Shown here: piece after piece, positions 1-64,000 of the stretch
Layout of the letters: each line of letters starts with the position of its first letter
Position numbering within the stretch: position 1 is the stretch's first letter
DNA from: Actinomycetota bacterium
Lineage (GTDB): Bacteria > Actinomycetota > Acidimicrobiia > IMCC26256 > DASPTH01
Assembly: GCA_046727575.1 (NCBI GenBank)
Contig: JBKPCV010000033.1
Span: 1,006 to 65,005, forward strand
Length of the DNA: 64,000 bases
Direction: 5' to 3'
Made by a program: the position numbers and the translations under genes
The notes under the pieces: model-generated
What the model saw: only the letters and a program-made list of their open reading frames with translations
What the model was told of the DNA's origin: nothing
Database searches by the model: none

Positions 1-1058
1 CCGAGGAACTCCGCGCACTCGGCCAGGTTCCATTCCTCTGGCTCGAAGCTCACGTAACACTGGCGCCGGAAGTACTCGCTCGGCAGCATCGAGAGCCATC
101 GTTTCTCGAGCGGAAAGGCCTCGACCTGCTCGTCCATTCGCTCGAGCAGGGACGGCACCCAGCCGCCGCCCGATTCGAGCACGAGGACGCGCAAGTTCGG
201 GAAACGTTCGCACACTCCTCCCATGAGGAGCCGGCCGAGTGACACCGTCATGTCGACCATGTTGCCGACCGCTTGACCGAGTCCGGAGCCACCGTGGACC
301 TCGCTCATCGCCATGTTGGTGACGCTCATGTTCTCGCTCGGCGCGACCAGCTGGAACTTGCGGCACGCTCCCGGCGTGTCGATGTGGACGCCCGGGTGGA
401 GGCCGACTGCAACGTCGAGGTCTTGGCACGCGGCCCAGAATGGGTCGTACACGGAGTGGTTCAACGGCAATTCGTCCACGTACGCCGATGGTCGGATGAA
501 GATGCCGCGAAGGCCGAGCTTGTTCACCGCGCGCTCCGCCTCGGCAACCGCAAGCTCAGGCGCCTGCAGGGGAACACCTGCCACGGCAAAAAGCCGCGTC
601 GGACAGGCGGCGCAGAACTCGGAGATCCACTCGTTGTACGCGCGAATGCAGTCGTGCACGAATTCGACGTTCTGGAATGCGGGAATCGGGTCGACCGGTC
701 CGAAGAACATCGCCTGCGACGGATAGAGCACCGCGGCGTCGACGCCGTCGGCGTCGAGCTGCTCGATCCGCGCGTCGGGGTCGTAGCCGCCGCGTGCCCT
801 GAGCTGCGCCAGCATGCCGAAGAACTCCTCTGGTGTCACGCCGACGGCCGCGGCCATCTGGTTCTGCAGCTCACGGCCACCCGCGCGCACAACCCCGCCC
901 GCGTAGTTGACCTCGTAGATGTCGTCCTCCACGACCTTGCGAGGGATCCAGTCACCCCACTTGTCGTGATCCATGCGATCGACCCACAAGCTCTCACCCG
1001 GTTCCATCACGTGCCCATCGCCGTCGACGACGAGCGTCTTCGGGGGCGCTCCCGTCAT
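1..1058 (-). CDS. metal-dependent amidohydrolase (amidohydrolase_2-like); 3-prime end runs off the window
   Basis: Absent from the ORF track because no stop lies in the window. My reverse-complement translation from ATG (1058-1056, GGAG upstream) reads MTGAPPKTLVVDGDGHVMEPGE...LGLRGIFIRPS...VLESGGGWVPSLLERMDEQ, open to position 1. Plus-strand ORF 273..1118 is its Arg-rich shadow. Confidence 0.6.
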   Translation of the reverse strand, partial: MTGAPPKTLVVDGDGHVMEPGESLWVDRMDHDKWGDWIPRKVVEDDIYEVNYAGGVVRAGGRELQNQMAAAVGVTPEEFFGMLAQLRARGGYDPDARIEQLDADGVDAAVLYPSQAMFFGPVDPIPAFQNVEFVHDCIRAYNEWISEFCAACPTRLFAVAGVPLQAPELAVAEAERAVNKLGLRGIFIRPSAYVDELPLNHSVYDPFWAACQDLDVAVGLHPGVHIDTPGACRKFQLVAPSENMSVTNMAMSEVHGGSGLGQAVGNMVDMTVSLGRLLMGGVCERFPNLRVLVLESGGGWVPSLLERMDEQVEAFPLEKRWLSMLPSEYFRRQCYVSFEPEEWNLAECAEFL

Positions 1059-1260
1059 CGCTGCTCCTCTCGATACGACCGGGCCGGTGGAACCAGTTCG
1101 TCGGAAGAGTACGCGTGACGCACGGATCGAAGCGAGCGTGGGTAGGGGACGCGGCGGAACGCGGCCGCGGACGGTGCTCGCCGCGACTGGAATGCATCGT
1201 GCGCTCGGTGTGTTCCATGGGCGAGCCCGTGATGAGGTCAGGCAAAGGAGGTTCGGGTCG

Positions 1261-1704
1261 GTGCAGTGCAGGCAGTGCGAGAAGGAGCTCACTCCCGAAC
1301 GCGCCGCGCTCGGCTACGACTATTGCACGCGGCCGGAGTGCGTCGAAGCCTGCTTCGAGCCGGTCGACGTGGTCGCCCTCGGCGTGAACAAGGCCGCCGA
1401 CCAGTACCTCCTGCGCCGGCACCTCGACATTCCCGAGCCCACTGCCCGCACCTCAGGGGACGCGCCCGATGATTCGTTCGGAGCACTGAATCTGGTCGGA
1501 AAGCCACCGACCGCCCGCTCACAGTCGAGGACCACGACGGCGAAGAGCACCGCCGCGAAGATCGCCGCGCTCGAAGCGGAGCTCGATGCCGCCCTGGCGT
1601 GCGAGCAGGATCCGGCGCAACGCCGCAAGCTCGTCGACGATCACAACGCGAGGCTGCGACAGCTCAACATCCGTTATCGGCGAACGGCACAGCGGCAGAC
1701 CTGA
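1261..1704 (+). CDS. hypothetical protein with N-terminal CxxC...CxxxxC zinc-ribbon-like motif and Ala/Arg-rich helical tail
   Basis: In frame with ORF 973..1704. GTG at 1261 lies 9 nt after AGGAGG. Sequence VQCRQCEKEL...YCTRPECVEACF. Confidence 0.55.
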   Translation: MQCRQCEKELTPERAALGYDYCTRPECVEACFEPVDVVALGVNKAADQYLLRRHLDIPEPTARTSGDAPDDSFGALNLVGKPPTARSQSRTTTAKSTAAKIAALEAELDAALACEQDPAQRRKLVDDHNARLRQLNIRYRRTAQRQT

Positions 1705-1828
1705 CGGAGTGACCTCTGCCGGCCGTGGCGCCGCTTCGGATATCCTGCGCGTGCCGCGCCTGGAGCAGGTTGGGCCGGCGTGCCTACTTCCCGTTTCCTG
1801 GGTTGCTGACCCAATCCGAGGCGCTCCG

Positions 1829-3763
1829 ATGACGCCCGTCGACCTCTCGCAAGGACAAGTGCTGCACGCGATGGGCCACGCGGTGATCCTCACTCGCGCC
1901 GACGGTGTGATCATCGCCTGGAACCCGGGCGCGGAGGAGCTGTACGGCTGGACGGCCGACGAAGCCATCGGCCGTCACGTCGGCGAGCTGATGCGGTCAC
2001 CGGACACGGACGAGAACACGGCGATCTGGGATGCGGTGCTCGCCGGTGAAACGTGGTCGGGCGACTACTTGGCCCGGTGCAAGGGCGATGCGACTGCGCT
2101 CGTCCACGCCACGTCGGCTCCCGTCGTCGACGATAACGGGGCAGTCGTGGCAATTGTGAGCGTCTCGCATGACGTGTCGGAGCGGCGGTCGTCCGAAGAA
2201 GCGCTGCGACGAGAACAGGCGCGGCTCCGCCTCGCCTTCGCGTCCGCTCGGATGGGGTCGTGGAGCTGGGACCTCGCGACGGGGACGATCACGTGGGACG
2301 ACGCCATGGAGGCCCGCTATGGGCTCGCGCCGGGCACCTTCGGCGGAACGTTCGCCGAGTTCATGTCGCGCGTGCATGAGGACGACCGGGACCGTGTCCT
2401 CGAGCAGATCGAACAAGCTCGGGAGGGCCAGCAGGAACTGATGTTCGAGCACCGGGCCGTCTGGCCCGACGGCTCGATCCACTGGCTCGAGGCGCGCGGA
2501 CAGCCGCTCGTCGGCGAGTCTGGTGCGCTCGCGCGCATGGTGGGCGTCGGCATCGACATCGACGAGCGCAAGCAGCTGGAAGCGCTGATCCTCGAAGCGT
2601 CCGAGTTGCGCGCCACGGCAAACCTCGCGCGGGACCTCGAAGAAGCGGAGCGCATCGCGGGGCTCGGAAGCTGGCGTTGGGAAGCCGCGACGAACGTTGT
2701 GACGGTGTCGACCGAGATGGCGCGCATCCTGGACACGCCGCGCGCGGTGACCGGTGTCGAGTTCTCCGACGCGTTGCGGCGGGCCGTCCACCCCGAGGAT
2801 GTCGAACAGATCGAAGGCGCCGCCAACGCCGCCCTTCGGAGTGGGCGTCGACGCTTCGTGATGGAGTGCCGCGTGATCGTGGCGGGAGACGTCCGCCAGA
2901 TGGTGCACCGCGGCGAGATGCTCCACGACGAAGAGGGCAACCTGATCGCGGTCCGGGGCACGTTCCAGGACATCACGGAGCAACGCCGGGCATCGGAAGC
3001 GCTGCTTGCGACGCGCGACAGCCTCGTTCAGGAGCAGCGTGCGGTCGCGGTGCTGCACGAGACGCTCATCCGTCCGCAGTTCCCCGAGATCGAGGGGTTC
3101 GAGATCGCCGCTCGCTACGTCGCCGCCGAGAACGACTCCGAGGTGGGCGGCGACTGGTATGACGCGTTCGCGGTTCCGGACGGTTGCATCGTGCTCACGG
3201 TCGGCGACGTGAGCGGGCACGGCGTGAGTTCGGCGCGTCTCATGGCGAAGTTGCGGCACGCGACACGTGCATACGCGTGCATTTACGACGACCTGCCGCT
3301 CCTGATCGAACGCCTCGACGAGTTCCTGATCCAGTTCCGCGACGACATCCAGATCGCCACACTGCTCGTGGCGCGCCTGGAGCCATCCAGTGCGCGGCTC
3401 GAGCTGATCTCAGCGGGTCATCCTCCGCCGCTGCTCGTCAGCGGACACGAGAGCTCATTCGTCGAGGTACCGCCAGGCCCGCCGTTGGGGACACCCCACG
3501 ACGACGATGTGTTCCGGACGATTCGGATGAAGTTGACGCCCCGCGACGCCGTGCTCTTCTATACCGACGGCCTCGTGGAGCGTCGCGCCGAGCCTCTCGA
3601 CAACGGACTCGAACGGCTTCGCACCGGAGCGAGCACCGCGCTCATCGAGAGCGCCGATCAGCTCTGCGACGTTGCAACCGCCGCGTGTCTGACGGGATTG
3701 AAGCGCTCGGACGACGTGTGTCTCCTCGCTCTTCGCAAGACGGAGCTTTCTGGCGTCGACTGA
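1829..3763 (+). CDS. multi-PAS sensor fused to a PP2C/SpoIIE-type serine phosphatase (RsbU-like)
   Basis: ORF 1586..3763. ATG at 1829 (MTPVDLSQGQVLHAMGHAVILTRADGVIIAWNPGAEELYGW). Repeated PAS/PAC-like blocks (HVGELM, WSWDL, HWLEARG). C-terminal SpoIIE signature GGDWYDAF...VGDVSGHG...ISAGHPPPLL...LFYTDGLVE. Confidence 0.85.
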   Translation: MTPVDLSQGQVLHAMGHAVILTRADGVIIAWNPGAEELYGWTADEAIGRHVGELMRSPDTDENTAIWDAVLAGETWSGDYLARCKGDATALVHATSAPVVDDNGAVVAIVSVSHDVSERRSSEEALRREQARLRLAFASARMGSWSWDLATGTITWDDAMEARYGLAPGTFGGTFAEFMSRVHEDDRDRVLEQIEQAREGQQELMFEHRAVWPDGSIHWLEARGQPLVGESGALARMVGVGIDIDERKQLEALILEASELRATANLARDLEEAERIAGLGSWRWEAATNVVTVSTEMARILDTPRAVTGVEFSDALRRAVHPEDVEQIEGAANAALRSGRRRFVMECRVIVAGDVRQMVHRGEMLHDEEGNLIAVRGTFQDITEQRRASEALLATRDSLVQEQRAVAVLHETLIRPQFPEIEGFEIAARYVAAENDSEVGGDWYDAFAVPDGCIVLTVGDVSGHGVSSARLMAKLRHATRAYACIYDDLPLLIERLDEFLIQFRDDIQIATLLVARLEPSSARLELISAGHPPPLLVSGHESSFVEVPPGPPLGTPHDDDVFRTIRMKLTPRDAVLFYTDGLVERRAEPLDNGLERLRTGASTALIESADQLCDVATAACLTGLKRSDDVCLLALRKTELSGVD

Positions 3764-3777
3764 GGCACCACCCGCAG

Positions 3778-4383
3778 TTACGAACGGTCGGCGACGTATT
3801 TGCGTGCGATCGTCAGATCGCGCACGAGTCCCGTGAACCCAGCGTCGCGGTCCGCCTCGTCCATGCGCAGGATGGCGGATGGGTGGATCGTCACCATCGC
3901 CGCGGTGTCGGCGGTTCCCGGCATCTCGAGGATGCTTCCGCGGTCGCGCGTGACCCGTAGCTTCGGACCGAGCAGCGCCTGCGCCGCGGTCGCCCCCAGC
4001 AACACGACGATCCTCGGTTGGACGATGTCGAGCTCTGCTCTCCACCATTGCGAGCAGGCGCGGATCTGGGCGGCGTTGGGCTTCTTGTGGAGCCGTACCT
4101 TGCCCGCGGGACGCCAGCTGAAGTGCTTCACCGCATTGGTCACGTACACGTCGTCGCGGTCGATCTCCGCTTCGTGCAGCGCGCGGTCGAGCAGCAGCCC
4201 TGCAGGGCCCACGAACGGGTGGCCCTCACGGTCCTCGCGATCGCCCGGCTGCTCACCGACCAGCATCATGCGTGCGTCCGGCGGCCCCTCGCCGAAGACG
4301 GTCTGTGTCGCGCGCGCATAGAGGTCGCAGTCGGTGCAAGCCGCCGCGGCGTCGCGCATGTCGTGCAGCTGTGCCTCACGCAT
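3778..4383 (-). CDS. family-4-type uracil-DNA glycosylase, UdgX-like subclass
   Basis: ORF 3778..4665, internal ATG at 4383. Motifs CTDCDLY, LVGEQPGDREDREGHPFVGPAG, VYVTNAVKHF, loop GKVRLHKKP (compare the KRRIH loop of mycobacterial UdgX as I recall it), LLGATAA and IHPSA. Confidence 0.75.
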   Translation of the reverse strand: MREAQLHDMRDAAAACTDCDLYARATQTVFGEGPPDARMMLVGEQPGDREDREGHPFVGPAGLLLDRALHEAEIDRDDVYVTNAVKHFSWRPAGKVRLHKKPNAAQIRACSQWWRAELDIVQPRIVVLLGATAAQALLGPKLRVTRDRGSILEMPGTADTAAMVTIHPSAILRMDEADRDAGFTGLVRDLTIARKYVADRS

Positions 4384-4504
4384 CGGCGGCCCCGAGGTCA
4401 GGATCGTGTCGTGAGCGCATCGAGCGATGTGTGCCCACGAATCCCACCCCAGAAACGGTCGCGGCGGGTTCGGTGAGCCGAACGCCTCGATCGGGTAGGA
4501 CGAG

Positions 4505-4900
4505 GTGATGCCCCTGTCTTTCGGTGGATCCCGGCCGATGCGGACGAGCCGGACGGTGCACCACGTGAACGAGCTCACCACGCAGCCGTTGATCGCAGTG
4601 GGCGTCGGCGCCCTCGTCGTGGCTGCATGGATCGTGATCTTCGCCTCGGGGTTCGACCAGGACATTCAGTTCGTATTCGGGACGATCTCCTCGGGCGTCA
4701 CGGTGACCATGGTGTTCGTGCTGCAGCACGCACAACGGCGCGAGCAGACCGCGGTGCAGCTCAAGCTGAACGAGATCGTGCGGGCGCTCCCCCGGGCGGA
4801 CGATCGCTTGATCGGTGTCGAAGCATCCCCCGACGGCGAACTCCAGGAGGTCGAGCAGACGCAGCTCGACCACCACGCGTCCCTCCGCGACGTCGACTAA
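4505..4900 (+). CDS. low-affinity iron permease family small membrane protein (PF04120-like)
   Basis: TM segments followed by VFVLQHAQRREQTAVQLKLNEIVRAL, which matches the family core as I remember it. Start could instead be ATG 4538. Confidence 0.65.
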   Translation: MMPLSFGGSRPMRTSRTVHHVNELTTQPLIAVGVGALVVAAWIVIFASGFDQDIQFVFGTISSGVTVTMVFVLQHAQRREQTAVQLKLNEIVRALPRADDRLIGVEASPDGELQEVEQTQLDHHASLRDVD

Positions 4901-5029
4901 CTGCTGAACCCGCGCTGCGCCGCCGCCTCGGTTGCAGGCCGCTGTGGCGGGCCGATACACACTGCCGCGGAGCACGGGCGCGAGATGGACCGCAATGGGG
5001 TGTCGGTGGCCACGCCGAATCCGGGGTGA

Positions 5030-5785
5030 TCAGGCGAGCGCAGGGTCGCCGTTGGCGAACGTTCCCCACGGGTTCTTCTCGCCGGGAACGACCCAGACAT
5101 GCAGCATCCAGCGGTTCGCGAACTCCGGCCCGAGCCGTGTCATGGCCCCGCCGAGCTGTGCGCACTGCTCGTTGCTGATGTCATCGAGCGCGAGCATGAA
5201 AGCATCGCTCATGCACGCCTGCAGGTGTCGGTGCCACAGGTCGTTCGGACCTGCGAACCCGCTGGGCGGCCTGCCGACCCGATCGACGTAGTACATGAGC
5301 CCTACGAGGGGCGCCTCGGGCGCGTCGCTGCCGAAGATCAGGTGTGTCGGGTGCGCGGGATCGAACGGCGCCCCGACGTACGCCGGATGCATGTAATGAA
5401 CGCCGAGATAGGCGAGGTCGACCGTGACCCGCACGTAGCCCAATGCCATCGCGTCGGCCGCGGTGCGGATGCCCTTCACGGCCCGCCGCGCGGCCGCGAG
5501 CTGACCTTCCAGCCGCCGGCGAGTCTCGGGATCGGTGATCCGCACCTCGAGCGCAGGGCCGAGGTGCGTGTGATCGGTATGGCCGTCGGCGGCCGACACC
5601 TCGCCGGCGCTCGCCCCGGGGTGCACGTGGGCCGGGATCGCGACCCCCGTTCCTGAGGTCTGCGGCGCCGACAGCACGGCGATACCGAGCCCGACCGCTA
5701 CCACGATGACGCCAGCAACGGCGACGAGGGGGAGGCGCACGCTCCCCCGCTCTTCGACGCGACGCACCCCGAGATTGTGCCCCAA
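5030..5785 (-). CDS. hypothetical membrane-anchored/exported protein, His-rich
   Basis: N-terminal hydrophobic anchor LPLVAVAGVIVVAVGLGIAVL. Balanced composition downstream (LAYLGVHYMHPAYVGAPFDPAHPTHLIFG...WMLHVWVVPGEKNPWG). No family recognised. Confidence 0.55.
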   Translation of the reverse strand: MGHNLGVRRVEERGSVRLPLVAVAGVIVVAVGLGIAVLSAPQTSGTGVAIPAHVHPGASAGEVSAADGHTDHTHLGPALEVRITDPETRRRLEGQLAAARRAVKGIRTAADAMALGYVRVTVDLAYLGVHYMHPAYVGAPFDPAHPTHLIFGSDAPEAPLVGLMYYVDRVGRPPSGFAGPNDLWHRHLQACMSDAFMLALDDISNEQCAQLGGAMTRLGPEFANRWMLHVWVVPGEKNPWGTFANGDPALA

Positions 5786-5877
5786 GCACCCGAAGTGATG
5801 CCGCTCTTCCTCTCGACTGACGTCGCAGCGCCGCCCGTCAGCCGCTCAGCGAGGCTCAGAAATCGGCGTATTCCGAT

Positions 5878-6981
5878 GTGACGCGGTCGCCGAAAAGGGG
5901 CACAATGGTGGCCCGGCCCCGCACCAGTGGGGACTCCCCGCCGGCTCGGAACAAGGACGCATCCCCCGTCGTTCTAAGAGCATACGGCCGTCGATCCCCC
6001 CGTACGGTCGTCACAAATCTCTACGGGAAGGCACAGGTGGCTCGAGTACGAAACCGCACAGAACGGGACAACGAGGATCTCGTTCGCCTCTATCTGGAAG
6101 ACATTGGTCGGCACCAACTGCTGACCAAGGACGACGAAGCGCGCCTCGCGCAGGACATCGAGGCGGGCAAGGCCGCGCGCGAAACCCTCGACTCGGTCAA
6201 CCGGGGGCTCACCCGCACAGAGAAGCGTGATCTCCAGCGCCTCGTCCGCAAGGGCGAGGAGGCACAGCGCCAGTTCGTGCAGTCCAACCTCCGACTGGTC
6301 GTGTCGATCGCCAAGCGCTACCAGGCGTCGGGAATGCCGCTGCTCGACCTCGTGCAGGAAGGCAACCTCGGCCTGATCCACGCGGTCGAGAAGTTCGACT
6401 GGCGTAAGGGCTTCAAGTTCTCGACCTACGCGACCTGGTGGATCCGCCAGGCCATCCAGCGCGGAATCGCCAACGCCGGCCGCACCATCCGGCTGCCAGT
6501 TCACGCTGCTGACAACCTCGCCCGGCTCCAGAAGGAGCGCGCGGGGCTCGAAGCGCGTCTCGGGCGTCCCGCCAGCCTCGACGAGCTCGCCGAAGAGCTC
6601 GACCTCGCCCCCGAGCGGGTCAAGGAGCTCATCCCGCACCTCGCCGAGCCGGTGTCGCTGGAGACGCCGGTCGGGGAGGACGGCGAGACCGAGCTCGGGG
6701 ACCTCGTGGAAGACCGCGGCGCGGAGTCGCCCTTCGACGCGGCGACCCGGGCGATGCTGCCGGCCGAGATCGAGAAGCTGCTCGCGGTGCTCGACGAGCG
6801 CGAGCGGTACATCCTCACGTTGCGGTTCGGTCTCGACCGCGGCGAACCGCGGACGCCCGACGAGGTCGGCCAACTCGTGAACTTGAGCCGTGAGCGCGTC
6901 CGTCAGATCGAAGCGCGTGCACTCGCTCGACTGCGTCACCCGTCGGTCGAGATGGGCGCGCGCGCGCTGCTCGCCGGCTGA
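5878..6981 (+). CDS. RNA polymerase sigma-70 factor, group 1/2 (RpoD/SigB-like)
   Basis: DLVRLYLEDIGRHQLLTKDDE, NLRLVVSIAKRYQASGMPLLDLVQEGNLGLIHAVEKFDWRKGFKFSTYATWWIRQAI, region 4 LSRERVRQIEARAL. Start ambiguous (GTG 5878 or ATG 5905). Confidence 0.9.
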   Translation: MTRSPKRGTMVARPRTSGDSPPARNKDASPVVLRAYGRRSPRTVVTNLYGKAQVARVRNRTERDNEDLVRLYLEDIGRHQLLTKDDEARLAQDIEAGKAARETLDSVNRGLTRTEKRDLQRLVRKGEEAQRQFVQSNLRLVVSIAKRYQASGMPLLDLVQEGNLGLIHAVEKFDWRKGFKFSTYATWWIRQAIQRGIANAGRTIRLPVHAADNLARLQKERAGLEARLGRPASLDELAEELDLAPERVKELIPHLAEPVSLETPVGEDGETELGDLVEDRGAESPFDAATRAMLPAEIEKLLAVLDERERYILTLRFGLDRGEPRTPDEVGQLVNLSRERVRQIEARALARLRHPSVEMGARALLAG

Positions 6982-6986
6982 CGGAG

Positions 6987-7508
6987 CTACGTCGGCCGGA
7001 CCCGCAGCTTGGTCCGTAACGCCTGCATCGCGCGGTAGACGCGCTGCCGCGCCGCGTGCTCGGTGGTCCCGAGTCGCTCGGCGACTTTCTCGTAGCTGAG
7101 CTCCTCGAAGAAGCGCAACCGCAGCACTTCTCGGTGGTGCGGAGCGAGGTCGTCGATGAGCGAGCGTGGAAGCACTGGCTCCGCGCCCGCGACGAGGTCG
7201 TCGGGAGCAGGTTCCAACACCGCCGCGTCAGGTACCGCCGCGCGCGGTTCCACGGTGACTCGCGACCGCGCTCGTGCCTGGTCGATAGCGAGGTTGCGCA
7301 CGATTCGCAGCACGTACCACTTGGCTTGATCCGGGGTACAGGTGAGCGTGCCACGTTGGAGTGCGCGCACCAGGGCCGATTGCGCGAGGTCTTCTGCGTC
7401 GGCATCGCTGCGCGTGAAGGTGCGTGCGAATCGGAAGATCTGGGCGTGATGCTCGATGACGACCTCGCGCAGGTCGACGAGTTCCCCCTCGTTGTCCGCC
7501 GCCCTCAT
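6987..7508 (-). CDS. ECF-type sigma-70 family factor
   Basis: ORF 6987..7805, internal ATG at 7508 (MRAADNEGELVDLREVVIEHHAQIFRFARTF...DAEDLAQSALVRA...VLRIVRNLAIDQAR...REVLRLRFFEELSYEKVAERLGTTEHAARQRVYRAM). Confidence 0.85.
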   Translation of the reverse strand: MRAADNEGELVDLREVVIEHHAQIFRFARTFTRSDADAEDLAQSALVRALQRGTLTCTPDQAKWYVLRIVRNLAIDQARARSRVTVEPRAAVPDAAVLEPAPDDLVAGAEPVLPRSLIDDLAPHHREVLRLRFFEELSYEKVAERLGTTEHAARQRVYRAMQALRTKLRVRPT

Positions 7509-7623
7509 CCGCCCTTGCCTTCCCCCGCCAGAAACGGGCGGTACCGTACCGTCCGCTCGATCACCGGGCAACGCCTGACTGGGCGGGCTCCGTCGAGAGG
7601 GCGCAGGGCGGCGCGTTGTTACT

Positions 7624-8610
7624 GTGCCTGGCTTGGCCCGCGTCCTCGTCACCCGCCGGTTGCCCGAGGGTGGGCTCGATCCGCTCATCGCCGCGGGCCA
7701 CGACATCGTGCCGCCGTCGCCGGACGACGTTCCGCTCACGCCGGCCGAGCTCACCGCCGCCGCTGCTGACGTCGACGCGATCGTGTGCGTGCTCACCGAC
7801 CGCATCGACGTCGCCGTGCTCCGCGCCGGCGTACCGAAGCTCCGCGTCGTCGCCGACGTCGCAGTTGGCTACGACAACATCGACGTTGCCACCGCGCAGG
7901 AGCTCGGGATCGCGGTGTGCAACACGCCCGGGGTCCTCGACGAGACCACCGCGGACCTCACCTTCTTCCTCATCCTCGCCGCGGCTCGCCGCACGTCCGA
8001 CGCCGAGGCCGACCTCCGTGAGGGGCGCTGGCACGGGTTCCGAATGGACCGGTTCCTCGGCCAGGACGTGCACGGTCGCACGCTTGGCGTGGTCGGGTTC
8101 GGGCGGATCGGTCAGGCGGTCGCGCGGCGGGCCGCGGGCTTCGGGATGGAGGTGATCCACCACACGCGCCACGACACCGGTATGCGGGGATGGACGGCGG
8201 AGCTCGACGACCTGCTCCGCGTCGCTGACGTCGTCACACTGCACGTGCCGCTCACTCCGTACACGACCCGCCTGATCGACGCGGACCGCCTCGCGGTCAT
8301 GAAGCCCAGCGCGGTCTTGGTGAACACCTCGCGTGGACCGGTCGTCGACGAAGAGGCTCTCGCGGTCGCGCTCGAGCAGGGGACGATCTTCGGCGCCGGC
8401 ATCGACGTGTACGAACGCGAGCCCGAGGTGCATCCGCGCCTGCTCGGGGCACCGCACGCGGTGTTGCTGCCGCACATCGGCAGCGCGAGCGAGGGGACGC
8501 GTCGTCGCATGGCACAGCTCGCTTGCGAAGGAGTCGTCGTGGTGTTGGCAGGGGAGTATCCACTCAACCTGGTCAGACCACGAGACGGCGGCGGAGGGAG
8601 AGGGATTTGA
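7624..8610 (+). CDS. D-isomer-specific 2-hydroxyacid dehydrogenase (glyoxylate/hydroxypyruvate reductase-like)
   Basis: GRTLGVVGFGRIGQAVARRAAGFGMEV NAD-binding motif, LVNTSRGPVVDEEAL, PHIGSAS. The last 19 nt overlap tRNA-Ser on the opposite strand. Confidence 0.9.
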   Translation: MPGLARVLVTRRLPEGGLDPLIAAGHDIVPPSPDDVPLTPAELTAAAADVDAIVCVLTDRIDVAVLRAGVPKLRVVADVAVGYDNIDVATAQELGIAVCNTPGVLDETTADLTFFLILAAARRTSDAEADLREGRWHGFRMDRFLGQDVHGRTLGVVGFGRIGQAVARRAAGFGMEVIHHTRHDTGMRGWTAELDDLLRVADVVTLHVPLTPYTTRLIDADRLAVMKPSAVLVNTSRGPVVDEEALAVALEQGTIFGAGIDVYEREPEVHPRLLGAPHAVLLPHIGSASEGTRRRMAQLACEGVVVVLAGEYPLNLVRPRDGGGGRGI

Positions 8611-8681
8611 ACCCTCGAGGGAGCTCAACACCCCCTACTCGCTTAGCAGGCGAGCACTTTCGGCCGCTCAGTCATCCCTCC
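8592..8681 (-). tRNA. tRNA-Ser(GCU), long variable arm, CCA not encoded
   Basis: Reverse complement GGAGGGATGACTGAGCGGCCGAAAGTGCTCGCCTGCTAAGCGAGTAGGGGGTGTTGAGCTCCCTCGAGGGTTCAAATCCCTCTCCCTCCG. Acceptor GGAGGGA/TCCCTCC, anticodon loop CTGCTAA, T-arm GAGGG-TTCAAAT-CCCTC. Confidence 0.9.
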
Positions 8682-8723
8682 GTATAGCGGGAGAAAGTGT
8701 ACGCGGACGGGTACCTTCGAGGA

Positions 8724-8853
8724 GATGGAGATGAAGCGGAGGCGTGGCCGGAGGCCGGGATGCCGGAGCGGAATCGACCCAGCGTGATGGAGATGCAGCG
8801 GAGGCGTGGCCGGAGGCCGGGATGCCGGAGCGGAATCGACCCAGCGTGATGGA
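8724..8853 (+). repeat. 62-bp tandem duplication (2.1 copies, one mismatch at 8734/8796) spanning the translation-initiation region of the PHP gene
   Basis: Unit gatggagatg[a/c]agcggaggcgtggccggaggccgggatgccggagcggaatcgacccagcgt at 8724-8785 and 8786-8847, with a partial third copy gatgga. Confidence 0.9.
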
Positions 8854-9865
8854 TCCCACGGAGGCGCTCGACCGCATCGCGACATTGCTCGAACGCGCGC
8901 GAGCGGGGCGGTACAAGGAGGAGGCGTTCCGGCGAGCCGCGGAGGCGATCCGCGACCGTCCGCTCGACGAACTGCAATCGCTCGCGGCACAGGGGCGCCT
9001 CCAGGACATCAAGGGCGTCGGGTCCAGCACCGCGCGCGTGATCGAGCAGGCGCTCGACGGCGACGTGCCGGAGTACCTGGCGCGGCTCGAGGCAGAGGCG
9101 GCGCCGGACGCCGGTCCGGGTGCCGACATCCGAGCTGCGCTCGTCGGTGACCTTCACCTCCACTCCAACTGGTCGGACGGCGGCGCCCCCATCGAAGCGA
9201 TGGCGCGCAAGGCCGCAGACGTCGGTCATCGCTACATGGCGCTCACCGATCACTCGCCGCAGCTGAAGGTCGCGAAGGGCCTCACCGCGGCCCGGCTGCG
9301 CGAGCAGCTCGACGTGGTCGCGCGACTCAACGAGGAGCTGGCCCCCTTCCGGATCCTCACTGGGATCGAGGTCGACATCCTCGACGACGGCACCCTCGAC
9401 CAGGACGAGGACCTGCTCGCGGAGCTCGACGTCGTCGTGGCGAGCGTGCACTCGAAGCTGCGAATGGCCGAAGAGGGCATGACCGACCGGATGGTGGCCG
9501 CCATGGCCAACCCCCATGCCGACATCCTCGGCCACTGCACCGGCAGGCTCGTCGTCGGCCGCGGCCGGCCCGAGTCGACCTTCGACGCGGATCTCGTCTT
9601 CGGGGTGTGCGCGCACCTCGACAAGGCGATCGAGATCAACTGTCGTCCCGAGCGGCTCGACCCGCCGATGCGGCTCCTCGAGAAGGTCGTCGCTTCGGGC
9701 TGCAAGGTGTCGATCGACAGCGACGCGCACGCCGTCGGCCAGCTCGAGTGGCAACCGTACGGATGTGCGCGGGCGGCCGAGGCAGGCGTCGACCGTGATG
9801 CCATCGTGAACACCTGGCCCGCCGAACGCCTCCTGGACTGGACGGCGTCCCACGCGGCGGCGTGA
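8822..9865 (+). CDS. PHP-domain phosphoesterase with N-terminal helix-hairpin-helix (PolX C-terminal-like)
   Basis: ORF 8744..9865. LQDIKGVGSSTARVIEQAL (HhH), then GDLHLHSNWSDGG...YMALTDHS...GIEVDI...ASVHS...LGHCTGR...IDSDAH. Start ATG 8822 or ATG 8849. Confidence 0.8.
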   Translation: MPERNRPSVMDPTEALDRIATLLERARAGRYKEEAFRRAAEAIRDRPLDELQSLAAQGRLQDIKGVGSSTARVIEQALDGDVPEYLARLEAEAAPDAGPGADIRAALVGDLHLHSNWSDGGAPIEAMARKAADVGHRYMALTDHSPQLKVAKGLTAARLREQLDVVARLNEELAPFRILTGIEVDILDDGTLDQDEDLLAELDVVVASVHSKLRMAEEGMTDRMVAAMANPHADILGHCTGRLVVGRGRPESTFDADLVFGVCAHLDKAIEINCRPERLDPPMRLLEKVVASGCKVSIDSDAHAVGQLEWQPYGCARAAEAGVDRDAIVNTWPAERLLDWTASHAAA

Positions 9866-9928
9866 CGAGGTGATACGCGCGCGGGTTCCGGAGTGCCAGG
9901 CTCCCGATTCTCCGGTATCAAAGAGGCC

Positions 9929-10960
9929 ATGACTCTCGACGAGATCCGCTGGCAGGCCGTGCTCGCACGTGACCTGGAGGCCGACTTCGTGTACGCGGTC
10001 GCGACGACCCGTGTCTACTGCCGGCCGTCCTGTCCGAGCCGCCGTCCCCGCCGCGATCGGGTGCGTTTCTTCGGTGGTCCTGATGACGCGGAGCGCAACG
10101 GCTTCCGCCCGTGCCGGCGTTGCCTGCCCCGGGAAGCGGCGGCCGACTCCCGAGTTGCCCGCGTCGAGGCCGCGTGCGCGGCGCTTGCGAGCGCCGACAG
10201 CTGCCCACCGCTCGTTGATCTCGCGGCCAAGGTCGGCACGACGCCCGACACGTTGCGGCGCGACTTCCAGCGAGTGCTCGGCGTGACCCCGAAGCAATAC
10301 GCGGTCGCGCTGCGCGTGGAACGCTTGCGCGACGAGCTTCGCGCGGGCCGCGACGTCACCGGCGCGATGTACGACGCCGGGTATGGATCGAGCAGCCGCC
10401 TCTACGAGCACTCCGACGCGCATCTCGGCATGACGCCTGCCTCGTATGGCGCGCGCGGCGCGGGTGCGACAATCGTCTTCACCATCACGGATTCGCCGCT
10501 CGGGCGTCTGCTGGTCGCGATGACCGAGCGCGGCGTCTGCCGCATCACCGTCGGCGACAACGACGCGGCGATGGAGGGCGCACTGCGCGACGAGTTCTCA
10601 GCCGCTGAAGTCGTTCGAGATGATGCGACGATGCAGCCGAGCATCGAAGAAGTGCTGCGCCGCATCGACGGCCTCGCGCCCGCTGTCGACCTCCCGGTCG
10701 ACGTGCGCGGCACCGCGTTCCAACTGCAGGTGTGGCGCGAGCTCACCCGCATCCCGCTCGGCGAGACCCGGAGCTACCAGGAGGTGGCCGAGGCGGTCGG
10801 GAAGCCGCTCGCCGCTCGAGCGGTCGGCAACGCGTGTGGCAACAACCCGGTGGTGATCGTGGTGCCGTGCCACCGTGTGATCGCCTCCGGCGGTGGGCTC
10901 GGCGGCTACGGCCTGGGGCTCGACGCCAAGCGCCTGCTCCTCGCCAACGAGGGCGACTGA
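9929..10960 (+). CDS. ada: bifunctional Ada: Zn-binding methylphosphotriester domain, AraC HTH, and O6-methylguanine-DNA methyltransferase
   Basis: ATG 9929 after AAGAGG. VYCRPSCPSRRP...FRPCRRC, AraC-type HTH, C-terminal VVPCHRVI active site. Confidence 0.9.
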   Translation: MTLDEIRWQAVLARDLEADFVYAVATTRVYCRPSCPSRRPRRDRVRFFGGPDDAERNGFRPCRRCLPREAAADSRVARVEAACAALASADSCPPLVDLAAKVGTTPDTLRRDFQRVLGVTPKQYAVALRVERLRDELRAGRDVTGAMYDAGYGSSSRLYEHSDAHLGMTPASYGARGAGATIVFTITDSPLGRLLVAMTERGVCRITVGDNDAAMEGALRDEFSAAEVVRDDATMQPSIEEVLRRIDGLAPAVDLPVDVRGTAFQLQVWRELTRIPLGETRSYQEVAEAVGKPLAARAVGNACGNNPVVIVVPCHRVIASGGGLGGYGLGLDAKRLLLANEGD

Positions 10961-13028
10961 ACCCCGCTCGGTCGACGCGAGCGTTCCCGGACCGGGACGC
11001 GGCAAGCTTGGGCCTATCGGGAACCTGACGCGTTCGACGGTTCGGGAGCGCGCGAGCACGCGGCCGCACTGGCCCGCGCTCGACGGCTGGCGCGGCCTGA
11101 CCATCTGGTTCGCGGTCTCGGTGCACGCCGGCTACTTCACGGCCGGTGGTGTGCTCTCCCTCGACACGTTCTTCGTCCTCTCCGGCTTCCTCATCACCGG
11201 CATCCTGCTGCGCGAGTGGTTGCGCGGCGACGAGGGGGGATCGGGGCGGATCGACCTTCCCGCGTTCTGGGCTCGTCGGGCGCGCCGCCTGCTGCCGGGA
11301 CTGTTCGTCGTGTTGGCCGCGGTGCTGTTCTACGCCGCGGTTCTCGCCCCGTCGCTGGGTCTCGACCGCGTCCGCGGCGACGTGCTCGGTTCGCTGTTCT
11401 ACGTCGCGAACTGGCACTTCATTGCGTCGGGTCAGTCGTACTTCTCGACGTTCACGTCGCCGTCACCCGTCTTGCATCTGTGGTCGCTGGCGGTCGAGGA
11501 GCAGTTCTACCTGTTCTGGCCGCCCATCGTCCTCGGTGTGCTGTGGATGGCCCGTCGGCGCTTCCGCGCTGAAGGCGCGGTCGCGGCGGTCGGCGTGGTC
11601 GCGCTGCTCGGTGCGGTCGCGTCAGCCGTGCTGATGGCGTCGCTCTACGTCCCCGGCGGCGATCCGTCGCGCGTCTACTACGGCACGGACACGCGCGCGC
11701 AGGCGATGCTGATCGGTGCCGCCCTCGCCGTCGTCGTCGTGCTGCACGGTCCGCTCCGGTCGCGCCTCGGCCGCTCGGTGCTCTCGTGCACGGCGGCGGT
11801 GAGTTTTGTGGGTGTCGTCCTCCCGTGGTTCGCGACGGACGCGACACGGGTGCACGACCTGTTCTACGGACGCTTCGGGCTGCTCGCGTACTCGGTCGCG
11901 ACCGCCGTCGTCATCTGGCGCCTGGCTCAGCCCTCACCGGGACTGCTCGGCCGCGCGCTCCGGCTCGCCCCCGTCGTGTGGGTCGGCGCGATCTCGTACG
12001 AGATGTACCTCTGGCACTGGCCGCTGTACCTCGTGGTCACTCCGGAGCGCACCGGGCTGAGCGGCGCGTCGGTGCTGTTCGTGCGGCTGGCGTCGGTCGT
12101 CGCGTTGGCGGCGGTCACCCACTTCTGGATCGGCGAGCCGATCCGACGCGGCGCCCGCCTGCGGTCCCCGCAATGGGCCCGCCTCGCGACGGTCGGCGTC
12201 GTGATCGTCGTCGGCGCCGGGGTGTTCGCGGCGACGATCAGCGCTCGGCCCATGCTGGAAGGCGACTTCGGGCAGGTCGCCGATCGTCGGACTGCGCCGC
12301 CGGCCGCGGCCGTCGCCACGACGCCGGTCAAGGTGCTGGTGGTGGGTGATTCCCAGGCTGTGACCCTCGCCCAGGGTTTCGACGCCGAACCCGGCCACAC
12401 GGGACTGAGCGCGGAACCGGGTCTCGTGGTGTGGGACCGCGCAATCCTCGGATGCTCGATCTCCACGTACTCGACGTACATCAGCCAGGGCCGCCATCTC
12501 CCGAACATCTGTGGCGGTCCGGGCCTGTGGCAGCGCCAGTGGTCGGAGGACGTCGCGGCGTTCGACCCCGACGTCATCGTCGTGCAGGCCGGTGCGTGGG
12601 ACGTCTACGACGTCGTCGGACCGGACAGCGCGCCGATCGTGCCCGGTGACCCGACCTGGATGCACAAGTACACGCGCAATGTCGGCGATCTGTTCGGCGT
12701 GCTCGGCGCGCGCGGTGCGCCGGTACTGGCGATCAGCCCGCCGTGTTACGGCGGCGTCCTGGCCACCGCCGGCGGCAACGTGCCACCAGAGCGCCTCGAC
12801 CCCCGGCGCGTCACGGCGGTGCGCACCGCGTGGCAACGCGCCGCGCGGGCACACGGCTTCCATCTCTACGACCTCGACAACACGCTGTGTCCGTCGGGTC
12901 GGTCGGACGCGTCGATCCGTGAGGACGGCGCGCACTACAGCAACGACGGTGCGAATCGTGTGGCTTCGGTCGTCGCGCGTGCGGCGCGGCTCGCCGCCGC
13001 CACGCGCACGGTCGGAGTGCACGGTTAG
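10893..13028 (+). CDS. acyltransferase-3 (OafA/YrhL-type) membrane domain fused to a C-terminal SGNH-like domain
   Basis: LDGWRGLTIWFAVSVH, LHLWSLAVEEQFYLFWP, about 10 TM segments, then VLVVGDSQAV...DGAHYS. The only canonical in-frame start is GTG 10893, inside the ada 3-prime end. Confidence 0.8.
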   Translation: MGSAATAWGSTPSACSSPTRATEPRSVDASVPGPGRGKLGPIGNLTRSTVRERASTRPHWPALDGWRGLTIWFAVSVHAGYFTAGGVLSLDTFFVLSGFLITGILLREWLRGDEGGSGRIDLPAFWARRARRLLPGLFVVLAAVLFYAAVLAPSLGLDRVRGDVLGSLFYVANWHFIASGQSYFSTFTSPSPVLHLWSLAVEEQFYLFWPPIVLGVLWMARRRFRAEGAVAAVGVVALLGAVASAVLMASLYVPGGDPSRVYYGTDTRAQAMLIGAALAVVVVLHGPLRSRLGRSVLSCTAAVSFVGVVLPWFATDATRVHDLFYGRFGLLAYSVATAVVIWRLAQPSPGLLGRALRLAPVVWVGAISYEMYLWHWPLYLVVTPERTGLSGASVLFVRLASVVALAAVTHFWIGEPIRRGARLRSPQWARLATVGVVIVVGAGVFAATISARPMLEGDFGQVADRRTAPPAAAVATTPVKVLVVGDSQAVTLAQGFDAEPGHTGLSAEPGLVVWDRAILGCSISTYSTYISQGRHLPNICGGPGLWQRQWSEDVAAFDPDVIVVQAGAWDVYDVVGPDSAPIVPGDPTWMHKYTRNVGDLFGVLGARGAPVLAISPPCYGGVLATAGGNVPPERLDPRRVTAVRTAWQRAARAHGFHLYDLDNTLCPSGRSDASIREDGAHYSNDGANRVASVVARAARLAAATRTVGVHG

Positions 13029-13035
13029 GCCGCCC

Positions 13036-13995
13036 GTGACAAAGCGCGCGAGCATTTGGAGGCACCCGCACTGTGCTTTGGTCGTGTGTGCGGTGCTATC
13101 GGTCGCCGTTGCGGCTGCGTGCACCGGAGGCGGCGGGAGTGACGTGACGTCGCGCGACACCACGGGGCCGCGAGCACAGGCCTCGTCCACGACGACCACG
13201 GCTGTCCCGACGACCGCGCCGCCCACGACAACCGTTCCCGACATCAGCGAGATCCCGCGTCCTGCCAACGTGACAGAGGACGGCTACCAGTGGTACGTGC
13301 ACTCGGGCGCAGACCAACCGCGTTCGCTGCTCGCCGTCCGTCGTAGCGCCCAGGTCCGGCGTCATCCCGCGGTGCTGCTCGCCGATACCTCCGGTGGCTT
13401 CAACCTCGACTATCTGATGTTCGCCGACGACCTCGTGAACCGCGGGTTCGACGTCGCGGTCGGGTGTGTGTACTCGGCCCCGGACGCTCTCGACCCTGCG
13501 GGTCGCAGGATTCCGTGCGCCGATGCACCGCTGTTCGACGGCGTCGCCGACACGATGGTGGCCCAGCTCGACGCGCTCGTGAAGGCGACGTACGAGGCGC
13601 TCGGTGTGTCGACGCCGCTGGCCGTCATGGGATTCAGTCGTGGGGCCGGAATCGCCGCGCTGCGCGCCAGCGCAGGCCGCCCCGAGGCCGCCGTGCTCGT
13701 GTCGGGCCGGTACGAGGGGTGGGGCGGCGCACTGCCGGGTGAGCTGGTGAACGTCGGCGACCACGTCACGGGCTGGCGCGCCCCGACGCTGATCCTTCAC
13801 GGCACCCTCGACGGCGCCGTGCCGGTTTCGCAGGCATACGCCCTCGAGGCTGCGTTGCGCGCAGTCGGCGCCGACGTCGTGAGTCACTACTACGAGGGCG
13901 CCGGTCACAACCTCTCGGGGGAACCAGCGGTCGGGCCCGACCTCGAGGACCGAACCGTCGGGTTCCTGTGCGCCCGTCTCGTCTGTCCTGCGTGA
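13036..13995 (+). CDS. lipoprotein, alpha/beta-hydrolase (dienelactone hydrolase-like)
   Basis: In frame with ORF 12511..13995. GTG 13036. Lipobox LSVAVAAAC, Thr/Pro linker, MGFSRGAG nucleophile elbow, LILHGTLDGAVP, GAGHN. Confidence 0.7.
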   Translation: MTKRASIWRHPHCALVVCAVLSVAVAAACTGGGGSDVTSRDTTGPRAQASSTTTTAVPTTAPPTTTVPDISEIPRPANVTEDGYQWYVHSGADQPRSLLAVRRSAQVRRHPAVLLADTSGGFNLDYLMFADDLVNRGFDVAVGCVYSAPDALDPAGRRIPCADAPLFDGVADTMVAQLDALVKATYEALGVSTPLAVMGFSRGAGIAALRASAGRPEAAVLVSGRYEGWGGALPGELVNVGDHVTGWRAPTLILHGTLDGAVPVSQAYALEAALRAVGADVVSHYYEGAGHNLSGEPAVGPDLEDRTVGFLCARLVCPA

Positions 13996-14005
13996 TACTC
14001 CTTGC

Positions 14006-14668
14006 GTGCCGAAACCCGACCTGTCGCCACCACGCCTTCCGAGCACTCCCGAGGTCGCGTCGCACGACCAGCTCGACAGCTACGACGAATGGAACGGGGA
14101 GCTGGTCACCGGTGCTGATCTCGCAGGAGCGAACGCCGAACACGTCCGCATCGGCCGGTCGGAGCTGCGCGGCGTCGAACTGACAGGCGCGGAGCTGCAC
14201 CGGTGCGCGTTCACCGACGTCAGGCTCGTCGATTGTGAGCTGTCAGGCGCGCTGCTCACCGAGGCAGAATGGCTAAGAGTCGAAGTGCGAAGCTGTCGAA
14301 TGTCGGGAATCGTCGTGTCGCGCGCTCGTCTCCGCCACGTTCGATTCGCCGACGTCAAGCTCGACGGCATCGACATGCGCCTGACTCGCGCCGAGCACCT
14401 GGCATTCACAGGATGCACCATGAACGACGTCGACTTCTACGAAGCGACCCTCGACCAGGTGACCGTCGACGGGTGTGACCTCCGCAACGCGCATTTCGCG
14501 GGCGCGCGAGCGCACGACCTGATGCTGCGCGGTTGCAATCTCGAAGGGCTGCGCGGCGCCAGCTCGTTGCGTGGCGCTACCGTCTCGTCCGACCAGGTGT
14601 TGCCAGTGGCGCTCTCGCTGTTCGCCGAAGTCGGCATCTCGATCGAGCTCGACACCGACAGCCCATGA
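14006..14668 (+). CDS. pentapeptide-repeat protein
   Basis: Consecutive A(D/N)LxG-type pentads (ADLAGANAEHVRIGRSELRGVELTGAELHRCAFTDVRLVDCELSGALL...). Confidence 0.85.
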   Translation: MPKPDLSPPRLPSTPEVASHDQLDSYDEWNGELVTGADLAGANAEHVRIGRSELRGVELTGAELHRCAFTDVRLVDCELSGALLTEAEWLRVEVRSCRMSGIVVSRARLRHVRFADVKLDGIDMRLTRAEHLAFTGCTMNDVDFYEATLDQVTVDGCDLRNAHFAGARAHDLMLRGCNLEGLRGASSLRGATVSSDQVLPVALSLFAEVGISIELDTDSP

Positions 14669-14678
14669 GCTGAACAAG

Positions 14679-14766
14679 TGGCGGAGGGAGTGGGATTCGA
14701 ACCCACGGAGACTTGCGCCTCAACGGTTTTCAAGACCGTCCCGTTCGTCCGCTCCGGCATCCCTCC
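14679..14766 (-). tRNA. tRNA-Ser(UGA), CCA encoded
   Basis: Reverse complement GGAGGGATGCCGGAGCGGACGAACGGGACGGTCTTGAAAACCGTTGAGGCGCAAGTCTCCGTGGGTTCGAATCCCACTCCCTCCGCCA. Anticodon loop CTTGAAA. Confidence 0.9.
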
Positions 14767-14805
14767 GAGTGCCAGGCTAAACGCGTCGCAGGAGCACGCG
14801 TCGCA

Positions 14806-14854
14806 ATTCATGGGCGCGATTTTCTCGCTGAGCGGAACTCACGCGCCCATGAAT
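14806..14854 (-). terminator. 13-bp perfect inverted repeat (attcatgggcgcg / cgcgcccatgaat, 23-nt spacer) between serS and tRNA-Ser; candidate terminator or processing hairpin
   Basis: Seen directly, 11 nt after the serS stop. No U-tract. Confidence 0.3.
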
Positions 14855-14864
14855 CGGCGCGCGG

Positions 14865-16118
14865 TCAGGTGCGCGGCTTGACCTCGTCGAAGTTCGTATA
14901 GGGCCGCAACACGTCGGGCACGACGAACCCGCCTTCAGGGGTCTGGTAGTGCTCGAAGAGGAACACGAGCGTGCGCGAGATCGCGCACGCGGTGCCGTTC
15001 AGCGTGTGGACGAGCCGGGTGCCCCCGTCGTCGCGGAAGCGCGTGCCGAGCCGGCGCGCCGAGTAGTCGAGGTAGTTCGAGCAGGACGTCAGCTCCCGGT
15101 ACCGGCCTTCCGACGGCAACCACGCTTCGATGTCGTACTTCTTCGCCGCAGGTGCGCCCAGTTCGCCCACCGCGATGTTGACCACGCGATACGGGAGGCC
15201 CAGAGCTGTGAAGATCGCTTCTTCGATGGCGAGGATCTGTTCGTGCTCCTCCCACGACCGGTCGGGGTGCGCATAGCTGAACATCTCGACCTTGTCGAAC
15301 TGGTGCACGCGGAAGATCCCGCGGGTGTCCTTGCCGTAGGTGCCCGCCTCGCGGCGGAAGTTCGACGACACGCCCGCGTAGCGCAGCGGCAGCGCTCCGG
15401 CCTCGACGATCTCGCCGCGGTGCAATGCCGAGAGCGGTACCTCGCTGGTCCCGACGAGGAACAGATCACCGTCGTCGACCTCGTACACCTGCGCGCGATC
15501 GGTAGGAAAGAAGCCCGCTTCCTCCATCGCGTGCTCGCGCACGAGCACGGGCGGTGCGACCGGCGTGAAGCCCTCGCGTACGAGAGTGCCTGTGACCCAT
15601 TGCAGGAGCGCAAGCTCGACGAGCACGGCCTCGTTGGTGAGATACGCGAACCGCGAGCCGCTCACGTCTGCGCCGCGCTCGGAATTGACGAACCCGATCG
15701 CCTCGCCGAATGCCGCGTGATCGAGCCCGGGCGCGCCGGTCGCGTCACCGACAACGCGGACGACCTCAGCATCGTCCTCGCCTCCGTCGGGCACCGATGG
15801 ATCCGCGGGGTTCGGCAGCTCGAGCGTGACCGCGCGAAGGGTGCTCTCGACGGCGGCGAGCTCCGTCTCGAGCGCGGTGAGCTCTGCCTTCAGCGCTCCG
15901 GCCGCCCCGATCTTCGCCGGCCGTTCCTCCGCGGTGGCCTTCCCGATCTCCCTGGACGCGGCGTTCTGACGCGCTCGCAGCTCCTCGACCCGCCGGCGCA
16001 GCTCACGTGCAGCGTCGTCCGTCGCGAGGGCCTGTTCGATCAGCTCTGCTGTGACGCCCTTCCGCTCGATGCCCTGCCGGTACGCCGGTTCCTCGTGCAG
16101 ACGCTTGAGGTCGATCAC
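14865..16118 (-). CDS. serS: seryl-tRNA synthetase
   Basis: ORF 14865..16181, GTG at 16118 (VIDLKRLHEEPAY...). Class II motifs FRREAGTYGKDTRGIFRVHQFDKVE, GELGAPAAKKYDIEAW, TLNGTACA. The start overlaps the pheA stop (GTGA). Confidence 0.95.
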   Translation of the reverse strand: MIDLKRLHEEPAYRQGIERKGVTAELIEQALATDDAARELRRRVEELRARQNAASREIGKATAEERPAKIGAAGALKAELTALETELAAVESTLRAVTLELPNPADPSVPDGGEDDAEVVRVVGDATGAPGLDHAAFGEAIGFVNSERGADVSGSRFAYLTNEAVLVELALLQWVTGTLVREGFTPVAPPVLVREHAMEEAGFFPTDRAQVYEVDDGDLFLVGTSEVPLSALHRGEIVEAGALPLRYAGVSSNFRREAGTYGKDTRGIFRVHQFDKVEMFSYAHPDRSWEEHEQILAIEEAIFTALGLPYRVVNIAVGELGAPAAKKYDIEAWLPSEGRYRELTSCSNYLDYSARRLGTRFRDDGGTRLVHTLNGTACAISRTLVFLFEHYQTPEGGFVVPDVLRPYTNFDEVKPRT

Positions 16119-17074
16119 GACTGACCTTCGCGTCTGACCTGGCCGCGCAACCCGTCCAGCCACGAATTGGCGTCGCGCCACGCCTTGGTCGCGGCGCGCC
16201 GTCGAACGTGGCCGTCTTCACCCGCGACCGGGTACGAACCGAGGAACTTCACCTGCGCCTGCTTTGCCTTGAGATTGCGCAGACAGTCGGCCACGATCTC
16301 ATCGTCGACATGTCCCTCGAAGTCGATGAAGAAGCAATAGTCGCCGAGGCTCTGCTTCGTGGGCCGCGACTCCAGCTTCGTGAGGTTGATCGCGCGCGCC
16401 GCGAACTCTTGGAGGATCGCGAGCAGTGAGCCGGGCCGGTCCTGCCGCTGGAAGCACACCACCGACGTCTTGTCGTGCCCGCTCGCGGCGGGGATCCCGT
16501 GTCCGACGATCACGAAGCGGGTGAGGTTCTCAGGGTGGTCCTCGATCTCGCTCGCGAGCACTTCGAGTCCCGCGTACTTCGCAGCCTGCAACGTGCCGAT
16601 CGACGCGATTCCCTGCTTCCTCGACTTGGCCACCTGTTGGGCGGCCTCCGCGGTGGAGTTGGCTGCCACGGCGGTCGCGTCGGGAAGATGGCGGGTCATC
16701 CACAGACGGGTCTGTCCGAGTGGGTTGGGGTGCGACACGACTGTGCTGATGTCGCGCAGCGTCGTACCCGGCTTCGCACAGAGGTGGAGCGACACCGGCA
16801 GGTCGACCTCGCGCTGGACGAGGAGGTCGGTGTCGAAGGCGAGGGTGTCGAGCGTGACGGTGATCGAGCCTTCGATCGAGTTCTCGATGGGGACGATGCC
16901 GAACTCGACCTCACCTCGCTCGACCGCGGTGATCACGTGCGGCACGTCGCGGAACGGGACCGCCTCGCCCGCGGCGAGGTCGTCCTGGGTGAGCAGCGCT
17001 TCCTCGGCGAACGTCCCGTGCGGACCGAGGAAGCCGACCCGGGTCTTCGCGGCCTCCGGCGCCATCGGCGGCAT
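16115..17074 (-). CDS. pheA: prephenate dehydratase with ACT domain
   Basis: VGFLGPHGTFAEEA, VPIENSIEGSI, TRFVIVG, ESRPTKQSLGDYCFFIDFEGH. Confidence 0.9.
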   Translation of the reverse strand: MPPMAPEAAKTRVGFLGPHGTFAEEALLTQDDLAAGEAVPFRDVPHVITAVERGEVEFGIVPIENSIEGSITVTLDTLAFDTDLLVQREVDLPVSLHLCAKPGTTLRDISTVVSHPNPLGQTRLWMTRHLPDATAVAANSTAEAAQQVAKSRKQGIASIGTLQAAKYAGLEVLASEIEDHPENLTRFVIVGHGIPAASGHDKTSVVCFQRQDRPGSLLAILQEFAARAINLTKLESRPTKQSLGDYCFFIDFEGHVDDEIVADCLRNLKAKQAQVKFLGSYPVAGEDGHVRRRAATKAWRDANSWLDGLRGQVRREGQS

Positions 17075-17114
17075 GGTAGAGGCGTCGACCGATCCCTCCC
17101 GTATCGTTTGACGC

Positions 17115-17495
17115 GTGCGGTACTGGACGCACGAGGAGGCGACCGACGCGTTGCCCCGGGTGCGCGCTCAAGTGCAGCGGATCCGCGAGCTGATCGCCGA
17201 AGCGCGTGCGCGCGGCGTCGGCGTCGCGGGGAACGGACACCGACCGTCGTCGAACGGTCATGGTGGCAATCCCGACGACGCCGACGGCGAGCTGCGCGGG
17301 CTCGTGGAGGAGTTCCAGCGCGCGGGGATCATCCTGCGCGATCCCGAACGCGGCCTGATCGACTTCCCAGCGCGGTCGCCGACGGGGCGCGACTACCTCT
17401 TGTGTTGGCTCGACGGTGAGGACTCGATCGAGTGGTGGCACTGGCCCGAGGCCGGCTTCGCGGGTCGGACGTCGATCAGCGACCCGCCGGACTGA
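17115..17495 (+). CDS. DUF2203-family protein
   Basis: [16 protein letters not shown]...[15 protein letters not shown]...[25 protein letters not shown] matches my memory of DUF2203. Confidence 0.7.
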
Positions 17496-18240
17496 CCTTG
17501 CCCGCGTTGATCGCCGCGCCGACGATGCCCGCTTCGTTGAGGAGCTGCGCCGGGACGATCTGACTGCGAGTCGTCAGGAGCGGCAGGAACTTGTCCGACT
17601 TCTTGCTCACGCCTCCTCCGACGATCATCAGGTCGGGTGAGAAGAGACGCTCGAGCGTGTCGAAGTAGGTGTCGAGCCGCTCCGCCCAGCGCTTCCACGA
17701 CAGCTGCTTCTCTTCGCGCACGCTGTCGGCGGCGATGCGCTCGGCCTCCTTCGTACCGATCGTCATGTGACCGAGCTCGGTGTTGGGAACCAGTACGCCG
17801 TCGACGAAGATCGCGCTGCCAATGCCGGTGCCGAGCGTGATCAGGATCACGACGCCCTTGACTCCTCGTCCGGCGCCGAACTCCATCTCCGCCACGCCGG
17901 CCGCATCGGCATCGTTGATGACCGTGACGGGTGCGGCGATCGCGTCCGAGAGCAGCCTGCGAGCGTCGGTGCCGATCCAGGCCTGGTCGACGTTGGCGGC
18001 CGTGTACGCGACGCCGTCCTTGACGACGGCCGGAAAGGCGGCGCCGGCTTTCGGCTGGGAAGCTTGCTTCCAGTCGAAGGACGCCGCGACCTGGGCGACG
18101 ACGTCGGCCACTGCTTCCGGCGTCGCCGGATGGGGCGTGAGGATGCGGCGCCGCTCCGCGACGAGCTTTCCGGTCGCGGTGTCGACCGGGGCGCCCTTGA
18201 TTCCGGTCCCGCCGATGTCGATCCCGAGGACGGTGGCCAT
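17476..18240 (-). CDS. ppgK: polyphosphate/ATP glucokinase (ROK family)
   Basis: ORF 17476..18327, ATG 18240. [20 protein letters not shown]...[13 protein letters not shown]...PNTELGH...[11 protein letters not shown]. Confidence 0.85.
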
Positions 18241-18341
18241 GGCCCATTCTCTCGCTTCGCCGCCAGAACGCACGTCACCAACAGAGGTCCGTGACCAGGG
18301 CCGTGTGGCCCGAGCGCTCGGAGGCATACGGTCTTTTACCG

Positions 18342-19964
18342 ATGAGCGGCATCACCGAGACCCCGGAATGGCGCGCCCTCGAGGCCCATTTCGAGGAGGT
18401 CCGCGGACTGCACCTACGCGACCTCTTTGCCGACGATCCAGAGCGAGGCTCGCGCCTCACCGTCGAAGCGGAAGGCGTGTACCTCGACTATTCGAAGAAC
18501 CGGGTCACCGACGAGACGATGCGATTGCTCGTCGACCTCGCGCACCGCGCGGGACTGCGCGAGCGCATCGACGCGATGTTTCGCGGCGAGCGGATCAACG
18601 TCACGGAGAATCGGCCGGTCTTGCACGTGGCGCTCCGCGCGCCGGAAGACGCGGTGATTGTGGTCGATGGTGAGAACGTCGTCCCGGAGGTGCACGCCGT
18701 CCTCGACAAGATGACCGACTTCTCGGAGAAGATCCGGTCCGGTCAGTGGCGCGGCCACACGGGCGCCCCGATCCGCAACATCGTGAACATCGGGATCGGC
18801 GGATCTGACCTCGGCCCGAAGATGGCGTACACCGCGCTGCAGGACTACAGCCGGCGCGACATGACGTTCCGTTTTGTGAGCAACGTCGACGGCGACGACT
18901 TCTGGGAGTGCACACGCGACCTCGACCCGACGGACACCCTGTTCGTTGTCGCGTCCAAGACGTTCACGACGCTCGAGACGCTGTCGAACGCGCACACTGC
19001 GCGCAGTTGGCTCCTGCAGTCGATGGGAGACGAGTCGGCAGTCGCGAAGCACTTCGTAGCGGTGTCGACGAACGCGGAGGAAGTCGCGACGTTCGGGATC
19101 GACACTGCCAACATGTTCGAGTTCTGGGACTGGGTGGGCGGCCGCTACTCGTACGACAGCGCGATCGGGCTCTCGTTGATGATCGCGATCGGCCACGAAC
19201 AATTTCGCGACATGCTCGCCGGTTTCCACTCGATCGACGAGCACTTCCGCACCGCGCCCTTCCAGCACAACCTGCCGGTGCTCCTGGGCCTCCTCGGTGT
19301 GTGGTACGACGACTTCTTCGAGGCAGAGACCCAAGCGATTCTCCCATACAGCCAGTACCTGGAGCGGTACCCGGCGTACCTCCAGCAGCTCGACATGGAG
19401 AGCAACGGGAAGTCTGTCGACCTCGAAGGCAGGCCGGTCGCGATGCAGACGGGCCCGATCGTCTGGGGGCAGCCGGGCACGAACGGGCAGCACGCCTTCT
19501 ACCAGCTCATCCACCAGGGCACGAAGCTCGTACCGTGCGACTTCATCGGGTTCGTCCACGCGAATCACGAGCTCGGTGACCACCAGAACATGCTCATGGC
19601 GAACTTCTTCGCGCAGACCGAGGCGCTCGCGTTCGGAAAGTCACGCGCCGAAGTGGAGGCCGAGGGCGTTCCGCCCGAGGAGGTTCCGCACCGGACGTTC
19701 CCCGGCAACCGCCCGACCAACACGATCCTGGTCGACAAGCTCACGCCGTACACGCTCGGCCAACTGGTCGCGTGCTACGAGCACAAGGTGTTCACGCAGG
19801 GGACGATCTGGCACATCAACTCGTTCGACCAATGGGGCGTCGAATTGGGCAAGACGCTGGCGTTGGCGATCATTCCCGAGCTCGCGTCGTCTGACGAGCC
19901 GAAGCTGGCCCACGACAGCAGCACGAACGAGCTGATCCGCCGCTACCGCAGTCGGCGGCGCTAG
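18342..19964 (+). CDS. pgi: glucose-6-phosphate isomerase
   Basis: ORF 18291..19964, ATG 18342. [60 protein letters not shown]. Confidence 0.95.
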
Positions 19965-20040
19965 GCGCACGCCTCGAGGTGTGCCGTGAAGCCAACGTTG
20001 GCGTGCCGCGTAGCCTGAATCAACGGCGGAAGGGGAGAAG

Positions 20041-21075
20041 ATGCAGTTGGGAATGATCGGCCTGGGCCGGATGGGCGCCAACCTCGTACGCCGTCTGATG
20101 CGCGCGGGACACGAGTGCGTCGGTTACGCCCGCAACCGCGACGTGGTCCAGCAGATGGAGAGCGAGGGCGTGACTGGTGCGTCGTCGATTGCCGACCTCG
20201 TCGGCAAGCTCAGGAAGCCGCGTGTGGTGTGGATCATGGTGCCGGCTGCAGCCGTAGATTCGGTGATCGCCGACCTGCTCCCGAATGCCGAGCCGGGCGA
20301 CATCATCATCGACGGCGGCAACTCCTATTACCGCGACGACATCGAACGCGCCACGCGCTTGCAGGCGGCCGGTATGCACTTCGTCGACGTGGGTACCAGT
20401 GGAGGTGTGTTCGGCCTCGACCGGGGCTTCTGCCTCATGATCGGTGGGGAGGACGAGGTTGTCGCGCGCGTCGAGCCGATCTTCGCCGCCATCGCCCCGG
20501 GGGTCGACGCGGCGCCACGGACGGCGGGCCGCACGGGAGAACCGAGTCAGGCCGAGCACGGCTACCTGCACTGCGGGCCCAACGGCGCCGGTCACTTCGT
20601 GAAGATGGTCCACAACGGCATCGAGTACGGCATCATGGCGGCGTATGCCGAGGGGCTCAACATCCTGCACAACGCCAATGTGGGGAAGCGACAAGCGGAG
20701 GCCGACGCGGAGACTGCTCCGCTCGCGAATCCTCAGTACTACCAGTACGACCTCGACATACCCGACATCGCGGAGGTATGGCGTCGCGGAAGTGTGATCG
20801 CGTCCTGGTTGCTCGATCTCACCGCACACTCACTGTCGCAGCACCCCGGCCTCGACGAGTTCGCGGGGCGGGTGTCGGACTCGGGCGAGGGGCGCTGGAC
20901 GATTCACGCCGCCATCGACGAAGGCGTTCCCGCCGATGTGCTGGGCGCCGCGCTCTTCGCGCGGTTCACCTCGCGGGGACAAGCCGACTTCGCCGACAAG
21001 CTCCTGTCCGCGATGCGGGAGGAGTTCGGCGGCCACCTCGAGAAGCTCGACCAGACGGTGGGCCAGACGAAGTAA
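20041..21075 (+). CDS. gnd: 6-phosphogluconate dehydrogenase, decarboxylating (short Gnd-like form)
   Basis: [52 protein letters not shown]. Confidence 0.9.
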
Positions 21076-21077
21076 GG

Positions 21078-22493
21078 ATGCACATGACACAGCCAGGGCT
21101 TTCTGACGCCTTCGTGTTCTTCGGCATGTCGGGCGATCTCGCGAAGAAGAAGATCTTTCCTGCGCTCTACCGGATGGTGAAGCGCGGAATGCTGAACATT
21201 CCGGTCGTTGGCGTCGCCTCCTCGACTTGGTCGCTGGAGGACCTCAAGAAACGTGCGGAGGAGAGCATCACGAACTTCGGAGGCGGAATCGACGACGAGG
21301 CAGCGTTCAATCAGCTCGTGAAGCTTCTCAGGTACGTCGATGGTGACTATCGGGACGCGTCGACATACTCGAAGCTGAAGGAGGCACTGGCCGGGTGCGA
21401 ACAGCCCATCCACTATCTGGCGATTCCCCCGAGCTTCTTCGAAACCGTCGTGAAGGGTCTTGCCGACTCGGGTTGCGCCACGAACGCGCGCGTCATCGTC
21501 GAGAAGCCGTTCGGCCGCGACCTTGCATCCTCACAGGAGCTCAACCGTGTGCTCCACTCGGCGTTCCCGGAGCAGAACATTTTCCGCATCGACCACTACC
21601 TCGGTAAGGAAGCCACACAGAACCTGCTCTACTTCCGCTTCGCCAACTCCTTCTTGGAGCCGATCTGGAACCGCAATTACGTGCGGTCGGTGCAGGTCAC
21701 GATGGCGGAGGACTTCGGCGTCGACGGTCGCGGCAAGTTCTACGAGGAGGTCGGGGCGCTCCGCGACGTCGTCGAGAACCATCTCTTCCAGACGGTCGCG
21801 CTGCTCGCGATGGAACCGCCCGTTGGCCCAGGCGTCGAGGAGATACGCGACGCGAAGGAGAAGGTGTTCCGTGCGATGGAGACCATGAAGCGCACCGACC
21901 TCGTACGTGGTCAGTTCGAGGGGTACCGCGACGAGCCGGGGGTGGCGCCCGACTCCGACGTCGAGACGTTCGCCGCCGTGCGACTGCACATCGACTCGTG
22001 GCGGTGGGCGGGTGTGCCCTTCTATGTGCGCGCCGGGAAGGAGCTTCCGGTCACGTGTACGGAGGTCCGTGTCGAGCTCCACCGTCCGCCGCAGGCGGTC
22101 TTTTCCGACTACGAAGAGCTCCCGCACGAGACCAACTACCTGCGGTTCCAGGTCGACCCGCAGATCGTGATCGCGATCGGTGCCCGCGCCAAGGCGCCGG
22201 GTGACGGCTTCGCGGGCGAGGACGTCGAGCTGTACCTCTGCGACACGCATCCCGGCGCCGAAATACCGTACGAGCGACTCCTGGGCGACGCGCTGGATGG
22301 CGAAACGCTGCTCTTCGCCCGGGAGGACGGCGTCGAAGCGTCATGGAGGGTCGTGAACGACGTGCTGGCCGACCACGATCCCGCCATCATCTACAAGCAG
22401 CACACCTGGGGACCGGAGGAACAAGCGCTGCTCTTCGACGGCACGGACGTCTGGCACGACCCGGTACCCGCCGAGGAGTGCGAGCCGGAATGA
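21078..22493 (+). CDS. zwf: glucose-6-phosphate 1-dehydrogenase
   Basis: In frame with ORF 20115..22493. ATG 21078 (or 21084). [44 protein letters not shown]. Confidence 0.95.
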
Positions 22494-22894
22494 GTGTGCA
22501 GCCGGTACCGACGCCGAGCGCGCCACGCCCGGCAGGGCCGTACTCGCTGGCGGTGCGGGCGGGCGACTGGTTGGTGCTCGCCGGTCAGCTCGGCCTCGAC
22601 CACGCCACCGGCTCACTCGTCAGTGGGGGCGTCGAACACGAGACGCGGCAGGCGCTCGCCAACATCGAGGGGATCCTCCGTGACTGCGGCGCGGCGTGGA
22701 CCGATGTCGCGAAGGTCGGCATCTTTCTCACCGACCTCGGGAACTTCGCGACCGTCAACGCGTTGTATGAGGAGGCACTCGGCGGCCATCGGCCGGCGCG
22801 CACCACCGTAGGCGTGGCAGCACTGCCCGCCGGCGCCGAGGTGGAGATCGAATGTTGGGTGTTCGCAGGAAGCGTTCGAATGGAGCACGCATGA
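22490..22894 (+). CDS. ridA: RidA/YjgF-family reactive-intermediate deaminase
   Basis: ATG 22490 overlaps the zwf stop (ATGA). [22 protein letters not shown]...[19 protein letters not shown]. Confidence 0.85.
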
Positions 22895-23286
22895 CTCGCG
22901 AGATCGAGAAGTCGGAGGCCGAGTGGCGGGCGGAGCTGAGCCCGGAGCAGTTCGAGGTGCTGCGCAACGCGGGCACCGAGCGGGCGTTCACCGGTAAGTA
23001 CTGGGACTGCCACGACGATGGCGTCTACCGGTGTGCCGGCTGCGGCGCAGAGCTCTTCGACTCGAACACGAAGTTCGAATCGGGTACAGGGTGGCCGAGC
23101 TTCACCGAGCCGCTCGTTGCCGACGTGGTGGAGCTGAAGACCGACACCAGCCACGGCATGGTGCGCACCGAGGTTGTGTGCCGGCGGTGTGGCGGCCACC
23201 TCGGTCACGTGTTCGACGATGGCCCCGGAGCCAACGGGCTGCGCTACTGCATGAACTCCTGCAGCCTCGACCTCGACCCTCGCTAG
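22891..23286 (+). CDS. msrB: peptide-methionine (R)-S-oxide reductase
   Basis: ATG 22891 overlaps the ridA stop (ATGA). [26 protein letters not shown]...[16 protein letters not shown]...RYCMNS. Confidence 0.95.
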
Positions 23287-23322
23287 CTCGAGTTCGGCCA
23301 CCGCCGGAGGCGCCGAGACGTG

Positions 23323-24795
23323 TCAGCGTCGGGGTGCAGTGGTCGTGGGCGTCGTGGCTGCGGGCGTCGTGGTCGTGGTCGAGGGCCCCGATCGTTGGGC
23401 GATCTGCGGTGCGGCGAAGAAGGCGAAGAAGTCGCGCTCTCCCGGCTGGAAGTAGCGATCGCCACCTCGGGCCATGTCGCCGCCGAGCTTGATCCCGATC
23501 ACCGGTGACGACGGATTGCCGTTGTTCTGGTTCACGTACGTGTAGGCGCTCACCCAATCAGTGTTGATGTCCAGCTCCATCGCCCGCACGGCACCAGCGG
23601 CCTGCAGCGTTCGGGCGAGCGAGAGCGCCGACAGCGAGTTCCCAGCGGCGTAGATCAAGCCCCCTTTTGCGTCGACGCCGACGCCGGAGCGCCAGACGAG
23701 AGCCTTGTTGCCGAGCGTGGCGCCCCACTTGCTCACGTCGTTCTCATCCAGCTGAGGATCGAGCTGGCCGTTGTCGATCATGAGGGCCAGGTTCTGGCGC
23801 ACCGCGACCACGTCAGGGGTCATCGTGACGTCGCGGCCCCACATTCCAACGGTTGCAGATCCGTCGGCCTTGATGACGAGCGATGCGGACCCGTTGACGA
23901 GCGGCCGGACTGCTTGTCCGCCGAAGTACACGCCGCCGCGTGCGATGTCCATCTTGAATCCGGAGTTGAAGGCTGCGATGAGGTTCGCGCGCTGATCCTC
24001 CGGGATCTCGGAGCCCCACGGGTTCGGGCCGCCCCCCGGCTCGAGCAAGCCGGGCACGTACTGTGCCTTGAGCAGTTTCGTGTCGAGCCACATCAGCGCG
24101 ACGTAGTACGACGTGTGCACCGCGTCGGGCCGGACGAACGTGATGTACTCCGGTGGCCGGCCCGCCACGAGCCTCCCTGCCGGCATCCAGATGCCTTCGT
24201 TCGGTTCCACGGTCGGCGCAGGCGTCGGCACCCGACCGGTCGGAGCCGGCAGGTGTACGGGTTGCGGCGGCGTGTCGAGCGGAGCACCGGTGGAGACCGG
24301 CACCGCGACACCGGTGCCGTGCACGGCGATGCGCTTGGGTCGACCGCCCTCGACCGGAGGGTTGTTCGTGTACCACCAACGCTCCACGGTGTTGACCACG
24401 CCGTTCCCGCCGTGGTCGCGAATCCACTCGACGGTCCGGATGCCGACCGAGTCGGTTCCGGGCCGCCGGAGCGCGTGCACGTAGGACAATCCGACCGGGA
24501 TCAGGAGAACGACGACGACGAGGGCGACGCCGCGCCGGATCCACCGCGCCTTCGTAGAACGGCGGCGCGTGCCGGTGCGCGGGTCCTTCGCGGCCACTCG
24601 TCGATCGCGGCGAGACGACGGCGAGGGCTGCGACGCGGGCGGTTCGTCACGTCGCGATGGCTGCAATGCCACCGGCGCGTCGCGCGGCACCGTGCGCACG
24701 GCCGGTCCGTCACCGTCGACCGGTGGCGGACCCCTCGGCGGGCCATACTCAGGCGGCAGTGTGTAGGGCGCCGGCCTGGGCCTGCGGTCGGCCAA
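23323..24795 (-). CDS. membrane-anchored exported protein, phosphodiester-glycosidase (NAGPA/DUF2233)-like; tentative
   Basis: Pro/Arg-rich cytoplasmic N-terminus, one TM (GVALVVVVLLIPVGL). C-terminal block RSGVGVDAKGGLIYAAGNSLSALSLARTLQAAGAVRAMELDINTDWVSAYTY, which I associate with that family from memory only. Confidence 0.5.
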   Translation of the reverse strand: MADRRPRPAPYTLPPEYGPPRGPPPVDGDGPAVRTVPRDAPVALQPSRRDEPPASQPSPSSRRDRRVAAKDPRTGTRRRSTKARWIRRGVALVVVVLLIPVGLSYVHALRRPGTDSVGIRTVEWIRDHGGNGVVNTVERWWYTNNPPVEGGRPKRIAVHGTGVAVPVSTGAPLDTPPQPVHLPAPTGRVPTPAPTVEPNEGIWMPAGRLVAGRPPEYITFVRPDAVHTSYYVALMWLDTKLLKAQYVPGLLEPGGGPNPWGSEIPEDQRANLIAAFNSGFKMDIARGGVYFGGQAVRPLVNGSASLVIKADGSATVGMWGRDVTMTPDVVAVRQNLALMIDNGQLDPQLDENDVSKWGATLGNKALVWRSGVGVDAKGGLIYAAGNSLSALSLARTLQAAGAVRAMELDINTDWVSAYTYVNQNNGNPSSPVIGIKLGGDMARGGDRYFQPGERDFFAFFAAPQIAQRSGPSTTTTTPAATTPTTTAPRR

Positions 24796-24899
24796 CTGAT
24801 CCTCCCGTGTCGACGCTCCATCCGAGCGGTGTGGGTAAGCGTTCAGGAGCGTCCGCCCGACGCGCTGCGCGAAAACTACAACGGCGTGCCGGCCGGGGT

Positions 24900-25793
24900 T
24901 CAGTCAGGCCTGGGGTGAGCCTCGAAGAAAGCCCAGATCGTAGACGTGGCATCGAGCGCACGGCTCACCGCGTCGTTGCCCGCCTTGGGCACGGCGCCTG
25001 GCCACTCGTGCTGGCCTCGGGCAATCGTGTACAAGTCGACCGCCACGCCCGGAGCGCACGACCTCCACGCGGTGTGCACCACTTCGCCGGCGCGGACTGA
25101 GGTGGAGCCGTCCGAGCAGCCGTCGGCCCGACGCCACGCGGCCAGTCCCTCGAGGACCGGCGGCGTGCCCTTCCCGCCCGCGAAGCCGAACACGTGGTCG
25201 TCGAGGCCGTGAATGTGCACGACCGACACCGGCGCCGTCGGGATGCAGTCGGGGAACCAGGCGGCGACCGGGCCGATTGCCGCCACGATGTCCGCCAGCC
25301 CGCAACCGGCGCGGTAGGTCATGACGCCGCCGTTCGAGATGCCGGTCACGAACACTCGCGCCGGATCGATCGACGAACGCCTCGACACCTCGACGACGAG
25401 CGCTCGCAAGAACTTGACGTCGCGGGTGCCGCTGTCGTCCCAGCGGCGGCCGATGCCCTGCGGGTAGGCGACCACAAAGCCCTCGCGGTCGGCAAGAGGA
25501 TCCCAGTGGTAGCGGCGTTCGACTTCCTTCGCAGTGGCGCCGGCACCGTGGAGCACGACCACAAGGGGCACGGAGTCAGCGGCGTCGCTCTGCGAGTGCA
25601 GACGGTACGTTCGCTGCTCGCCGTCGACCGTCACGTGCAGCACTGCTGAGCCCGCGGTGTGCGTCGCGCCAACAGCTGATGTCGCTACCAACCCGGAAAT
25701 GACGAGCACGGCGACCGTGCCGGCGTGCGTGCGCCTCGTCACCGTTCGTGTTGTAGTCGACGGGGCGCGGGTGGGCTCGGGCTGCACACGCAC
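24900..25793 (-). CDS. secreted esterase, PHB-depolymerase/LpqC-like (CE1-type)
   Basis: Signal-like N-terminus, PLVVVLHGAG, VVAYPQG, VFVTGISNGGVMTY nucleophile elbow, VVHIHGLDD. Confidence 0.7.
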   Translation of the reverse strand: MRVQPEPTRAPSTTTRTVTRRTHAGTVAVLVISGLVATSAVGATHTAGSAVLHVTVDGEQRTYRLHSQSDAADSVPLVVVLHGAGATAKEVERRYHWDPLADREGFVVAYPQGIGRRWDDSGTRDVKFLRALVVEVSRRSSIDPARVFVTGISNGGVMTYRAGCGLADIVAAIGPVAAWFPDCIPTAPVSVVHIHGLDDHVFGFAGGKGTPPVLEGLAAWRRADGCSDGSTSVRAGEVVHTAWRSCAPGVAVDLYTIARGQHEWPGAVPKAGNDAVSRALDATSTIWAFFEAHPRPD

Positions 25794-25964
25794 GCCGTGT
25801 GACGCGTGACGCGCGACCTCTCCTGGCGTCTTCCCAGTGGGTCGGTTCTCTGGCCGGCCTCGTCGGCGCGCCCCTGGCCGACCGGCTCGGGTGGCTCCGG
25901 GCGCGGGCGCGTCGGGGAACGGGAGCCGAGGGCGCGGCCGCAGGGTCGCGGGGGAAGCGAGCTC

Positions 25965-27758
25965 GTGACGGGGACAGGCAACGACCGCCTGGCGAGAGCG
26001 CCGGCTGTCGAGCCGCGCGCCTCGATCGACCCGATCGAGTCGCGGCGCGTGCGCTGGTACGCGTGCGCGTTGTTCGCGCTCGGCGCAACCGCGGGCCTCG
26101 TCCTCGTAGTCGTCGGCGCGCCCCTCCCGTCCCTCTGGCCGGTCGTGCTGCTCGGTTCACTGATCGCGCTGAGTCTGAACCAACTCGCGTTCTTCCCGAG
26201 CGAATGGTCGGCGACCGCGGAGGCGGCCGTGCTCATCGCCGCCGTCGTGGGGTTCGCGGGAGGAGCCGGCGCAAACGGTGGAAACCTCCAGACGGACCCC
26301 GCGCTGCTCGGACCATGGCTCGTGGCTCTGCTGTGCGGACCGCTCGACGCAGTGCACTGGCGGCAACGCGCGTTCTGGCGGATGGCCTACAACTCCGGCA
26401 ACCGCATGGTGGCCGCACTGCTCGCGGCCCTGGCGTTCGACGTCGTCGCCGGCCTGGTGAGCACTCTTTGGTTGGCGTTTGCATGCGCCGCGCTCGCAGC
26501 ATCGATGGTGCTCGCGTTCGTCGACCTGGGCGCGTTCGTCGTGTTCGAACAGCTTCGTGAACGCAAGCCCGTTCGTGACGCAGTGCGTGACGATCTGCTC
26601 TACGACTGCCTCACAGTTCCCCTCGGCCTCTTCGGCGCGTTCGCGGGGTGGGTCGCGGTGGAGTCGGGTTGGTGGGCAGGTGCACTCGCACTTCTCCCCG
26701 CGCCGTTCGTGCCCGAGCTCGTACTGGGACGTGCGCGCCGTGCGCTGCGGCACGGGTCGTTCGCGCGTCACCTCGGTCGCGCCGGACCCGTGCTGACCGG
26801 CGCAGCACTCGTCATCGTCGTCCTCGCGCTCGTCGAGCCGTTCCCGAGCGCCGGTGAGCTCATCGGATTGGTCGCGGTCGCGCTGTTCGCTGGCCTCGAG
26901 CTCGGGGTCAACCGCCGGAGTCCGGTGCCGCCGATGGTCGCGGCACTGGTAATCGCCGGATTGGTCGTGAACACCGACGCGGAGGTCGCGTCGGCCGTCA
27001 TTGCGGCCGTGGTGGCCACGGCGACCGCCACGATCGCAGCACGGTCGAACCGTTGGTGGGCACCAGCGCTGGCGGCCGGCGCCGCCGGAGTTGCGGCTGC
27101 CGTCTTCGACGCTCGCCCGTCGCGCGGCAGCGCACTCGCGGCGGCGCTCGTATTCGAGGTCGTGTTGTTGACTCGACTCTCCAACGTCGTGTGGACGGCC
27201 CCGCTGGTTGCCGCGGCCGTCGCGCTGGCGTTCTTGTGGCGCGCGATCGGCACGGGCGCTGCCGCCGTCTTCGCCGTGTGCATGCTCGTGACGGCGGCTG
27301 CGGCCGCGACCTGGGGACGGCCGCCATGGAACAGTCGCGTACTCGGGCCGTGGGCAACACGCGTTCGGGTCCGGATCCATCGAGCGATGCTGCTGACCGC
27401 CGGCGTGCTCGCGTTCGCCCTCGCGATCATCGCGACGCTCGCGAGCCCGACGCGTGAAGTGTTCGTGTTCGGCGCGTCGGCTGCCGTGTGCGCGGCGGCG
27501 ACGATGGCGGCCGTCGGCGTGCGCCAGTGGCGCTTTGCGCCGCGACCCCGCGCTCGTCATGCGGCGCTGTTGTTCGCGTCCGCGGTGGCAAGCGTCCTCG
27601 CTTATCCCGCGCTCGCGTTGGACGGCGACAAGTGGTCGATTGTGATCGTCGCCCTCAGCGTCGCGTTGTCCGTCGTCGCGGGATGGACGCCCGCCCGTCT
27701 CGCGCAGGCTGCGGCCACGCGATCCGATGATCAGCCGCGCAAGGTAGAAACGCGGTGA
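25965..27758 (+). CDS. large polytopic membrane protein of unknown function, paralog A (about 18-20 predicted TM segments by eye)
   Basis: ORF 25806..27758, GTG 25965 after GGGGGA. Ala/Val/Leu-rich helices. Conserved blocks shared with paralog B (FFPSEWSATAEAAVLIAAVV; VHWRQRAFWRMAYNSGNRMVAALLAALAF; RWWAP; VVWTAP; PPWNSR; VRQWRF). Confidence 0.8.
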   Translation: MTGTGNDRLARAPAVEPRASIDPIESRRVRWYACALFALGATAGLVLVVVGAPLPSLWPVVLLGSLIALSLNQLAFFPSEWSATAEAAVLIAAVVGFAGGAGANGGNLQTDPALLGPWLVALLCGPLDAVHWRQRAFWRMAYNSGNRMVAALLAALAFDVVAGLVSTLWLAFACAALAASMVLAFVDLGAFVVFEQLRERKPVRDAVRDDLLYDCLTVPLGLFGAFAGWVAVESGWWAGALALLPAPFVPELVLGRARRALRHGSFARHLGRAGPVLTGAALVIVVLALVEPFPSAGELIGLVAVALFAGLELGVNRRSPVPPMVAALVIAGLVVNTDAEVASAVIAAVVATATATIAARSNRWWAPALAAGAAGVAAAVFDARPSRGSALAAALVFEVVLLTRLSNVVWTAPLVAAAVALAFLWRAIGTGAAAVFAVCMLVTAAAAATWGRPPWNSRVLGPWATRVRVRIHRAMLLTAGVLAFALAIIATLASPTREVFVFGASAAVCAAATMAAVGVRQWRFAPRPRARHAALLFASAVASVLAYPALALDGDKWSIVIVALSVALSVVAGWTPARLAQAAATRSDDQPRKVETR

Positions 27759-29539
27759 CTCCACGGCTGGCGGCGCCTCGAACGGCGGCACCGGCCGCGG
27801 CCGACGAGGGCGCCCCAGGAGCCGGAGCGTGGGAGTGGTTCGCGGTGGCGCTCTTCGCCGTCGGTTCGGCTGCCGGCATCGTTCTCGCCATCGTCGAGCG
27901 ATCGCTGCCACCCCCCGCGCCGTTCGTGCTGCTTGCCGTGCTCCTCGCCTGCGCGGTCAACCGCTTCGCGCTGTTCCCGACAGAGCTTGCAGTGACGGCC
28001 GAGATCGCGGTGTTGCTCGCCGCCATCGTTTGGTTCCACAGCGACAGTCCGTTGACGGCACCGTGGCTCCTCGCATTCCTCGCCGGTGCGTTCGACCTGG
28101 TGCACTGGCGTCAACGCTCGTTCGTCCGCATGGCGTACAACGCCGGTCAGCGCATGATCGCGACGCTCGTCGCGTCGATGGCGTTCGCCGGCGTGCTGGA
28201 CGTCGTCGGTTCTTCATCGGTCGTGGCCATCGGTGCGGCAGCATTGGGAGCCTCACTTGCGTTCGCCGTCGTGGAGGCGGCGGTCGGTACCGTCCTCGTG
28301 CGGCTCCGCGACCGCGAAGCATGGAGCAGCGCAGCGCGCGTCGAGCTGCCGATGGAGCTGCTCAGCCTGCCTCTCGGCATCGTCGGCGCGGCGGCGGGGT
28401 ATCTCGGTCTCGAGATGGGCTGGTGGGCGGCGGCACTCGTCCTGGTCCCCACGCTGTTCGTACCCGAGATCGCCTTCGTTCCGCGTCGCGGACCGCGGTC
28501 GTGGCGTGTGCCCGCACCACTACTCCTCGTCGGCGCCATCGGCCTGGTCGTGGTGGCGTTGGTCTCGCCTCTCCCAGAGCTGTCGACGCTGGCAAGCCTT
28601 GCCGTCGTCGCCCTAGCGGTGGGCCTCGAGGCGCGAGTCGACGCGGCCCGGCCCGTTCCGGCGTTGGCGTCGACCGTGGTCGTCGCGGCGTTCGTGGTGT
28701 CAGAGCGATCGGCGCTCGTCGTCGCGGGCGCCGTCGCGATCATCGCGACGGTCGGCGCGGGTTGCGCCGCACGCGTGTGCAAGTGGTGGGCGCCGTTGCT
28801 CGCAGGGGTCGCGGGCTGCGCGGCCGCGGCGCTCTACGACCTGCACCCGTCCAGGGCCAGCGCGTTGGTCGCCGCGCTCGCGTTCGAGTTCGTCGTGCTC
28901 ACGCGCCCTGAGCGCGTCGTGTGGACGGCGCCGATCGTCGGCGCGGCGGCGGTCCTGGCCGACGCGTGGCGGGCGGTGGGCGCCTGGGGCGCGCTCGTCT
29001 TCGGCAGCGGCCTCTTCGTCACCCTTGTAGTTGCCGTCGCGTACGGCGCGCCGCCGTGGCAGAGCCGGTTCCTGTCGCGCTGGGCGAGTCGTCAGCCGAC
29101 GGCCGCCCATCGAATGTGGTACGGGCTCGCGTTGGTCGGCGCGGCTGCGTGTGGTATCGCCGCGTCGGAGTTTCCCTCGACCCGCGAGGTCCTCGTACCC
29201 GTCGCCGCCGCGGCCGCCGCCGCCATCACCGCTCGATCGCTGGTGGCGGTCCGCCAATGGCGGTTCCAACCGCGCCGGCGGGTGAGGGACGCCGCCGTCG
29301 TCCTCGCGGCCGCGTGCGGGGTCGTGCTCGTCTACCCGCCGCTCGGGCTCGATGGCAGTGCCTGGGCGCCGGTGATCCTCGCGTCGGGCGTCGCCATCTC
29401 CTGGCTCGTCGCGCGGCCATTGGCGCGTCGCGCCGCGATGTCGAGGGTCACACCAGACGCGGCTCGTTCAGGTCGAAGTACTCCTTCATCTCCACCGTCC
29501 GCATCCACTCGTCCATCGTCTTCTGCTGCTCGGGGGTGA
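27755..29539 (+). CDS. large polytopic membrane protein of unknown function, paralog B
   Basis: GTG 27755 overlaps the paralog A stop (GTGA). Collinear blocks LFPTELAVTAEIAVLLAAIV; VHWRQRSFVRMAYNAGQRMIATLVASMAF; KWWAP; VVWTAP; PPWQSR; VRQWRF. The last ~30 codons overlap the convergent gene. Confidence 0.8.
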   Translation: MTPRLAAPRTAAPAAADEGAPGAGAWEWFAVALFAVGSAAGIVLAIVERSLPPPAPFVLLAVLLACAVNRFALFPTELAVTAEIAVLLAAIVWFHSDSPLTAPWLLAFLAGAFDLVHWRQRSFVRMAYNAGQRMIATLVASMAFAGVLDVVGSSSVVAIGAAALGASLAFAVVEAAVGTVLVRLRDREAWSSAARVELPMELLSLPLGIVGAAAGYLGLEMGWWAAALVLVPTLFVPEIAFVPRRGPRSWRVPAPLLLVGAIGLVVVALVSPLPELSTLASLAVVALAVGLEARVDAARPVPALASTVVVAAFVVSERSALVVAGAVAIIATVGAGCAARVCKWWAPLLAGVAGCAAAALYDLHPSRASALVAALAFEFVVLTRPERVVWTAPIVGAAAVLADAWRAVGAWGALVFGSGLFVTLVVAVAYGAPPWQSRFLSRWASRQPTAAHRMWYGLALVGAAACGIAASEFPSTREVLVPVAAAAAAAITARSLVAVRQWRFQPRRRVRDAAVVLAAACGVVLVYPPLGLDGSAWAPVILASGVAISWLVARPLARRAAMSRVTPDAARSGRSTPSSPPSASTRPSSSAARG

Positions 29540-30206
29540 GCTCCTTCCGCTCCCCTTCGCGCGCTTCGGCTTCCGAGCGGAAGTACACCAAGTCGAAGAA
29601 CGAGCCGTCGTCCAAGCGCGCGAGCGTCTCGCCCAAGATGTCGGGCCGGGCGTCACGCGTGAAGGCCTCCCACTGTTGGATGTTGCCCAAGAGCTGGTCG
29701 AGCGCCGGTCGGTCCTTCACCGTGCCGCGCACGATCTGCACGAACGTGGCGTCGTTGGAACCCCCGCCGAGCAGCAGGTGGACGTCGGTGCTGTCGCGGA
29801 ACTCCACGTCACGCACGCAGTTCTCCGCCTCGGCCCACCATGCACCCTGCTCGGGTCGGTCGCTGTTGCGCTTCGCAGCGTCAGCCGATTCGAAGCGAGC
29901 CGTGGCGACGAAGCGACCGTCGCTCGTGGTCCCGACCGTGCTCCCGAGGAACCCCTCGGCACGTCTGATCTCACGCAACCACCGCTCGTCCTGATCGCGC
30001 AGCCCCTCCTCATCGGTCACCTTGCCCGTGATCACCTGGATGAACATCGCGGCGTCCTGTGTGCACAGCGCTGCAACCGAACCGCCGTCGCCGGCGAACC
30101 GGTTGATCAGGTCGGCGGTCGGGCCCGGCTCGATTCCGACGACCGCGGCGGCCGCCGCCAAGGTGGTGATCGGTTCGCGATGTTCCGTTCCGTTCTGCAC
30201 CAGCAC
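29448..30206 (-). CDS. hypothetical protein with an internal duplication of an ABM/dimeric alpha-beta-barrel-like module (inferred)
   Basis: ORF 29448..30659. Coding-like sequence starts about GSDLVLVQNGTEH. Candidate starts GTG 30206/30200 or ATG 30047. Repeats MFIQVITGKVTD...FRDSTDV and ATFVQIVRGTVKD...YFDLNEP. Confidence 0.6.
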   Translation of the reverse strand: MLVQNGTEHREPITTLAAAAAVVGIEPGPTADLINRFAGDGGSVAALCTQDAAMFIQVITGKVTDEEGLRDQDERWLREIRRAEGFLGSTVGTTSDGRFVATARFESADAAKRNSDRPEQGAWWAEAENCVRDVEFRDSTDVHLLLGGGSNDATFVQIVRGTVKDRPALDQLLGNIQQWEAFTRDARPDILGETLARLDDGSFFDLVYFRSEAEAREGERKELTPEQQKTMDEWMRTVEMKEYFDLNEPRLV

Positions 30207-30213
30207 GAGGTCG

Positions 30214-30675
30214 CTACCGTGCGACGCGCACCTGCTCGCCGAGCACACGGCCTCCCAACCCCGACCCCACGTAGAACGGTGTCCCGAAGCCGCCGCGTGT
30301 GTAGCGCAACCCGATCTTGCCGTTGGCGCGTCGGCGAGAGGGCGCCAGCACGCGCTCTGCGAGTGCGTGCCAACTCTCGCGGGTGGTGACGAACGCACCG
30401 GCATCGGCGATAGGAGGTAGTCGCCGCCATGCTCCCAGCCACCCGTCGGCGCACCACTCGGACAGCTCGGGCTCCGCGCGCGCCAGCTGATCCCACGTGA
30501 GGTCACCGTTCGTGACCGGGCTGAGCAGCGGGAGTCCCGCCAGTCGCGGCTCGGGCGCGACAGGGTCGCACGCGAACCACGGCGGCTGCTGCACCGCCGG
30601 CGGCGACGGCTCGAGCACGCGAACGTCGTAACACTGTCCGACGCGGTCGAACGCTTCACGGCGCGGGTCGCTCAT
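30214..30675 (-). CDS. hypothetical protein (possibly the N-terminal part of one gene continuing into 29448..30206)
   Basis: ORF 30214..30858, ATG 30675 (MSDPRREAFDRVGQCYDV...GLRYTRGGFGTPFYVGSGLGGRVLGEQVRVAR stop). The stop TAG lies 7 nt before the next coding-like frame. Confidence 0.55.
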   Translation of the reverse strand: MSDPRREAFDRVGQCYDVRVLEPSPPAVQQPPWFACDPVAPEPRLAGLPLLSPVTNGDLTWDQLARAEPELSEWCADGWLGAWRRLPPIADAGAFVTTRESWHALAERVLAPSRRRANGKIGLRYTRGGFGTPFYVGSGLGGRVLGEQVRVAR

Positions 30676-30706
30676 CGCCTGGTCACCCGTCCGTGAGGGA
30701 TCGGGC

Positions 30707-32368
30707 TCACGTGTCGGCGAGGGCATACTCGTAGCCGCGGCGCGTTCCCACGTAGACGCGGCCGTTCCAGACCGCGGGTGTGGCCTCGATGCAGCCGCCG
30801 AGCTGGACCGCCCAGAGTTCCGGGGGGTCGACCGCGGTGTCGTGCACGTCGTAAGCATGCATCGTGCCCGCGCAGTCGCCTTGGAGCCACACCCCGTCGA
30901 CGATGACCGGCGAGCTCATGAGGGGGCCCGCCAGTTGCTTCTCCCACCGGACGGCGCCAGTGACGCGGTCGACGCCCACCGCGCGGCCCGAATACGTGGT
31001 GAAGATGACGAGATCGCCGGTGATGCCTGCGCTCGAATACACACCTGCTTGCTCGACGGCGTCGTCGTGCTGCGACCACACGAGTGCCGCGTCGCCGCCG
31101 CGCGTCGGATCGAGCGCCATCATCTGACCGACGTCCGACGCACGCGCGAGGTGCCGTTCCCATTCGGATCCCACGTACAGGATCCCGCGTTCGTCGACGG
31201 TGACCGTTCCGTCGGTATCGGATCCGGTCCAGAACCGGAAGACGCGCTGCGGTTCCCCCGAGCCGTCGAGCAGTGGTGTGATGTCCCATCCCTGGACGAG
31301 ACCACCCGAGTTTGCGAAGTAGAGGGTGTTGCCGAAGATGGTGACCGAGCTCTCGATCGACACCTCGCTGCCGTAATCGCTGAGCGCTTGATCGTCCCAG
31401 CCGGGAGCGTGCCACACCAACTCCGGAGCAACAGTGACGTAGCCGTCGGCACCGAGCGCGCGGTTCAGCTTCACGGCATGCATCTGACTGTTCTCGCCAC
31501 CCTCGAAGAGCCAGTCGCGCAGCACCAACGCGCTGCCGTCCCAGTCGTCGTTCCAAAGTGTGGGCGACACGTCGCGTGCGTCGAGCGCCCAGAGCTCCGT
31601 GAGCTCCGGGCGATCGAACGCGAGCACGCGGAACTTGTTGTCTCGCGAACCGACATAGATGAGCGGGTACCCGTCCGGATCGACCGTGACTGATCCCTTG
31701 ATGATGTCGCCGGTCACGAACGGAGGAAGGATGTCCTCTCCCGTAGCACCGTCGACGACGTGCATCGCGCGGTCGTATGCGCCGAACACCACCCACGTGC
31801 GTCCGCCGCGTTCGAACACCGCCGGCTGGCCGGTCCAGCCGTTCCCACACCATTGCGTCGTCTTGCCGCTGTCCTCGGACAGCGAGCACATCGTGTGCCC
31901 CGGGTACTCCCACGCCACCTGTGGCGCGCGCGGCACCGGGCCCTGCCCGTAGTAGTTGCGCGTCGGATTACCTCGGAACGTCAGGAGGCCCGCGACGGTG
32001 GCGCCCGGATAGGGGCGATAGACGGACGCGGGATCGACCCAACCCGTGAACGGCGGCGACGTCGCCGTTGTGGGGACTGTCGAAACGGTGGCGGGCGCGG
32101 GAGAGGTCGCGTGCGCGTCGGCGACCGGCGCCTCAGTCGTGACGTCGTCGTGTTCGTCCGACGTGATGACGACAGTGATGAAGGCGCCCGCGATAGCGAC
32201 TATGCCGATCGATGTCAACGAGAACAACCAACGACGGTTCCGCCGTCTGCGCAGGTACCGCCCCTCGCGCCGGTTTGCGATGCGCGCTCTCGACGCCGAC
32301 GCCGCTCTGCGCACCCGGGAAACGTTACGGAGCTGCGGTCGCGATTTGGGTGATGGTTCCCGTCGCAC
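30707..32368 (-). CDS. membrane-anchored PQQ-like beta-propeller repeat protein
   Basis: Arg-rich N-terminus, TM (WLFSLTSIGIVAIAGAFITVVI), Thr/Pro linker. Repeated propeller-like strands (AMHVVDGATGEDI; LIYVGSRDNKFRVLAFD; LYFANSGGLVQGWD; AVGVDRVTGAVRWEK; GRVYVGTRRGYEYAL). Confidence 0.7.
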   Translation of the reverse strand: MRREPSPKSRPQLRNVSRVRRAASASRARIANRREGRYLRRRRNRRWLFSLTSIGIVAIAGAFITVVITSDEHDDVTTEAPVADAHATSPAPATVSTVPTTATSPPFTGWVDPASVYRPYPGATVAGLLTFRGNPTRNYYGQGPVPRAPQVAWEYPGHTMCSLSEDSGKTTQWCGNGWTGQPAVFERGGRTWVVFGAYDRAMHVVDGATGEDILPPFVTGDIIKGSVTVDPDGYPLIYVGSRDNKFRVLAFDRPELTELWALDARDVSPTLWNDDWDGSALVLRDWLFEGGENSQMHAVKLNRALGADGYVTVAPELVWHAPGWDDQALSDYGSEVSIESSVTIFGNTLYFANSGGLVQGWDITPLLDGSGEPQRVFRFWTGSDTDGTVTVDERGILYVGSEWERHLARASDVGQMMALDPTRGGDAALVWSQHDDAVEQAGVYSSAGITGDLVIFTTYSGRAVGVDRVTGAVRWEKQLAGPLMSSPVIVDGVWLQGDCAGTMHAYDVHDTAVDPPELWAVQLGGCIEATPAVWNGRVYVGTRRGYEYALADT

Positions 32369-32618
32369 AGACTCCGCGCGGCGCGTCGCGCGCGTAGACC
32401 GAGCGCATCCAGACTGCGGTCAGCGTGTCGATGACCTCCCCGTCCCTCGGGAACTTTGGCGAGGTACTGCGCGAGCTCGTGTTCGTCGAAGTCGAGGGAC
32501 GGCGGCTAGAGGACGACCGGGTACACCTCGCCGAACTCGAGCTCATGCGTGCCGTCGACCCCGGCACGGCGCAGCTCCACGAGACGGTGGAGGGCTCAGC
32601 GCCTCATAGTCTGCGACC

Positions 32619-32945
32619 GTGACCGACGCGCCGGAGACCGTGCTCGAAGCCGTGAACTTCCTCGAGCGGGAGGGCTACACCGCTGCCGTCACGGTGCGGG
32701 CCGACGGCACGTTCCGCTGCGGTGTGTGCTCCCACGTCCACCCGATCGCGCAGGCGTTGGTCGATCGCGTCTTCCGTTACGAAGGTGCGAGCGATCCCGA
32801 CGACGAGGCGATCGTCCTGGGTGTGCGGTGCCCGCAATGCGGCGCCAAAGGTGTGCTGGTGTCCGCGTTCGGACCCGGTGCCGAACCAGCCGTGCTCCAG
32901 AACCTGCAATTCCTCGACGCCCGGTTCCGCGACCAGCGAGGCTGA
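32619..32945 (+). CDS. small hypothetical protein with CxxC...CxxC zinc-ribbon-like motif
   Basis: GTG start. FRCGVCSHVHP...VRCPQCGAKG. Acidic, balanced composition. Confidence 0.55.
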   Translation: MTDAPETVLEAVNFLEREGYTAAVTVRADGTFRCGVCSHVHPIAQALVDRVFRYEGASDPDDEAIVLGVRCPQCGAKGVLVSAFGPGAEPAVLQNLQFLDARFRDQRG

Positions 32946-33009
32946 CGCCCACACGCGTGCGTGGCGCGGCCAGATCTACTGCGCGCACCCGTTTCACAGT
33001 GGGCGGGTA

Positions 33010-33157
33010 GTGCGAACGTCTCGCCCGACCTGAAGCCGACTTCGAGCGTCTCGCCATCAAGATCCGCAGCGACGCGCGCGCACAAGGGATCCAACGACTT
33101 GAGGCCGAGCGCAATGTCGATGAAACGCGGCAGCACCTGCTCGTCGTAGAAGCTCAC
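33010..33157 (-). pseudogene. N-terminal remnant of a class I SAM-dependent methyltransferase (about 45 codons)
   Basis: From GTG 33157: VSFYDEQVLPRFIDIALGLKSLDPLCARVAADLDGETLEVGFRSGETFALPA resembles the MSFYDERVLPR...EIGFGSG N-terminus of that family. The frame then runs antisense into gene 32619..32945. Confidence 0.35.
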
Positions 33158-33205
33158 TCCCGAGAGTGTGCCACGGCCCGGTGCGCGAACGGCCAGAGGC
33201 GTACG

Positions 33206-34489
33206 GTGTGCGAGGTGGTCGACGTCCCTGTGCCCGGAGTACGCCACGCGGCAATCGAGACGAAGCCACCGGGACGGTTCGAGGCGCTCCGGTTCCCGGA
33301 CTACCGGGTGCTGTTCGTGTCGTCGACGCTCATGTTCTTTGCCATCAACGCGCAGCAGATCGCGCGTGGCTGGCTCGCGATCGAACTCACTGGCACCAAC
33401 GCCGGCCTGGGCGGCGTGTTCGTCGCTTTCGGCCTGCCGATGCTCGTCGTGAGCCCTGTCGGAGGCGTGCTCGCCGACCGGTTCCCCAAGCGCACGGTGC
33501 TCGGCGCGTGCCAGTCGGTGATCCTCGCTGCCGCGTTGATCGTCGCCATCACCGACGCGATAGGAGTGCTGGAGTACTGGATGCTGCTCCTCGCCGCGGT
33601 GGTGCACGGCACGGGCATGTCGATCATGGGGCCCACGCGTATGGCGTTCGCCGGTGAGGTCGTCGGCCGCGAGTTCTTGCCGAATGCGATCGTCCTCCAG
33701 CAGATGGGCATGAACAGCACCCGGGTGATCGGGCCGGCGATCGCGGGTGCACTGATCGGCATCGACTCCATTGGTGCGGGCGGAGTGTTCATCCTGACGT
33801 CAATGATCATCTTCATCGCGATCCTCTTCACGATGCGGTTGCCGAACAACCCGCCGCGTTCGCGGACCGTCGAGGAGTCACCGTTCAGTGAACTCGTCGA
33901 CGGTCTGCGCTACGTCCGGTCGCGGCCGCAGGTCCTGATGTTGGTCGTGGCCTTCACGGTCGTCGTGGTCGTCGGCTTTCCGTACCTCGCGTTCCTCCCG
34001 GCGGTCGCCACGGACATCCTCCACGTCGGTTCGGGCGGCTACGGCGTGATGTCCACCGTGAGCGCGATCGGGGCGGTGGTCGCGTCGTTCTGGATCGCGG
34101 GCCGTGTTGCCCGTGGCAACATCTGGTACCTGCAAGCCTTCTGCGGGATAGGTTTCGCTGCCGGGCTGATGCTCCTCGCGGTGGCGCCGACCTATGGCAT
34201 CGCGCTCCTCGTGCTGTTCTTCGTCGGCGGTTTCACGTCGGGATTCCAGTCCACCAACAACGCGCTGGCGCTCACCGAGACCGACCTCGCGTACCACGGG
34301 CGTGTGCAGTCGCTGCTCATGACTGGTTGGGCCGCGTCCGCGATCATCGCGTTACCGCTCGGCGTGCTCGCCGACGCAGTGGGCTTACGCGAGACGTTGT
34401 TCGTCATGGGCGTGATCTGTCTCGTCGGCATGGGTGCCTACGTCGTCGCACGGCGGCGCTACGTCGCGCGCGAGAAGCTTCCGTTCTGA
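33206..34489 (+). CDS. MFS transporter (EntS/DHA3-like)
   Basis: FRFPDYRVLFVSSTLMFFAINAQQIARGWL, SPVGGVLADRFPKR, 12 TM-like segments. Confidence 0.85.
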   Translation: MCEVVDVPVPGVRHAAIETKPPGRFEALRFPDYRVLFVSSTLMFFAINAQQIARGWLAIELTGTNAGLGGVFVAFGLPMLVVSPVGGVLADRFPKRTVLGACQSVILAAALIVAITDAIGVLEYWMLLLAAVVHGTGMSIMGPTRMAFAGEVVGREFLPNAIVLQQMGMNSTRVIGPAIAGALIGIDSIGAGGVFILTSMIIFIAILFTMRLPNNPPRSRTVEESPFSELVDGLRYVRSRPQVLMLVVAFTVVVVVGFPYLAFLPAVATDILHVGSGGYGVMSTVSAIGAVVASFWIAGRVARGNIWYLQAFCGIGFAAGLMLLAVAPTYGIALLVLFFVGGFTSGFQSTNNALALTETDLAYHGRVQSLLMTGWAASAIIALPLGVLADAVGLRETLFVMGVICLVGMGAYVVARRRYVAREKLPF

Positions 34490-34493
34490 GGAG

Positions 34494-34895
34494 TCAGCGC
34501 TTGCTCCAGTCGATCCCGAGTGCGTAGAGCATCCACATCTCGGCTAGCCGGCCGTCCTCGACTCGGCATAGTTGGAGCCACGAGACTGTCGTGGGTTCCT
34601 CGGTCCTACGCCTGACGCCCGTCGTCGTCACTCGCGACCACACGCTGTCGCCCGAAACCGCCTGCGCCTCGATGCGCACGTCCGCGATCTCCATCGACTC
34701 GCGGTACTGGAGCATGTCGGCCTTCGCCTGCTGGCGCGTTCGAATGACCGTCCCCGTGTGTCCGTGACGGACGAACTTCTCGGCGAGAATCTCGTCGAGT
34801 GTGTCGATGTCGCCGTTGTACCAAACGGCCCACCAACGCCCGACCAACGCTCCGTAATCGGACACGGTGGCAGTGTACGAACCCGCGCTCGACAT
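34494..34895 (-). CDS. SnoaL-like/ester-cyclase (NTF2 superfamily) protein
   Basis: RWWAVWYNGDIDTLDEILAEKFVRHG...CRVEDGRLAEMW. Confidence 0.7.
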   Translation of the reverse strand: MSSAGSYTATVSDYGALVGRWWAVWYNGDIDTLDEILAEKFVRHGHTGTVIRTRQQAKADMLQYRESMEIADVRIEAQAVSGDSVWSRVTTTGVRRRTEEPTTVSWLQLCRVEDGRLAEMWMLYALGIDWSKR

Positions 34896-35054
34896 CGCAT
34901 GGCCACCCAAGCGCGACCTGTGAGCTGCCCTCGTGTTGCATGCTTCGAGGGTCTGCTCCCTCCACCGCTCGACGACGCGGTTCCACCGGTCGTCGAGCTG
35001 AGGGCGCGTCCTAGACTGGCCGGGCCGATGGCACGCGTCACTGTCGGTCTACCC

Positions 35055-35127
35055 GCGCTCGTAGCTCAACGGATAGAGCATCTGACTACGGATCAGAAGG
35101 TTGGGGGTTCGAATCCCTCCGAGCGCG
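35055..35127 (+). tRNA. tRNA-Arg(ACG); integration target
   Basis: GCGCTCGTAGCTCAACGGATAGAGCATCTGACTACGGATCAGAAGGTTGGGGGTTCGAATCCCTCCGAGCGCG. Acceptor GCGCTCG/CGAGCGC, anticodon stem TCTGA/TCAGA, loop CTACGGA. Confidence 0.92.
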
Positions 35128-35128
35128 C
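35084..35128 (+). repeat. attL core (tRNA-Arg positions 30-73 plus 1 nt)
   Basis: gactacggatcagaaggttgggggttcgaatccctccgagcgcgc, identical to 63354-63398. Confidence 0.9.
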
Positions 35129-35142
35129 TGCGAAGGTGCTGG

Positions 35143-36372
35143 TCAGCGGGTTGGAACTGCCGTCGCGGTTCGCTCCGGTAGCGAGCCTTCTACCGGATCT
35201 TCTACCGGATCGGCTGACATGAGCCGGGAGAAGACAGCAGCGGCCTCCGCTTGCATCCCGGGGAGTACCCATCCGTAGACGTCGAGCGTGAAGCTCGGCG
35301 TCGCGTGACCCAACCGCTCGCTGACGACCTTGACCGGCACGCCCGCTTTCAACAGCAGCGACGCGTGGGTGTGCCGCAGGTCGTGCAGACGGATGGACGG
35401 AAGACCGATGCGGACAACCACACGCTCGAAGACCCGGCTGAGGAGTTCGGGGTGAGTTGGCCGACCGTCCGGTCGCGCGAAGACGAGGTCATGGTCCTCG
35501 TAGCCCGCGCCCACGAGCAGCCGCTCCTCGACCTGCGTGCGTCGCCACGCATGGAGCGCAAGCGCGACGTCATCGTTGATGTCGATGGTGCGACGCCCGT
35601 TGCTGGTCTTGACGTCGGCGATGTGGAGTTCGTAGGCGACGACCGTCGCGGCTTGACGGACGTGGATGAGGTTTGCGTCGAGGTCGACGTCGGCCCAGCG
35701 TAGGCCTGCCACTTCGCCTCGGCGCATACCCGTGTGCGCGGCCAGCAGCAGCGCCGGCCCGAGACGCTCATCGCCGACTGACGCGAGGAACGTCTGGAGC
35801 TGCGCCGCGGTCCAGACACGCATCTCGTGTCCGCGCGTGTTCGAGGAGCCGCGCTTCGGCGGGTCGGCGAGCGCGGCGGGGTTGCGGATCAGCGTTCCCT
35901 TACGAACGGCATCGCCGAGCGCCTTACGGAGGATGCGATGGACGTAGCGCACACTCGCCGGGCTCAGGCCTGGACTGTTCCCGCTGGTGTTCCGCCGACC
36001 CGACTCGAGGAGCCGCGCATAGAGGGTGTCGAGGTCTTCGGGCGCGAGCCGCGCGAGCGGAACGTTGCCCAGCATCGGGAGGACGTGCAACTCAATCGTT
36101 CGACGATACGAGTGAAACGTGCTGGCCTTGAGCTGGCTGCGCTGCGACGGCAGCCACCGCTCCGTCAGGTAAACACCCACAGCCACCTTCTCCGGTGCGC
36201 GGTAGTCACCATCGTTGCGACGCTTCACGAGCTCGGTGACGAGCCTGTCGGCGTCAGACTTGCGCGCACCCGCCGGATACCAACGACGGCGTTCCTTTCC
36301 CGTCGCCGGATCGACGCCCTCGTAGATGACGGCGTAGTAGCGGCTTCCCTTCTTCGCTGTGTAACCGCGCAT
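35143..36372 (-). CDS. int: tyrosine recombinase/integrase with N-terminal arm-binding (AP2-like) domain
   Basis: MRGYTAKKGSRYYAVIYEGVDPATGKERRRWYPAG; catalytic region HTGMRRGEVAGLRW...RLHDLRHTHASLLLKAGVP...ERLGH...YGWVLPG. Confidence 0.92.
   Translation of the reverse strand: MRGYTAKKGSRYYAVIYEGVDPATGKERRRWYPAGARKSDADRLVTELVKRRNDGDYRAPEKVAVGVYLTERWLPSQRSQLKASTFHSYRRTIELHVLPMLGNVPLARLAPEDLDTLYARLLESGRRNTSGNSPGLSPASVRYVHRILRKALGDAVRKGTLIRNPAALADPPKRGSSNTRGHEMRVWTAAQLQTFLASVGDERLGPALLLAAHTGMRRGEVAGLRWADVDLDANLIHVRQAATVVAYELHIADVKTSNGRRTIDINDDVALALHAWRRTQVEERLLVGAGYEDHDLVFARPDGRPTHPELLSRVFERVVVRIGLPSIRLHDLRHTHASLLLKAGVPVKVVSERLGHATPSFTLDVYGWVLPGMQAEAAAVFSRLMSADPVEDPVEGSLPERTATAVPTR
35187..35210 (+). 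repeat. 2 x 12-bp direct repeat (cttctaccggat)2; candidate arm-type integrase binding site (P-prime arm), inside the int 3-prime end
   Basis: Identical 24-mer at 63218-63241 in the same orientation. Lies 58 bp from the core. Confidence 0.5.
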
Positions 36373-36393
36373 GCGAGGTCTCCTTCCAGCGCG

Positions 36394-36516
36394 TTACCGC
36401 TCTTCGGTGAGCCGGTTCTGGCGGGCACTCGCGCGCATCGCTTGCTGCCATCTGATCCGCTGTACCGGTCGGTGACGCGTCGTTCGCAGTCGACCGTCGT
36501 CGTCACGACCTGGCAT
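36394..36516 (-). CDS. 40-aa Arg-rich small ORF immediately upstream of int
   Basis: GAGAAGGAG then ATG 36516: MPGRDDDGRLRTTRHRPVQRIRWQQAMRASARQNRLTEER. Too short for the ORF track. The stop lies 21 nt before the int start. Confidence 0.3.
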   Translation of the reverse strand: MPGRDDDGRLRTTRHRPVQRIRWQQAMRASARQNRLTEER

Positions 36517-36564
36517 GGCGCTCCTTCTCGCTCGCAGTCGGGTCGAACATGAAGGGGAAGATGG

Positions 36565-37269
36565 TCAGCTTCGTCGCTTGTCGCGCGCGGTCCGCGGTGC
36601 CGACCGCCGACCGGCACCGCGGTCGGTACCGTCCGGTCTCGCCTCGTCCGTGGTGCCGTCTGATGTCGTGTCGTCGAGGGTGTCGATGAGGTCGGTGAGC
36701 CGTTCCAGGACGTCGCGGGCTTCGGCGAGGTCACCGAAGGATCGGCGGAGCAGCGCCCGAGCCCGCTGGTCGGCGAGCGGTGTGACGCGCTGGGAGAGGT
36801 CGGAGGGCGAGACGTTGGGCCGCTCGCGTTTGTTCTTGGGTGCGGGGGCGGTGCTGGCCGAGTAGGCCAGCAGCTCGCGTTCCCACTGGTGGAGGTTGTC
36901 GGGGGTGCCGAGGATGGCATCGAGGAGCACGATGGGGTCGAGACCCTTGATGCCGGCGTCGGGGGCATGCAGTCCGGCGTCGAACTCCGGTGGTGGGGGG
37001 GTGAAGAAGAACCCGATGGGCAGGTCGAAACCGCGGGAGAGGGCGAGGAGGTCGTCGGCGGAGAACTGCTTGATGCGGTGCAGGGTCCACGCCGAGCGCT
37101 CCAGGGCGGAGAAGCTGGCCCCCGAGAGCTTGACCCCGAGGTAGGGGGCGAGCGCGTCGGCGGCTTGTTCTTGGGTCCAGCCCCGCAGGGCGCGGGCTTT
37201 TGCCACGTTGTAGGCGACGATCTGGTTGGGGGTCATGGTGCGGCGCATCCTGAGTTTGCGTGTGGCCAT
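36565..37269 (-). CDS. XRE-family helix-turn-helix regulator (element repressor-like)
   Basis: IVAYNVAKARALRGWTQEQAADAL...LSGASFSALERS. C-terminal acidic/Thr-rich tail. Confidence 0.75.
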   Translation of the reverse strand: MATRKLRMRRTMTPNQIVAYNVAKARALRGWTQEQAADALAPYLGVKLSGASFSALERSAWTLHRIKQFSADDLLALSRGFDLPIGFFFTPPPPEFDAGLHAPDAGIKGLDPIVLLDAILGTPDNLHQWERELLAYSASTAPAPKNKRERPNVSPSDLSQRVTPLADQRARALLRRSFGDLAEARDVLERLTDLIDTLDDTTSDGTTDEARPDGTDRGAGRRSAPRTARDKRRS

Positions 37270-37404
37270 GCCCCGAAGCCTAGACCAACGGTCCTACAGA
37301 GTCACCTACGCGAGCGTTGGATACATGCTAGTCTTGGTTCTCGTTGAGTACTCGACGAACAGGCGAAAACGACTACGACGGCGGGTCTCCCGGATCTGCT
37401 GACC
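37270..37404. promoter_or_regulatory. divergent intergenic region between the XRE regulator and the excisionase-like gene; visibly AT-richer with TTGnnn/TAnnnT-like hexamers
   Basis: ttggatacatgctagtcttggttctcgttgagtact. Typical position of a genetic-switch region. No operator defined. Confidence 0.3.
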
Positions 37405-37776
37405 GTGGAGGAAGCGGCCCGGATCATCCGCGTGGGCAGAACCAAGGCCTATGCGATGACCCAGGAGTGGCGCGCCACCAACGGCCGCTCGGGCCTGCCG
37501 GTGGTTGACTTCGGCAACGTGCTGCGCGTGCCGCGCAAGGCGCTCGAGCAACTCGTCGGTGCCGAGCTCGCTGCTGTCGCGGCACGAGACGAACCGCGAA
37601 CGTCGCCCGGCCCTTCGCGTCGCGTGCTGGAAGAGGACGCGCCGGTCGACCACGGGACACCGCGTGTTGAGACCGCGGCGTCGACCGGTGCATCACGGGC
37701 GCGCCGCCCGCGACGCCACCGCGCCCAACCCGACACCCAGCTCCATCTCCTCCCCCCTCAACCTCCCGCCACCTAA
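37405..37776 (+). CDS. xis: excisionase-family/MerR-like helix-turn-helix protein
   Basis: VEEAARIIRVGRTKAYAMTQEWRATNGRSGLPVVDFGNVLRVPRKALEQL. Start may lie a few codons upstream (no canonical codon there). Confidence 0.65.
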   Translation: MEEAARIIRVGRTKAYAMTQEWRATNGRSGLPVVDFGNVLRVPRKALEQLVGAELAAVAARDEPRTSPGPSRRVLEEDAPVDHGTPRVETAASTGASRARRPRRHRAQPDTQLHLLPPQPPAT

Positions 37777-37854
37777 CCCACCGCGCGCACACACCCCCCT
37801 CATGCCTCTCCTCGCCGCTCGGTCCCCATCCCACTCGTCAACGGCAGGCACTTG

Positions 37855-37871
37855 CCACCCCTGCGGGGTGG
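37855..37871 (+). other. perfect hairpin CCACCCC-TGC-GGGGTGG 22 nt upstream of the relaxase start; candidate oriT element
   Basis: Seen directly. MobF oriT sites usually lie just upstream of the relaxase gene. No nic consensus recognised. Confidence 0.25.
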
Positions 37872-37893
37872 CGCGCACGGGAGTGATCGCGTC

Positions 37894-40800
37894 GTGTTGA
37901 CGATCACGAAGCTCGCGGGTGCCGAGTACCTGATCTCGTCGGTGGCAGACGGGATGGAGGACTACTACATGGGCGCCGGTGAAGCGCCCGGCGTTTGGCG
38001 CGGACAATGGTCGGCCGCGCTTGGTCTGGAGGGCGTGGTCGAGGCCGAGGCGCTGCGCGTACTCGTCAACGGTCACCATCCCCGCAGCGGCGAGGACCTG
38101 TTGGTAGGTGATCGGGAACGCAGCGTGCGGGCGATCGACGTGACGTTGTCGGTGCCGAAGTCGGTGTCGCTGCTGTGGGCGTTCGGCACCCCGGAGACCG
38201 CGGCGACGGTGTCGATCGCGGTGGTCGAGGCCACCGAGACGGCACTCGAGTTTCTGGAGGGGCGCGCCGCGGTGGCGCGCCGTCAGCAGGGCGGGATCCG
38301 CCGCCGCGTCGCCACCGGCGGGTTCGCGGTGGCGACGTTCGCGCATCGTACCTCCCGCGCCGGGGATCCGCAGTTGCACACGCATTGTCTGATCCCGAAT
38401 GTGCTGCGCCGCGAGGACGGCAAGCACGTGGCCTTTGACGCCAACCCGTTGCACACCTGGGCCAAAGCCACCGGCACGGTGTTCTTGAATGAGCTCGAAC
38501 GTCTCGTCACCGAACGGCTGGGGGTGGCCTGGGGTCCGGATCGCAATGGCAGCCGGGAACTAGTCGGCTTCACCCGCGCGCAGCTGCGCGCGTTCTCCAA
38601 ACGCACTGTGGCGATCGAGGCGCGTCTGGAGGCCGACGGCGAGCTCGCCTTCCCCACCCGACGGGAGCGGATGCGCGCCGACGAGCGAGCCTCGTTGGCG
38701 ACGCGCCCGCGCAAGAACCCAGCCCTCACCCCGGAACGACTGCGCGACCGCTGGAACACCGAAGCCCGAGCCGTCGGCCTCGACCCGGGCACAGGGGTCG
38801 ATGACCTCGTGGTCGGCCGTGAACTCGCGGCGCTACCGGTGTTGGATGATGCCGTCCTGTTCGCCGCCCTCGTCGACGCCGCGGCTGGGTTGTGCGCGAC
38901 CGAGTCCCGGTTCGGTGAAGCCCACGTGATCGAACGGATCGCGGCGATGTCGGGTGGGCGGCTCACGGTGGAGGAGATCGTCGATGTCTCGGCGCGGTTC
39001 TTGGCATCCGAGCTTGTGGTGCGCCTGGTTCCCGACGCGGCTCGGCGCCGTCCCGCCGAGTGGTCCACCGTCGAGCACCGCGCGCTCGAGGACCACCTCC
39101 TCGCCGACCTCCACCAGCTGACAGCAACCCCGGGGCGGTCGGTGGATCCGAGTGTCGTGGGGGCAGCGATCGCGACCGAACCCCGACAGTTGGGCGACGA
39201 TCAGGCCGACGCGGTGCGCGCGCTGTGCGGGGACGGCGCCGCGATACGCGTGTTGACAGCGCCGGCCGGGTTCGGCAAGACCACCGCCCTGCACGCCGCC
39301 GCCACGGCACAGCACCACTCCGGCCGCGACGTGATCGTGCTGGCGACAACCCACAAAGCCGTCGGTGAGCTCCGCGCCGTGGGCCTTGACGCCCAGACCA
39401 TCGCCGGCTTCCTCACACACCTGGAGGACGAGCCGATACCAGCTGGCACGACGGTGATCGTGGACGAGGTGTCACAACTCGGCACCCGCCAAGCCGCCAC
39501 GCTCCTCCACTTTGTCGCGCGATGTCCGGGTGTGCAGCTGTGGTGTGTCGGGGACGCACAGCAAGCCCAGTCCGTCGCCGCCGGTGGCCTCATCACCCAA
39601 CTCGAACAGCTCGCGCGGCAGGGGGTGATCCAGGCTGAGACGTTGACCGAGAACCGCCGCCAACAGCACCCGGCCGAACGAGACGCGCTCGCCCACCTGC
39701 GCGCTGGCGACGTCAATGCCAGTCAACAGCTGCGCGCTGCGCACGGCTGGGAACACCAACACGAGACAGTCGCCCAGACTCGCGACGCGCTCGCCGCAGC
39801 CGCGATCGCGGCCAGCGACTCCCTCGGGGTCGATCACGTCGCGGTGCTCGCGGTCAGCCACACCGACTGCGAAGACCTCACCGACCGCATCCGCGCCCTC
39901 CGCACAGCCCGCGGCGAACTCAGCGGCCCCACCATCACCGGGCCTGGATGGGGCCCCGACCCGCGCGTCTACGCGGCCGGTGACCGCATCCTCATCCACA
40001 CCAACCTCGACCCACACTCTGGCGTACGCAACGGCGCCACGGGTACCGTTGTCTCCGTCACTTCCGCCGGCGCGCAGGTCTTCCTCGACGACGCCCGGCC
40101 CGCCTTCCTCGCCGCCGAAGTGGTCGCCGGGTTCCGAGCTGACGGCACCCCCAACGTGTCACACGCGTGGGCGCGCACGGTGGACGGCGCTCATGGTGGC
40201 ACGTGGCATCAGGTCCACCTCCTCGGCACCCCCGCGCTGGATCGTTACACGGGCTACGTCGGCCAGAGTCGCGGCCGCCAGCCGACCCATACTTGGAACA
40301 CCCGACCCGAGTCTGACCACCCGGCAAGTCTTGTGGCCGACCAGCGCTCACCGAGTGAGGTCGTCGCCGACGCGATGCGTCGCGCCGACCGGAAGACACT
40401 CGCGGCGAACGATGACCCCTGGACCCTCGACCGGCGCTTGCGGGCCGAACGCGACCAGCACGCCGCGATCGTCACCCAACGACCGTCGGACCGACGTGCT
40501 GATCTCGATCAGGCGCGCGACCAACTCCGACGCGCCGAGAGCGAACACCAGTTCGCGTGCGACGGGCTTGCGTACTGGGAGGCCGAACGGGACCGGTTCG
40601 GGCCACTCGCACGGTTGCGGCGGGCCAGCCGCGACGACATCAGCCGCGCGAACCAAGCCGTCGCGGGCGCGCATCGTCGCCTCACCCGCGTCACCGAAGC
40701 CCTCCACGACGCACAAGCCGAGGTCTCGCGCTATGAAGCGGCGGCCGGCGCACGTGGCGCGTGGGACCACGAGCACGCCTGGCGCGTCGACCGTATTGGT

Positions 40801-41667
40801 GAGATCGACGACACCCTCGCCCATCACTGGGCCGACGTCGTCCTACGCGCGGCGCGCGCGGATGACCCGCTCGCGTTCGGCATCCGATGTCTCCGCGACG
40901 CCTGCGCCACCCACCGAGGCGACCTCACCGACCTGCAGCGATCCCTGCCACCCGACCAGCGCCGCGCCCTCGCTCAGGTCCAGGCCGACCTCGCGCGCGC
41001 CCAGCAGCGCGTGGATGACCTCCAAGCGCGCGTCACCGGCGCCAGGTCTGCCGTCGACCAAGCGAAACAACGTCGCTGGGGACGACGCGACCACATCGCC
41101 ATCGCGCACGCCACCGCCGGACTCCACACCGCCAGCACCGCACTCACAGCTGCCCGCGACGCTGCCGCCGCGGCCGCCCGCCGCGTCACCGACGAACAAC
41201 ACGCGGTCGAGGCGCGCCGCGAAGCCACCACCCGCACTGCCGCCGCGCGCGCCCATCTCACCGCGGCAGTCCGCGACCTCGACCTCGCCCTCGACCACAC
41301 CCGCCCCCACCGCATCGCAGCCGCCGTCACCGACCCCACCAGTCACCTGTGGCAGGCGCTCGGTCCGCCACCCACTACCCGCGGCGGACTCGCCGCCTGG
41401 TGCGGCGTCGCCGAACAACTCGAAACCCGCAACGACCGGAACACGACCGCGCGGAGCGCTGCGCGCGCGATGAGATCGCACGGTGCACACGTCCAACTCC
41501 TCCACCACGCGCGGACAGTCGTCGAAGCCGCCAGCAGCCACGACCCCACACCGGCCCGCGACCCGCTCGGAGAGCACGCCCGGTGGCAACCCACCCTCGA
41601 GACCGTCAAGCGCGACCTGCGCCTCGATGGCCCCGAGCTCCAGCCCGACCTCGGCCTCGAGCTGTAA
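37894..41667 (+). CDS. MobF-family conjugative relaxase (TrwC/TraA-like) fused to a RecD-like helicase, with a long Ala/Arg-rich coiled-coil tail
   Basis: ORF 37852..41667, GTG 37894. AEYLISSVADGMEDYYMGAGEAPGVWRG; DVTLSVPKSVSLLW; HRTSRAGDPQLHTHCLIPNV; P-loop LTAPAGFGKTT; VIVDEVSQLG. Confidence 0.9.
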   Translation: MLTITKLAGAEYLISSVADGMEDYYMGAGEAPGVWRGQWSAALGLEGVVEAEALRVLVNGHHPRSGEDLLVGDRERSVRAIDVTLSVPKSVSLLWAFGTPETAATVSIAVVEATETALEFLEGRAAVARRQQGGIRRRVATGGFAVATFAHRTSRAGDPQLHTHCLIPNVLRREDGKHVAFDANPLHTWAKATGTVFLNELERLVTERLGVAWGPDRNGSRELVGFTRAQLRAFSKRTVAIEARLEADGELAFPTRRERMRADERASLATRPRKNPALTPERLRDRWNTEARAVGLDPGTGVDDLVVGRELAALPVLDDAVLFAALVDAAAGLCATESRFGEAHVIERIAAMSGGRLTVEEIVDVSARFLASELVVRLVPDAARRRPAEWSTVEHRALEDHLLADLHQLTATPGRSVDPSVVGAAIATEPRQLGDDQADAVRALCGDGAAIRVLTAPAGFGKTTALHAAATAQHHSGRDVIVLATTHKAVGELRAVGLDAQTIAGFLTHLEDEPIPAGTTVIVDEVSQLGTRQAATLLHFVARCPGVQLWCVGDAQQAQSVAAGGLITQLEQLARQGVIQAETLTENRRQQHPAERDALAHLRAGDVNASQQLRAAHGWEHQHETVAQTRDALAAAAIAASDSLGVDHVAVLAVSHTDCEDLTDRIRALRTARGELSGPTITGPGWGPDPRVYAAGDRILIHTNLDPHSGVRNGATGTVVSVTSAGAQVFLDDARPAFLAAEVVAGFRADGTPNVSHAWARTVDGAHGGTWHQVHLLGTPALDRYTGYVGQSRGRQPTHTWNTRPESDHPASLVADQRSPSEVVADAMRRADRKTLAANDDPWTLDRRLRAERDQHAAIVTQRPSDRRADLDQARDQLRRAESEHQFACDGLAYWEAERDRFGPLARLRRASRDDISRANQAVAGAHRRLTRVTEALHDAQAEVSRYEAAAGARGAWDHEHAWRVDRIGEIDDTLAHHWADVVLRAARADDPLAFGIRCLRDACATHRGDLTDLQRSLPPDQRRALAQVQADLARAQQRVDDLQARVTGARSAVDQAKQRRWGRRDHIAIAHATAGLHTASTALTAARDAAAAAARRVTDEQHAVEARREATTRTAAARAHLTAAVRDLDLALDHTRPHRIAAAVTDPTSHLWQALGPPPTTRGGLAAWCGVAEQLETRNDRNTTARSAARAMRSHGAHVQLLHHARTVVEAASSHDPTPARDPLGEHARWQPTLETVKRDLRLDGPELQPDLGLEL

Positions 41668-41997
41668 ACACCAAGCGCTGCATAACGCCCAATACACGGG
41701 TGATCTTTCGGACATCCGCGACACGTTTGGGCTGGGCTGGGAGCGTGTGTGCGCGGCGCTGCCGCGTGTTCCGGCGCGGCGTTCTGTGCGCGTCCGCGAG
41801 CTGACGATCGGATGGGTGCTTCAGTGCCGTTAAAGCGCGCCTTCTCTCAGCCAGGGAGTCCTGCCTCTTCTCAATTCTGGCGTGGCGTTCGTACGCGTAA
41901 TCGAATCTCCCCGGCACAGCCGATCCCTGATCGCGCGACGTTGACGAGGCGTCATACCACTGGCGACGAGATCGCCCGGTGCCGATAATCGAGCCCT

Positions 41998-42858
41998 GTG
42001 TTCGCCTTCCCGCGTCCGACTGGGCCGCATGCGATTGGCACGGTGACGTATCACTGGGTGGATGCCGATCGTCGCGAAGTGTTCAGCGCAGATCCGGATG
42101 ATCGTCGTGAGCTGATCGTGCAGGTCTGGTATCCCGCCAGGGACTTGCCTTCGTCGCCGCGCGCTGCTTACATGCCGGACGCCGACGTCGTGGCTCCGGC
42201 ACTGGCGCGCTTCCTCGGCGTACCGGAATCCACTTTCGGTCTCCTCAAGGACGTCCGCACGAACGCCGTCGCGTCTGCGCCCGTCGCAGACGACGATCAG
42301 CTCTACCCGGTGCTGATCATGCGGTTGGGGCTCAAGGGCAGCTACCGCCAGGTGCAGACGTTTCAGGTGGAGGAGTTGGTCTCGCACGGCTATGTCGTCG
42401 CCGCCATCGATCAGCCGTACGCCGCCGCGATGGTCGTGTTTCCGGATGGCCGCCAGGCGGCCTACGACGAGCATTGGGACCCACCGCACAGCGCGTTCAT
42501 GGACGCGCACATTCCGTATATCGCGGCCGATGCGATATTCACGCTCGATGAGCTCGCCGCCGTCGATCGCTCCGATCCGCACGGCGTGTTGACCGGGCGG
42601 CTTGATCTCGAGCGTGCCGGCACCTTTGCGACGCCGCCTCGACGTGGAGTGAGCCACGTTGCGGGCGCGCTCTGCTCGGCTCTATGCCTGCTCGACGTGC
42701 GCGAGAACGCAAGTCCGGTCACGATCATTCTTGGGGGCGCGGTGGTCGATCCGGCCACCGGCGCTGTAATAGCGAGATTGCAGCCGGGCCCGGTGCCCGG
42801 GATGTGCTCGCCCGCCATCGCGTCGGCGCGCCAGAACGATTGGGCGTGGCGCCCATGA
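41998..42858 (+). pseudogene. PAF-acetylhydrolase-like lipase, N-terminal half only
   Basis: FPRPTGPHAIGTVTYHWVD...LIVQVWYPA...YPVLIM...ELVSHGYVVAAIDQPY...GRLDLERAG, then no GHSxG elbow. The frame continues as non-homologous sequence to 42858. Confidence 0.55.
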
Positions 42859-42865
42859 CGGCAGA

Positions 42866-43400
42866 TCAGGGCCGGCGTGATTCGAAGCGCACCTCGGGGA
42901 ATTGTGGTGATGGGCCGGCGAGCAGCGGTGCTGGCCGGCCGCGCAATGCCCGGTCGAAGAAGGCCACTGAATAGGTGTTGATGATGCGGTGCGCGCGATC
43001 CGCGCCGATCGGTCCGGTGAAGCCCGGCCAGGAGACCAGCGCCGAGAGGAATGGAGCATCGGTCATGTCGAGGTGGAACATGCCGGGCAGCTCCACGTAG
43101 TAACCGTCTCCCGGTAGGCGCTGATACACCGCCCGCATCGTGTCCAGAGTTTCTCGAATGTCTGCCTCTGACCAACCGCCGGCAGTGCGGCGTTCGAGCC
43201 GCATGCTGTCGGCGTCACGGGCAATGAACATCGTCGGCTGCTGCAAGCCACCACGAACCACGTCCGCCGGCATGAAGGCTTCCTCCAGCAACCCCGCACG
43301 CAGACGCGGGTCGAGGCGGCAAGCCTCACCCCCCACGATGGCGCCGAGCGAATGACCAACGAGGCCGGCCCGCGACGCGCCAGAACGCGCGCTCAAGATC
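42866..43400 (-). pseudogene. PAF-acetylhydrolase-like lipase, C-terminal half only, convergent with the N-terminal fragment
   Basis: RAGLVGHSLGAIVGGEACRLDPRLRAGLL...MFIARDADS...LPGMFHLDMTD...AFFDRAL. No credible upstream N-terminal sequence. A DLERA string sits one frame off just upstream. Confidence 0.55.
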
Positions 43401-43529
43401 GCGGTCCTCACCCTCCCACCGGACGCGCCATATCGGCACGTCGATGTGCCGTCTATCCGTGCTCGCCGTTCTAGCGGTTGATGACGGCCTGTGATCTCCA
43501 GGCGCGGTGTCGCTTGACCTGATGTGATC

Positions 43530-44073
43530 TCAGGTCGTGGTGATGAAGGCGACGACTTGTTCGATCGTGGGGTTGTAGCCGGCGGTGGTGTCGACGTCCA
43601 TCGTCGGTGCGGCGATGGTGAGTCGGCGAAACTGTTCGAAGTATCGGTCGCCGGATGCGAACACCTGCAGGAGCGCATGGTCGGCGTGAGCGGATCTCGA
43701 GGTCGCCCGCGCAGAGATCCGTTGCCACGCGGTGGCCGGGTCGGTGTGACATTGCACGAGGCGAAGCGAGCCGAGTGCGGTGAGCGGGGCGAGGTCCGCT
43801 CTCCAGACCTCGTCCTGACGGGCCGCTTCCGCGACGACGGTGACGCCGCGCTCGGGCAACAGGTGCAACAGCTCAAAGAACACCGCGAGCGCGCGTTGGG
43901 TGAGCACATCTCCAGGTGTCGGGTCGTGAACCGTTGGCTCGGTGGGCCATTCCTCCCTTGATCTCGTCGCGACAGATCGACGGGCACGCCAGCAACCGAG
44001 GCGGTTCATGCGCCAGGGTCGTCTTGCCGCAGCCGGCCGGACCGCTGACGACCACCAGGGTCGGGGAAGTCAC
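43530..44073 (-). pseudogene. P-loop kinase/AAA-type ATPase (zeta-toxin/AAA_33-like), single frameshift
   Basis: Frame 1 (ORF 43873..44253) gives VTSPTLVVVSGPAGCGKTTLAHE...ICRDEIKGGMAH. Frame 2 (ORF 43530..44009) gives EPTVHDPTPGDVLTQRAL...GVTVVAEAARQDEVWR. The switch is at the ccc-acc run around 43940-43950. Confidence 0.6.
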
Positions 44074-44165
44074 ACCACATCCTGCCAGGACCACCCCGAC
44101 GGCCGGCTCAGGAGCGCTGAGGAATGCCGCGTCGACCGTGACGCAACAGGCGTAATACTCGTCGC

Positions 44166-44727
44166 ATGGTGCGAGTGGTGGTGGTCGGACCGCCCGGGTC
44201 AGGCAAGACGACGGTCGCCAACTCTCTTGGCTCGTCGACTCGGCGTGGCACACATCGAACTCGACGCGTTGTGGTGGGAGCCCGACTGGACCGAGGCGGG
44301 ACCGGAGTTATTCCAGGCTCGTCTGCGCAGGGTGGTCGCAGCCGACTCGTGGGTCCTCGACGGCAACTACTTCTCCGTCGGCGCACGCGAGATGGTCTGG
44401 CCGAGGGCGGACACCATCATCTGGCTCGACCAGGCGCGCTGGGTCACCGTCGCACGGGTCCTGCGTCGCACGATCGTCCGCGCGCTGCGCGGCACCGAGC
44501 TGTGGTCGGGCAACCGAGAGTCGCTCAGCAGCGCGTTTCGTCCCGACTCGATCGTCCGCTACGCATGGAAGGAACACCCCAAGTACAACCTCCGCTACCA
44601 AGGCCTGGCTGACGACGAAGAGTTCGCCCATCTCGAATGGGTGCGCCTCCGCTCACCGAGCGAAGTCCGCCGCTGGATCGCCTCGCTTGCGACGGGCAGA
44701 GCAGTCCAGCTCAAAGCTTGGGCCTGA
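44166..44727 (+). pseudogene. adenylate-kinase-like P-loop NTPase (topology-modulation FlaR-like), single frameshift
   Basis: MVRVVVVGPPGSGKTTVANSL (ORF 44166..), then ARRLGVAHIELDALWWEPDWT...VLDGNY...ADTIIWLD in ORF 43942..44727. The extra base is near 44227-44232 (cttggctcg). Confidence 0.6.
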
Positions 44728-45265
44728 TGCGAGTCCGCACGGTCTCGGCGCCCGTCGATGTCACGGCGGTGCAACGCCTGGCCAGCCGCTTGTGGCCGGT
44801 GGGTTGGCACCCCGGTGGTCTCGGCTGGGCGCTGGCGCGCGGTCGCCTCGCGGACGAGGTCGTGCTGTTCGAAGGAACGGGTGGTGTCGTGGGGTGGGCG
44901 GCGCGCAGCGGGGTCCACGAATCCGGTGAGCTACTGGCCCAGGTCGACCCCTCGCATCTCGAGGTCGCCGAGGCGATCGCCGAGTGGCTCGTCAAGACCG
45001 CACCCGGAACCCGCCTGTCGATCGAGGTCTACGACGGCGACACGACCCTCACCGCGGCACTACGTCGCGTGGGCTTTGCCGCGAACACCGGGGCGCGGGT
45101 TGTCGGCATGTTTCGCACCGCCGACGAGACCGAGCCGATCACCCCCGCCCGCTACACCATCCGCGCGGTTCGCGCCGAGGAGTTCCCCGCACGGGTCGCC
45201 GTCCACCGCGCCGCCTGGAAGCCAGCGTCGCTGCCCTGGCGCGACGGACGCCACGTCGATCCGGA
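44727..45265 (+). pseudogene. GNAT-type acetyltransferase, N-terminal part only
   Basis: MRVRTVSAPVDVTAVQRLASRLWPVGWHPGGLGWALARG...VHRAAWKPASLPWRDGRHVDPDA, then the frame becomes Pro/Ser/Thr/Arg junk. The expected second half is not found in any frame. Confidence 0.5.
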
Positions 45266-45453
45266 TGCCCGGAGCCCCTGGCCGTCGCCCGCCTCGACAA
45301 CGACGACCTCGCCGACCTGCTGGCCGACGGTCACTGGTACTGGCTGGACTCGACGCGCTGCCGGGCGACCGGCAGGCTCGAGATGGGCCACGCCACGATC
45401 AGTGAGCTGTCGCTGGTGCGAGCGTCGGCGAACCTCAACACTCGGCCGGTCAA

Positions 45454-45816
45454 GTGGTCCCGCACCGACCTCGTCGGGACTCGGGCAGTCAGCCCTTCGG
45501 GCTGCCGTTGAACTGGCGGAGCACCTGGGACCGCGCCCACGAGCGCATGGCGTCCGACGCCCGCAAGTACCAGCGCGCCGACCGTCTCACGATCCTCGAC
45601 CTCGACCCGCTTGGCACCGTCGATGAACTGCTCACCGACCCGGCGTACGCCCGCCGCGTGCTCGCCCGCTCGGCACCAGCACCAGCACCAGCCCCAGCCC
45701 CGGCACCGACGCCGGTCCCGGCAGCTCCGACGCAGGTCCGCACCGTCCGCTACCACGGCCGGTGGCTGGACGAGCGTCAGTCGGACGCGGTCCTCGACCT
45801 GCTAGACGGCTTCTGA
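45454..45816 (+). CDS. hypothetical ORF with (Ala-Pro)n linker; may be part of a frameshifted larger gene starting around 45270 in another frame
   Basis: LNWRSTWDRAHERMASDARKYQRADRLTILDLDPLGTVDELL...VRYHGRWLDERQSDAVLDLLDGF. The upstream frame reads LAVARLDNDDLADLLADGHWYWLD...KWSRTDLVG. No family recognised. Confidence 0.3.
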   Translation: MVPHRPRRDSGSQPFGLPLNWRSTWDRAHERMASDARKYQRADRLTILDLDPLGTVDELLTDPAYARRVLARSAPAPAPAPAPAPTPVPAAPTQVRTVRYHGRWLDERQSDAVLDLLDGF

Positions 45817-45984
45817 GACAGACGGCTATCAGCCCGCGGTCGTCACGCGACGCGACGCGGCACGACGGTCACGCCCAGCCAGCCCCGGCTCCACTCCACC
45901 CCACGCCGGTCAACCTCTTCAAAACCCGTGCGCGCCACTACAGATCAGGCAGTTCGGGCGCTTAGCGGCGGCGCGCGTTGACGA

Positions 45985-46746
45985 TCACGTCCCGAATGGT
46001 GTGGCCTTCTTCGGAAGGGGTATACGCACCAGTTCCTTCTCCGTCGGGGGCGGGGGTGGCGGACCCGAAGGTCCGGCACTTAGGCAGAACCAGCAACCGT
46101 GGAACATGACCGGGGTGGTCGTGTTTGTGCCCTGCCAGCCGCCGTACGTCAGCTGAGCGACATAGCCGTCGACGAAGTACCACTTGTTCGTCGGGCGAGA
46201 ACCCCAGTCCCAGGTAGGCACCCATCGGTTGTCCGGCCACAGATTGTAGGACCAGCCAGTATTCCCAAGGGCAACCCAGTGCGGGTTGGGGTTTGGCTCG
46301 AAGACGTACAGCACGGTTGCCGAAGCCAAGTAGCCCGCAGGCATCGTGAATGGGTTCCCATACGAGCTGGAATAGGCAGCAGCCGCGGTCTTGATCTTGG
46401 TATTGAGCCTCGGAAATCGCTCGATACGCGAATTCAGCACGACGAAGAGGTTGTCCGGCCCAGCGTTGGCCCTCGCGTTTTCTTGATCGTCCTGGTCGCA
46501 ATCAATGCGGACCCATATCGGTCGACCGAGGCGGTCGGAACCGCGCACGAAGCACTCGTACGAATCGGTGTTGCTGACGTCATACCGGTAACCCGGTTCG
46601 AAGATCTCGGGGGGGTCATCTGGTTCGTCAGCAAAGGCATTTGCAGGCATCAGGCCCACAGTTGCCATAACGACCAGGATCGCTGCGCCACACGATCGCG
46701 CGCCTCGGCTGAGGCGGTGTTTAGTCGACGTCCTGACTGTCAACAT
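45985..46746 (-). CDS. secreted Trp/Asn-rich orphan protein with C-terminal poly-Pro
   Basis: Signal peptide AAILVVMATVGLMPANAFA. Mature part FEPGYRYDVSNTDSYECFVRG...WSYNLWPDNRWVPTWDWGSRPTNKWYFVDGY...GPPPPPP. The DNA is visibly less GC-rich than its surroundings. Confidence 0.65.
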   Translation of the reverse strand: MLTVRTSTKHRLSRGARSCGAAILVVMATVGLMPANAFADEPDDPPEIFEPGYRYDVSNTDSYECFVRGSDRLGRPIWVRIDCDQDDQENARANAGPDNLFVVLNSRIERFPRLNTKIKTAAAAYSSSYGNPFTMPAGYLASATVLYVFEPNPNPHWVALGNTGWSYNLWPDNRWVPTWDWGSRPTNKWYFVDGYVAQLTYGGWQGTNTTTPVMFHGCWFCLSAGPSGPPPPPPTEKELVRIPLPKKATPFGT

Positions 46747-46926
46747 CACGCTCCCCTCCACGGTGGCCGCCCAAGGACGAATTGTTGGCCGAGGCGGCTC
46801 GAATCGTCAGGCGCGCACTCAGGAGCATCGACAAGACGGACGGACCAAAGTCCGTCGCGATGAGCCTGGTCCTTCAGCCAAGGTGCGGCCTTCTAATGGA
46901 CGTGACGCGCGTGCGATACTGCTTAC

Positions 46927-47610
46927 ATGACCGCGACCGCGCGTCCCCGGCAGCAAGCGCTGCCGTGGCAAGCAATGGCCGAGGCGGCGATGCTCGACGA
47001 ACGACAAGCGGGCGTTGAGCACTACCTGCTCGCTCTCTGTGATCAGCCACCCGCCGCGGATGTTCTGCGCGAGGTCGGCATTACGCGTGATGGAGTCGAG
47101 CGCGACTACGACCCAGGAATCTCGCGTGCTCGATCGACCCCGAGTTCTTCGTCAGGAAAGACGAGTTCTTCCTCAGGAAAGAAAGGGGCGGGTCTGCGAA
47201 CTGACGGCGAGCGCATTTTCGGCTTCGCGCTCGGGTTAGCTCGCGCGTGGGGCGAGCCACCAGGTCCTGCCCACTACCTTCTAGCGATCGCGTACGAGTA
47301 TGCGTCGGTGTTGTCCGTCCTTGGGACCGACTCCGCGACGGTGGTCGAGGCGTTACGACGCCGCGGCTACCGGGTCCCGGATGCTGAGCCTCCCGTGCAC
47401 CAGCCGTGGCGTGGCACACAGGAGGTCGAGGTGTCTGCAGAAGAGTTGAAGCCGCTTCTCGACGTGCTCGAGCGGACGCACCCGCCGGGCTCCGAGTGGC
47501 GGTGGGGTATTGGGTGGACTGAGCACGATCCGTCACGCAGGCGGGTGAGCGCAGAAGAGGGCATCGACCTGCAGGCAGCACTGCGAGAGAGTCGCGGCCA
47601 GACCACTTAG
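46927..47610 (+). CDS. Clp N-terminal (Clp_R) domain-like protein
   Basis: Two VEHYLLALCDQ / AHYLLAIAYEY repeats typical of Clp_N. Internal small duplication SSSSGKTSSSSGKK. Confidence 0.5.
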   Translation: MTATARPRQQALPWQAMAEAAMLDERQAGVEHYLLALCDQPPAADVLREVGITRDGVERDYDPGISRARSTPSSSSGKTSSSSGKKGAGLRTDGERIFGFALGLARAWGEPPGPAHYLLAIAYEYASVLSVLGTDSATVVEALRRRGYRVPDAEPPVHQPWRGTQEVEVSAEELKPLLDVLERTHPPGSEWRWGIGWTEHDPSRRRVSAEEGIDLQAALRESRGQTT

Positions 47611-47829
47611 CCGCCCCGATGCCGATCTGGAGCGGACCCGCGCCGGGGACAACGCGCCACCGCCCGCCGACAACGCCGCGCGCGAGAGAGCGAGAGCGCC
47701 CGCGACGCGCGCGCAGAGCAGCGCCCCACGCCCCGTTTTTGGGCGACAACATTTCACCCCACACACTCCCCACTCTCTCTCTCCCCGACGTGGAACCAGA
47801 CGGCGTGCGGGTGATCGGGGCCGAGTCGG

Positions 47830-48963
47830 TGCGTTCGGGGGCGAGGGCGATCGAGGCCGAATCGGCGGGATCGAGCGAGCCAGAACCGGCGATCGGCGCT
47901 ACCTCACGTCGAACCCAACCCACCGCGGCAACATCAGCCGCGCACATGAAGCCGTCACCGGTGCGCAGCGTCGTCTCACCCGCGCCACCGACGAGCTCCA
48001 CGACGCACGAACCCAGATCGCGCGCCAGGAGACCGCGGTCGCAGCGCGCGCCCGATGGGACCAGCAACATGCCTGGCGTCTTCAGCGCATCGCCGAGATC
48101 GACGACGCACTCGCCCACCACTGGGCCGACGCCGTGCTGCGCGCCGCGCGCGCCGACGACCCGCTCGCCTTCGGTATCCGGCGGCTCCGCGACGCCCGCG
48201 CCACCCACCAACACGACCTCGAAACTTTGCGACGCTCGCTGCCACCTGACCGGCGCCGCGCCCTCGCGTACGCCGAAGCCGACCTCGCCCGATCTCAACA
48301 ACGCGTCCACGACCTCGAAGCGCGCGTCACTGCTGCCCGTGCTGCCGTCGACCAGGCGCGCCGGCGGCGCTCGGGACGACGCGACCACGTCGCGGTCGCA
48401 CACACCACCGCCGACCTCCACGCCGCCACCACCACACTCGCGGTCGCCCGCGACACCTGTGCCGCGGCCGCCCGTCGGGTCAACGACGAACGACACGCCG
48501 TCGACGCCCGCAACGAGGCCCTGCACCGGATCGCCACGCCGCGCGCCCGGCTCGCGGCAGCAGTCCGCGATCTCGACCTCGCCCTCGACCTCACCCGCCC
48601 CGATCGCGTCGCCTACGCCGCGACCGACCGTCTCACGAGCTCTGGCGCGCCCTCGGCTCGCCGCCAGCCACCCGCGGCGGACTCGCCGCCTGGTGCGGCC
48701 TCGCCGAACAACTCGAAGCCAGCAACGACCGCGCCGCCGCCGCGCACACTCCCAGTAGCAAGATGCGATCGCGCGGTGGGCACATTGAGATGCGCGACAC
48801 CGCGGAGGCGATCATCGAAGTGGCGAGCAGCCACGACCCGTCACTAGCGCGCAACCCTCTCGGCGAGCACGCTCACTGGCAACCCACTCTCGACGAGATC
48901 GCAAGCCGCGCTGTGCGCATCAACAGCCCCGAGATCGAGCCCGACGTTGGTCTCGAGCTGTAA
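47830..48963 (+). pseudogene. diverged, 5-prime-truncated and frameshifted second copy of the MobF relaxase 3-prime end
   Basis: ISRAHEAVTGAQRRLTRATDELHDA...HHWADAVLRAARADDPLAFGIRRLRDARATHQHDL...DLDLALDLTRPDR is collinear with relaxase residues from about ISRANQAVAGAHRRLTRVTEALHDA. Frameshift near 48625-48640. The end ...HDPSLARNPLGEHAHWQPTL...EPDVGLEL matches ...HDPTPARDPLGEHARWQPTL...QPDLGLEL. Confidence 0.8.
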
Positions 48964-49060
48964 CGCCAACCGCACCGAGCCGGTTCGGGCGCGATCCGCA
49001 AGTTGCGGGGATCCGCTGTTCTGTGCGCGCTCGTAAGAGGAAGCCGCGACCAATGGCGAG

Positions 49061-49456
49061 CTAGTCGGCGAAGACGTCCCGGCTGAGCTGTATGAAGAAC
49101 GTGTGGTCGTGACCCTTGTTGGGATCCTCGCGGTTGTAATGCGTCTTCGAGGCTCCGTCGGGGACATTCTCTTCGGTGTAGATCGCTCCGACAGGACACA
49201 CGTCGGGCTGATAGCAGGCGGTACATGACGTGCACTCATCGAGGTTCACATACAAGATGCTGTCTTCGAAGATCCCGATCGCCTCCGGGTTCGGCTGGTG
49301 GGTGTTCTCGGTGACGCCACTCCCCGCCTCGACCTCGGAGAACAGCACGCTCTTCTCGGGATCGAACTCATAGATGCACTGCACGGGACAGACATCGACG
49401 CACGCACGATCCTTCACATCGATACATGCCTCGGTGATGATCGCAAGACCGGACAT
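49061..49456 (-). CDS. ferredoxin (FdxA-like, two Cys clusters) with a ~37-aa insertion
   Basis: ITEACIDVKDRACVDVCPVQCIYE ... LYVNLDECTSCTACYQPDVCPVGAIY. Confidence 0.75.
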   Translation of the reverse strand: MSGLAIITEACIDVKDRACVDVCPVQCIYEFDPEKSVLFSEVEAGSGVTENTHQPNPEAIGIFEDSILYVNLDECTSCTACYQPDVCPVGAIYTEENVPDGASKTHYNREDPNKGHDHTFFIQLSRDVFAD

Positions 49457-49671
49457 CTGCCTCCCTCCGACTCACGGTAACCGACGTGCCGCAAATGCGC
49501 GGCTCGGATCAACCGCCCCCGCCGCCTGACGACATGGCGTAGCCTTTCCGGATCGGCGTTCTGTGCGGCTCGAGGGCGTTGTTCTGTATCTCGGTTCGGC
49601 GAGCAGCTGAACGGAATCTCGCCGCGTGTTGGGTCGGCGCGTTGTGGTCGGAGTCACGTATGTCAGGCACG

Positions 49672-49986
49672 TCACGGGAGATGATGTTGGACCTCGTAGC
49701 GGTTCCGACGGCCGTCGCGCTCCTTGACCACGTAGCCCTCGGCAGCCAAGTCGCTGACGATGGCGAACGCGCTGCGTTCGGTGATGCCCAAGGTCGCTGC
49801 AATATCCCGTAGGCGCACGCCGGGATCGTCTGCGATGCACAGCAAGGCCCGGGCATGGCTGGTGAGGAAAACTCCATTCGGCCACCCGGTCACTGGGCCG
49901 ATGCTAGAAGCAGTTTGCTGGAATATTGATTCTGGTGTAGCGTTTGGGAGTGCGCATCGAGGCCCCCCGGCCGATGCGGCCAGCAC
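49672..49986 (-). CDS. winged-helix (MarR/ArsR-like) transcriptional regulator
   Basis: HARALLCIADDPGVRLRDIAATLGITERSAFAIVSDLAAEGYVVKERDGRRNRY. Start uncertain. Confidence 0.6.
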   Translation of the reverse strand: MLAASAGGPRCALPNATPESIFQQTASSIGPVTGWPNGVFLTSHARALLCIADDPGVRLRDIAATLGITERSAFAIVSDLAAEGYVVKERDGRRNRYEVQHHLP

Positions 49987-50010
49987 TCGAGTCGCAGAAG
50001 GGATCCACCC

Positions 50011-50091
50011 ATGTGGGTCGTCGGAGTCGTCGTCATCGCCATCGCGGTCGCCCTCTACACCCTGTTGCGCAGGCGGCGCGTCCCGTCATAA
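50011..50091 (+). CDS. 26-aa hydrophobic peptide ORF divergent from the wHTH regulator
   Basis: AGAAGGGA, 6 nt, then ATG: MWVVGVVVIAIAVALYTLLRRRRVPS. Too short for the ORF track. Confidence 0.3.
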   Translation: MWVVGVVVIAIAVALYTLLRRRRVPS

Positions 50092-50350
50092 CACCCTCCA
50101 CCCGGCGTCGGACCAGGGACGGCCAGCCGGGACTCACGACCGAGAACGGACAACGACCGCCGTAGTCGGGTTCGCCAAGCGACGCGGTCCGGTCCGTAGG
50201 CCGGCCAGTCCACAGACGACCTCGCAGAGGGTGGGTTCAACTCGCGCGAGCCAACGCCGTGTCGCTTAGCTGACACCTCTTCGGGGAAGGTAGCTCTACC
50301 TCTGCAGGACTCGAATGCTGGAGGCGGCTCACCCACGGCTCCGGAGGTTC

Positions 50351-50445
50351 CGGCTCGGGCGGTGGTACAGGTTCCGGCGGAATTGGCGGCTCGGGCGGTG
50401 GTACAGGTTCGGGCGGGGGTAGCGGCTCCCCGGTGGCGGGGTCGG
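50351..50445. repeat. low-complexity GGN/CCN repeat (Gly/Ser-rich on plus, PEPVPPPEP on minus) with a 36-bp internal period; contains a 29-mer inverted relative to 55026-55054
   Basis: tcgggcggtggtacaggttcgggcggggg at 50391-50419. Minus ORF 50237..50545 reads ...PLPPPEPVPPPEPPIPPEPVPPPEPEPPEP. The Gly-rich plus frame has no start codon. Confidence 0.7.
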
Positions 50446-51384
50446 TTCGGGTGGTGGCCCGGGCGCATGTGCGGAGTTTGGAGACTTCGTGCCGAGCGTC
50501 AGTCTCACGCGCGGAGTATGCACGGGAGTGGCGTCTGGCGTCCATACATGACCGCTACCAAGACGACTCGGACTGCCTCGATTGTCCCACGCTGGTACGC
50601 CTCCTGCAGCACCACCTCACCGGCTGGCGCCCTCACCCGCGTAGGGTCGCGTTGCCCGCCGGATCTCTCGAACACCGATCCAGAAGATGACGCCGAACTC
50701 CTCCACTTCGTTGCCTGGGCACTGGTACACCAGCCTGAAGCGTTGAGGAGCCGTTCGCGTTCCAGTCGGTCATGACCCATCGTGGCCTCACGGACGAGAA
50801 CATGCGCTACGTCCAGACGATCATTCGTGCGGCGCCCGACCTGATCGCAGCGTTCGAGCGTGAACGCAGTCGTGATGCGAAAGGCTCGAGGACCGGCGGC
50901 ACCAGCGAGACCTGAGCGCTCCACCGGGCTCGGTTGACGCAGTACGCCTGAGCGTTCACGTTCATGCGGCTTGCCGCGACCCCTGGGCGGCATCATTCAA
51001 ACTGCCAGCAGGAGCTGCGTTCTGGCGGCGCTTGTCGTTCTTCGCGGCCCGTGGTCGTTGATTGGCCTCGCCGCCGACCGCTCGGTGATTGACCTTGCAG
51101 TCGAGGAACGCTACGACCCGATCTTCCTTGGTGCCGGCGGTGAGCGGCTGCACCGGCACGATGCGCGCATCGTGCGCCGGATCGCCCGACGATGCGACCG
51201 AGCCGCGATCTCGCCATGCGATGCCCACTGGCAGGCCGTCCGAGAATGCGACCTTCCAGGGGCGGAGACGATCGTGTGCGCGAAGGACGTCCGACTGCCA
51301 GACCGACTGGACAGGCGGCTCAAACGGCAGGACAGTAGGAGGAGTTCTGGGCTTCGGCTCGGAATCGAGTGATCGGGGTGCCCT

Positions 51385-52197
51385 GTGCGACGAATCGGCG
51401 TAGGGAGACCGGGGGACAATCGGGGTGCGCCGTTCGACGTCGTTGCAGTGAAGACCACACCCTCACCGTCGAGCGGCAATCCCTTGGAAGAGCTGGTGGT
51501 CACCAGCCGGTTGTCGACCCACGATTCGCTCTTGTTGCAACGAGCACTCGAGGAGGGTGTGGTCCGTGTCTACGACGATCACGACGACGCCAAGGAGCGG
51601 CACTCCTCGCGGTACCACGTCGGGACGTACTTCACGAGGGAGAGCGGCGCGGACGACGCGCGGGCCTTCGAGATCCAACTGGTAGAGATCGAGGATTTTC
51701 ACCCTACGGGCCTGTCGATCGCCGGCGTTGAGTTCCCGGCGCCGTACCGCTACACGGAGAACTTCCGAGGTATGGGGTTGGAGATCGTCGCCCGCCTCAA
51801 GGTCAGCGCCGACGAGCTGGACCAGCTCTACGAGCTGTCGATCACTGATCCCCACGAGGTAGTGCGCCACGGTGTCACCGAAGAGTCGCGCTTGATGTCG
51901 CTGCTCGTCACCGCTTGGTCGCCGGCACCTGATGAGATCGCGACGTGCGAGGTGTGGTTGGGCGATCCGAGAGAGGTGGACAGCGACTGGGCCCTAGTGG
52001 CGAAGTCGGTCCGCATGGGCCGCGACGCACTGGCTGGGGTCGACGCCCTGCTGGCGGCGTTGGAGCAGCGAGGGGTGCTCCCGGCTGACGCCATCGACGC
52101 GATCCGAGAGGATGCGGGGCGCCGACGCCGTGACTTGCACTTCCACATGTTCGAGGTCCACGACCTCGAAACGGATGTTCAATGGCGCAGGAGCTGA
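51385..52197 (+). CDS. acidic orphan protein, no recognised domain
   Basis: Balanced, coding-like sequence from about LEELVVTSRLSTHDSLLLQRALEEGVVRVYDDHDD... to ...HFHMFEVHDLETDVQWRRS. Start uncertain (GTG/TTG candidates around 51450-51500). Confidence 0.6.
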   Translation: MRRIGVGRPGDNRGAPFDVVAVKTTPSPSSGNPLEELVVTSRLSTHDSLLLQRALEEGVVRVYDDHDDAKERHSSRYHVGTYFTRESGADDARAFEIQLVEIEDFHPTGLSIAGVEFPAPYRYTENFRGMGLEIVARLKVSADELDQLYELSITDPHEVVRHGVTEESRLMSLLVTAWSPAPDEIATCEVWLGDPREVDSDWALVAKSVRMGRDALAGVDALLAALEQRGVLPADAIDAIREDAGRRRRDLHFHMFEVHDLETDVQWRRS

Positions 52198-52371
52198 TCC
52201 GCAGTTGCCTCCGCTCCCGGGCCTACTAGGTGGTTTCGAGTGGTCAGGCCAGCTCGACCGTCGAGTTCGTCGTGATCCCCGGCGGTCCCCACGCGCTGTT
52301 CCGCCAGTTTCGCCGGTCTGGAAACGGGGAATCACGGCGGCGCTGGCAGCAGCCGGGCGACAGTACAGGAG

Positions 52372-52653
52372 GTGCAGGGACAGTTGGATGAGCACACTCC
52401 TCGTCGTTCGCGCGCCCCGGCGCGTTTTCGTGTCACACCGATAGTGGTCCTGGCGCTCGTGCTCCTGGTGATCGTCGTGGTGCTCGCGGCGGCGAACTCC
52501 CAGAAGGTCACGGTTGACTTTGTCTTCGAGGACTATGAGGTGCCGCTTGCGGTCGTCATCGCCGGCACGGGACTTATCGGCTTGGTCGTGGGCTGGCTCT
52601 TAGGCCGATTCGGCGTGATGAGCTGGCTCCTCGACCGGTACCGCAAGCCCTAG
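52372..52653 (+). CDS. LapA-domain (DUF1049) small membrane protein
   Basis: IVVLALVLLVIVVVLAAANSQKVTVDFVFEDYEVPLAVVIAGTGLIGLVVGWLLG. Confidence 0.7.
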   Translation: MQGQLDEHTPRRSRAPARFRVTPIVVLALVLLVIVVVLAAANSQKVTVDFVFEDYEVPLAVVIAGTGLIGLVVGWLLGRFGVMSWLLDRYRKP

Positions 52654-52872
52654 CAGCCGCTAGCCATCCGCGTAGGTCGCTTGCCGAAGGTGCCTCCGCG
52701 CCACACAAAAAGGGCCACGTCTGAAGTTGGCCGAAGACCGCGTGCCAGTCGGACGATTCGGTACACGGAACCAGGCGTACCGAACCGCCGTTATACGGGT
52801 GACGTTCTGTCGCGGGCGCAGTTACTAGCCGGAGCCCACCCCCGGGCAATCCGAGTAGGCGGTAGGAGCTGC

Positions 52873-53228
52873 TCAGCTTCCGAAGCGCTGAACCGCAAAG
52901 GTCCAGATGTTGGCCTTCTCGATCGCGAGGGCTGTAGCCGCGTTGTACCCCGTCGGGGGTCGAGTGGGGTTCACTGAGAACTTGTGCGCCTCGGCCCAAC
53001 CGCGGAGTAGTGCTCATCCGGGTCGTCAACACGGACATACGTCTAGCCGTGCCCAACGTGCGAGCCGTGCAGCATCTCAGGGCGATCGGTTTGCGTGACC
53101 GCAACGCCTCCCTCCCACCGAACCTCGGCTGCGTTGTCGTCCATCCAGACCACGCCGAGTCCGAACACGTCGTGGAGTTCCTGCATGGAACGCTTCATGT
53201 CTAGGTAGGTGAGCAGCGCGCAGATCAT
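52873..53228 (-). pseudogene. glyoxalase/VOC-family protein with an in-frame stop and frameshifts
   Basis: MICALLTYLDMKRSMQELHDVFGLGVVW...HGSHVGHG stop, then YVRVDDPDEHY. The next frame reads GAQVLSEPHSTPDGVQRGYSPRD, and a third reads EGANIWTFAVQRFGS stop. Confidence 0.55.
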
Positions 53229-53584
53229 CGTGAGATTCTTGCAGAGCCTTGCCCGATCAGATCAGCCGCACCGTGCGGGTGAGGTTTTGTCGCAGTGAAC
53301 CGCTGGCGGAAGGAGCGCAGCGCGCGGGCAATCCCGCGCGTCAAGTAATCCCGCAGACGAGATGGGCGACGGGGTTCGAGGCCGTCGTACTCGTCCGGCC
53401 ATCGACGGGTGGAGCTACATCCCGCAAGACGGCCCCGAAACGGACGACGTTCCTGACTGCTCGCCGGCCTACGTGCGAGCTCAGGCGGTGTTAGAAGACA
53501 AGCATCACGACGCCAGCTACCAACAACAATGACGATGCACCCCACTCCCACGACATACCAGCGCACCGGGTCGCGCCTGCTCAT
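53225..53584 (-). CDS. hypothetical ORF (TM-like N-terminus), stop overlaps the VOC start (ATGA)
   Basis: MSRRDPVRWYVVGVGCIVIVVGSW... followed by an Arg-rich sequence. Coding status doubtful. Confidence 0.25.
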   Translation of the reverse strand: MSRRDPVRWYVVGVGCIVIVVGSWRRDACLLTPPELARRPASSQERRPFRGRLAGCSSTRRWPDEYDGLEPRRPSRLRDYLTRGIARALRSFRQRFTATKPHPHGAADLIGQGSARISR

Positions 53585-53689
53585 CTCCCGCAGTACAAGC
53601 CGCGAGGAACCGATATCGGCACCTGAACAACGGCCGCGGTCGTGATGGTGCGCGGCCACGAGGAGTAGAGCGCGCTGGGGCTCAATTCG

Positions 53690-54124
53690 TTACGTGGCCG
53701 CGGCCATGTAGCCAGCCGTTACCTCGTTCTTGCGCGCTGAGAAGGCAGAGAGGACTTCTTCCTTCTCGCGCGGCGGCACTTTGAAGAAGTCAAGGGTGCG
53801 CCCAAGCTCGGCCGAGACCTCGTCGAATTCCTCTGGCGAGATCTTGAGTTCACGATGCGCCTCCTCAAGACCCACCTCAGTCTTTCCCGGCTTTGTGGGT
53901 GTGTATTGGAGCGGCCCGCCAGAGACCGCGCAGACCCACAGAGTTCGCATGAACTTGAGGCCTGGCAACCTATCTAACTGCTTGGTGTGCCACTCCCGGA
54001 GAGCTGGGTTGTTCGAAGGCTTCCCAACGATCGGGTTCTGCACAACCGCGTCGCTGAAGTGGTCAACCACCGCCGCGATGGCGAAGACGCCACCAAGCCG
54101 TACGTACAGACTCTCGTCGGCCAT
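53690..54124 (-). CDS. group I truncated hemoglobin (trHbN-like)
   Basis: ORF 53690..54154, ATG 54124. MADESLYVRLGGVFAIAAVVDHFSDAVVQNP...FMRTLWVCAVSGGPLQY...EAHRELKISPEEFDEV. Confidence 0.8.
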   Translation of the reverse strand: MADESLYVRLGGVFAIAAVVDHFSDAVVQNPIVGKPSNNPALREWHTKQLDRLPGLKFMRTLWVCAVSGGPLQYTPTKPGKTEVGLEEAHRELKISPEEFDEVSAELGRTLDFFKVPPREKEEVLSAFSARKNEVTAGYMAAAT

Positions 54125-54208
54125 GTTCACAACCTCCGCAATCATGAGCGTCAAACACCCTTCGACGCTTCATCACCTTGCGCTTGATCCATCCGTACTT
54201 CGTTGTAC

Positions 54209-54373
54209 TTACTGGCGCGGTGACTGTCGCGGAGAAAGTCGCGACGCCAGGTAGCCCCCGCCACTACCGCTACCGCCGCCTGAAGACAGGGCGATCGCGA
54301 CGCCGATCGCGACAACCAGCAGTGCGACCACCCAAACGAGAGGACGACGCGACACCCGTTCAAAGGCTGGCAT
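54209..54373 (-). CDS. 54-aa signal-anchor peptide with a Gly/Ser tract
   Basis: GAGGAGAAAGAG then ATG 54373: MPAFERVSRRPLVWVVALLVVAIGVAIALSSGGGSGSGGGYLASRLSPRQSPRQ. Confidence 0.45.
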   Translation of the reverse strand: MPAFERVSRRPLVWVVALLVVAIGVAIALSSGGGSGSGGGYLASRLSPRQSPRQ

Positions 54374-55021
54374 CTCTTTCTCCTCGCTCAAGTCACGGCG
54401 AAGAGTTCTACGAGCGTCTGACCCGAAGGGGATTGCGCCCTCCGCTGACCGGCGCCGCCGATTCAAGGTCACCGAGCAAGCGCGGCCCGCTCCGCGGTGC
54501 GCGGTGGTCATGCCGATCGGCCGTCGTTCCGGTAATCTCCGAGCACCTCGGTCGCGGCCGGTGCCTCGCTCGCTGGTCGACACACCCGCACCAGAGCGGG
54601 CACTCGGTGCGGATGCCTCACGCGTTCGGTCGCCGCGGTCGTTGTGATCTGGCTTGCTCGTACTCGTCGCGATGCCGCGGATTGGTATGTCACGGGTCGG
54701 GCTGATCTCGCTGGTCGGGCTCTGGGTCGCTGCGTCTAGCACCGCCAACTTGGCGTGGCGTGCGCAGCGGAGTTTCGCCAGAGTGGGGTCGAGTCCGGCG
54801 GCCGCTGTTACTGGCTGTGGATGCCGCGACCGGCGAGGAGCGGTGGCGGGCGGAGACGGCGGGTTTTCTTGTCATCGAGGATGGGTCGGCTCGTCGGACA
54901 TGGCTGGCCCCGCACGGCGCTGCCGTACCGCGCTGTTGTCGACCCGATTCGGGCTTGTGACTGTCCCGCTGCACGCGACATCACCGTGGGCCTTGACCGC
55001 TTCACGCAGCGAGCTTTCCGA

Positions 55022-55110
55022 GGTGCCCCCGCCCGAACCTGTACCTCCGCCCGAACCGGTCCCGGCACCGGAGCCAGTCCCGCCACCGGAGCCGGTCCCT
55101 CCACCTCTCG
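55022..55110. repeat. low-complexity CCN/GGN repeat (PPPEPVPPPEPVPAPEPVPPPEPVPPP on plus); inverted partner of 50351-50445
   Basis: cccccgcccgaacctgtacctccgcccga at 55026-55054 is the reverse complement of 50391-50419 with 1 mismatch in 29. Confidence 0.7.
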
Positions 55111-55202
55111 ATTTGAGCAGGCGCGACCCTTAGACGACGAAGCCGCAAGCCGAAGACGCCGGTATCGTGAATTGGAACCGAGCGAACTGAGAGTCCAATC
55201 TG

Positions 55203-55337
55203 ATGCGGTACGGCCCGAAGCACGAAAAGTTGGAGTGGATCCGTGATCGGTGGCTCGTGATCCTCGTGGTGCTGGTCCTTGTCGCTGGGATCGTTTCGGC
55301 GTTGCTTCTCACCCAAGGTTCGGGTACTGGCTACTAG
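55203..55337 (+). CDS. 44-aa signal-anchor peptide ending in a Gly/Ser/Thr tract; architecture like 54209..54373
   Basis: MRYGPKHEKLEWIRDRWLVILVVLVLVAGIVSALLLTQGSGTGY stop. Confidence 0.35.
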   Translation: MRYGPKHEKLEWIRDRWLVILVVLVLVAGIVSALLLTQGSGTGY

Positions 55338-55592
55338 CGGCTGAGAACGACGAAGCCCCGCCACCAGGACCGGGGGAGGGCAACATCGAATCGTGGGCGC
55401 GGGTCGGGCTACGAGCCGCTGTTTGCCGAGTCGACGGCCAGGCGTCGTCGAACTTGCTCTGCACCTGAACGCAGAGGAACACAGCCGCGAGCTCCACGCG
55501 CCATATCTGCCAGTGAGTATGTGATCTGTCGTTGGGGTCCACCATCGCGTTGATGGCGGCCGCTACGTTCAGCGCCCGCACGTTGGTCTGAC

Positions 55593-55847
55593 TTGTTGTT
55601 GCACCGAGGTTGTTGGGTGCTTGTCGACCGGCGGCGCGGTCGGAATGCCAACGACCGGCTCTCGGCGCTCGTACAGCTCGCCACGCCGCTCGGTCTCTTC
55701 GCCGAAGAGATGGACCCCACCAGCCTCGATCACCTCGGCAACTATCCCCAGGCGCTCACCCACGCCGCGCTCATCCAAGCCGCACTCGCGCTCCGAGACG
55801 CCCAAGCCCCACCAGCTCCGCAAGGAACCACAATCGACGGGTCATGA
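55593..55847 (+). pseudogene. C-terminal fragment of a GH15 glucoamylase-like protein
   Basis: LGLFAEEMDPTSLDHLGNYPQALTHAALIQAALAL matches the conserved GH15 C-terminus (GLLSEE.DP..G..LGNFPQAFSH..LI). No upstream catalytic domain is present. Confidence 0.6.
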
Positions 55848-55900
55848 TGACCGACAGGACCATGCTCACTGCGACCAGTCGTCAGCAATGGGTCGCGGTT

Positions 55901-56388
55901 TCAGCCCGACGTGGCGACGCCGCTCACCGCTTTCAAGATGTCGTCGTGCTCAACATCGAACTTGTCACACAGGCGATGCAGTAGCTGAGTGTTCATGAGC
56001 GCGAACCCCACGCCCTGCTGCACTTCCTTGGTGACCTTCGTGTTCTCGGTTAGGAGGTCGTTGTCGTGCAACGCCAGCTAGCTGCTGATGGCGTCCTGAC
56101 GCTTCGCCGCGATGAGAAGCGCCGCCGCTTGTACGCCGCGAGCATCGACAAGAACAGGTTCAACAGGATGTATGGGTACGGGTCGAAGCCATGCTCGCCG
56201 CGGCTGCCCCCGAAATAGAACACCGGTTTGAGGATGGCCCAGAGAATCATCACGCCGAAGAAGCAACAGACGAAGACCCACGATCCCATGGCGTTGCGCA
56301 TTGCGTCCGCTGCCCGCTCACCGACCGTGAGTTGATCCGCCTTACGGACCGCCGGGTGCTTGTGCCACTTACCACCCTCAATGGCCAT
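55901..56388 (-). pseudogene. DUF1003-family membrane protein with a frameshift and an in-frame TAG
   Basis: MAIEGGKWHKHPAVRKADQLTVGERAADAMRNAMGSW...GFDPYPYILLNLFLSMLAA, then the frame switches to VQAAALLIAAKRQDAISS-TAG-LALHDNDLLTENTKVTKEV. Confidence 0.65.
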
Positions 56389-56853
56389 TGGCTTTGTCTC
56401 TCTCGTCACGTACACCTCCAGCTACTCTCTGGCGCCGTCAATCGCATGCCGTCCAGGTCCCGGCGTGGCATCCCCCACCGCTCGTTCGACAGCTCCCAGT
56501 CCTACAAGTGCGGCCGCGAGACGCAGGGACGAAAGCTGCCGGTCAGTGCGCGGCAGCGGTCGCGAGGATGGCAGCGTCGGCACATGGGCGGCGGCGCCTT
56601 GGAGCTATCCGTGAGAGTTTGTAGCTGCGGGCTACGTCGTCAAGGAGCGACGGCTGTCGGAACCGTTGCCACTAGCAGCGTGACAATGGAGTGTTCGAGG
56701 GCCGTCAGGCCGACGAAGCCGGACCCGACGCGCACTGAACGCGAAGTCGCGTAACGACCCGGCCGTCGAAACGGGGACGTTCTCGAGCGGCTCTGCTCGC
56801 GCGCGCAGGCTGCCCAGCGGTGGGCGCCGGTCGGGCTGGGTGAACGGCGAGGC

Positions 56854-58062
56854 TCACGATCGTGTCGGGTCTCGGGGTCCGTGGCTGGGTCGGTGTGTGC
56901 CGGCGATGCCGGCGGCATAGACGAGCACGGTGATCATGAGCAGGACCGCGAGGGCGGCGAGTCCCGTGGTCGTCGTCGGTTGAAGCGTGACGGCAGTGAG
57001 CGCCCCGAGGACCCAGATGAGCTGGTAGAGGGTCTCGAAGCGGGCGAATGCTCGGCCGCGGGCGGCGTCGGGGGCGTCGCGTTGGAGGATGCTGTCGAAG
57101 CCTTGGCGGCCGATGGTGACTGCACAGATGACCGCGAAGACCGCGGCGAGTTCGCTGCCCCGCTCGAGGTGCACGGCGGCGGCGAGTGAGCCGAGCCCGG
57201 CGGTGAGCAACGCGATGACGAGGAGGGGTTCCTCGCGGCGCAAGTGGCGGCGGAAGAAGGGGCTGACGAGCGTTCCGGACAGTCCTCCCAGGACGCCACT
57301 CAGTGCAATCGCACCGAAGAACCAGAGGGGCTCGCCGGAGCGCTTGAGCGCGAAGGCGACCAAGAAGGTCAGGAAGCCGACCGCGGCGCGCAGCACGCTC
57401 ATCGCCCCAGCAGAGAGTCGGACGGTCGGCGCGCGGAGTTCCTGCTGTTCGAGCGTGGCCGGCGGCAGCTGCGTCGTCTGATTGGGCCCGATCCGCACCG
57501 CGAAGACGGCGCCGGCGAAGTACACGAGGGAAGCGACGCGCAGGACCCCGGTGGCGCTCCCGAGAGTCAGGATGCCGGTCGCAATGCCGCCGCCAACGAG
57601 ACTCGCGATGGTGGAGATCCGCGCCAGTCGCGAGTTTGCTTCGACGAGGTCCGCGTTGTCTCCGATCATGGCAGGCACGAGCGCGCTCTTGCTGACGGAG
57701 TAGGCCTTGCCGAAGACGAGGACTCCGAAGGCCTCGGGATAGAGCAGCACGGTGCGAAGATCCCCGGCGATGAAGAGACACAGGATCCCTCGCACCAAGC
57801 AGGTGAAGGCCACGACCAGGTGTCGGGCGGAACCGAACCGGTCGATGAGCGGTCCGATCAGCGGCGCGAGCACCAGGAACGGCGCCAGCGTCAAGGCCAG
57901 GTACACGATGACGCGTGGTCGCGCCGCGCCCACGGAAACGTTGAAGAACAGCGACCCGGCGAGCGACACCGCGAAGAACGCGTCTGCGCCGGTGCTGCAC
58001 GCATGGGTGTAGGAGAGTCTCGCGATCGACTTCGGGCCGACGATGCGCTCCAAGAGCGTCAT
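56854..58062 (-). CDS. MFS transporter
   Basis: 12 TM-like segments. LAPLIGPLIDRFGSARH. Full-length ORF with no disruption seen. Confidence 0.8.
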   Translation of the reverse strand: MTLLERIVGPKSIARLSYTHACSTGADAFFAVSLAGSLFFNVSVGAARPRVIVYLALTLAPFLVLAPLIGPLIDRFGSARHLVVAFTCLVRGILCLFIAGDLRTVLLYPEAFGVLVFGKAYSVSKSALVPAMIGDNADLVEANSRLARISTIASLVGGGIATGILTLGSATGVLRVASLVYFAGAVFAVRIGPNQTTQLPPATLEQQELRAPTVRLSAGAMSVLRAAVGFLTFLVAFALKRSGEPLWFFGAIALSGVLGGLSGTLVSPFFRRHLRREEPLLVIALLTAGLGSLAAAVHLERGSELAAVFAVICAVTIGRQGFDSILQRDAPDAARGRAFARFETLYQLIWVLGALTAVTLQPTTTTGLAALAVLLMITVLVYAAGIAGTHRPSHGPRDPTRS

Positions 58063-58209
58063 GGTCGTCTCCGGACCCGATCAACAGTTACTGCCGCCGA
58101 CCGGTCGGCAGCGCGAGCGGAGCGAGATGACGCTCCAGTGCCGGGCGATGTGGCACCCTGCGCTGGTAGGTTGTTTGCACGCTCGAGCAACCGCAAGCGA
58201 GGCGATGCT

Positions 58210-58686
58210 GTGCGACGAACCTTCGTCCTGGCAGCCTCGGTCGTAGCTGTCATGACCGCGTGTACCGGCGGGGGCTCCAACACCAGCGACCGACCCGCCG
58301 CCATCTACTCCGCCGTGATCCGCGCGGTCCTCGCTGACACGTCGCATCCCAAGATCAGTTCGGACACCAGCGTCTTCGTCGTTGCCGCCCACGAGCGCGC
58401 GCCCATCCCCTTCGAAGTACAAGCCGACATCGTCGCCGAGCTGCACGAACTCGCCACGATCCGTTTTGTTGACCACCGCGTCGAAGCAATCGACGACTCC
58501 AGCCCGACCAGGCCCGTCAACGACAACGGCATCCTCATTACGCTCGGCAAGATACCCAGCCGAGCGAACACCGTCACCGTCAAAGCCGGCCGCTACCTCA
58601 ACGCCACCGACACCGTGGCATACCGCGTCACCGTCAAACGAACCAACGCCCACTGGAAACCGATCGCAACGACCAGCCAACCGTGA
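58210..58686 (+). CDS. lipoprotein of unknown function
   Basis: In frame with ORF 57244..58686, GTG 58210. VRRTFVLAASVVAVMTACTGGGS lipobox. Confidence 0.6.
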   Translation: MRRTFVLAASVVAVMTACTGGGSNTSDRPAAIYSAVIRAVLADTSHPKISSDTSVFVVAAHERAPIPFEVQADIVAELHELATIRFVDHRVEAIDDSSPTRPVNDNGILITLGKIPSRANTVTVKAGRYLNATDTVAYRVTVKRTNAHWKPIATTSQP

Positions 58687-58773
58687 CCAAGAACAAGCAC
58701 AACTCGCGATTTTCGATCTTCTCCAGGTAACCGTGTTGCTGGTGACCGAACTCGTCACCAACACGGCGTCACC

Positions 58774-59526
58774 GTGGGGTTCCTCCGGCGGTTCACCCGC
58801 CGCAGCTTCGAGGCACGCCGACCGCTCAAGATCGGGCTCGCAGTGCTCGGGTCGATGTCCTTCCAGGGCTCGTTGATCGGTTGGGTCGCCGACCATCGTC
58901 GACACCACCGGTATGCCGACCGGCCGGGCGACCCCCACTCGCCCACCTGGCGAGGTGCCGACCACCTGTCGGGATGGCGCGGCCTCTTCCACGCGCACGC
59001 CGGGTGGTTCTACTACAACGAGACCAGCCCGCGCTCCGAGTACGCAGCGGACTTGCTCGCTGATCCCGACTTGGTGGTGATCGACCATCTCTTCGTGCCG
59101 TGCTGCGTAGCAACCCTCATGCTGCCCTTCGGTGTCGGGTACCTCGTGACCGGCACGTTGGCCGGTGCCCTCGGTGCGCTGGTGTGGGCGGGGGTCCTGC
59201 GAGTCGGCATCGGCCACAACCTGACGTGGTCGATCAACTCCATCTGCCACCGCTTCGGCAAGCGGCCGTTCCGCACCCGCGACAACAGCACGAATGTCGC
59301 GGTCCTCGCGCTATTCACCGGGGGCGAGTCGTGGCACAACGCCCACCACGCATTCCCGACCTCGGCCCGTCACGGGGCGGACCGCTTCCAGCTCGACACG
59401 TCAGCTGCGCTGATCCGCCTCTTCGAGCGTCTCGGCTGGGCAACCAACGTGCACTGGCCCTCCGCCCGGCAGCTCGACGCTCGACGCTTCGGCACGCCCG
59501 CGGGTGCGGCGGGACGTGCATCCTGA
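58774..59526 (+). pseudogene. membrane acyl-CoA/acyl-lipid desaturase lacking the N-terminal TM region and with a degenerate first His box
   Basis: HGVTVGFLRRFTRRSFEARRPLKIG where HRLxxHRSF is expected. Later boxes are intact (WVADHRRHHRYAD; ESWHNAHHAFP). Confidence 0.55.
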
Positions 59527-59879
59527 GTTGGCGGCGAAGCGCCACGTCGCCGCCTCGCGGAAGCCCTTTCTTCGTCCCCCTTCGCCCTACGCGGTGGGTT
59601 CCGGTGAGCCCTCTTCAGTGGCGCCTTCTCAGCTGGCCTGTCTGGCTTCCCACCCGGTTCCCTGCGACGTCATCGACGCTCGAACTGGTTCCGCGGCCGT
59701 GGCGATCCTCGAGGGCTGCTCCTGACCGTCGACCTTCGGGTATCGCAACCCGCCCAGCCGAATACCGTGCGCCTCATGCGGCCGCGAATGTTGGCCACGA
59801 CCCCGATGCGAGCTCGCTTCGGTCGAACCACTGACCACAGCCGCGGCATTGCGGTGGCGACCTTCAACCGGCGATCAAC

Positions 59880-60965
59880 GCGGTGACCTCCCCAGTGACG
59901 ACAAGGTCGAGGTGATTGCCTACGTCCCCGTCCGAGTCCCGGCCGGCCAGTGCGAGTGGCATATGCACGGTTCCGACGAATCGGTATGACGCCATGGACC
60001 GCGTCCCGCGGGTGGCGGCGTGACGTCGCTCGAGGCGAAGACCCGCTACGCGTTCGGTTCCGCGGAACTCCAGTCGTGCGTCACCAACCCTGCTTTGCCA
60101 CCTTCGAAGTCGGTCCAGCTGATGACGGCGAGGTTCGGCACTGCAATCGGGCCAGTCCTGATGCTGGCCACGTGCGCCGATGGACGGACAGCGCTGGCAG
60201 GTCGTAGCCGGGCAATGCAGCACGACCGGAGCTACTCGCGCTTCCAAATGGCTCTTGCAGGTGCCCGTGGCGCGGGTGCATCCGCGAATCTGCAGGTTCT
60301 GATCTGATCTGAACTGGGTCAGCGTCGCGTGAAGAACGACGAGCGCGACGCGCTCGACTTGGTTGACATGTTTCGAGTGGGTCGGGTTGCCCCCGGGGTG
60401 GATCGCGCCACCTGCGATTCGGGAGCTTCGAGAGCTGGTGCGTTATCGGGCCAAGTTGGTCGCACCACGTTCGGGACTCAAAGCGCCGATGCACGCGGTG
60501 ACGGCCAACGATCGTGTCGTGCCGACGGTGGCGGACATGTCATGTCAGGCCGGCGACGCGCAGCTCTGACGCGATGGCGATAGCAGCCAACTACGTGACT
60601 TGTGTCTAGTCGCTGTGTGATTTTGATCGCGGTCTAGGACCGTGATCTCGTCATGCTCGAGTGCAAGATCCAAGCCCCAGGCGCGGCGCACCGCGGCTAT
60701 CTGGCGATGCAGGCCGTCAACGGGGTTGGCCGCCAGGCAAAGCCGAGCTGGTCGTCGCCGCTGGCGAAGCTGCAGGGCAAGGACCGACGACCGAGGTGGC
60801 CACCGACCTCGCCGGCGCGGTCCAGGTGGAGCTATCTCCACGGGTCGGGCCAACCCTTCGAAGCCGAACCCGCCAACCGGTTCTCTTTGAGTTCTGTCAT
60901 CTCGCTACGAACGCGCTTAGGTGATCGTCACGTCGGACAAAGCCCTTCGGTCGCTACGGCGTAGT
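59880..60965 (+). pseudogene. IS110-family transposase remnant, multiple frameshifts
   Basis: KNDERDALDLVDMFRVGR / WIAPPAIRELRELVRYRAKLVAPRSGLKAPMHAV in two frames (60329-60570). Weaker N- and C-terminal similarity is spread over three frames. Confidence 0.5.
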
Positions 60966-61161
60966 TCGGCGACGCCAACGTCGCTGCCGCCATGACAAGC
61001 ACCGGGGCACCGCGAGGCGCAGTCGCGCCACATCGCTGTCGCCACCGGGTGAAAACTGACCTCTTATCACCGGTCGAAAACTGACCCCCTTCTGGTCGGG
61101 TCCACCACTTGGAGTGTTGGGACTCGGACCCTGGTTCGATCACGAGCCGGGGAGGAAGGGC

Positions 61162-62370
61162 GTGATCGATGTGGAGGATTGGGCCGAGATTCGTCGGTTG
61201 CATCGGGCGGAGGGGTTGAGCATCAGGGCGATCGTCCGGCGCTTGGGGGTGTCGCGGAACACGGTGCGCGACGCGCTGCGCAGCGGTGAGCCGCCGCGTT
61301 ATGAACGTCCAGCGAGGGGCTCGGCGGTGGATGCGGTCGAGCCGCTGATCCGCGACTTGTTGCGCGAGTTTCCGACGATGCCGGCGACGGTGATCGGGGA
61401 ACGGATCGGCTGGACGCGTGGGATCACGATCCTGCGCGACCGGGTCGGGGAGTTGCGACCGTTGTTCGTGCCGCCGGATCCGTGTCAGCGCACGACCTAC
61501 TTGCCGGGTGAGCTCGCCCAGTTCGACCTATGGCAACCCGACATCGAGATCCCGGTGGGGTTCGGCCAGCACGACAAGTTCTGGGTCGTGGTCGGTGTCA
61601 GTGGTTTCTCGAGGCTGATCGCAGCGTGGATGGTTCCTTCCCGGGCCGCGCATGACGTGCTGGGCGGCATGTTGCACGTGCTCGATCAGTTCGGTGCCGT
61701 CCCGCGTACCGCGGTGTGGGACCAGGAGGGTTGTATCGGCGCGTGGCGGGCCGGCCGTCAGGTCCTCACCCGCGACTTCCAAGCATTTCGCGGCACACTC
61801 GGCATGAGTGTTCGGTTGTGCGCACCGGCCGATCCCGAAGCCAAAGGGATGGTCGAGCGCACGAACGGCTATTTCGAGACGAGCTTTCTGCCCGGTCGGT
61901 GTTTCGATCACGTCGAGGACTTCAACCGGCAACTGACAGGCTGGCTGCGTCGGGCGAATAACCGGATTCATGGCACGACGAGACAGCGACCATCGGAGGC
62001 GATCTATGAGGACCGCGGGTCGATGATGAGCTTCCCTCCGGTGCTTCCCGATCCGTCGTGGCGGTTCACGACCCGCCTCCCACGTGATCACTACGTGCGG
62101 GTCGACAGCAACGACTACTCGGTCAACCCGCGCTTCGTCGGCCGTCGGATCGAGGTGCGCGTGACGCTGGACGAAGTGATCGCGACCTGTGACGGCACCG
62201 AGGTCGCCCGTCATCGTCGCTGCTTGGCGAAGCACCAGACGTTGCTGCATCCCCGACATGCACGGGTGCTGCGTGCGATACGCGCCGAGCAGCAGATCGC
62301 GTCGGAGTTCGTCGACACGGTCGAAGAACGTGACCTCGCCGATTACGACCGGGCACTCGGGGTCGCGTGA
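61162..62370 (+). CDS. istA: IS21-family transposase IstA
   Basis: GGAGGAAGGGC then GTG 61162. VIDVEDWAEIRRLHRAEGLSIRAIVRRLGVSRNTVRDAL HTH, DDE core (FDLWQP...WDQEG...ERTNGY). Confidence 0.9.
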   Translation: MIDVEDWAEIRRLHRAEGLSIRAIVRRLGVSRNTVRDALRSGEPPRYERPARGSAVDAVEPLIRDLLREFPTMPATVIGERIGWTRGITILRDRVGELRPLFVPPDPCQRTTYLPGELAQFDLWQPDIEIPVGFGQHDKFWVVVGVSGFSRLIAAWMVPSRAAHDVLGGMLHVLDQFGAVPRTAVWDQEGCIGAWRAGRQVLTRDFQAFRGTLGMSVRLCAPADPEAKGMVERTNGYFETSFLPGRCFDHVEDFNRQLTGWLRRANNRIHGTTRQRPSEAIYEDRGSMMSFPPVLPDPSWRFTTRLPRDHYVRVDSNDYSVNPRFVGRRIEVRVTLDEVIATCDGTEVARHRRCLAKHQTLLHPRHARVLRAIRAEQQIASEFVDTVEERDLADYDRALGVA

Positions 62371-63143
62371 TGAGCACCACGAAGCCGAGTGCGGACATCG
62401 CATATCTGTGCCGGGCGCTCAAGGCACCCTCGCTGGCACGCTCCTGCGAACGGCTCGCCGAACGGGCGCGGGCCGAGAGCTGGACCCATGAAGAGTTCCT
62501 CGCCGCCTGTCTCGAGCGCGAGGTCGCGGCGCGTCAAGACCACGGCGGTGAGGGCCGCATCCGCGCCGCGCGGTTCCCGGCCCGCAAGACCCTCGAGGAC
62601 TTCGACTTCGCCTTCCAACGCTCGCTGAAGCGTGAGGTGATCGCGCACCTCGGCACCCTCGACTTCATCGCCGAGCGCGCCAACGTCGTGTTCCTCGGGC
62701 CGCCCGGCACCGGCAAGACCCACCTCGCGATCGGGATCTCGATCCGAGCCTGCCAAGCCGGTCATCGCGTCGCGTTCGCCACTGCGACCGAATGGGTCGC
62801 CCGCCTCGGCGACGCCCACACCCACGGACGACTCCACGACGAGCTCCGACGGCTCGGACGCACCCCACTGCTCGTCATCGACGAAGTCGGCTACATCCCC
62901 TTCGAAGCCGAAGCCGCCAACCTGTTCTTCCAACTCGTCAGCTCCCGCTACGAACGCGCATCGGTCATCGTGACCAGCAACAAACCCTTCGGCCGCTGGG
63001 GCGAAGTCTTCGGTGACGCCACCGTCGCCGCCGCCATGATCGACCGGCTCGTCCACCACGCCGAAGTCGTCTCCCTCAAGGGCGACAGCTACCGCCTCAA
63101 AGACCGCGACCTCGGGAGGGTGCCCAACGACGACGCAGCGTGA
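62367..63143 (+). CDS. istB: IS21-family helper ATPase IstB
   Basis: ATG overlaps the istA stop. FLGPPGTGKTHLA Walker A, LLVIDEVGY Walker B. Confidence 0.92.
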   Translation: MMSTTKPSADIAYLCRALKAPSLARSCERLAERARAESWTHEEFLAACLEREVAARQDHGGEGRIRAARFPARKTLEDFDFAFQRSLKREVIAHLGTLDFIAERANVVFLGPPGTGKTHLAIGISIRACQAGHRVAFATATEWVARLGDAHTHGRLHDELRRLGRTPLLVIDEVGYIPFEAEAANLFFQLVSSRYERASVIVTSNKPFGRWGEVFGDATVAAAMIDRLVHHAEVVSLKGDSYRLKDRDLGRVPNDDAA

Positions 63144-63217
63144 CCACGGGCCCCGACCAAGGGGGTCAATTTTCAGCCGGTGGAAGGGGGTCAATTTTCA
63201 GCCGGTGTTGACAATCG

Positions 63218-63241
63218 CTTCTACCGGATCTTCTACCGGAT
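63218..63241 (+). repeat. second copy of (cttctaccggat)2; candidate arm-type site (P arm), 112 bp from the attR core
   Basis: Identical to 35187-35210. It abuts the IS21 target duplication. Confidence 0.5.
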
Positions 63242-63353
63242 GCTCCGCCACGAGACCTCAGAGACCGTCATCCGTCGAATGCCGTCCGAGTGAAACCGCA
63301 GGTCAACAGGCCTGTGCGACATCGGCCGACACCCGCCGACACCTCTCGGAACG

Positions 63354-63398
63354 GACTACGGATCAGAAGGTTGGGGGTTCGAATCCCTCCGAGCGCGC
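63354..63398 (+). repeat. attR core: displaced 3-prime portion of tRNA-Arg
   Basis: Exact 45/45 match to 35084-35128. Upstream sequence is unrelated to the tRNA 5-prime half. Confidence 0.9.
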
Positions 63399-63547
63399 GC
63401 CTTGTAGAGCAAGGGTTGTAGCGCCTCTTGCGGTCTGGAACGTTCGCGGCCACGTCCGTGATCTGCTAATCCGCCGCTAACCCGTAGTCCCAAGCGATTC
63501 CGGATGGTCGGGCCCCTTGGAGTCACGGTCTGTCCCCTTGTGGTAGA

Positions 63548-63577
63548 CGGCATCTGACTTTGACCGGCATCTGACTT
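63548..63577 (+). repeat. 13-bp direct repeat cggcatctgactt x2 (17-bp period) sharing gcatctgact with the tRNA-Arg anticodon arm
   Basis: Seen directly at 63548-63560 and 63565-63577. The tRNA has agcatctgacta at 35077-35088. Confidence 0.4.
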
Positions 63578-63756
63578 GGGAGCGGATGCGTCCGGCTCGG
63601 CGGGCCGCTGTGATCAGGGCCGTCCGGGATCGCGATCGTCCACGGCGACCCGCTCGCGCGGGGGTGCGGGGGAGCCGACAGGACCGCCCTCGTCGAGATC
63701 CGACCTCCGCGCTGAGTGCTGATGCGCGCTTCGGCTCGGCCGGCTGTGCCTACGAG

Positions 63757-64000
63757 CTAAATGGCGTCTGCCCCGCGTGTTTCGTCGGGAATCGCCGCGT
63801 CGTCGAAGGTGGCCATCTCGTGGAGCACACGCGCTGCGGCTTGAACGATTGGAATCGCGAGGCACCCGCCGGTGCCTTCTCCGAGGCGTAGGTCGAGCGT
63901 GAGGACCGGGTCTAGTCCGAGGTGGGCGAGTGCGATGACGGCACCGGGTTCGGTCGATTGGTGGCCAGCGATGCATCTACAGGCGATGCTGGGCACGAGT
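63757..64000 (-). CDS. cobT: nicotinate-nucleotide--dimethylbenzimidazole phosphoribosyltransferase, C-terminal part (5-prime end beyond the window)
   Basis: [56 protein letters not shown]. Confidence 0.8.

What the first reader, a model, noticed from the sequence alone, without database searches (positions are those of the whole stretch)
35084..63398. 28.3 kb integrated element in tRNA-Arg(ACG), delimited by exact 45-bp direct repeats
Seen directly:
- An intact tRNA-Arg lies at 35055-35127.
- The string gactacggatcagaaggttgggggttcgaatccctccgagcgcgc (tRNA position 30 to the 3-prime end plus 1 nt) recurs exactly at 63354-63398. No tRNA 5-prime half precedes that second copy.
- A tyrosine integrase ends 15 bp after the tRNA.
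- Between the repeats lie an XRE regulator, an excisionase-like HTH, a MobF relaxase, two IS families and many broken genes.
- Outside the repeats are ordinary chromosomal genes (MFS and SnoaL on the left, cobT on the right).

This is the classical attL-int...attR architecture of a tRNA-targeting integrative element.
Basis: partly seen in the sequence, partly recalled or inferred. Interest (0 to 1): 0.7.

Follow-up and report, generated by a model that had tools for sequence, protein, structure and literature searches.

The report
Mobilizable island in tRNA-Arg gene
This is a real but ordinary 28-kb mobile DNA island that inserted itself into an arginine tRNA gene of an uncultured soil actinobacterium; it carries its own integrase and DNA-transfer relaxase but no transfer apparatus, and half of it is decayed cargo and insertion sequences.

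Summary
An exact 45-bp repeat (35084-35128 and 63354-63398) equals positions 30 to the 3' end of an intact tRNA-Arg(ACG). The repeats bracket 28.3 kb that starts with an intact tyrosine integrase. The interpretation (attL-int...attR integrative element) is supported and can be made more specific.

- **Family:** the element belongs to a family seen in Acidimicrobiales-like soil genomes. Members share the backbone int, XRE-like regulator, HTH_17 protein and MobF relaxase-helicase.
- **att sites:** three independent relatives have the identical 45-nt core. They also have a tandem 12-mer (CTTCTACCGGAT x2) at fixed distances from the core: 58-59 nt on the int side and 111-113 nt on the far side. 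These are probably arm-type integrase sites.
- **Accessory status:** a related genome with the same left flank carries a different island at this tRNA. Two soil DNA runs hold the flank at 95-100% identity but not the island. No precise empty site was found.
- **Transfer genes:** no coupling protein, T4SS, FtsK-like translocase or phage gene was found, so it fits a canonical integrative mobilizable element (IME).
- **Decay:** the cargo half is decayed. It holds a frameshifted second relaxase 3' copy, IS scraps, and an intact IS21 with a 5-bp target duplication just outside the far-side arm.

Excision was not shown. It is a new member of a known kind, of modest interest.

The parts
35055..35128 (+). 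Intact tRNA-Arg(ACG). Its positions 30 to the 3' end (35084-35128) form the attL core.
   Evidence: ARAGORN; Rfam RF00005, 70.5 bits; exact 45-mer
35084..35128 (+). attL core, 45 bp, identical to attR. It starts in the anticodon stem; the anticodon is at 35088-35090.
   Evidence: D13
35187..35210 (+). Tandem 12-mer CTTCTACCGGAT x2, 58 nt from the core, inside the integrase 3' end where it encodes the tail DPVEDPVE. Candidate P'-arm integrase-binding sites.
   Evidence: Only 4 copies in the window against 0.13 expected; same motif and spacing in L004, L005 and L006; protein tail not conserved across the family
35143..36372 (-). Tyrosine integrase, 409 aa, with intact catalytic residues.
   Evidence: Pfam Phage_integrase 7e-24 and Phage_int_SAM_3; R217/K255/H330/R333/H356/Y366 invariant; more than 6000 homologs, the closest named ones from Acidimicrobiales MAGs
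36565..37269 (-). orf234, a conserved backbone protein with an N-terminal XRE-type HTH. Probably the element's regulator.
   Evidence: Faint HTH_3/HTH_31; 569 homologs at 67-89% identity among those listed, some named XRE-family regulator; AlphaFold model residues 10-90 match XRE HTH structures with target-normalised TM 0.62-0.74
37270..37404 (.). Divergent intergenic region with an 18-bp palindrome at 37341-37358. Candidate operator or oriT region; unproven.
   Evidence: not conserved in alignment with L005 and L006
37405..37776 (+). HTH_17 (excisionase/MerR-type) protein, 123 aa, directly upstream of the relaxase. Either a recombination directionality factor or a relaxosome accessory protein.
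   Evidence: HTH_17 E=1.9e-5, 25.3 bits against a cut-off of 27; same gene in the same position in L005, L006 and L010
37852..41667 (+). MobF (TrwC-type) relaxase fused to an SF1B helicase, 1271 aa, with a ~360-aa C-terminal extension.
   Evidence: TrwC 8e-74 and AAA_30 4e-39; NCBIfam MobF 230 bits against 100; EDYY and HRTSRAGDPQLHTH motifs
41998..47610 (.). Cargo block 1: a PAF-AH-like hydrolase (41998-42858), a weak abhydrolase ORF (42866-43987, -), two small P-loop (AAA_33-like) ORFs (43533-44069, -; 44166-44612, +), unassigned ORFs, and a Clp_N-domain protein (46927-47610).
   Evidence: strong-ORF coverage 0.33
47843..48960 (+). Second, frameshifted copy of the relaxase C-terminal ~360 aa (59-64% aa and ~77% nt identity to 40579-41664).
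   Evidence: the repeat finder D1-D4 and D8; tblastn gives two HSPs in different frames; the module lies at the C-terminus of ~1120-1273-aa proteins elsewhere
49061..59526 (.). Cargo block 2, poorly coding: ferredoxin (49061-49456, -), a MarR-like HTH (49675-50085, -), an unknown 270-aa ORF (51385-52197), a LapA_dom ORF carrying a faint FAD_binding_3 N-terminal match (52372-52653), a globin (53690-54154, -), a DUF1003 fragment (56053-56421, -), an MFS transporter (56854-58062, -), and a fatty-acid desaturase (58774-59526).
   Evidence: strong-ORF coverage 0.21 in 49.0-56.8 kb
60333..60964 (+). IS scraps: an IS110-like fragment (60333-60566) and an istB-like fragment (~60850-60964).
   Evidence: DEDD_Tnp_IS110 E=0.023; repeats D14 and D18 match the istB 3' region at 69-85%
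61037..63213 (+). Intact IS21-family element: istA 61114-62370 and istB 62367-63143; 55-nt terminal inverted repeats; 5-bp target duplication ATCGC at 61032-61036 and 63214-63218.
   Evidence: (I1); X1 contigs span both junctions
63218..63241 (+). Tandem 12-mer CTTCTACCGGAT x2, 112 nt from the attR core. Candidate P-arm integrase-binding sites; homology with relatives begins here.
63354..63398 (+). attR core: the tRNA 3' fragment with no 5' half.

Best explanation
The 28,270 bases from 35129 to 63398 are an integrative mobilizable element (IME) in an uncultured soil actinobacterium, probably of the Acidimicrobiales.

How it works (inferred from the established mechanism of tyrosine integrases, unless marked as shown):
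- Its tyrosine integrase recombined a circular attP with the chromosomal tRNA-Arg(ACG) gene. Strand exchange fell somewhere in the 45-bp identity that runs from the anticodon stem to the 3' end.
- The element supplies a replacement 3' portion, so the tRNA stays intact at attL and a 3' fragment is left at attR. This outcome is shown by the sequence.
- The inferred attP has two directly repeated 12-mers on each arm, which would be bound by the integrase's N-terminal arm-binding domain.
- Excision would reverse the reaction, probably helped by the HTH_17 protein and controlled by the XRE-like orf234.
- The MobF relaxase-helicase would then nick an oriT that has not been identified.
- The element has no coupling protein or mating-pore genes, so transfer would depend on a co-resident conjugative element.

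This copy has grown to about 28 kb from the ~10-17 kb seen in relatives. It gained cargo that is now largely decayed, a frameshifted second relaxase 3' copy, IS scraps and a recent IS21. Both att sites, the arm repeats, int and the relaxase are intact, so it may still excise. That has not been shown.
For: - **Boundaries:** exact att repeats and an intact tRNA.
- **Core genes:** the integrase has a complete catalytic set. The relaxase passes the MobF model with its catalytic motifs present.
- **Family:** the backbone int-orf234-HTH17-TrwC recurs in L005 and L006, and in part in L004. All have the identical core and the 12-mer tandem at 58-59 nt and 111-113 nt from it. L005 is bounded by exact 47-nt copies of the same tRNA segment. 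Cargo is not shared among relatives.
- **Accessory status:** L007 has the syntenic flank with a different island. Runs X15 and X17 tile the flank with 155-180 contigs at 95-100% identity but give only 20-30-nt chance matches on the island.
- **No transfer or phage genes:** no FtsK/TraB, VirB4, VirD4 or phage family appeared in about 60 ORFs scanned.
- **Definition:** this matches the canonical IME of PMC5704250.
- **IS21:** its 5-bp target duplication and its position outside the conserved arm are shown.
Against: - No circular attP junction or precise empty attB was recovered.
- In runs that carry the island, it occurs in about the same share as its flanks, so it looks fixed there.
- oriT was not identified.
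- The HTH_17 hit is below Pfam's cut-off.
- Composition does not distinguish the island from the chromosome.
- No helper conjugative system is known for this host.
Confidence: 0.8

Rival explanations
1. It is a fixed genomic island that no longer moves. It is an ex-IME on its way to becoming ordinary chromosome, and its intact int and relaxase are merely not yet degraded.
For: The island and its flanks occur in equal shares in every DNA run that has the island. Half of it is poorly coding. IS21 and IS scraps sit at the attR end. Another sample has an extra IS110 inside it. No excision product was seen.
Against: The att cores are 45/45 identical, all four arm 12-mers are perfect, and int and the relaxase are full-length with catalytic residues. 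IS21 lies just outside the conserved arm. Close relatives without the island exist, so gain or loss is recent on the population scale.
Confidence: 0.25
2. It is a composite made by tandem accretion of two related elements in the same tRNA, followed by deletion of the internal att site and the second integration module.
For: A second, diverged (~77% nt) and frameshifted copy of the relaxase 3' region lies 7.3 kb downstream of the first in the same orientation. The module is normally the C-terminus of ~1120-1273-aa proteins. A tandem array at this very tRNA is seen in L007. Accretion is a documented route for IMEs (PMC5704250).
Against: There is no internal core copy at up to 10 mismatches, no extra 12-mers, and no second int, orf234 or HTH17 remnant. 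Proteins of 300-450 aa carrying only this module exist in the database, so the copy could be a stand-alone paralog.
Confidence: 0.3
3. It is a self-transmissible element, either a T4SS-type ICE or an actinomycete AICE with an FtsK-like TraB.
For: It is an actinobacterial element integrated in a tRNA gene, and it encodes a large relaxase-helicase.
Against: No FtsK_SpoIIIE, VirB4, VirD4/TraG or replication-initiator family was found in any ORF scanned, including all long ORFs. The smallest relative is only ~9.9 kb.
Confidence: 0.04
4. It is a prophage or phage-derived satellite.
For: The integrase has 33-35%-identical relatives in Bacillus and Mycobacterium phages.
Against: Ten unassigned ORFs gave 0 PHROGs hits. 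No capsid, portal, terminase or tail Pfam family was found in any ORF. A conjugative relaxase is present.
Confidence: 0.02

Closest known systems
Canonical integrative mobilizable elements (IMEs) as defined by Guedon et al. 2017 (PMC5704250), e.g. NBU1 of Bacteroides in tRNA-Leu
   Same: It has a single tyrosine integrase and integrates into the 3' part of a tRNA gene, with direct repeats that keep the tRNA intact. It has its own relaxase but no coupling protein or T4SS, and variable cargo.
   Different: The relaxase is MobF with a fused helicase. The 2017 review listed no MobF canonical IME and only one IME from Actinobacteria. The host is an uncultured Acidimicrobiales-like lineage. Neither oriT nor mobilization has been demonstrated.
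MOBF-carrying IMEs of Mesorhizobium (PMC8627217)
   Same: They are chromosomal elements with a MOBF relaxase and no complete T4SS. They are delimited by att sites next to tRNA genes, including tRNA-Arg, and span a wide size range.
   Different: [quoted passage not shown] Here the relaxase is preceded by an HTH_17 gene and a divergent XRE-like gene, and there is no sequence relationship beyond the MobF domain (best plasmid hits are 28-33% identical).
Actinomycete integrative and conjugative elements (AICEs such as pSAM2 and SLP1; own knowledge, with TraB mechanism as summarised in PMC5704250)
   Same: It has an actinobacterial host, a tyrosine integrase, integration into a tRNA gene 3' part, and a small HTH excisionase-type gene.
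   Different: AICEs transfer double-stranded DNA with an FtsK-like TraB and replicate with RepSA-type proteins. Neither was found here, and a single-strand relaxase is present instead.
Arm-type site architecture of lambda- and L5-type tyrosine integrases (own knowledge)
   Same: Short direct repeats lie on both arms at fixed distances from the core, and the integrase has an N-terminal domain in addition to its SAM-like and catalytic domains.
   Different: Binding has not been tested. Only one tandem pair per arm was recognised, both pairs are in the same orientation, and the int-side pair lies inside the integrase's own coding tail.

Membership tests
Canonical IME (PMC5704250) | Encodes a site-specific integrase | tested here: met
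   Phage_integrase 7e-24; catalytic R-K-H-R-H-Y all present
Canonical IME (PMC5704250) | [quoted passage not shown] | tested here: met
   Exact 45-bp repeats; intact tRNA at attL and a 3' fragment at attR
Canonical IME (PMC5704250) | Encodes its own canonical relaxase | tested here: met
   NCBIfam MobF 230 bits against a cut-off of 100; TrwC 8e-74; catalytic motifs present
Canonical IME (PMC5704250) | No coupling protein and no mating-pair-formation (T4SS) genes | tested here: met
   About 60 ORFs, including all long ones, were scanned against Pfam without such families. Caveat: highly degenerate fragments could escape detection.
Canonical IME (PMC5704250) | A functional oriT recognised by the relaxase | tested here: inconclusive
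   Only an 18-bp palindrome at 37341-37358; no conserved structure in relatives
Canonical IME (PMC5704250) | Excision and mobilization by a helper element | not testable with these tools
   Junction reads could not be examined. Indirect support only: relatives at the same tRNA with different cargo, and island-free relatives.
AICE (actinomycete ICE) | FtsK/SpoIIIE-like TraB DNA translocase | tested here: not met
   No FtsK_SpoIIIE hit in any ORF
AICE (actinomycete ICE) | Replication initiator (RepSA, Prim-Pol or similar) | tested here: not met
   No Rep family found (same calls)
T4SS-type ICE | VirB4 ATPase and VirD4-type coupling protein | tested here: not met
   None found (same calls)
Prophage | Capsid, portal, terminase or tail genes | tested here: not met
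   0 PHROGs hits for 10 unassigned ORFs; no phage structural Pfam family in any ORF
IS21 family | IstA transposase plus IstB helper ATPase, multi-repeat terminal inverted repeats, and a short target duplication | tested here: met
   transpos_IS21 205.6 bits against 160 and IS21_help_AAA 299.7 against 200; 55-nt inverted repeats; 5-bp ATCGC duplication
MobF relaxase | N-terminal catalytic Tyr motif, His-triad motif, and the model cut-off | tested here: met

The most novel reading that the evidence does not exclude
The window holds a member of an undescribed, abundant family of MobF-type mobilizable islands in soil Acidimicrobiales. A conserved XRE-like/HTH_17/MobF module is exchanged between integrases that target tRNA-Arg(ACG) and tRNA-Ala(TGC). 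The arm-type sites are embedded in the integrase's own coding tail. Such a family would imply that an unknown single-strand conjugation helper circulates in this poorly studied class.
Probability: 0.45. Interest if true: 0.4.

Novelty: new member of a known kind. Interest (0 to 1): 0.3.

Why it matters
It adds a well-delimited example, with att core, candidate arm sites and a conserved backbone, of a mobilizable island family in Acidimicrobiales-like soil bacteria. Mobile elements and conjugation in that group are almost undescribed.

The conserved attP geometry and the identical attB across several genomes could be turned into an integration tool, or into a marker for tracking gene flow in soil metagenomes.

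As biology it is ordinary. Islands integrated in tRNA genes that carry a tyrosine integrase and a relaxase are a textbook class, and MobF-carrying IMEs at tRNA-Arg are already documented elsewhere.

Tried and rejected
- **Read-level junction search.** Logan contigs of the carrying runs are too fragmented to give junctions.
- **Pattern scan for att junctions.** One degenerate pattern able to match attL, attR, attB and attP found nothing in JGI metagenome contigs or IMG/VR, although it matches both window junctions.
- **Species-representative genomes.** These hold no close relative of the left-flank MFS gene (best 29% identity), so no empty site came from there.
- **Close MFS orthologs on JGI contigs.** No DNA was available and the contigs end near the tRNA.
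- **Plasmid collection.** There was no nucleotide match to the island and no orf234 homolog.
- **Compositional test.** GC and tetranucleotide profiles do not separate the island from the chromosome.
- **oriT.** No conserved inverted repeat was found in the relaxase-upstream regions. The promoter and terminator scan was uninformative.
- **Defence island.** 0 PADLOC hits.
- **Gly-rich inverted repeats** (50.35-50.43 kb and 55.03-55.10 kb) as markers of paralogs or a composite transposon. The flanking ORFs are unrelated and the repeats are low-complexity.
- **PDB sequence searches** for the HTH_17 protein and the relaxase C-terminal extension found nothing.

Full report
**Observation.** ARAGORN finds a tRNA-Arg(ACG) at 35055-35128, and Rfam places it at 35055-35127 with 70.5 bits. 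The 45-mer GACTACGGATCAGAAGGTTGGGGGTTCGAATCCCTCCGAGCGCGC occurs exactly twice in the window, at 35084-35128 and 63354-63398, with none expected in shuffles. The bases on either side of the two copies differ, so the identity is exactly 45 bp. It runs from tRNA position 30 in the anticodon stem (anticodon at 35088-35090) to the 3' end. No tRNA 5' half precedes the second copy.

**Anatomy, backbone.** High G+C (about 67%) creates many shadow ORFs, so genes were picked by codon-position bias and checked against Pfam, NCBIfam, PHROGs and PADLOC. From the tRNA inward:
- A 409-aa tyrosine integrase lies at 35143-36372 (-), with Phage_integrase 7e-24 and an N-terminal SAM-like domain. R217, K255, H330, R333, H356 and Y366 are present and invariant among relatives.
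- orf234 lies at 36565-37269 (-). Pfam gives it only faint HTH_3/HTH_31 signals. It has 569 homologs, 67-89% identical among those listed, and several sources call them XRE-family regulators. In an AlphaFold model only residues 10-90 are confident, and they match XRE-type HTH structures such as C.BclI, SinR, P22 c2 and an M. smegmatis XRE protein (target-normalised TM 0.62-0.74, weak E-values).
- A divergent 135-bp spacer contains an 18-bp palindrome.
- A 123-aa HTH_17 protein lies at 37405-37776 (+), at 25.3 bits, just under Pfam's cut-off of 27.
- A 1271-aa MobF relaxase-helicase lies at 37852-41667 (+). It scores TrwC 8e-74 and AAA_30 4e-39, and NCBIfam MobF 230 bits against a cut-off of 100. 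The EDYY and HRTSRAGDPQLHTH motifs are present.

**Anatomy, cargo and IS.** Beyond 41.7 kb the content is heterogeneous. It includes:
- a PAF-AH-like hydrolase, two small P-loop ORFs and a Clp_N protein;
- a ferredoxin, a MarR-like HTH and a globin;
- a DUF1003 fragment, an MFS transporter and a fatty-acid desaturase.

ORFs with a strong coding signal cover 0.90 of the left flank and 0.88 of the backbone. They cover only 0.33 of 41.7-49.0 kb and 0.21 of 49.0-56.8 kb.

At 47843-48960 there is a second copy of the relaxase's last ~360 codons, at 59-64% amino-acid and ~77% nucleotide identity. It is in the same orientation and split by a frameshift.

Near the right end lie a faint IS110-like scrap (60333-60566, E=0.023) and an istB-like scrap (about 60850-60964). 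An intact IS21 element follows at 61037-63213. It has 55-nt terminal inverted repeats, istA and istB above NCBIfam cut-offs, and a 5-bp target duplication ATCGC. Contigs of run X1 span both IS21 junctions, so the insertion is real in independent data.

No FtsK/TraB, VirB4, VirD4 or replication-initiator family appeared in about 60 ORFs scanned, including all long ones. PHROGs and PADLOC gave no hits for the unassigned ORFs tested.

**Flanks.** On the left are an MFS transporter and a SnoaL-like protein (Pfam on the identical called genes). On the right is the 3' end of cobT (DBI_PRT 5.6e-23).

**A second repeat.** The 12-mer CTTCTACCGGAT occurs four times in the window against 0.13 expected. 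It forms two perfect tandem pairs in the same orientation. One pair lies 58 nt inside attL (35187-35210) and the other 112 nt inside attR (63218-63241). The int-side pair lies within the integrase's last codons and encodes DPVEDPVE. That tail is not conserved across the integrase family, and the far-side pair is non-coding, so the motif is conserved as DNA rather than as protein.

**Relatives.** The integrase has thousands of homologs. The closest named ones, at 73-80% identity, come from Acidimicrobiales, Acidimicrobiia and other Actinomycetota MAGs. Three loci with 75-82%-identical integrases were fetched:
- L004 has int abutting a tRNA-Arg(ACG).
- L006 is an element of about 9.9 kb whose far end has the identical 45-nt core.
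- L005 is bounded by exact 47-nt copies of the same tRNA segment, 17.1 kb apart.

All three carry the 12-mer tandem 58-59 nt from the core on the int side. L005 and L006 also carry it 111-113 nt from the core on the far side; L004's far end lies beyond the contig start. On the far side, similarity among the elements begins exactly at the 12-mers and continues to the core.

This conserved geometry is what arm-type integrase-binding sites would look like. Binding itself is inferred, not shown. IS21 sits immediately outside this conserved stretch, and its target duplication leaves the 12-mers intact.

Only the backbone (int, part of orf234, HTH_17, and the first ~900 residues of the relaxase) and the far-side arm are shared with relatives. 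The cargo is not.

The orf234/HTH_17/TrwC module also occurs next to a different integrase beside tRNA-Ala(TGC) in L010. L009, at the same tRNA, keeps the orf234-like and HTH_17 genes but no relaxase. The family is therefore modular.

**Is the island accessory?**
- A MAG contig (L001, GCA_046725485.1) and two JGI contigs carry the same occupied junction. One of the JGI contigs has an extra IS110 transposase inside the island.
- In L007, a 4.05-Mb contig with the syntenic MFS-SnoaL-tRNA-Arg flank (~76-78% nucleotide identity), the tRNA is followed by a different 7.7-kb island. That island ends in a second core copy (44 of 45 positions identical; 43 nt exact) and is followed by another integrase-fragment/HTH_17 module. 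The site is therefore a hotspot, and the window's 28 kb is not ancestral.
- Word shares in public runs show island and flanks travelling together in X1, X3 and X14.
- Runs X15 and X17 (DNA) tile the left flank with 155-180 contigs at 95-100% identity. On the island they give only 20-30-nt chance matches, apart from a conserved ferredoxin and the istB core. Close relatives without this island therefore exist.
- Two runs labelled RNA (X7, X13) show the same pattern. That could equally reflect lack of transcription.
- A precise empty attB junction was not recovered.
- Composition does not mark the island: GC is 0.668 against 0.683 and tetranucleotide z-scores stay at or below 2.5. This fits exchange among related hosts or long residence.

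**Mechanism.**
- Shown: the att repeats, the intact tRNA, the intact integrase and relaxase, the conserved arm repeats, the absence of transfer-apparatus genes, and the accessory status.
- Inferred from the established mechanism of tyrosine integrases that target tRNA genes: a circular form carrying attP (12-mers, 112 nt, core, 58 nt, 12-mers) recombined with the tRNA gene within the 45-bp identity, and the element supplied the new tRNA 3' portion.
- Inferred from position and family: the HTH_17 protein acts as a directionality factor or relaxosome accessory, and orf234 acts as the regulator.
- Inferred from the definition of canonical IMEs (PMC5704250): the relaxase nicks an unidentified oriT, and the element is transferred by a helper conjugative system.

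**The second relaxase copy.** The duplicated module lies at the C-terminus of ~1120-1273-aa proteins in several database clusters. It also occurs in shorter, possibly fragmentary, proteins. Two readings remain open:
- The simplest is a 3' remnant of a second relaxase gene, which would fit tandem accretion followed by deletion.
- Against this, there is no internal att scar and no second integrase remnant, so a stand-alone paralog is not excluded.

**Comparison and novelty.** The element meets the tested criteria of a canonical IME. It fails those of an AICE, a T4SS-type ICE or a prophage. The 2017 review knew no MobF canonical IME and only one IME from Actinobacteria. MOBF-carrying IMEs at tRNA genes, including tRNA-Arg, have since been described in Mesorhizobium (PMC8627217). 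A text search found nothing on such elements in Acidimicrobiia. This is therefore a new member of a known kind, in an understudied lineage.

Noticed in passing
L007:12151-21284: In a related 4.05-Mb contig the same tRNA-Arg(ACG) is followed by a different 7.7-kb island that ends in a second core copy (19869-19913; 43 nt exact). A further module follows with an integrase fragment and an HTH_17 gene. This looks like a tandem array at the same hotspot, with the integrase fragments oriented away from the tRNA.
   Followed up: partly
L005:11230-17385: In this relative about 6.2 kb separates the integrase from its arm repeats and the tRNA. The inserted genes include a radical-SAM protein, DUF4186 and an HTH_3/Peptidase_M78 protein. 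The integrase has lost the DPVEDPVE tail, so this looks like a nested insertion.
   Followed up: partly
window ~43400-43700 (JGI sample 3300041966, contig of 21,330 bp; no DNA available): A contig with the identical integrase and the same gene order carries an extra 348-aa IS110 transposase after the PAF-AH-like gene. The window lacks it, so the island is structurally polymorphic between samples.
   Followed up: no
L009:10001-12447 and L010:5552-12412: In L010 the orf234-like/HTH_17/TrwC module sits next to a different integrase, with a 55-56-aa HTH_17 Xis-like gene, beside tRNA-Ala(TGC). L009 has the same arrangement without a relaxase. The same regulatory genes are thus paired with different tRNA-targeting integration modules.
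   Followed up: partly
window:50342-50431 and 55026-55103: Gly-rich coding repeats (GGSGSGGGTGSG-type) occur in inverted orientation, up to 94% complementary over 33 nt, bracketing 4.6 kb. The ORFs that contain them are otherwise unrelated.
   Followed up: yes
window:62533-63090: The istB core of the IS21 reaches word depths of 160-1364 in soil metagenomes, where the neighbouring island DNA is at about 13. Closely related IS21 copies are therefore very abundant in these communities.
   Followed up: no
window:20502-21003: A 500-bp stretch inside the ORF 20041-21075 (+) shows depth spikes of 120-300 in four unrelated runs, against 1-9 for its neighbours. It is a highly conserved or highly abundant segment of unknown identity.
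   Followed up: no
window:8590-8681, 14679-14766 and L004:10315-10518: tRNA-Ser(GCT) and tRNA-Ser(TGA) lie in the same neighbourhood as tRNA-Arg(ACG) both in the window and in L004. This suggests a conserved tRNA neighbourhood in this lineage.
   Followed up: no
window:35132-55000 in runs X7 and X13: Two runs labelled RNA-Seq hold both flanks (shares of 0.22-0.49) but essentially nothing of the island, apart from the ferredoxin gene and a ~96%-identical stretch at 50.5-50.9 kb. Either the island is silent or it is absent in those soils.
   Followed up: partly
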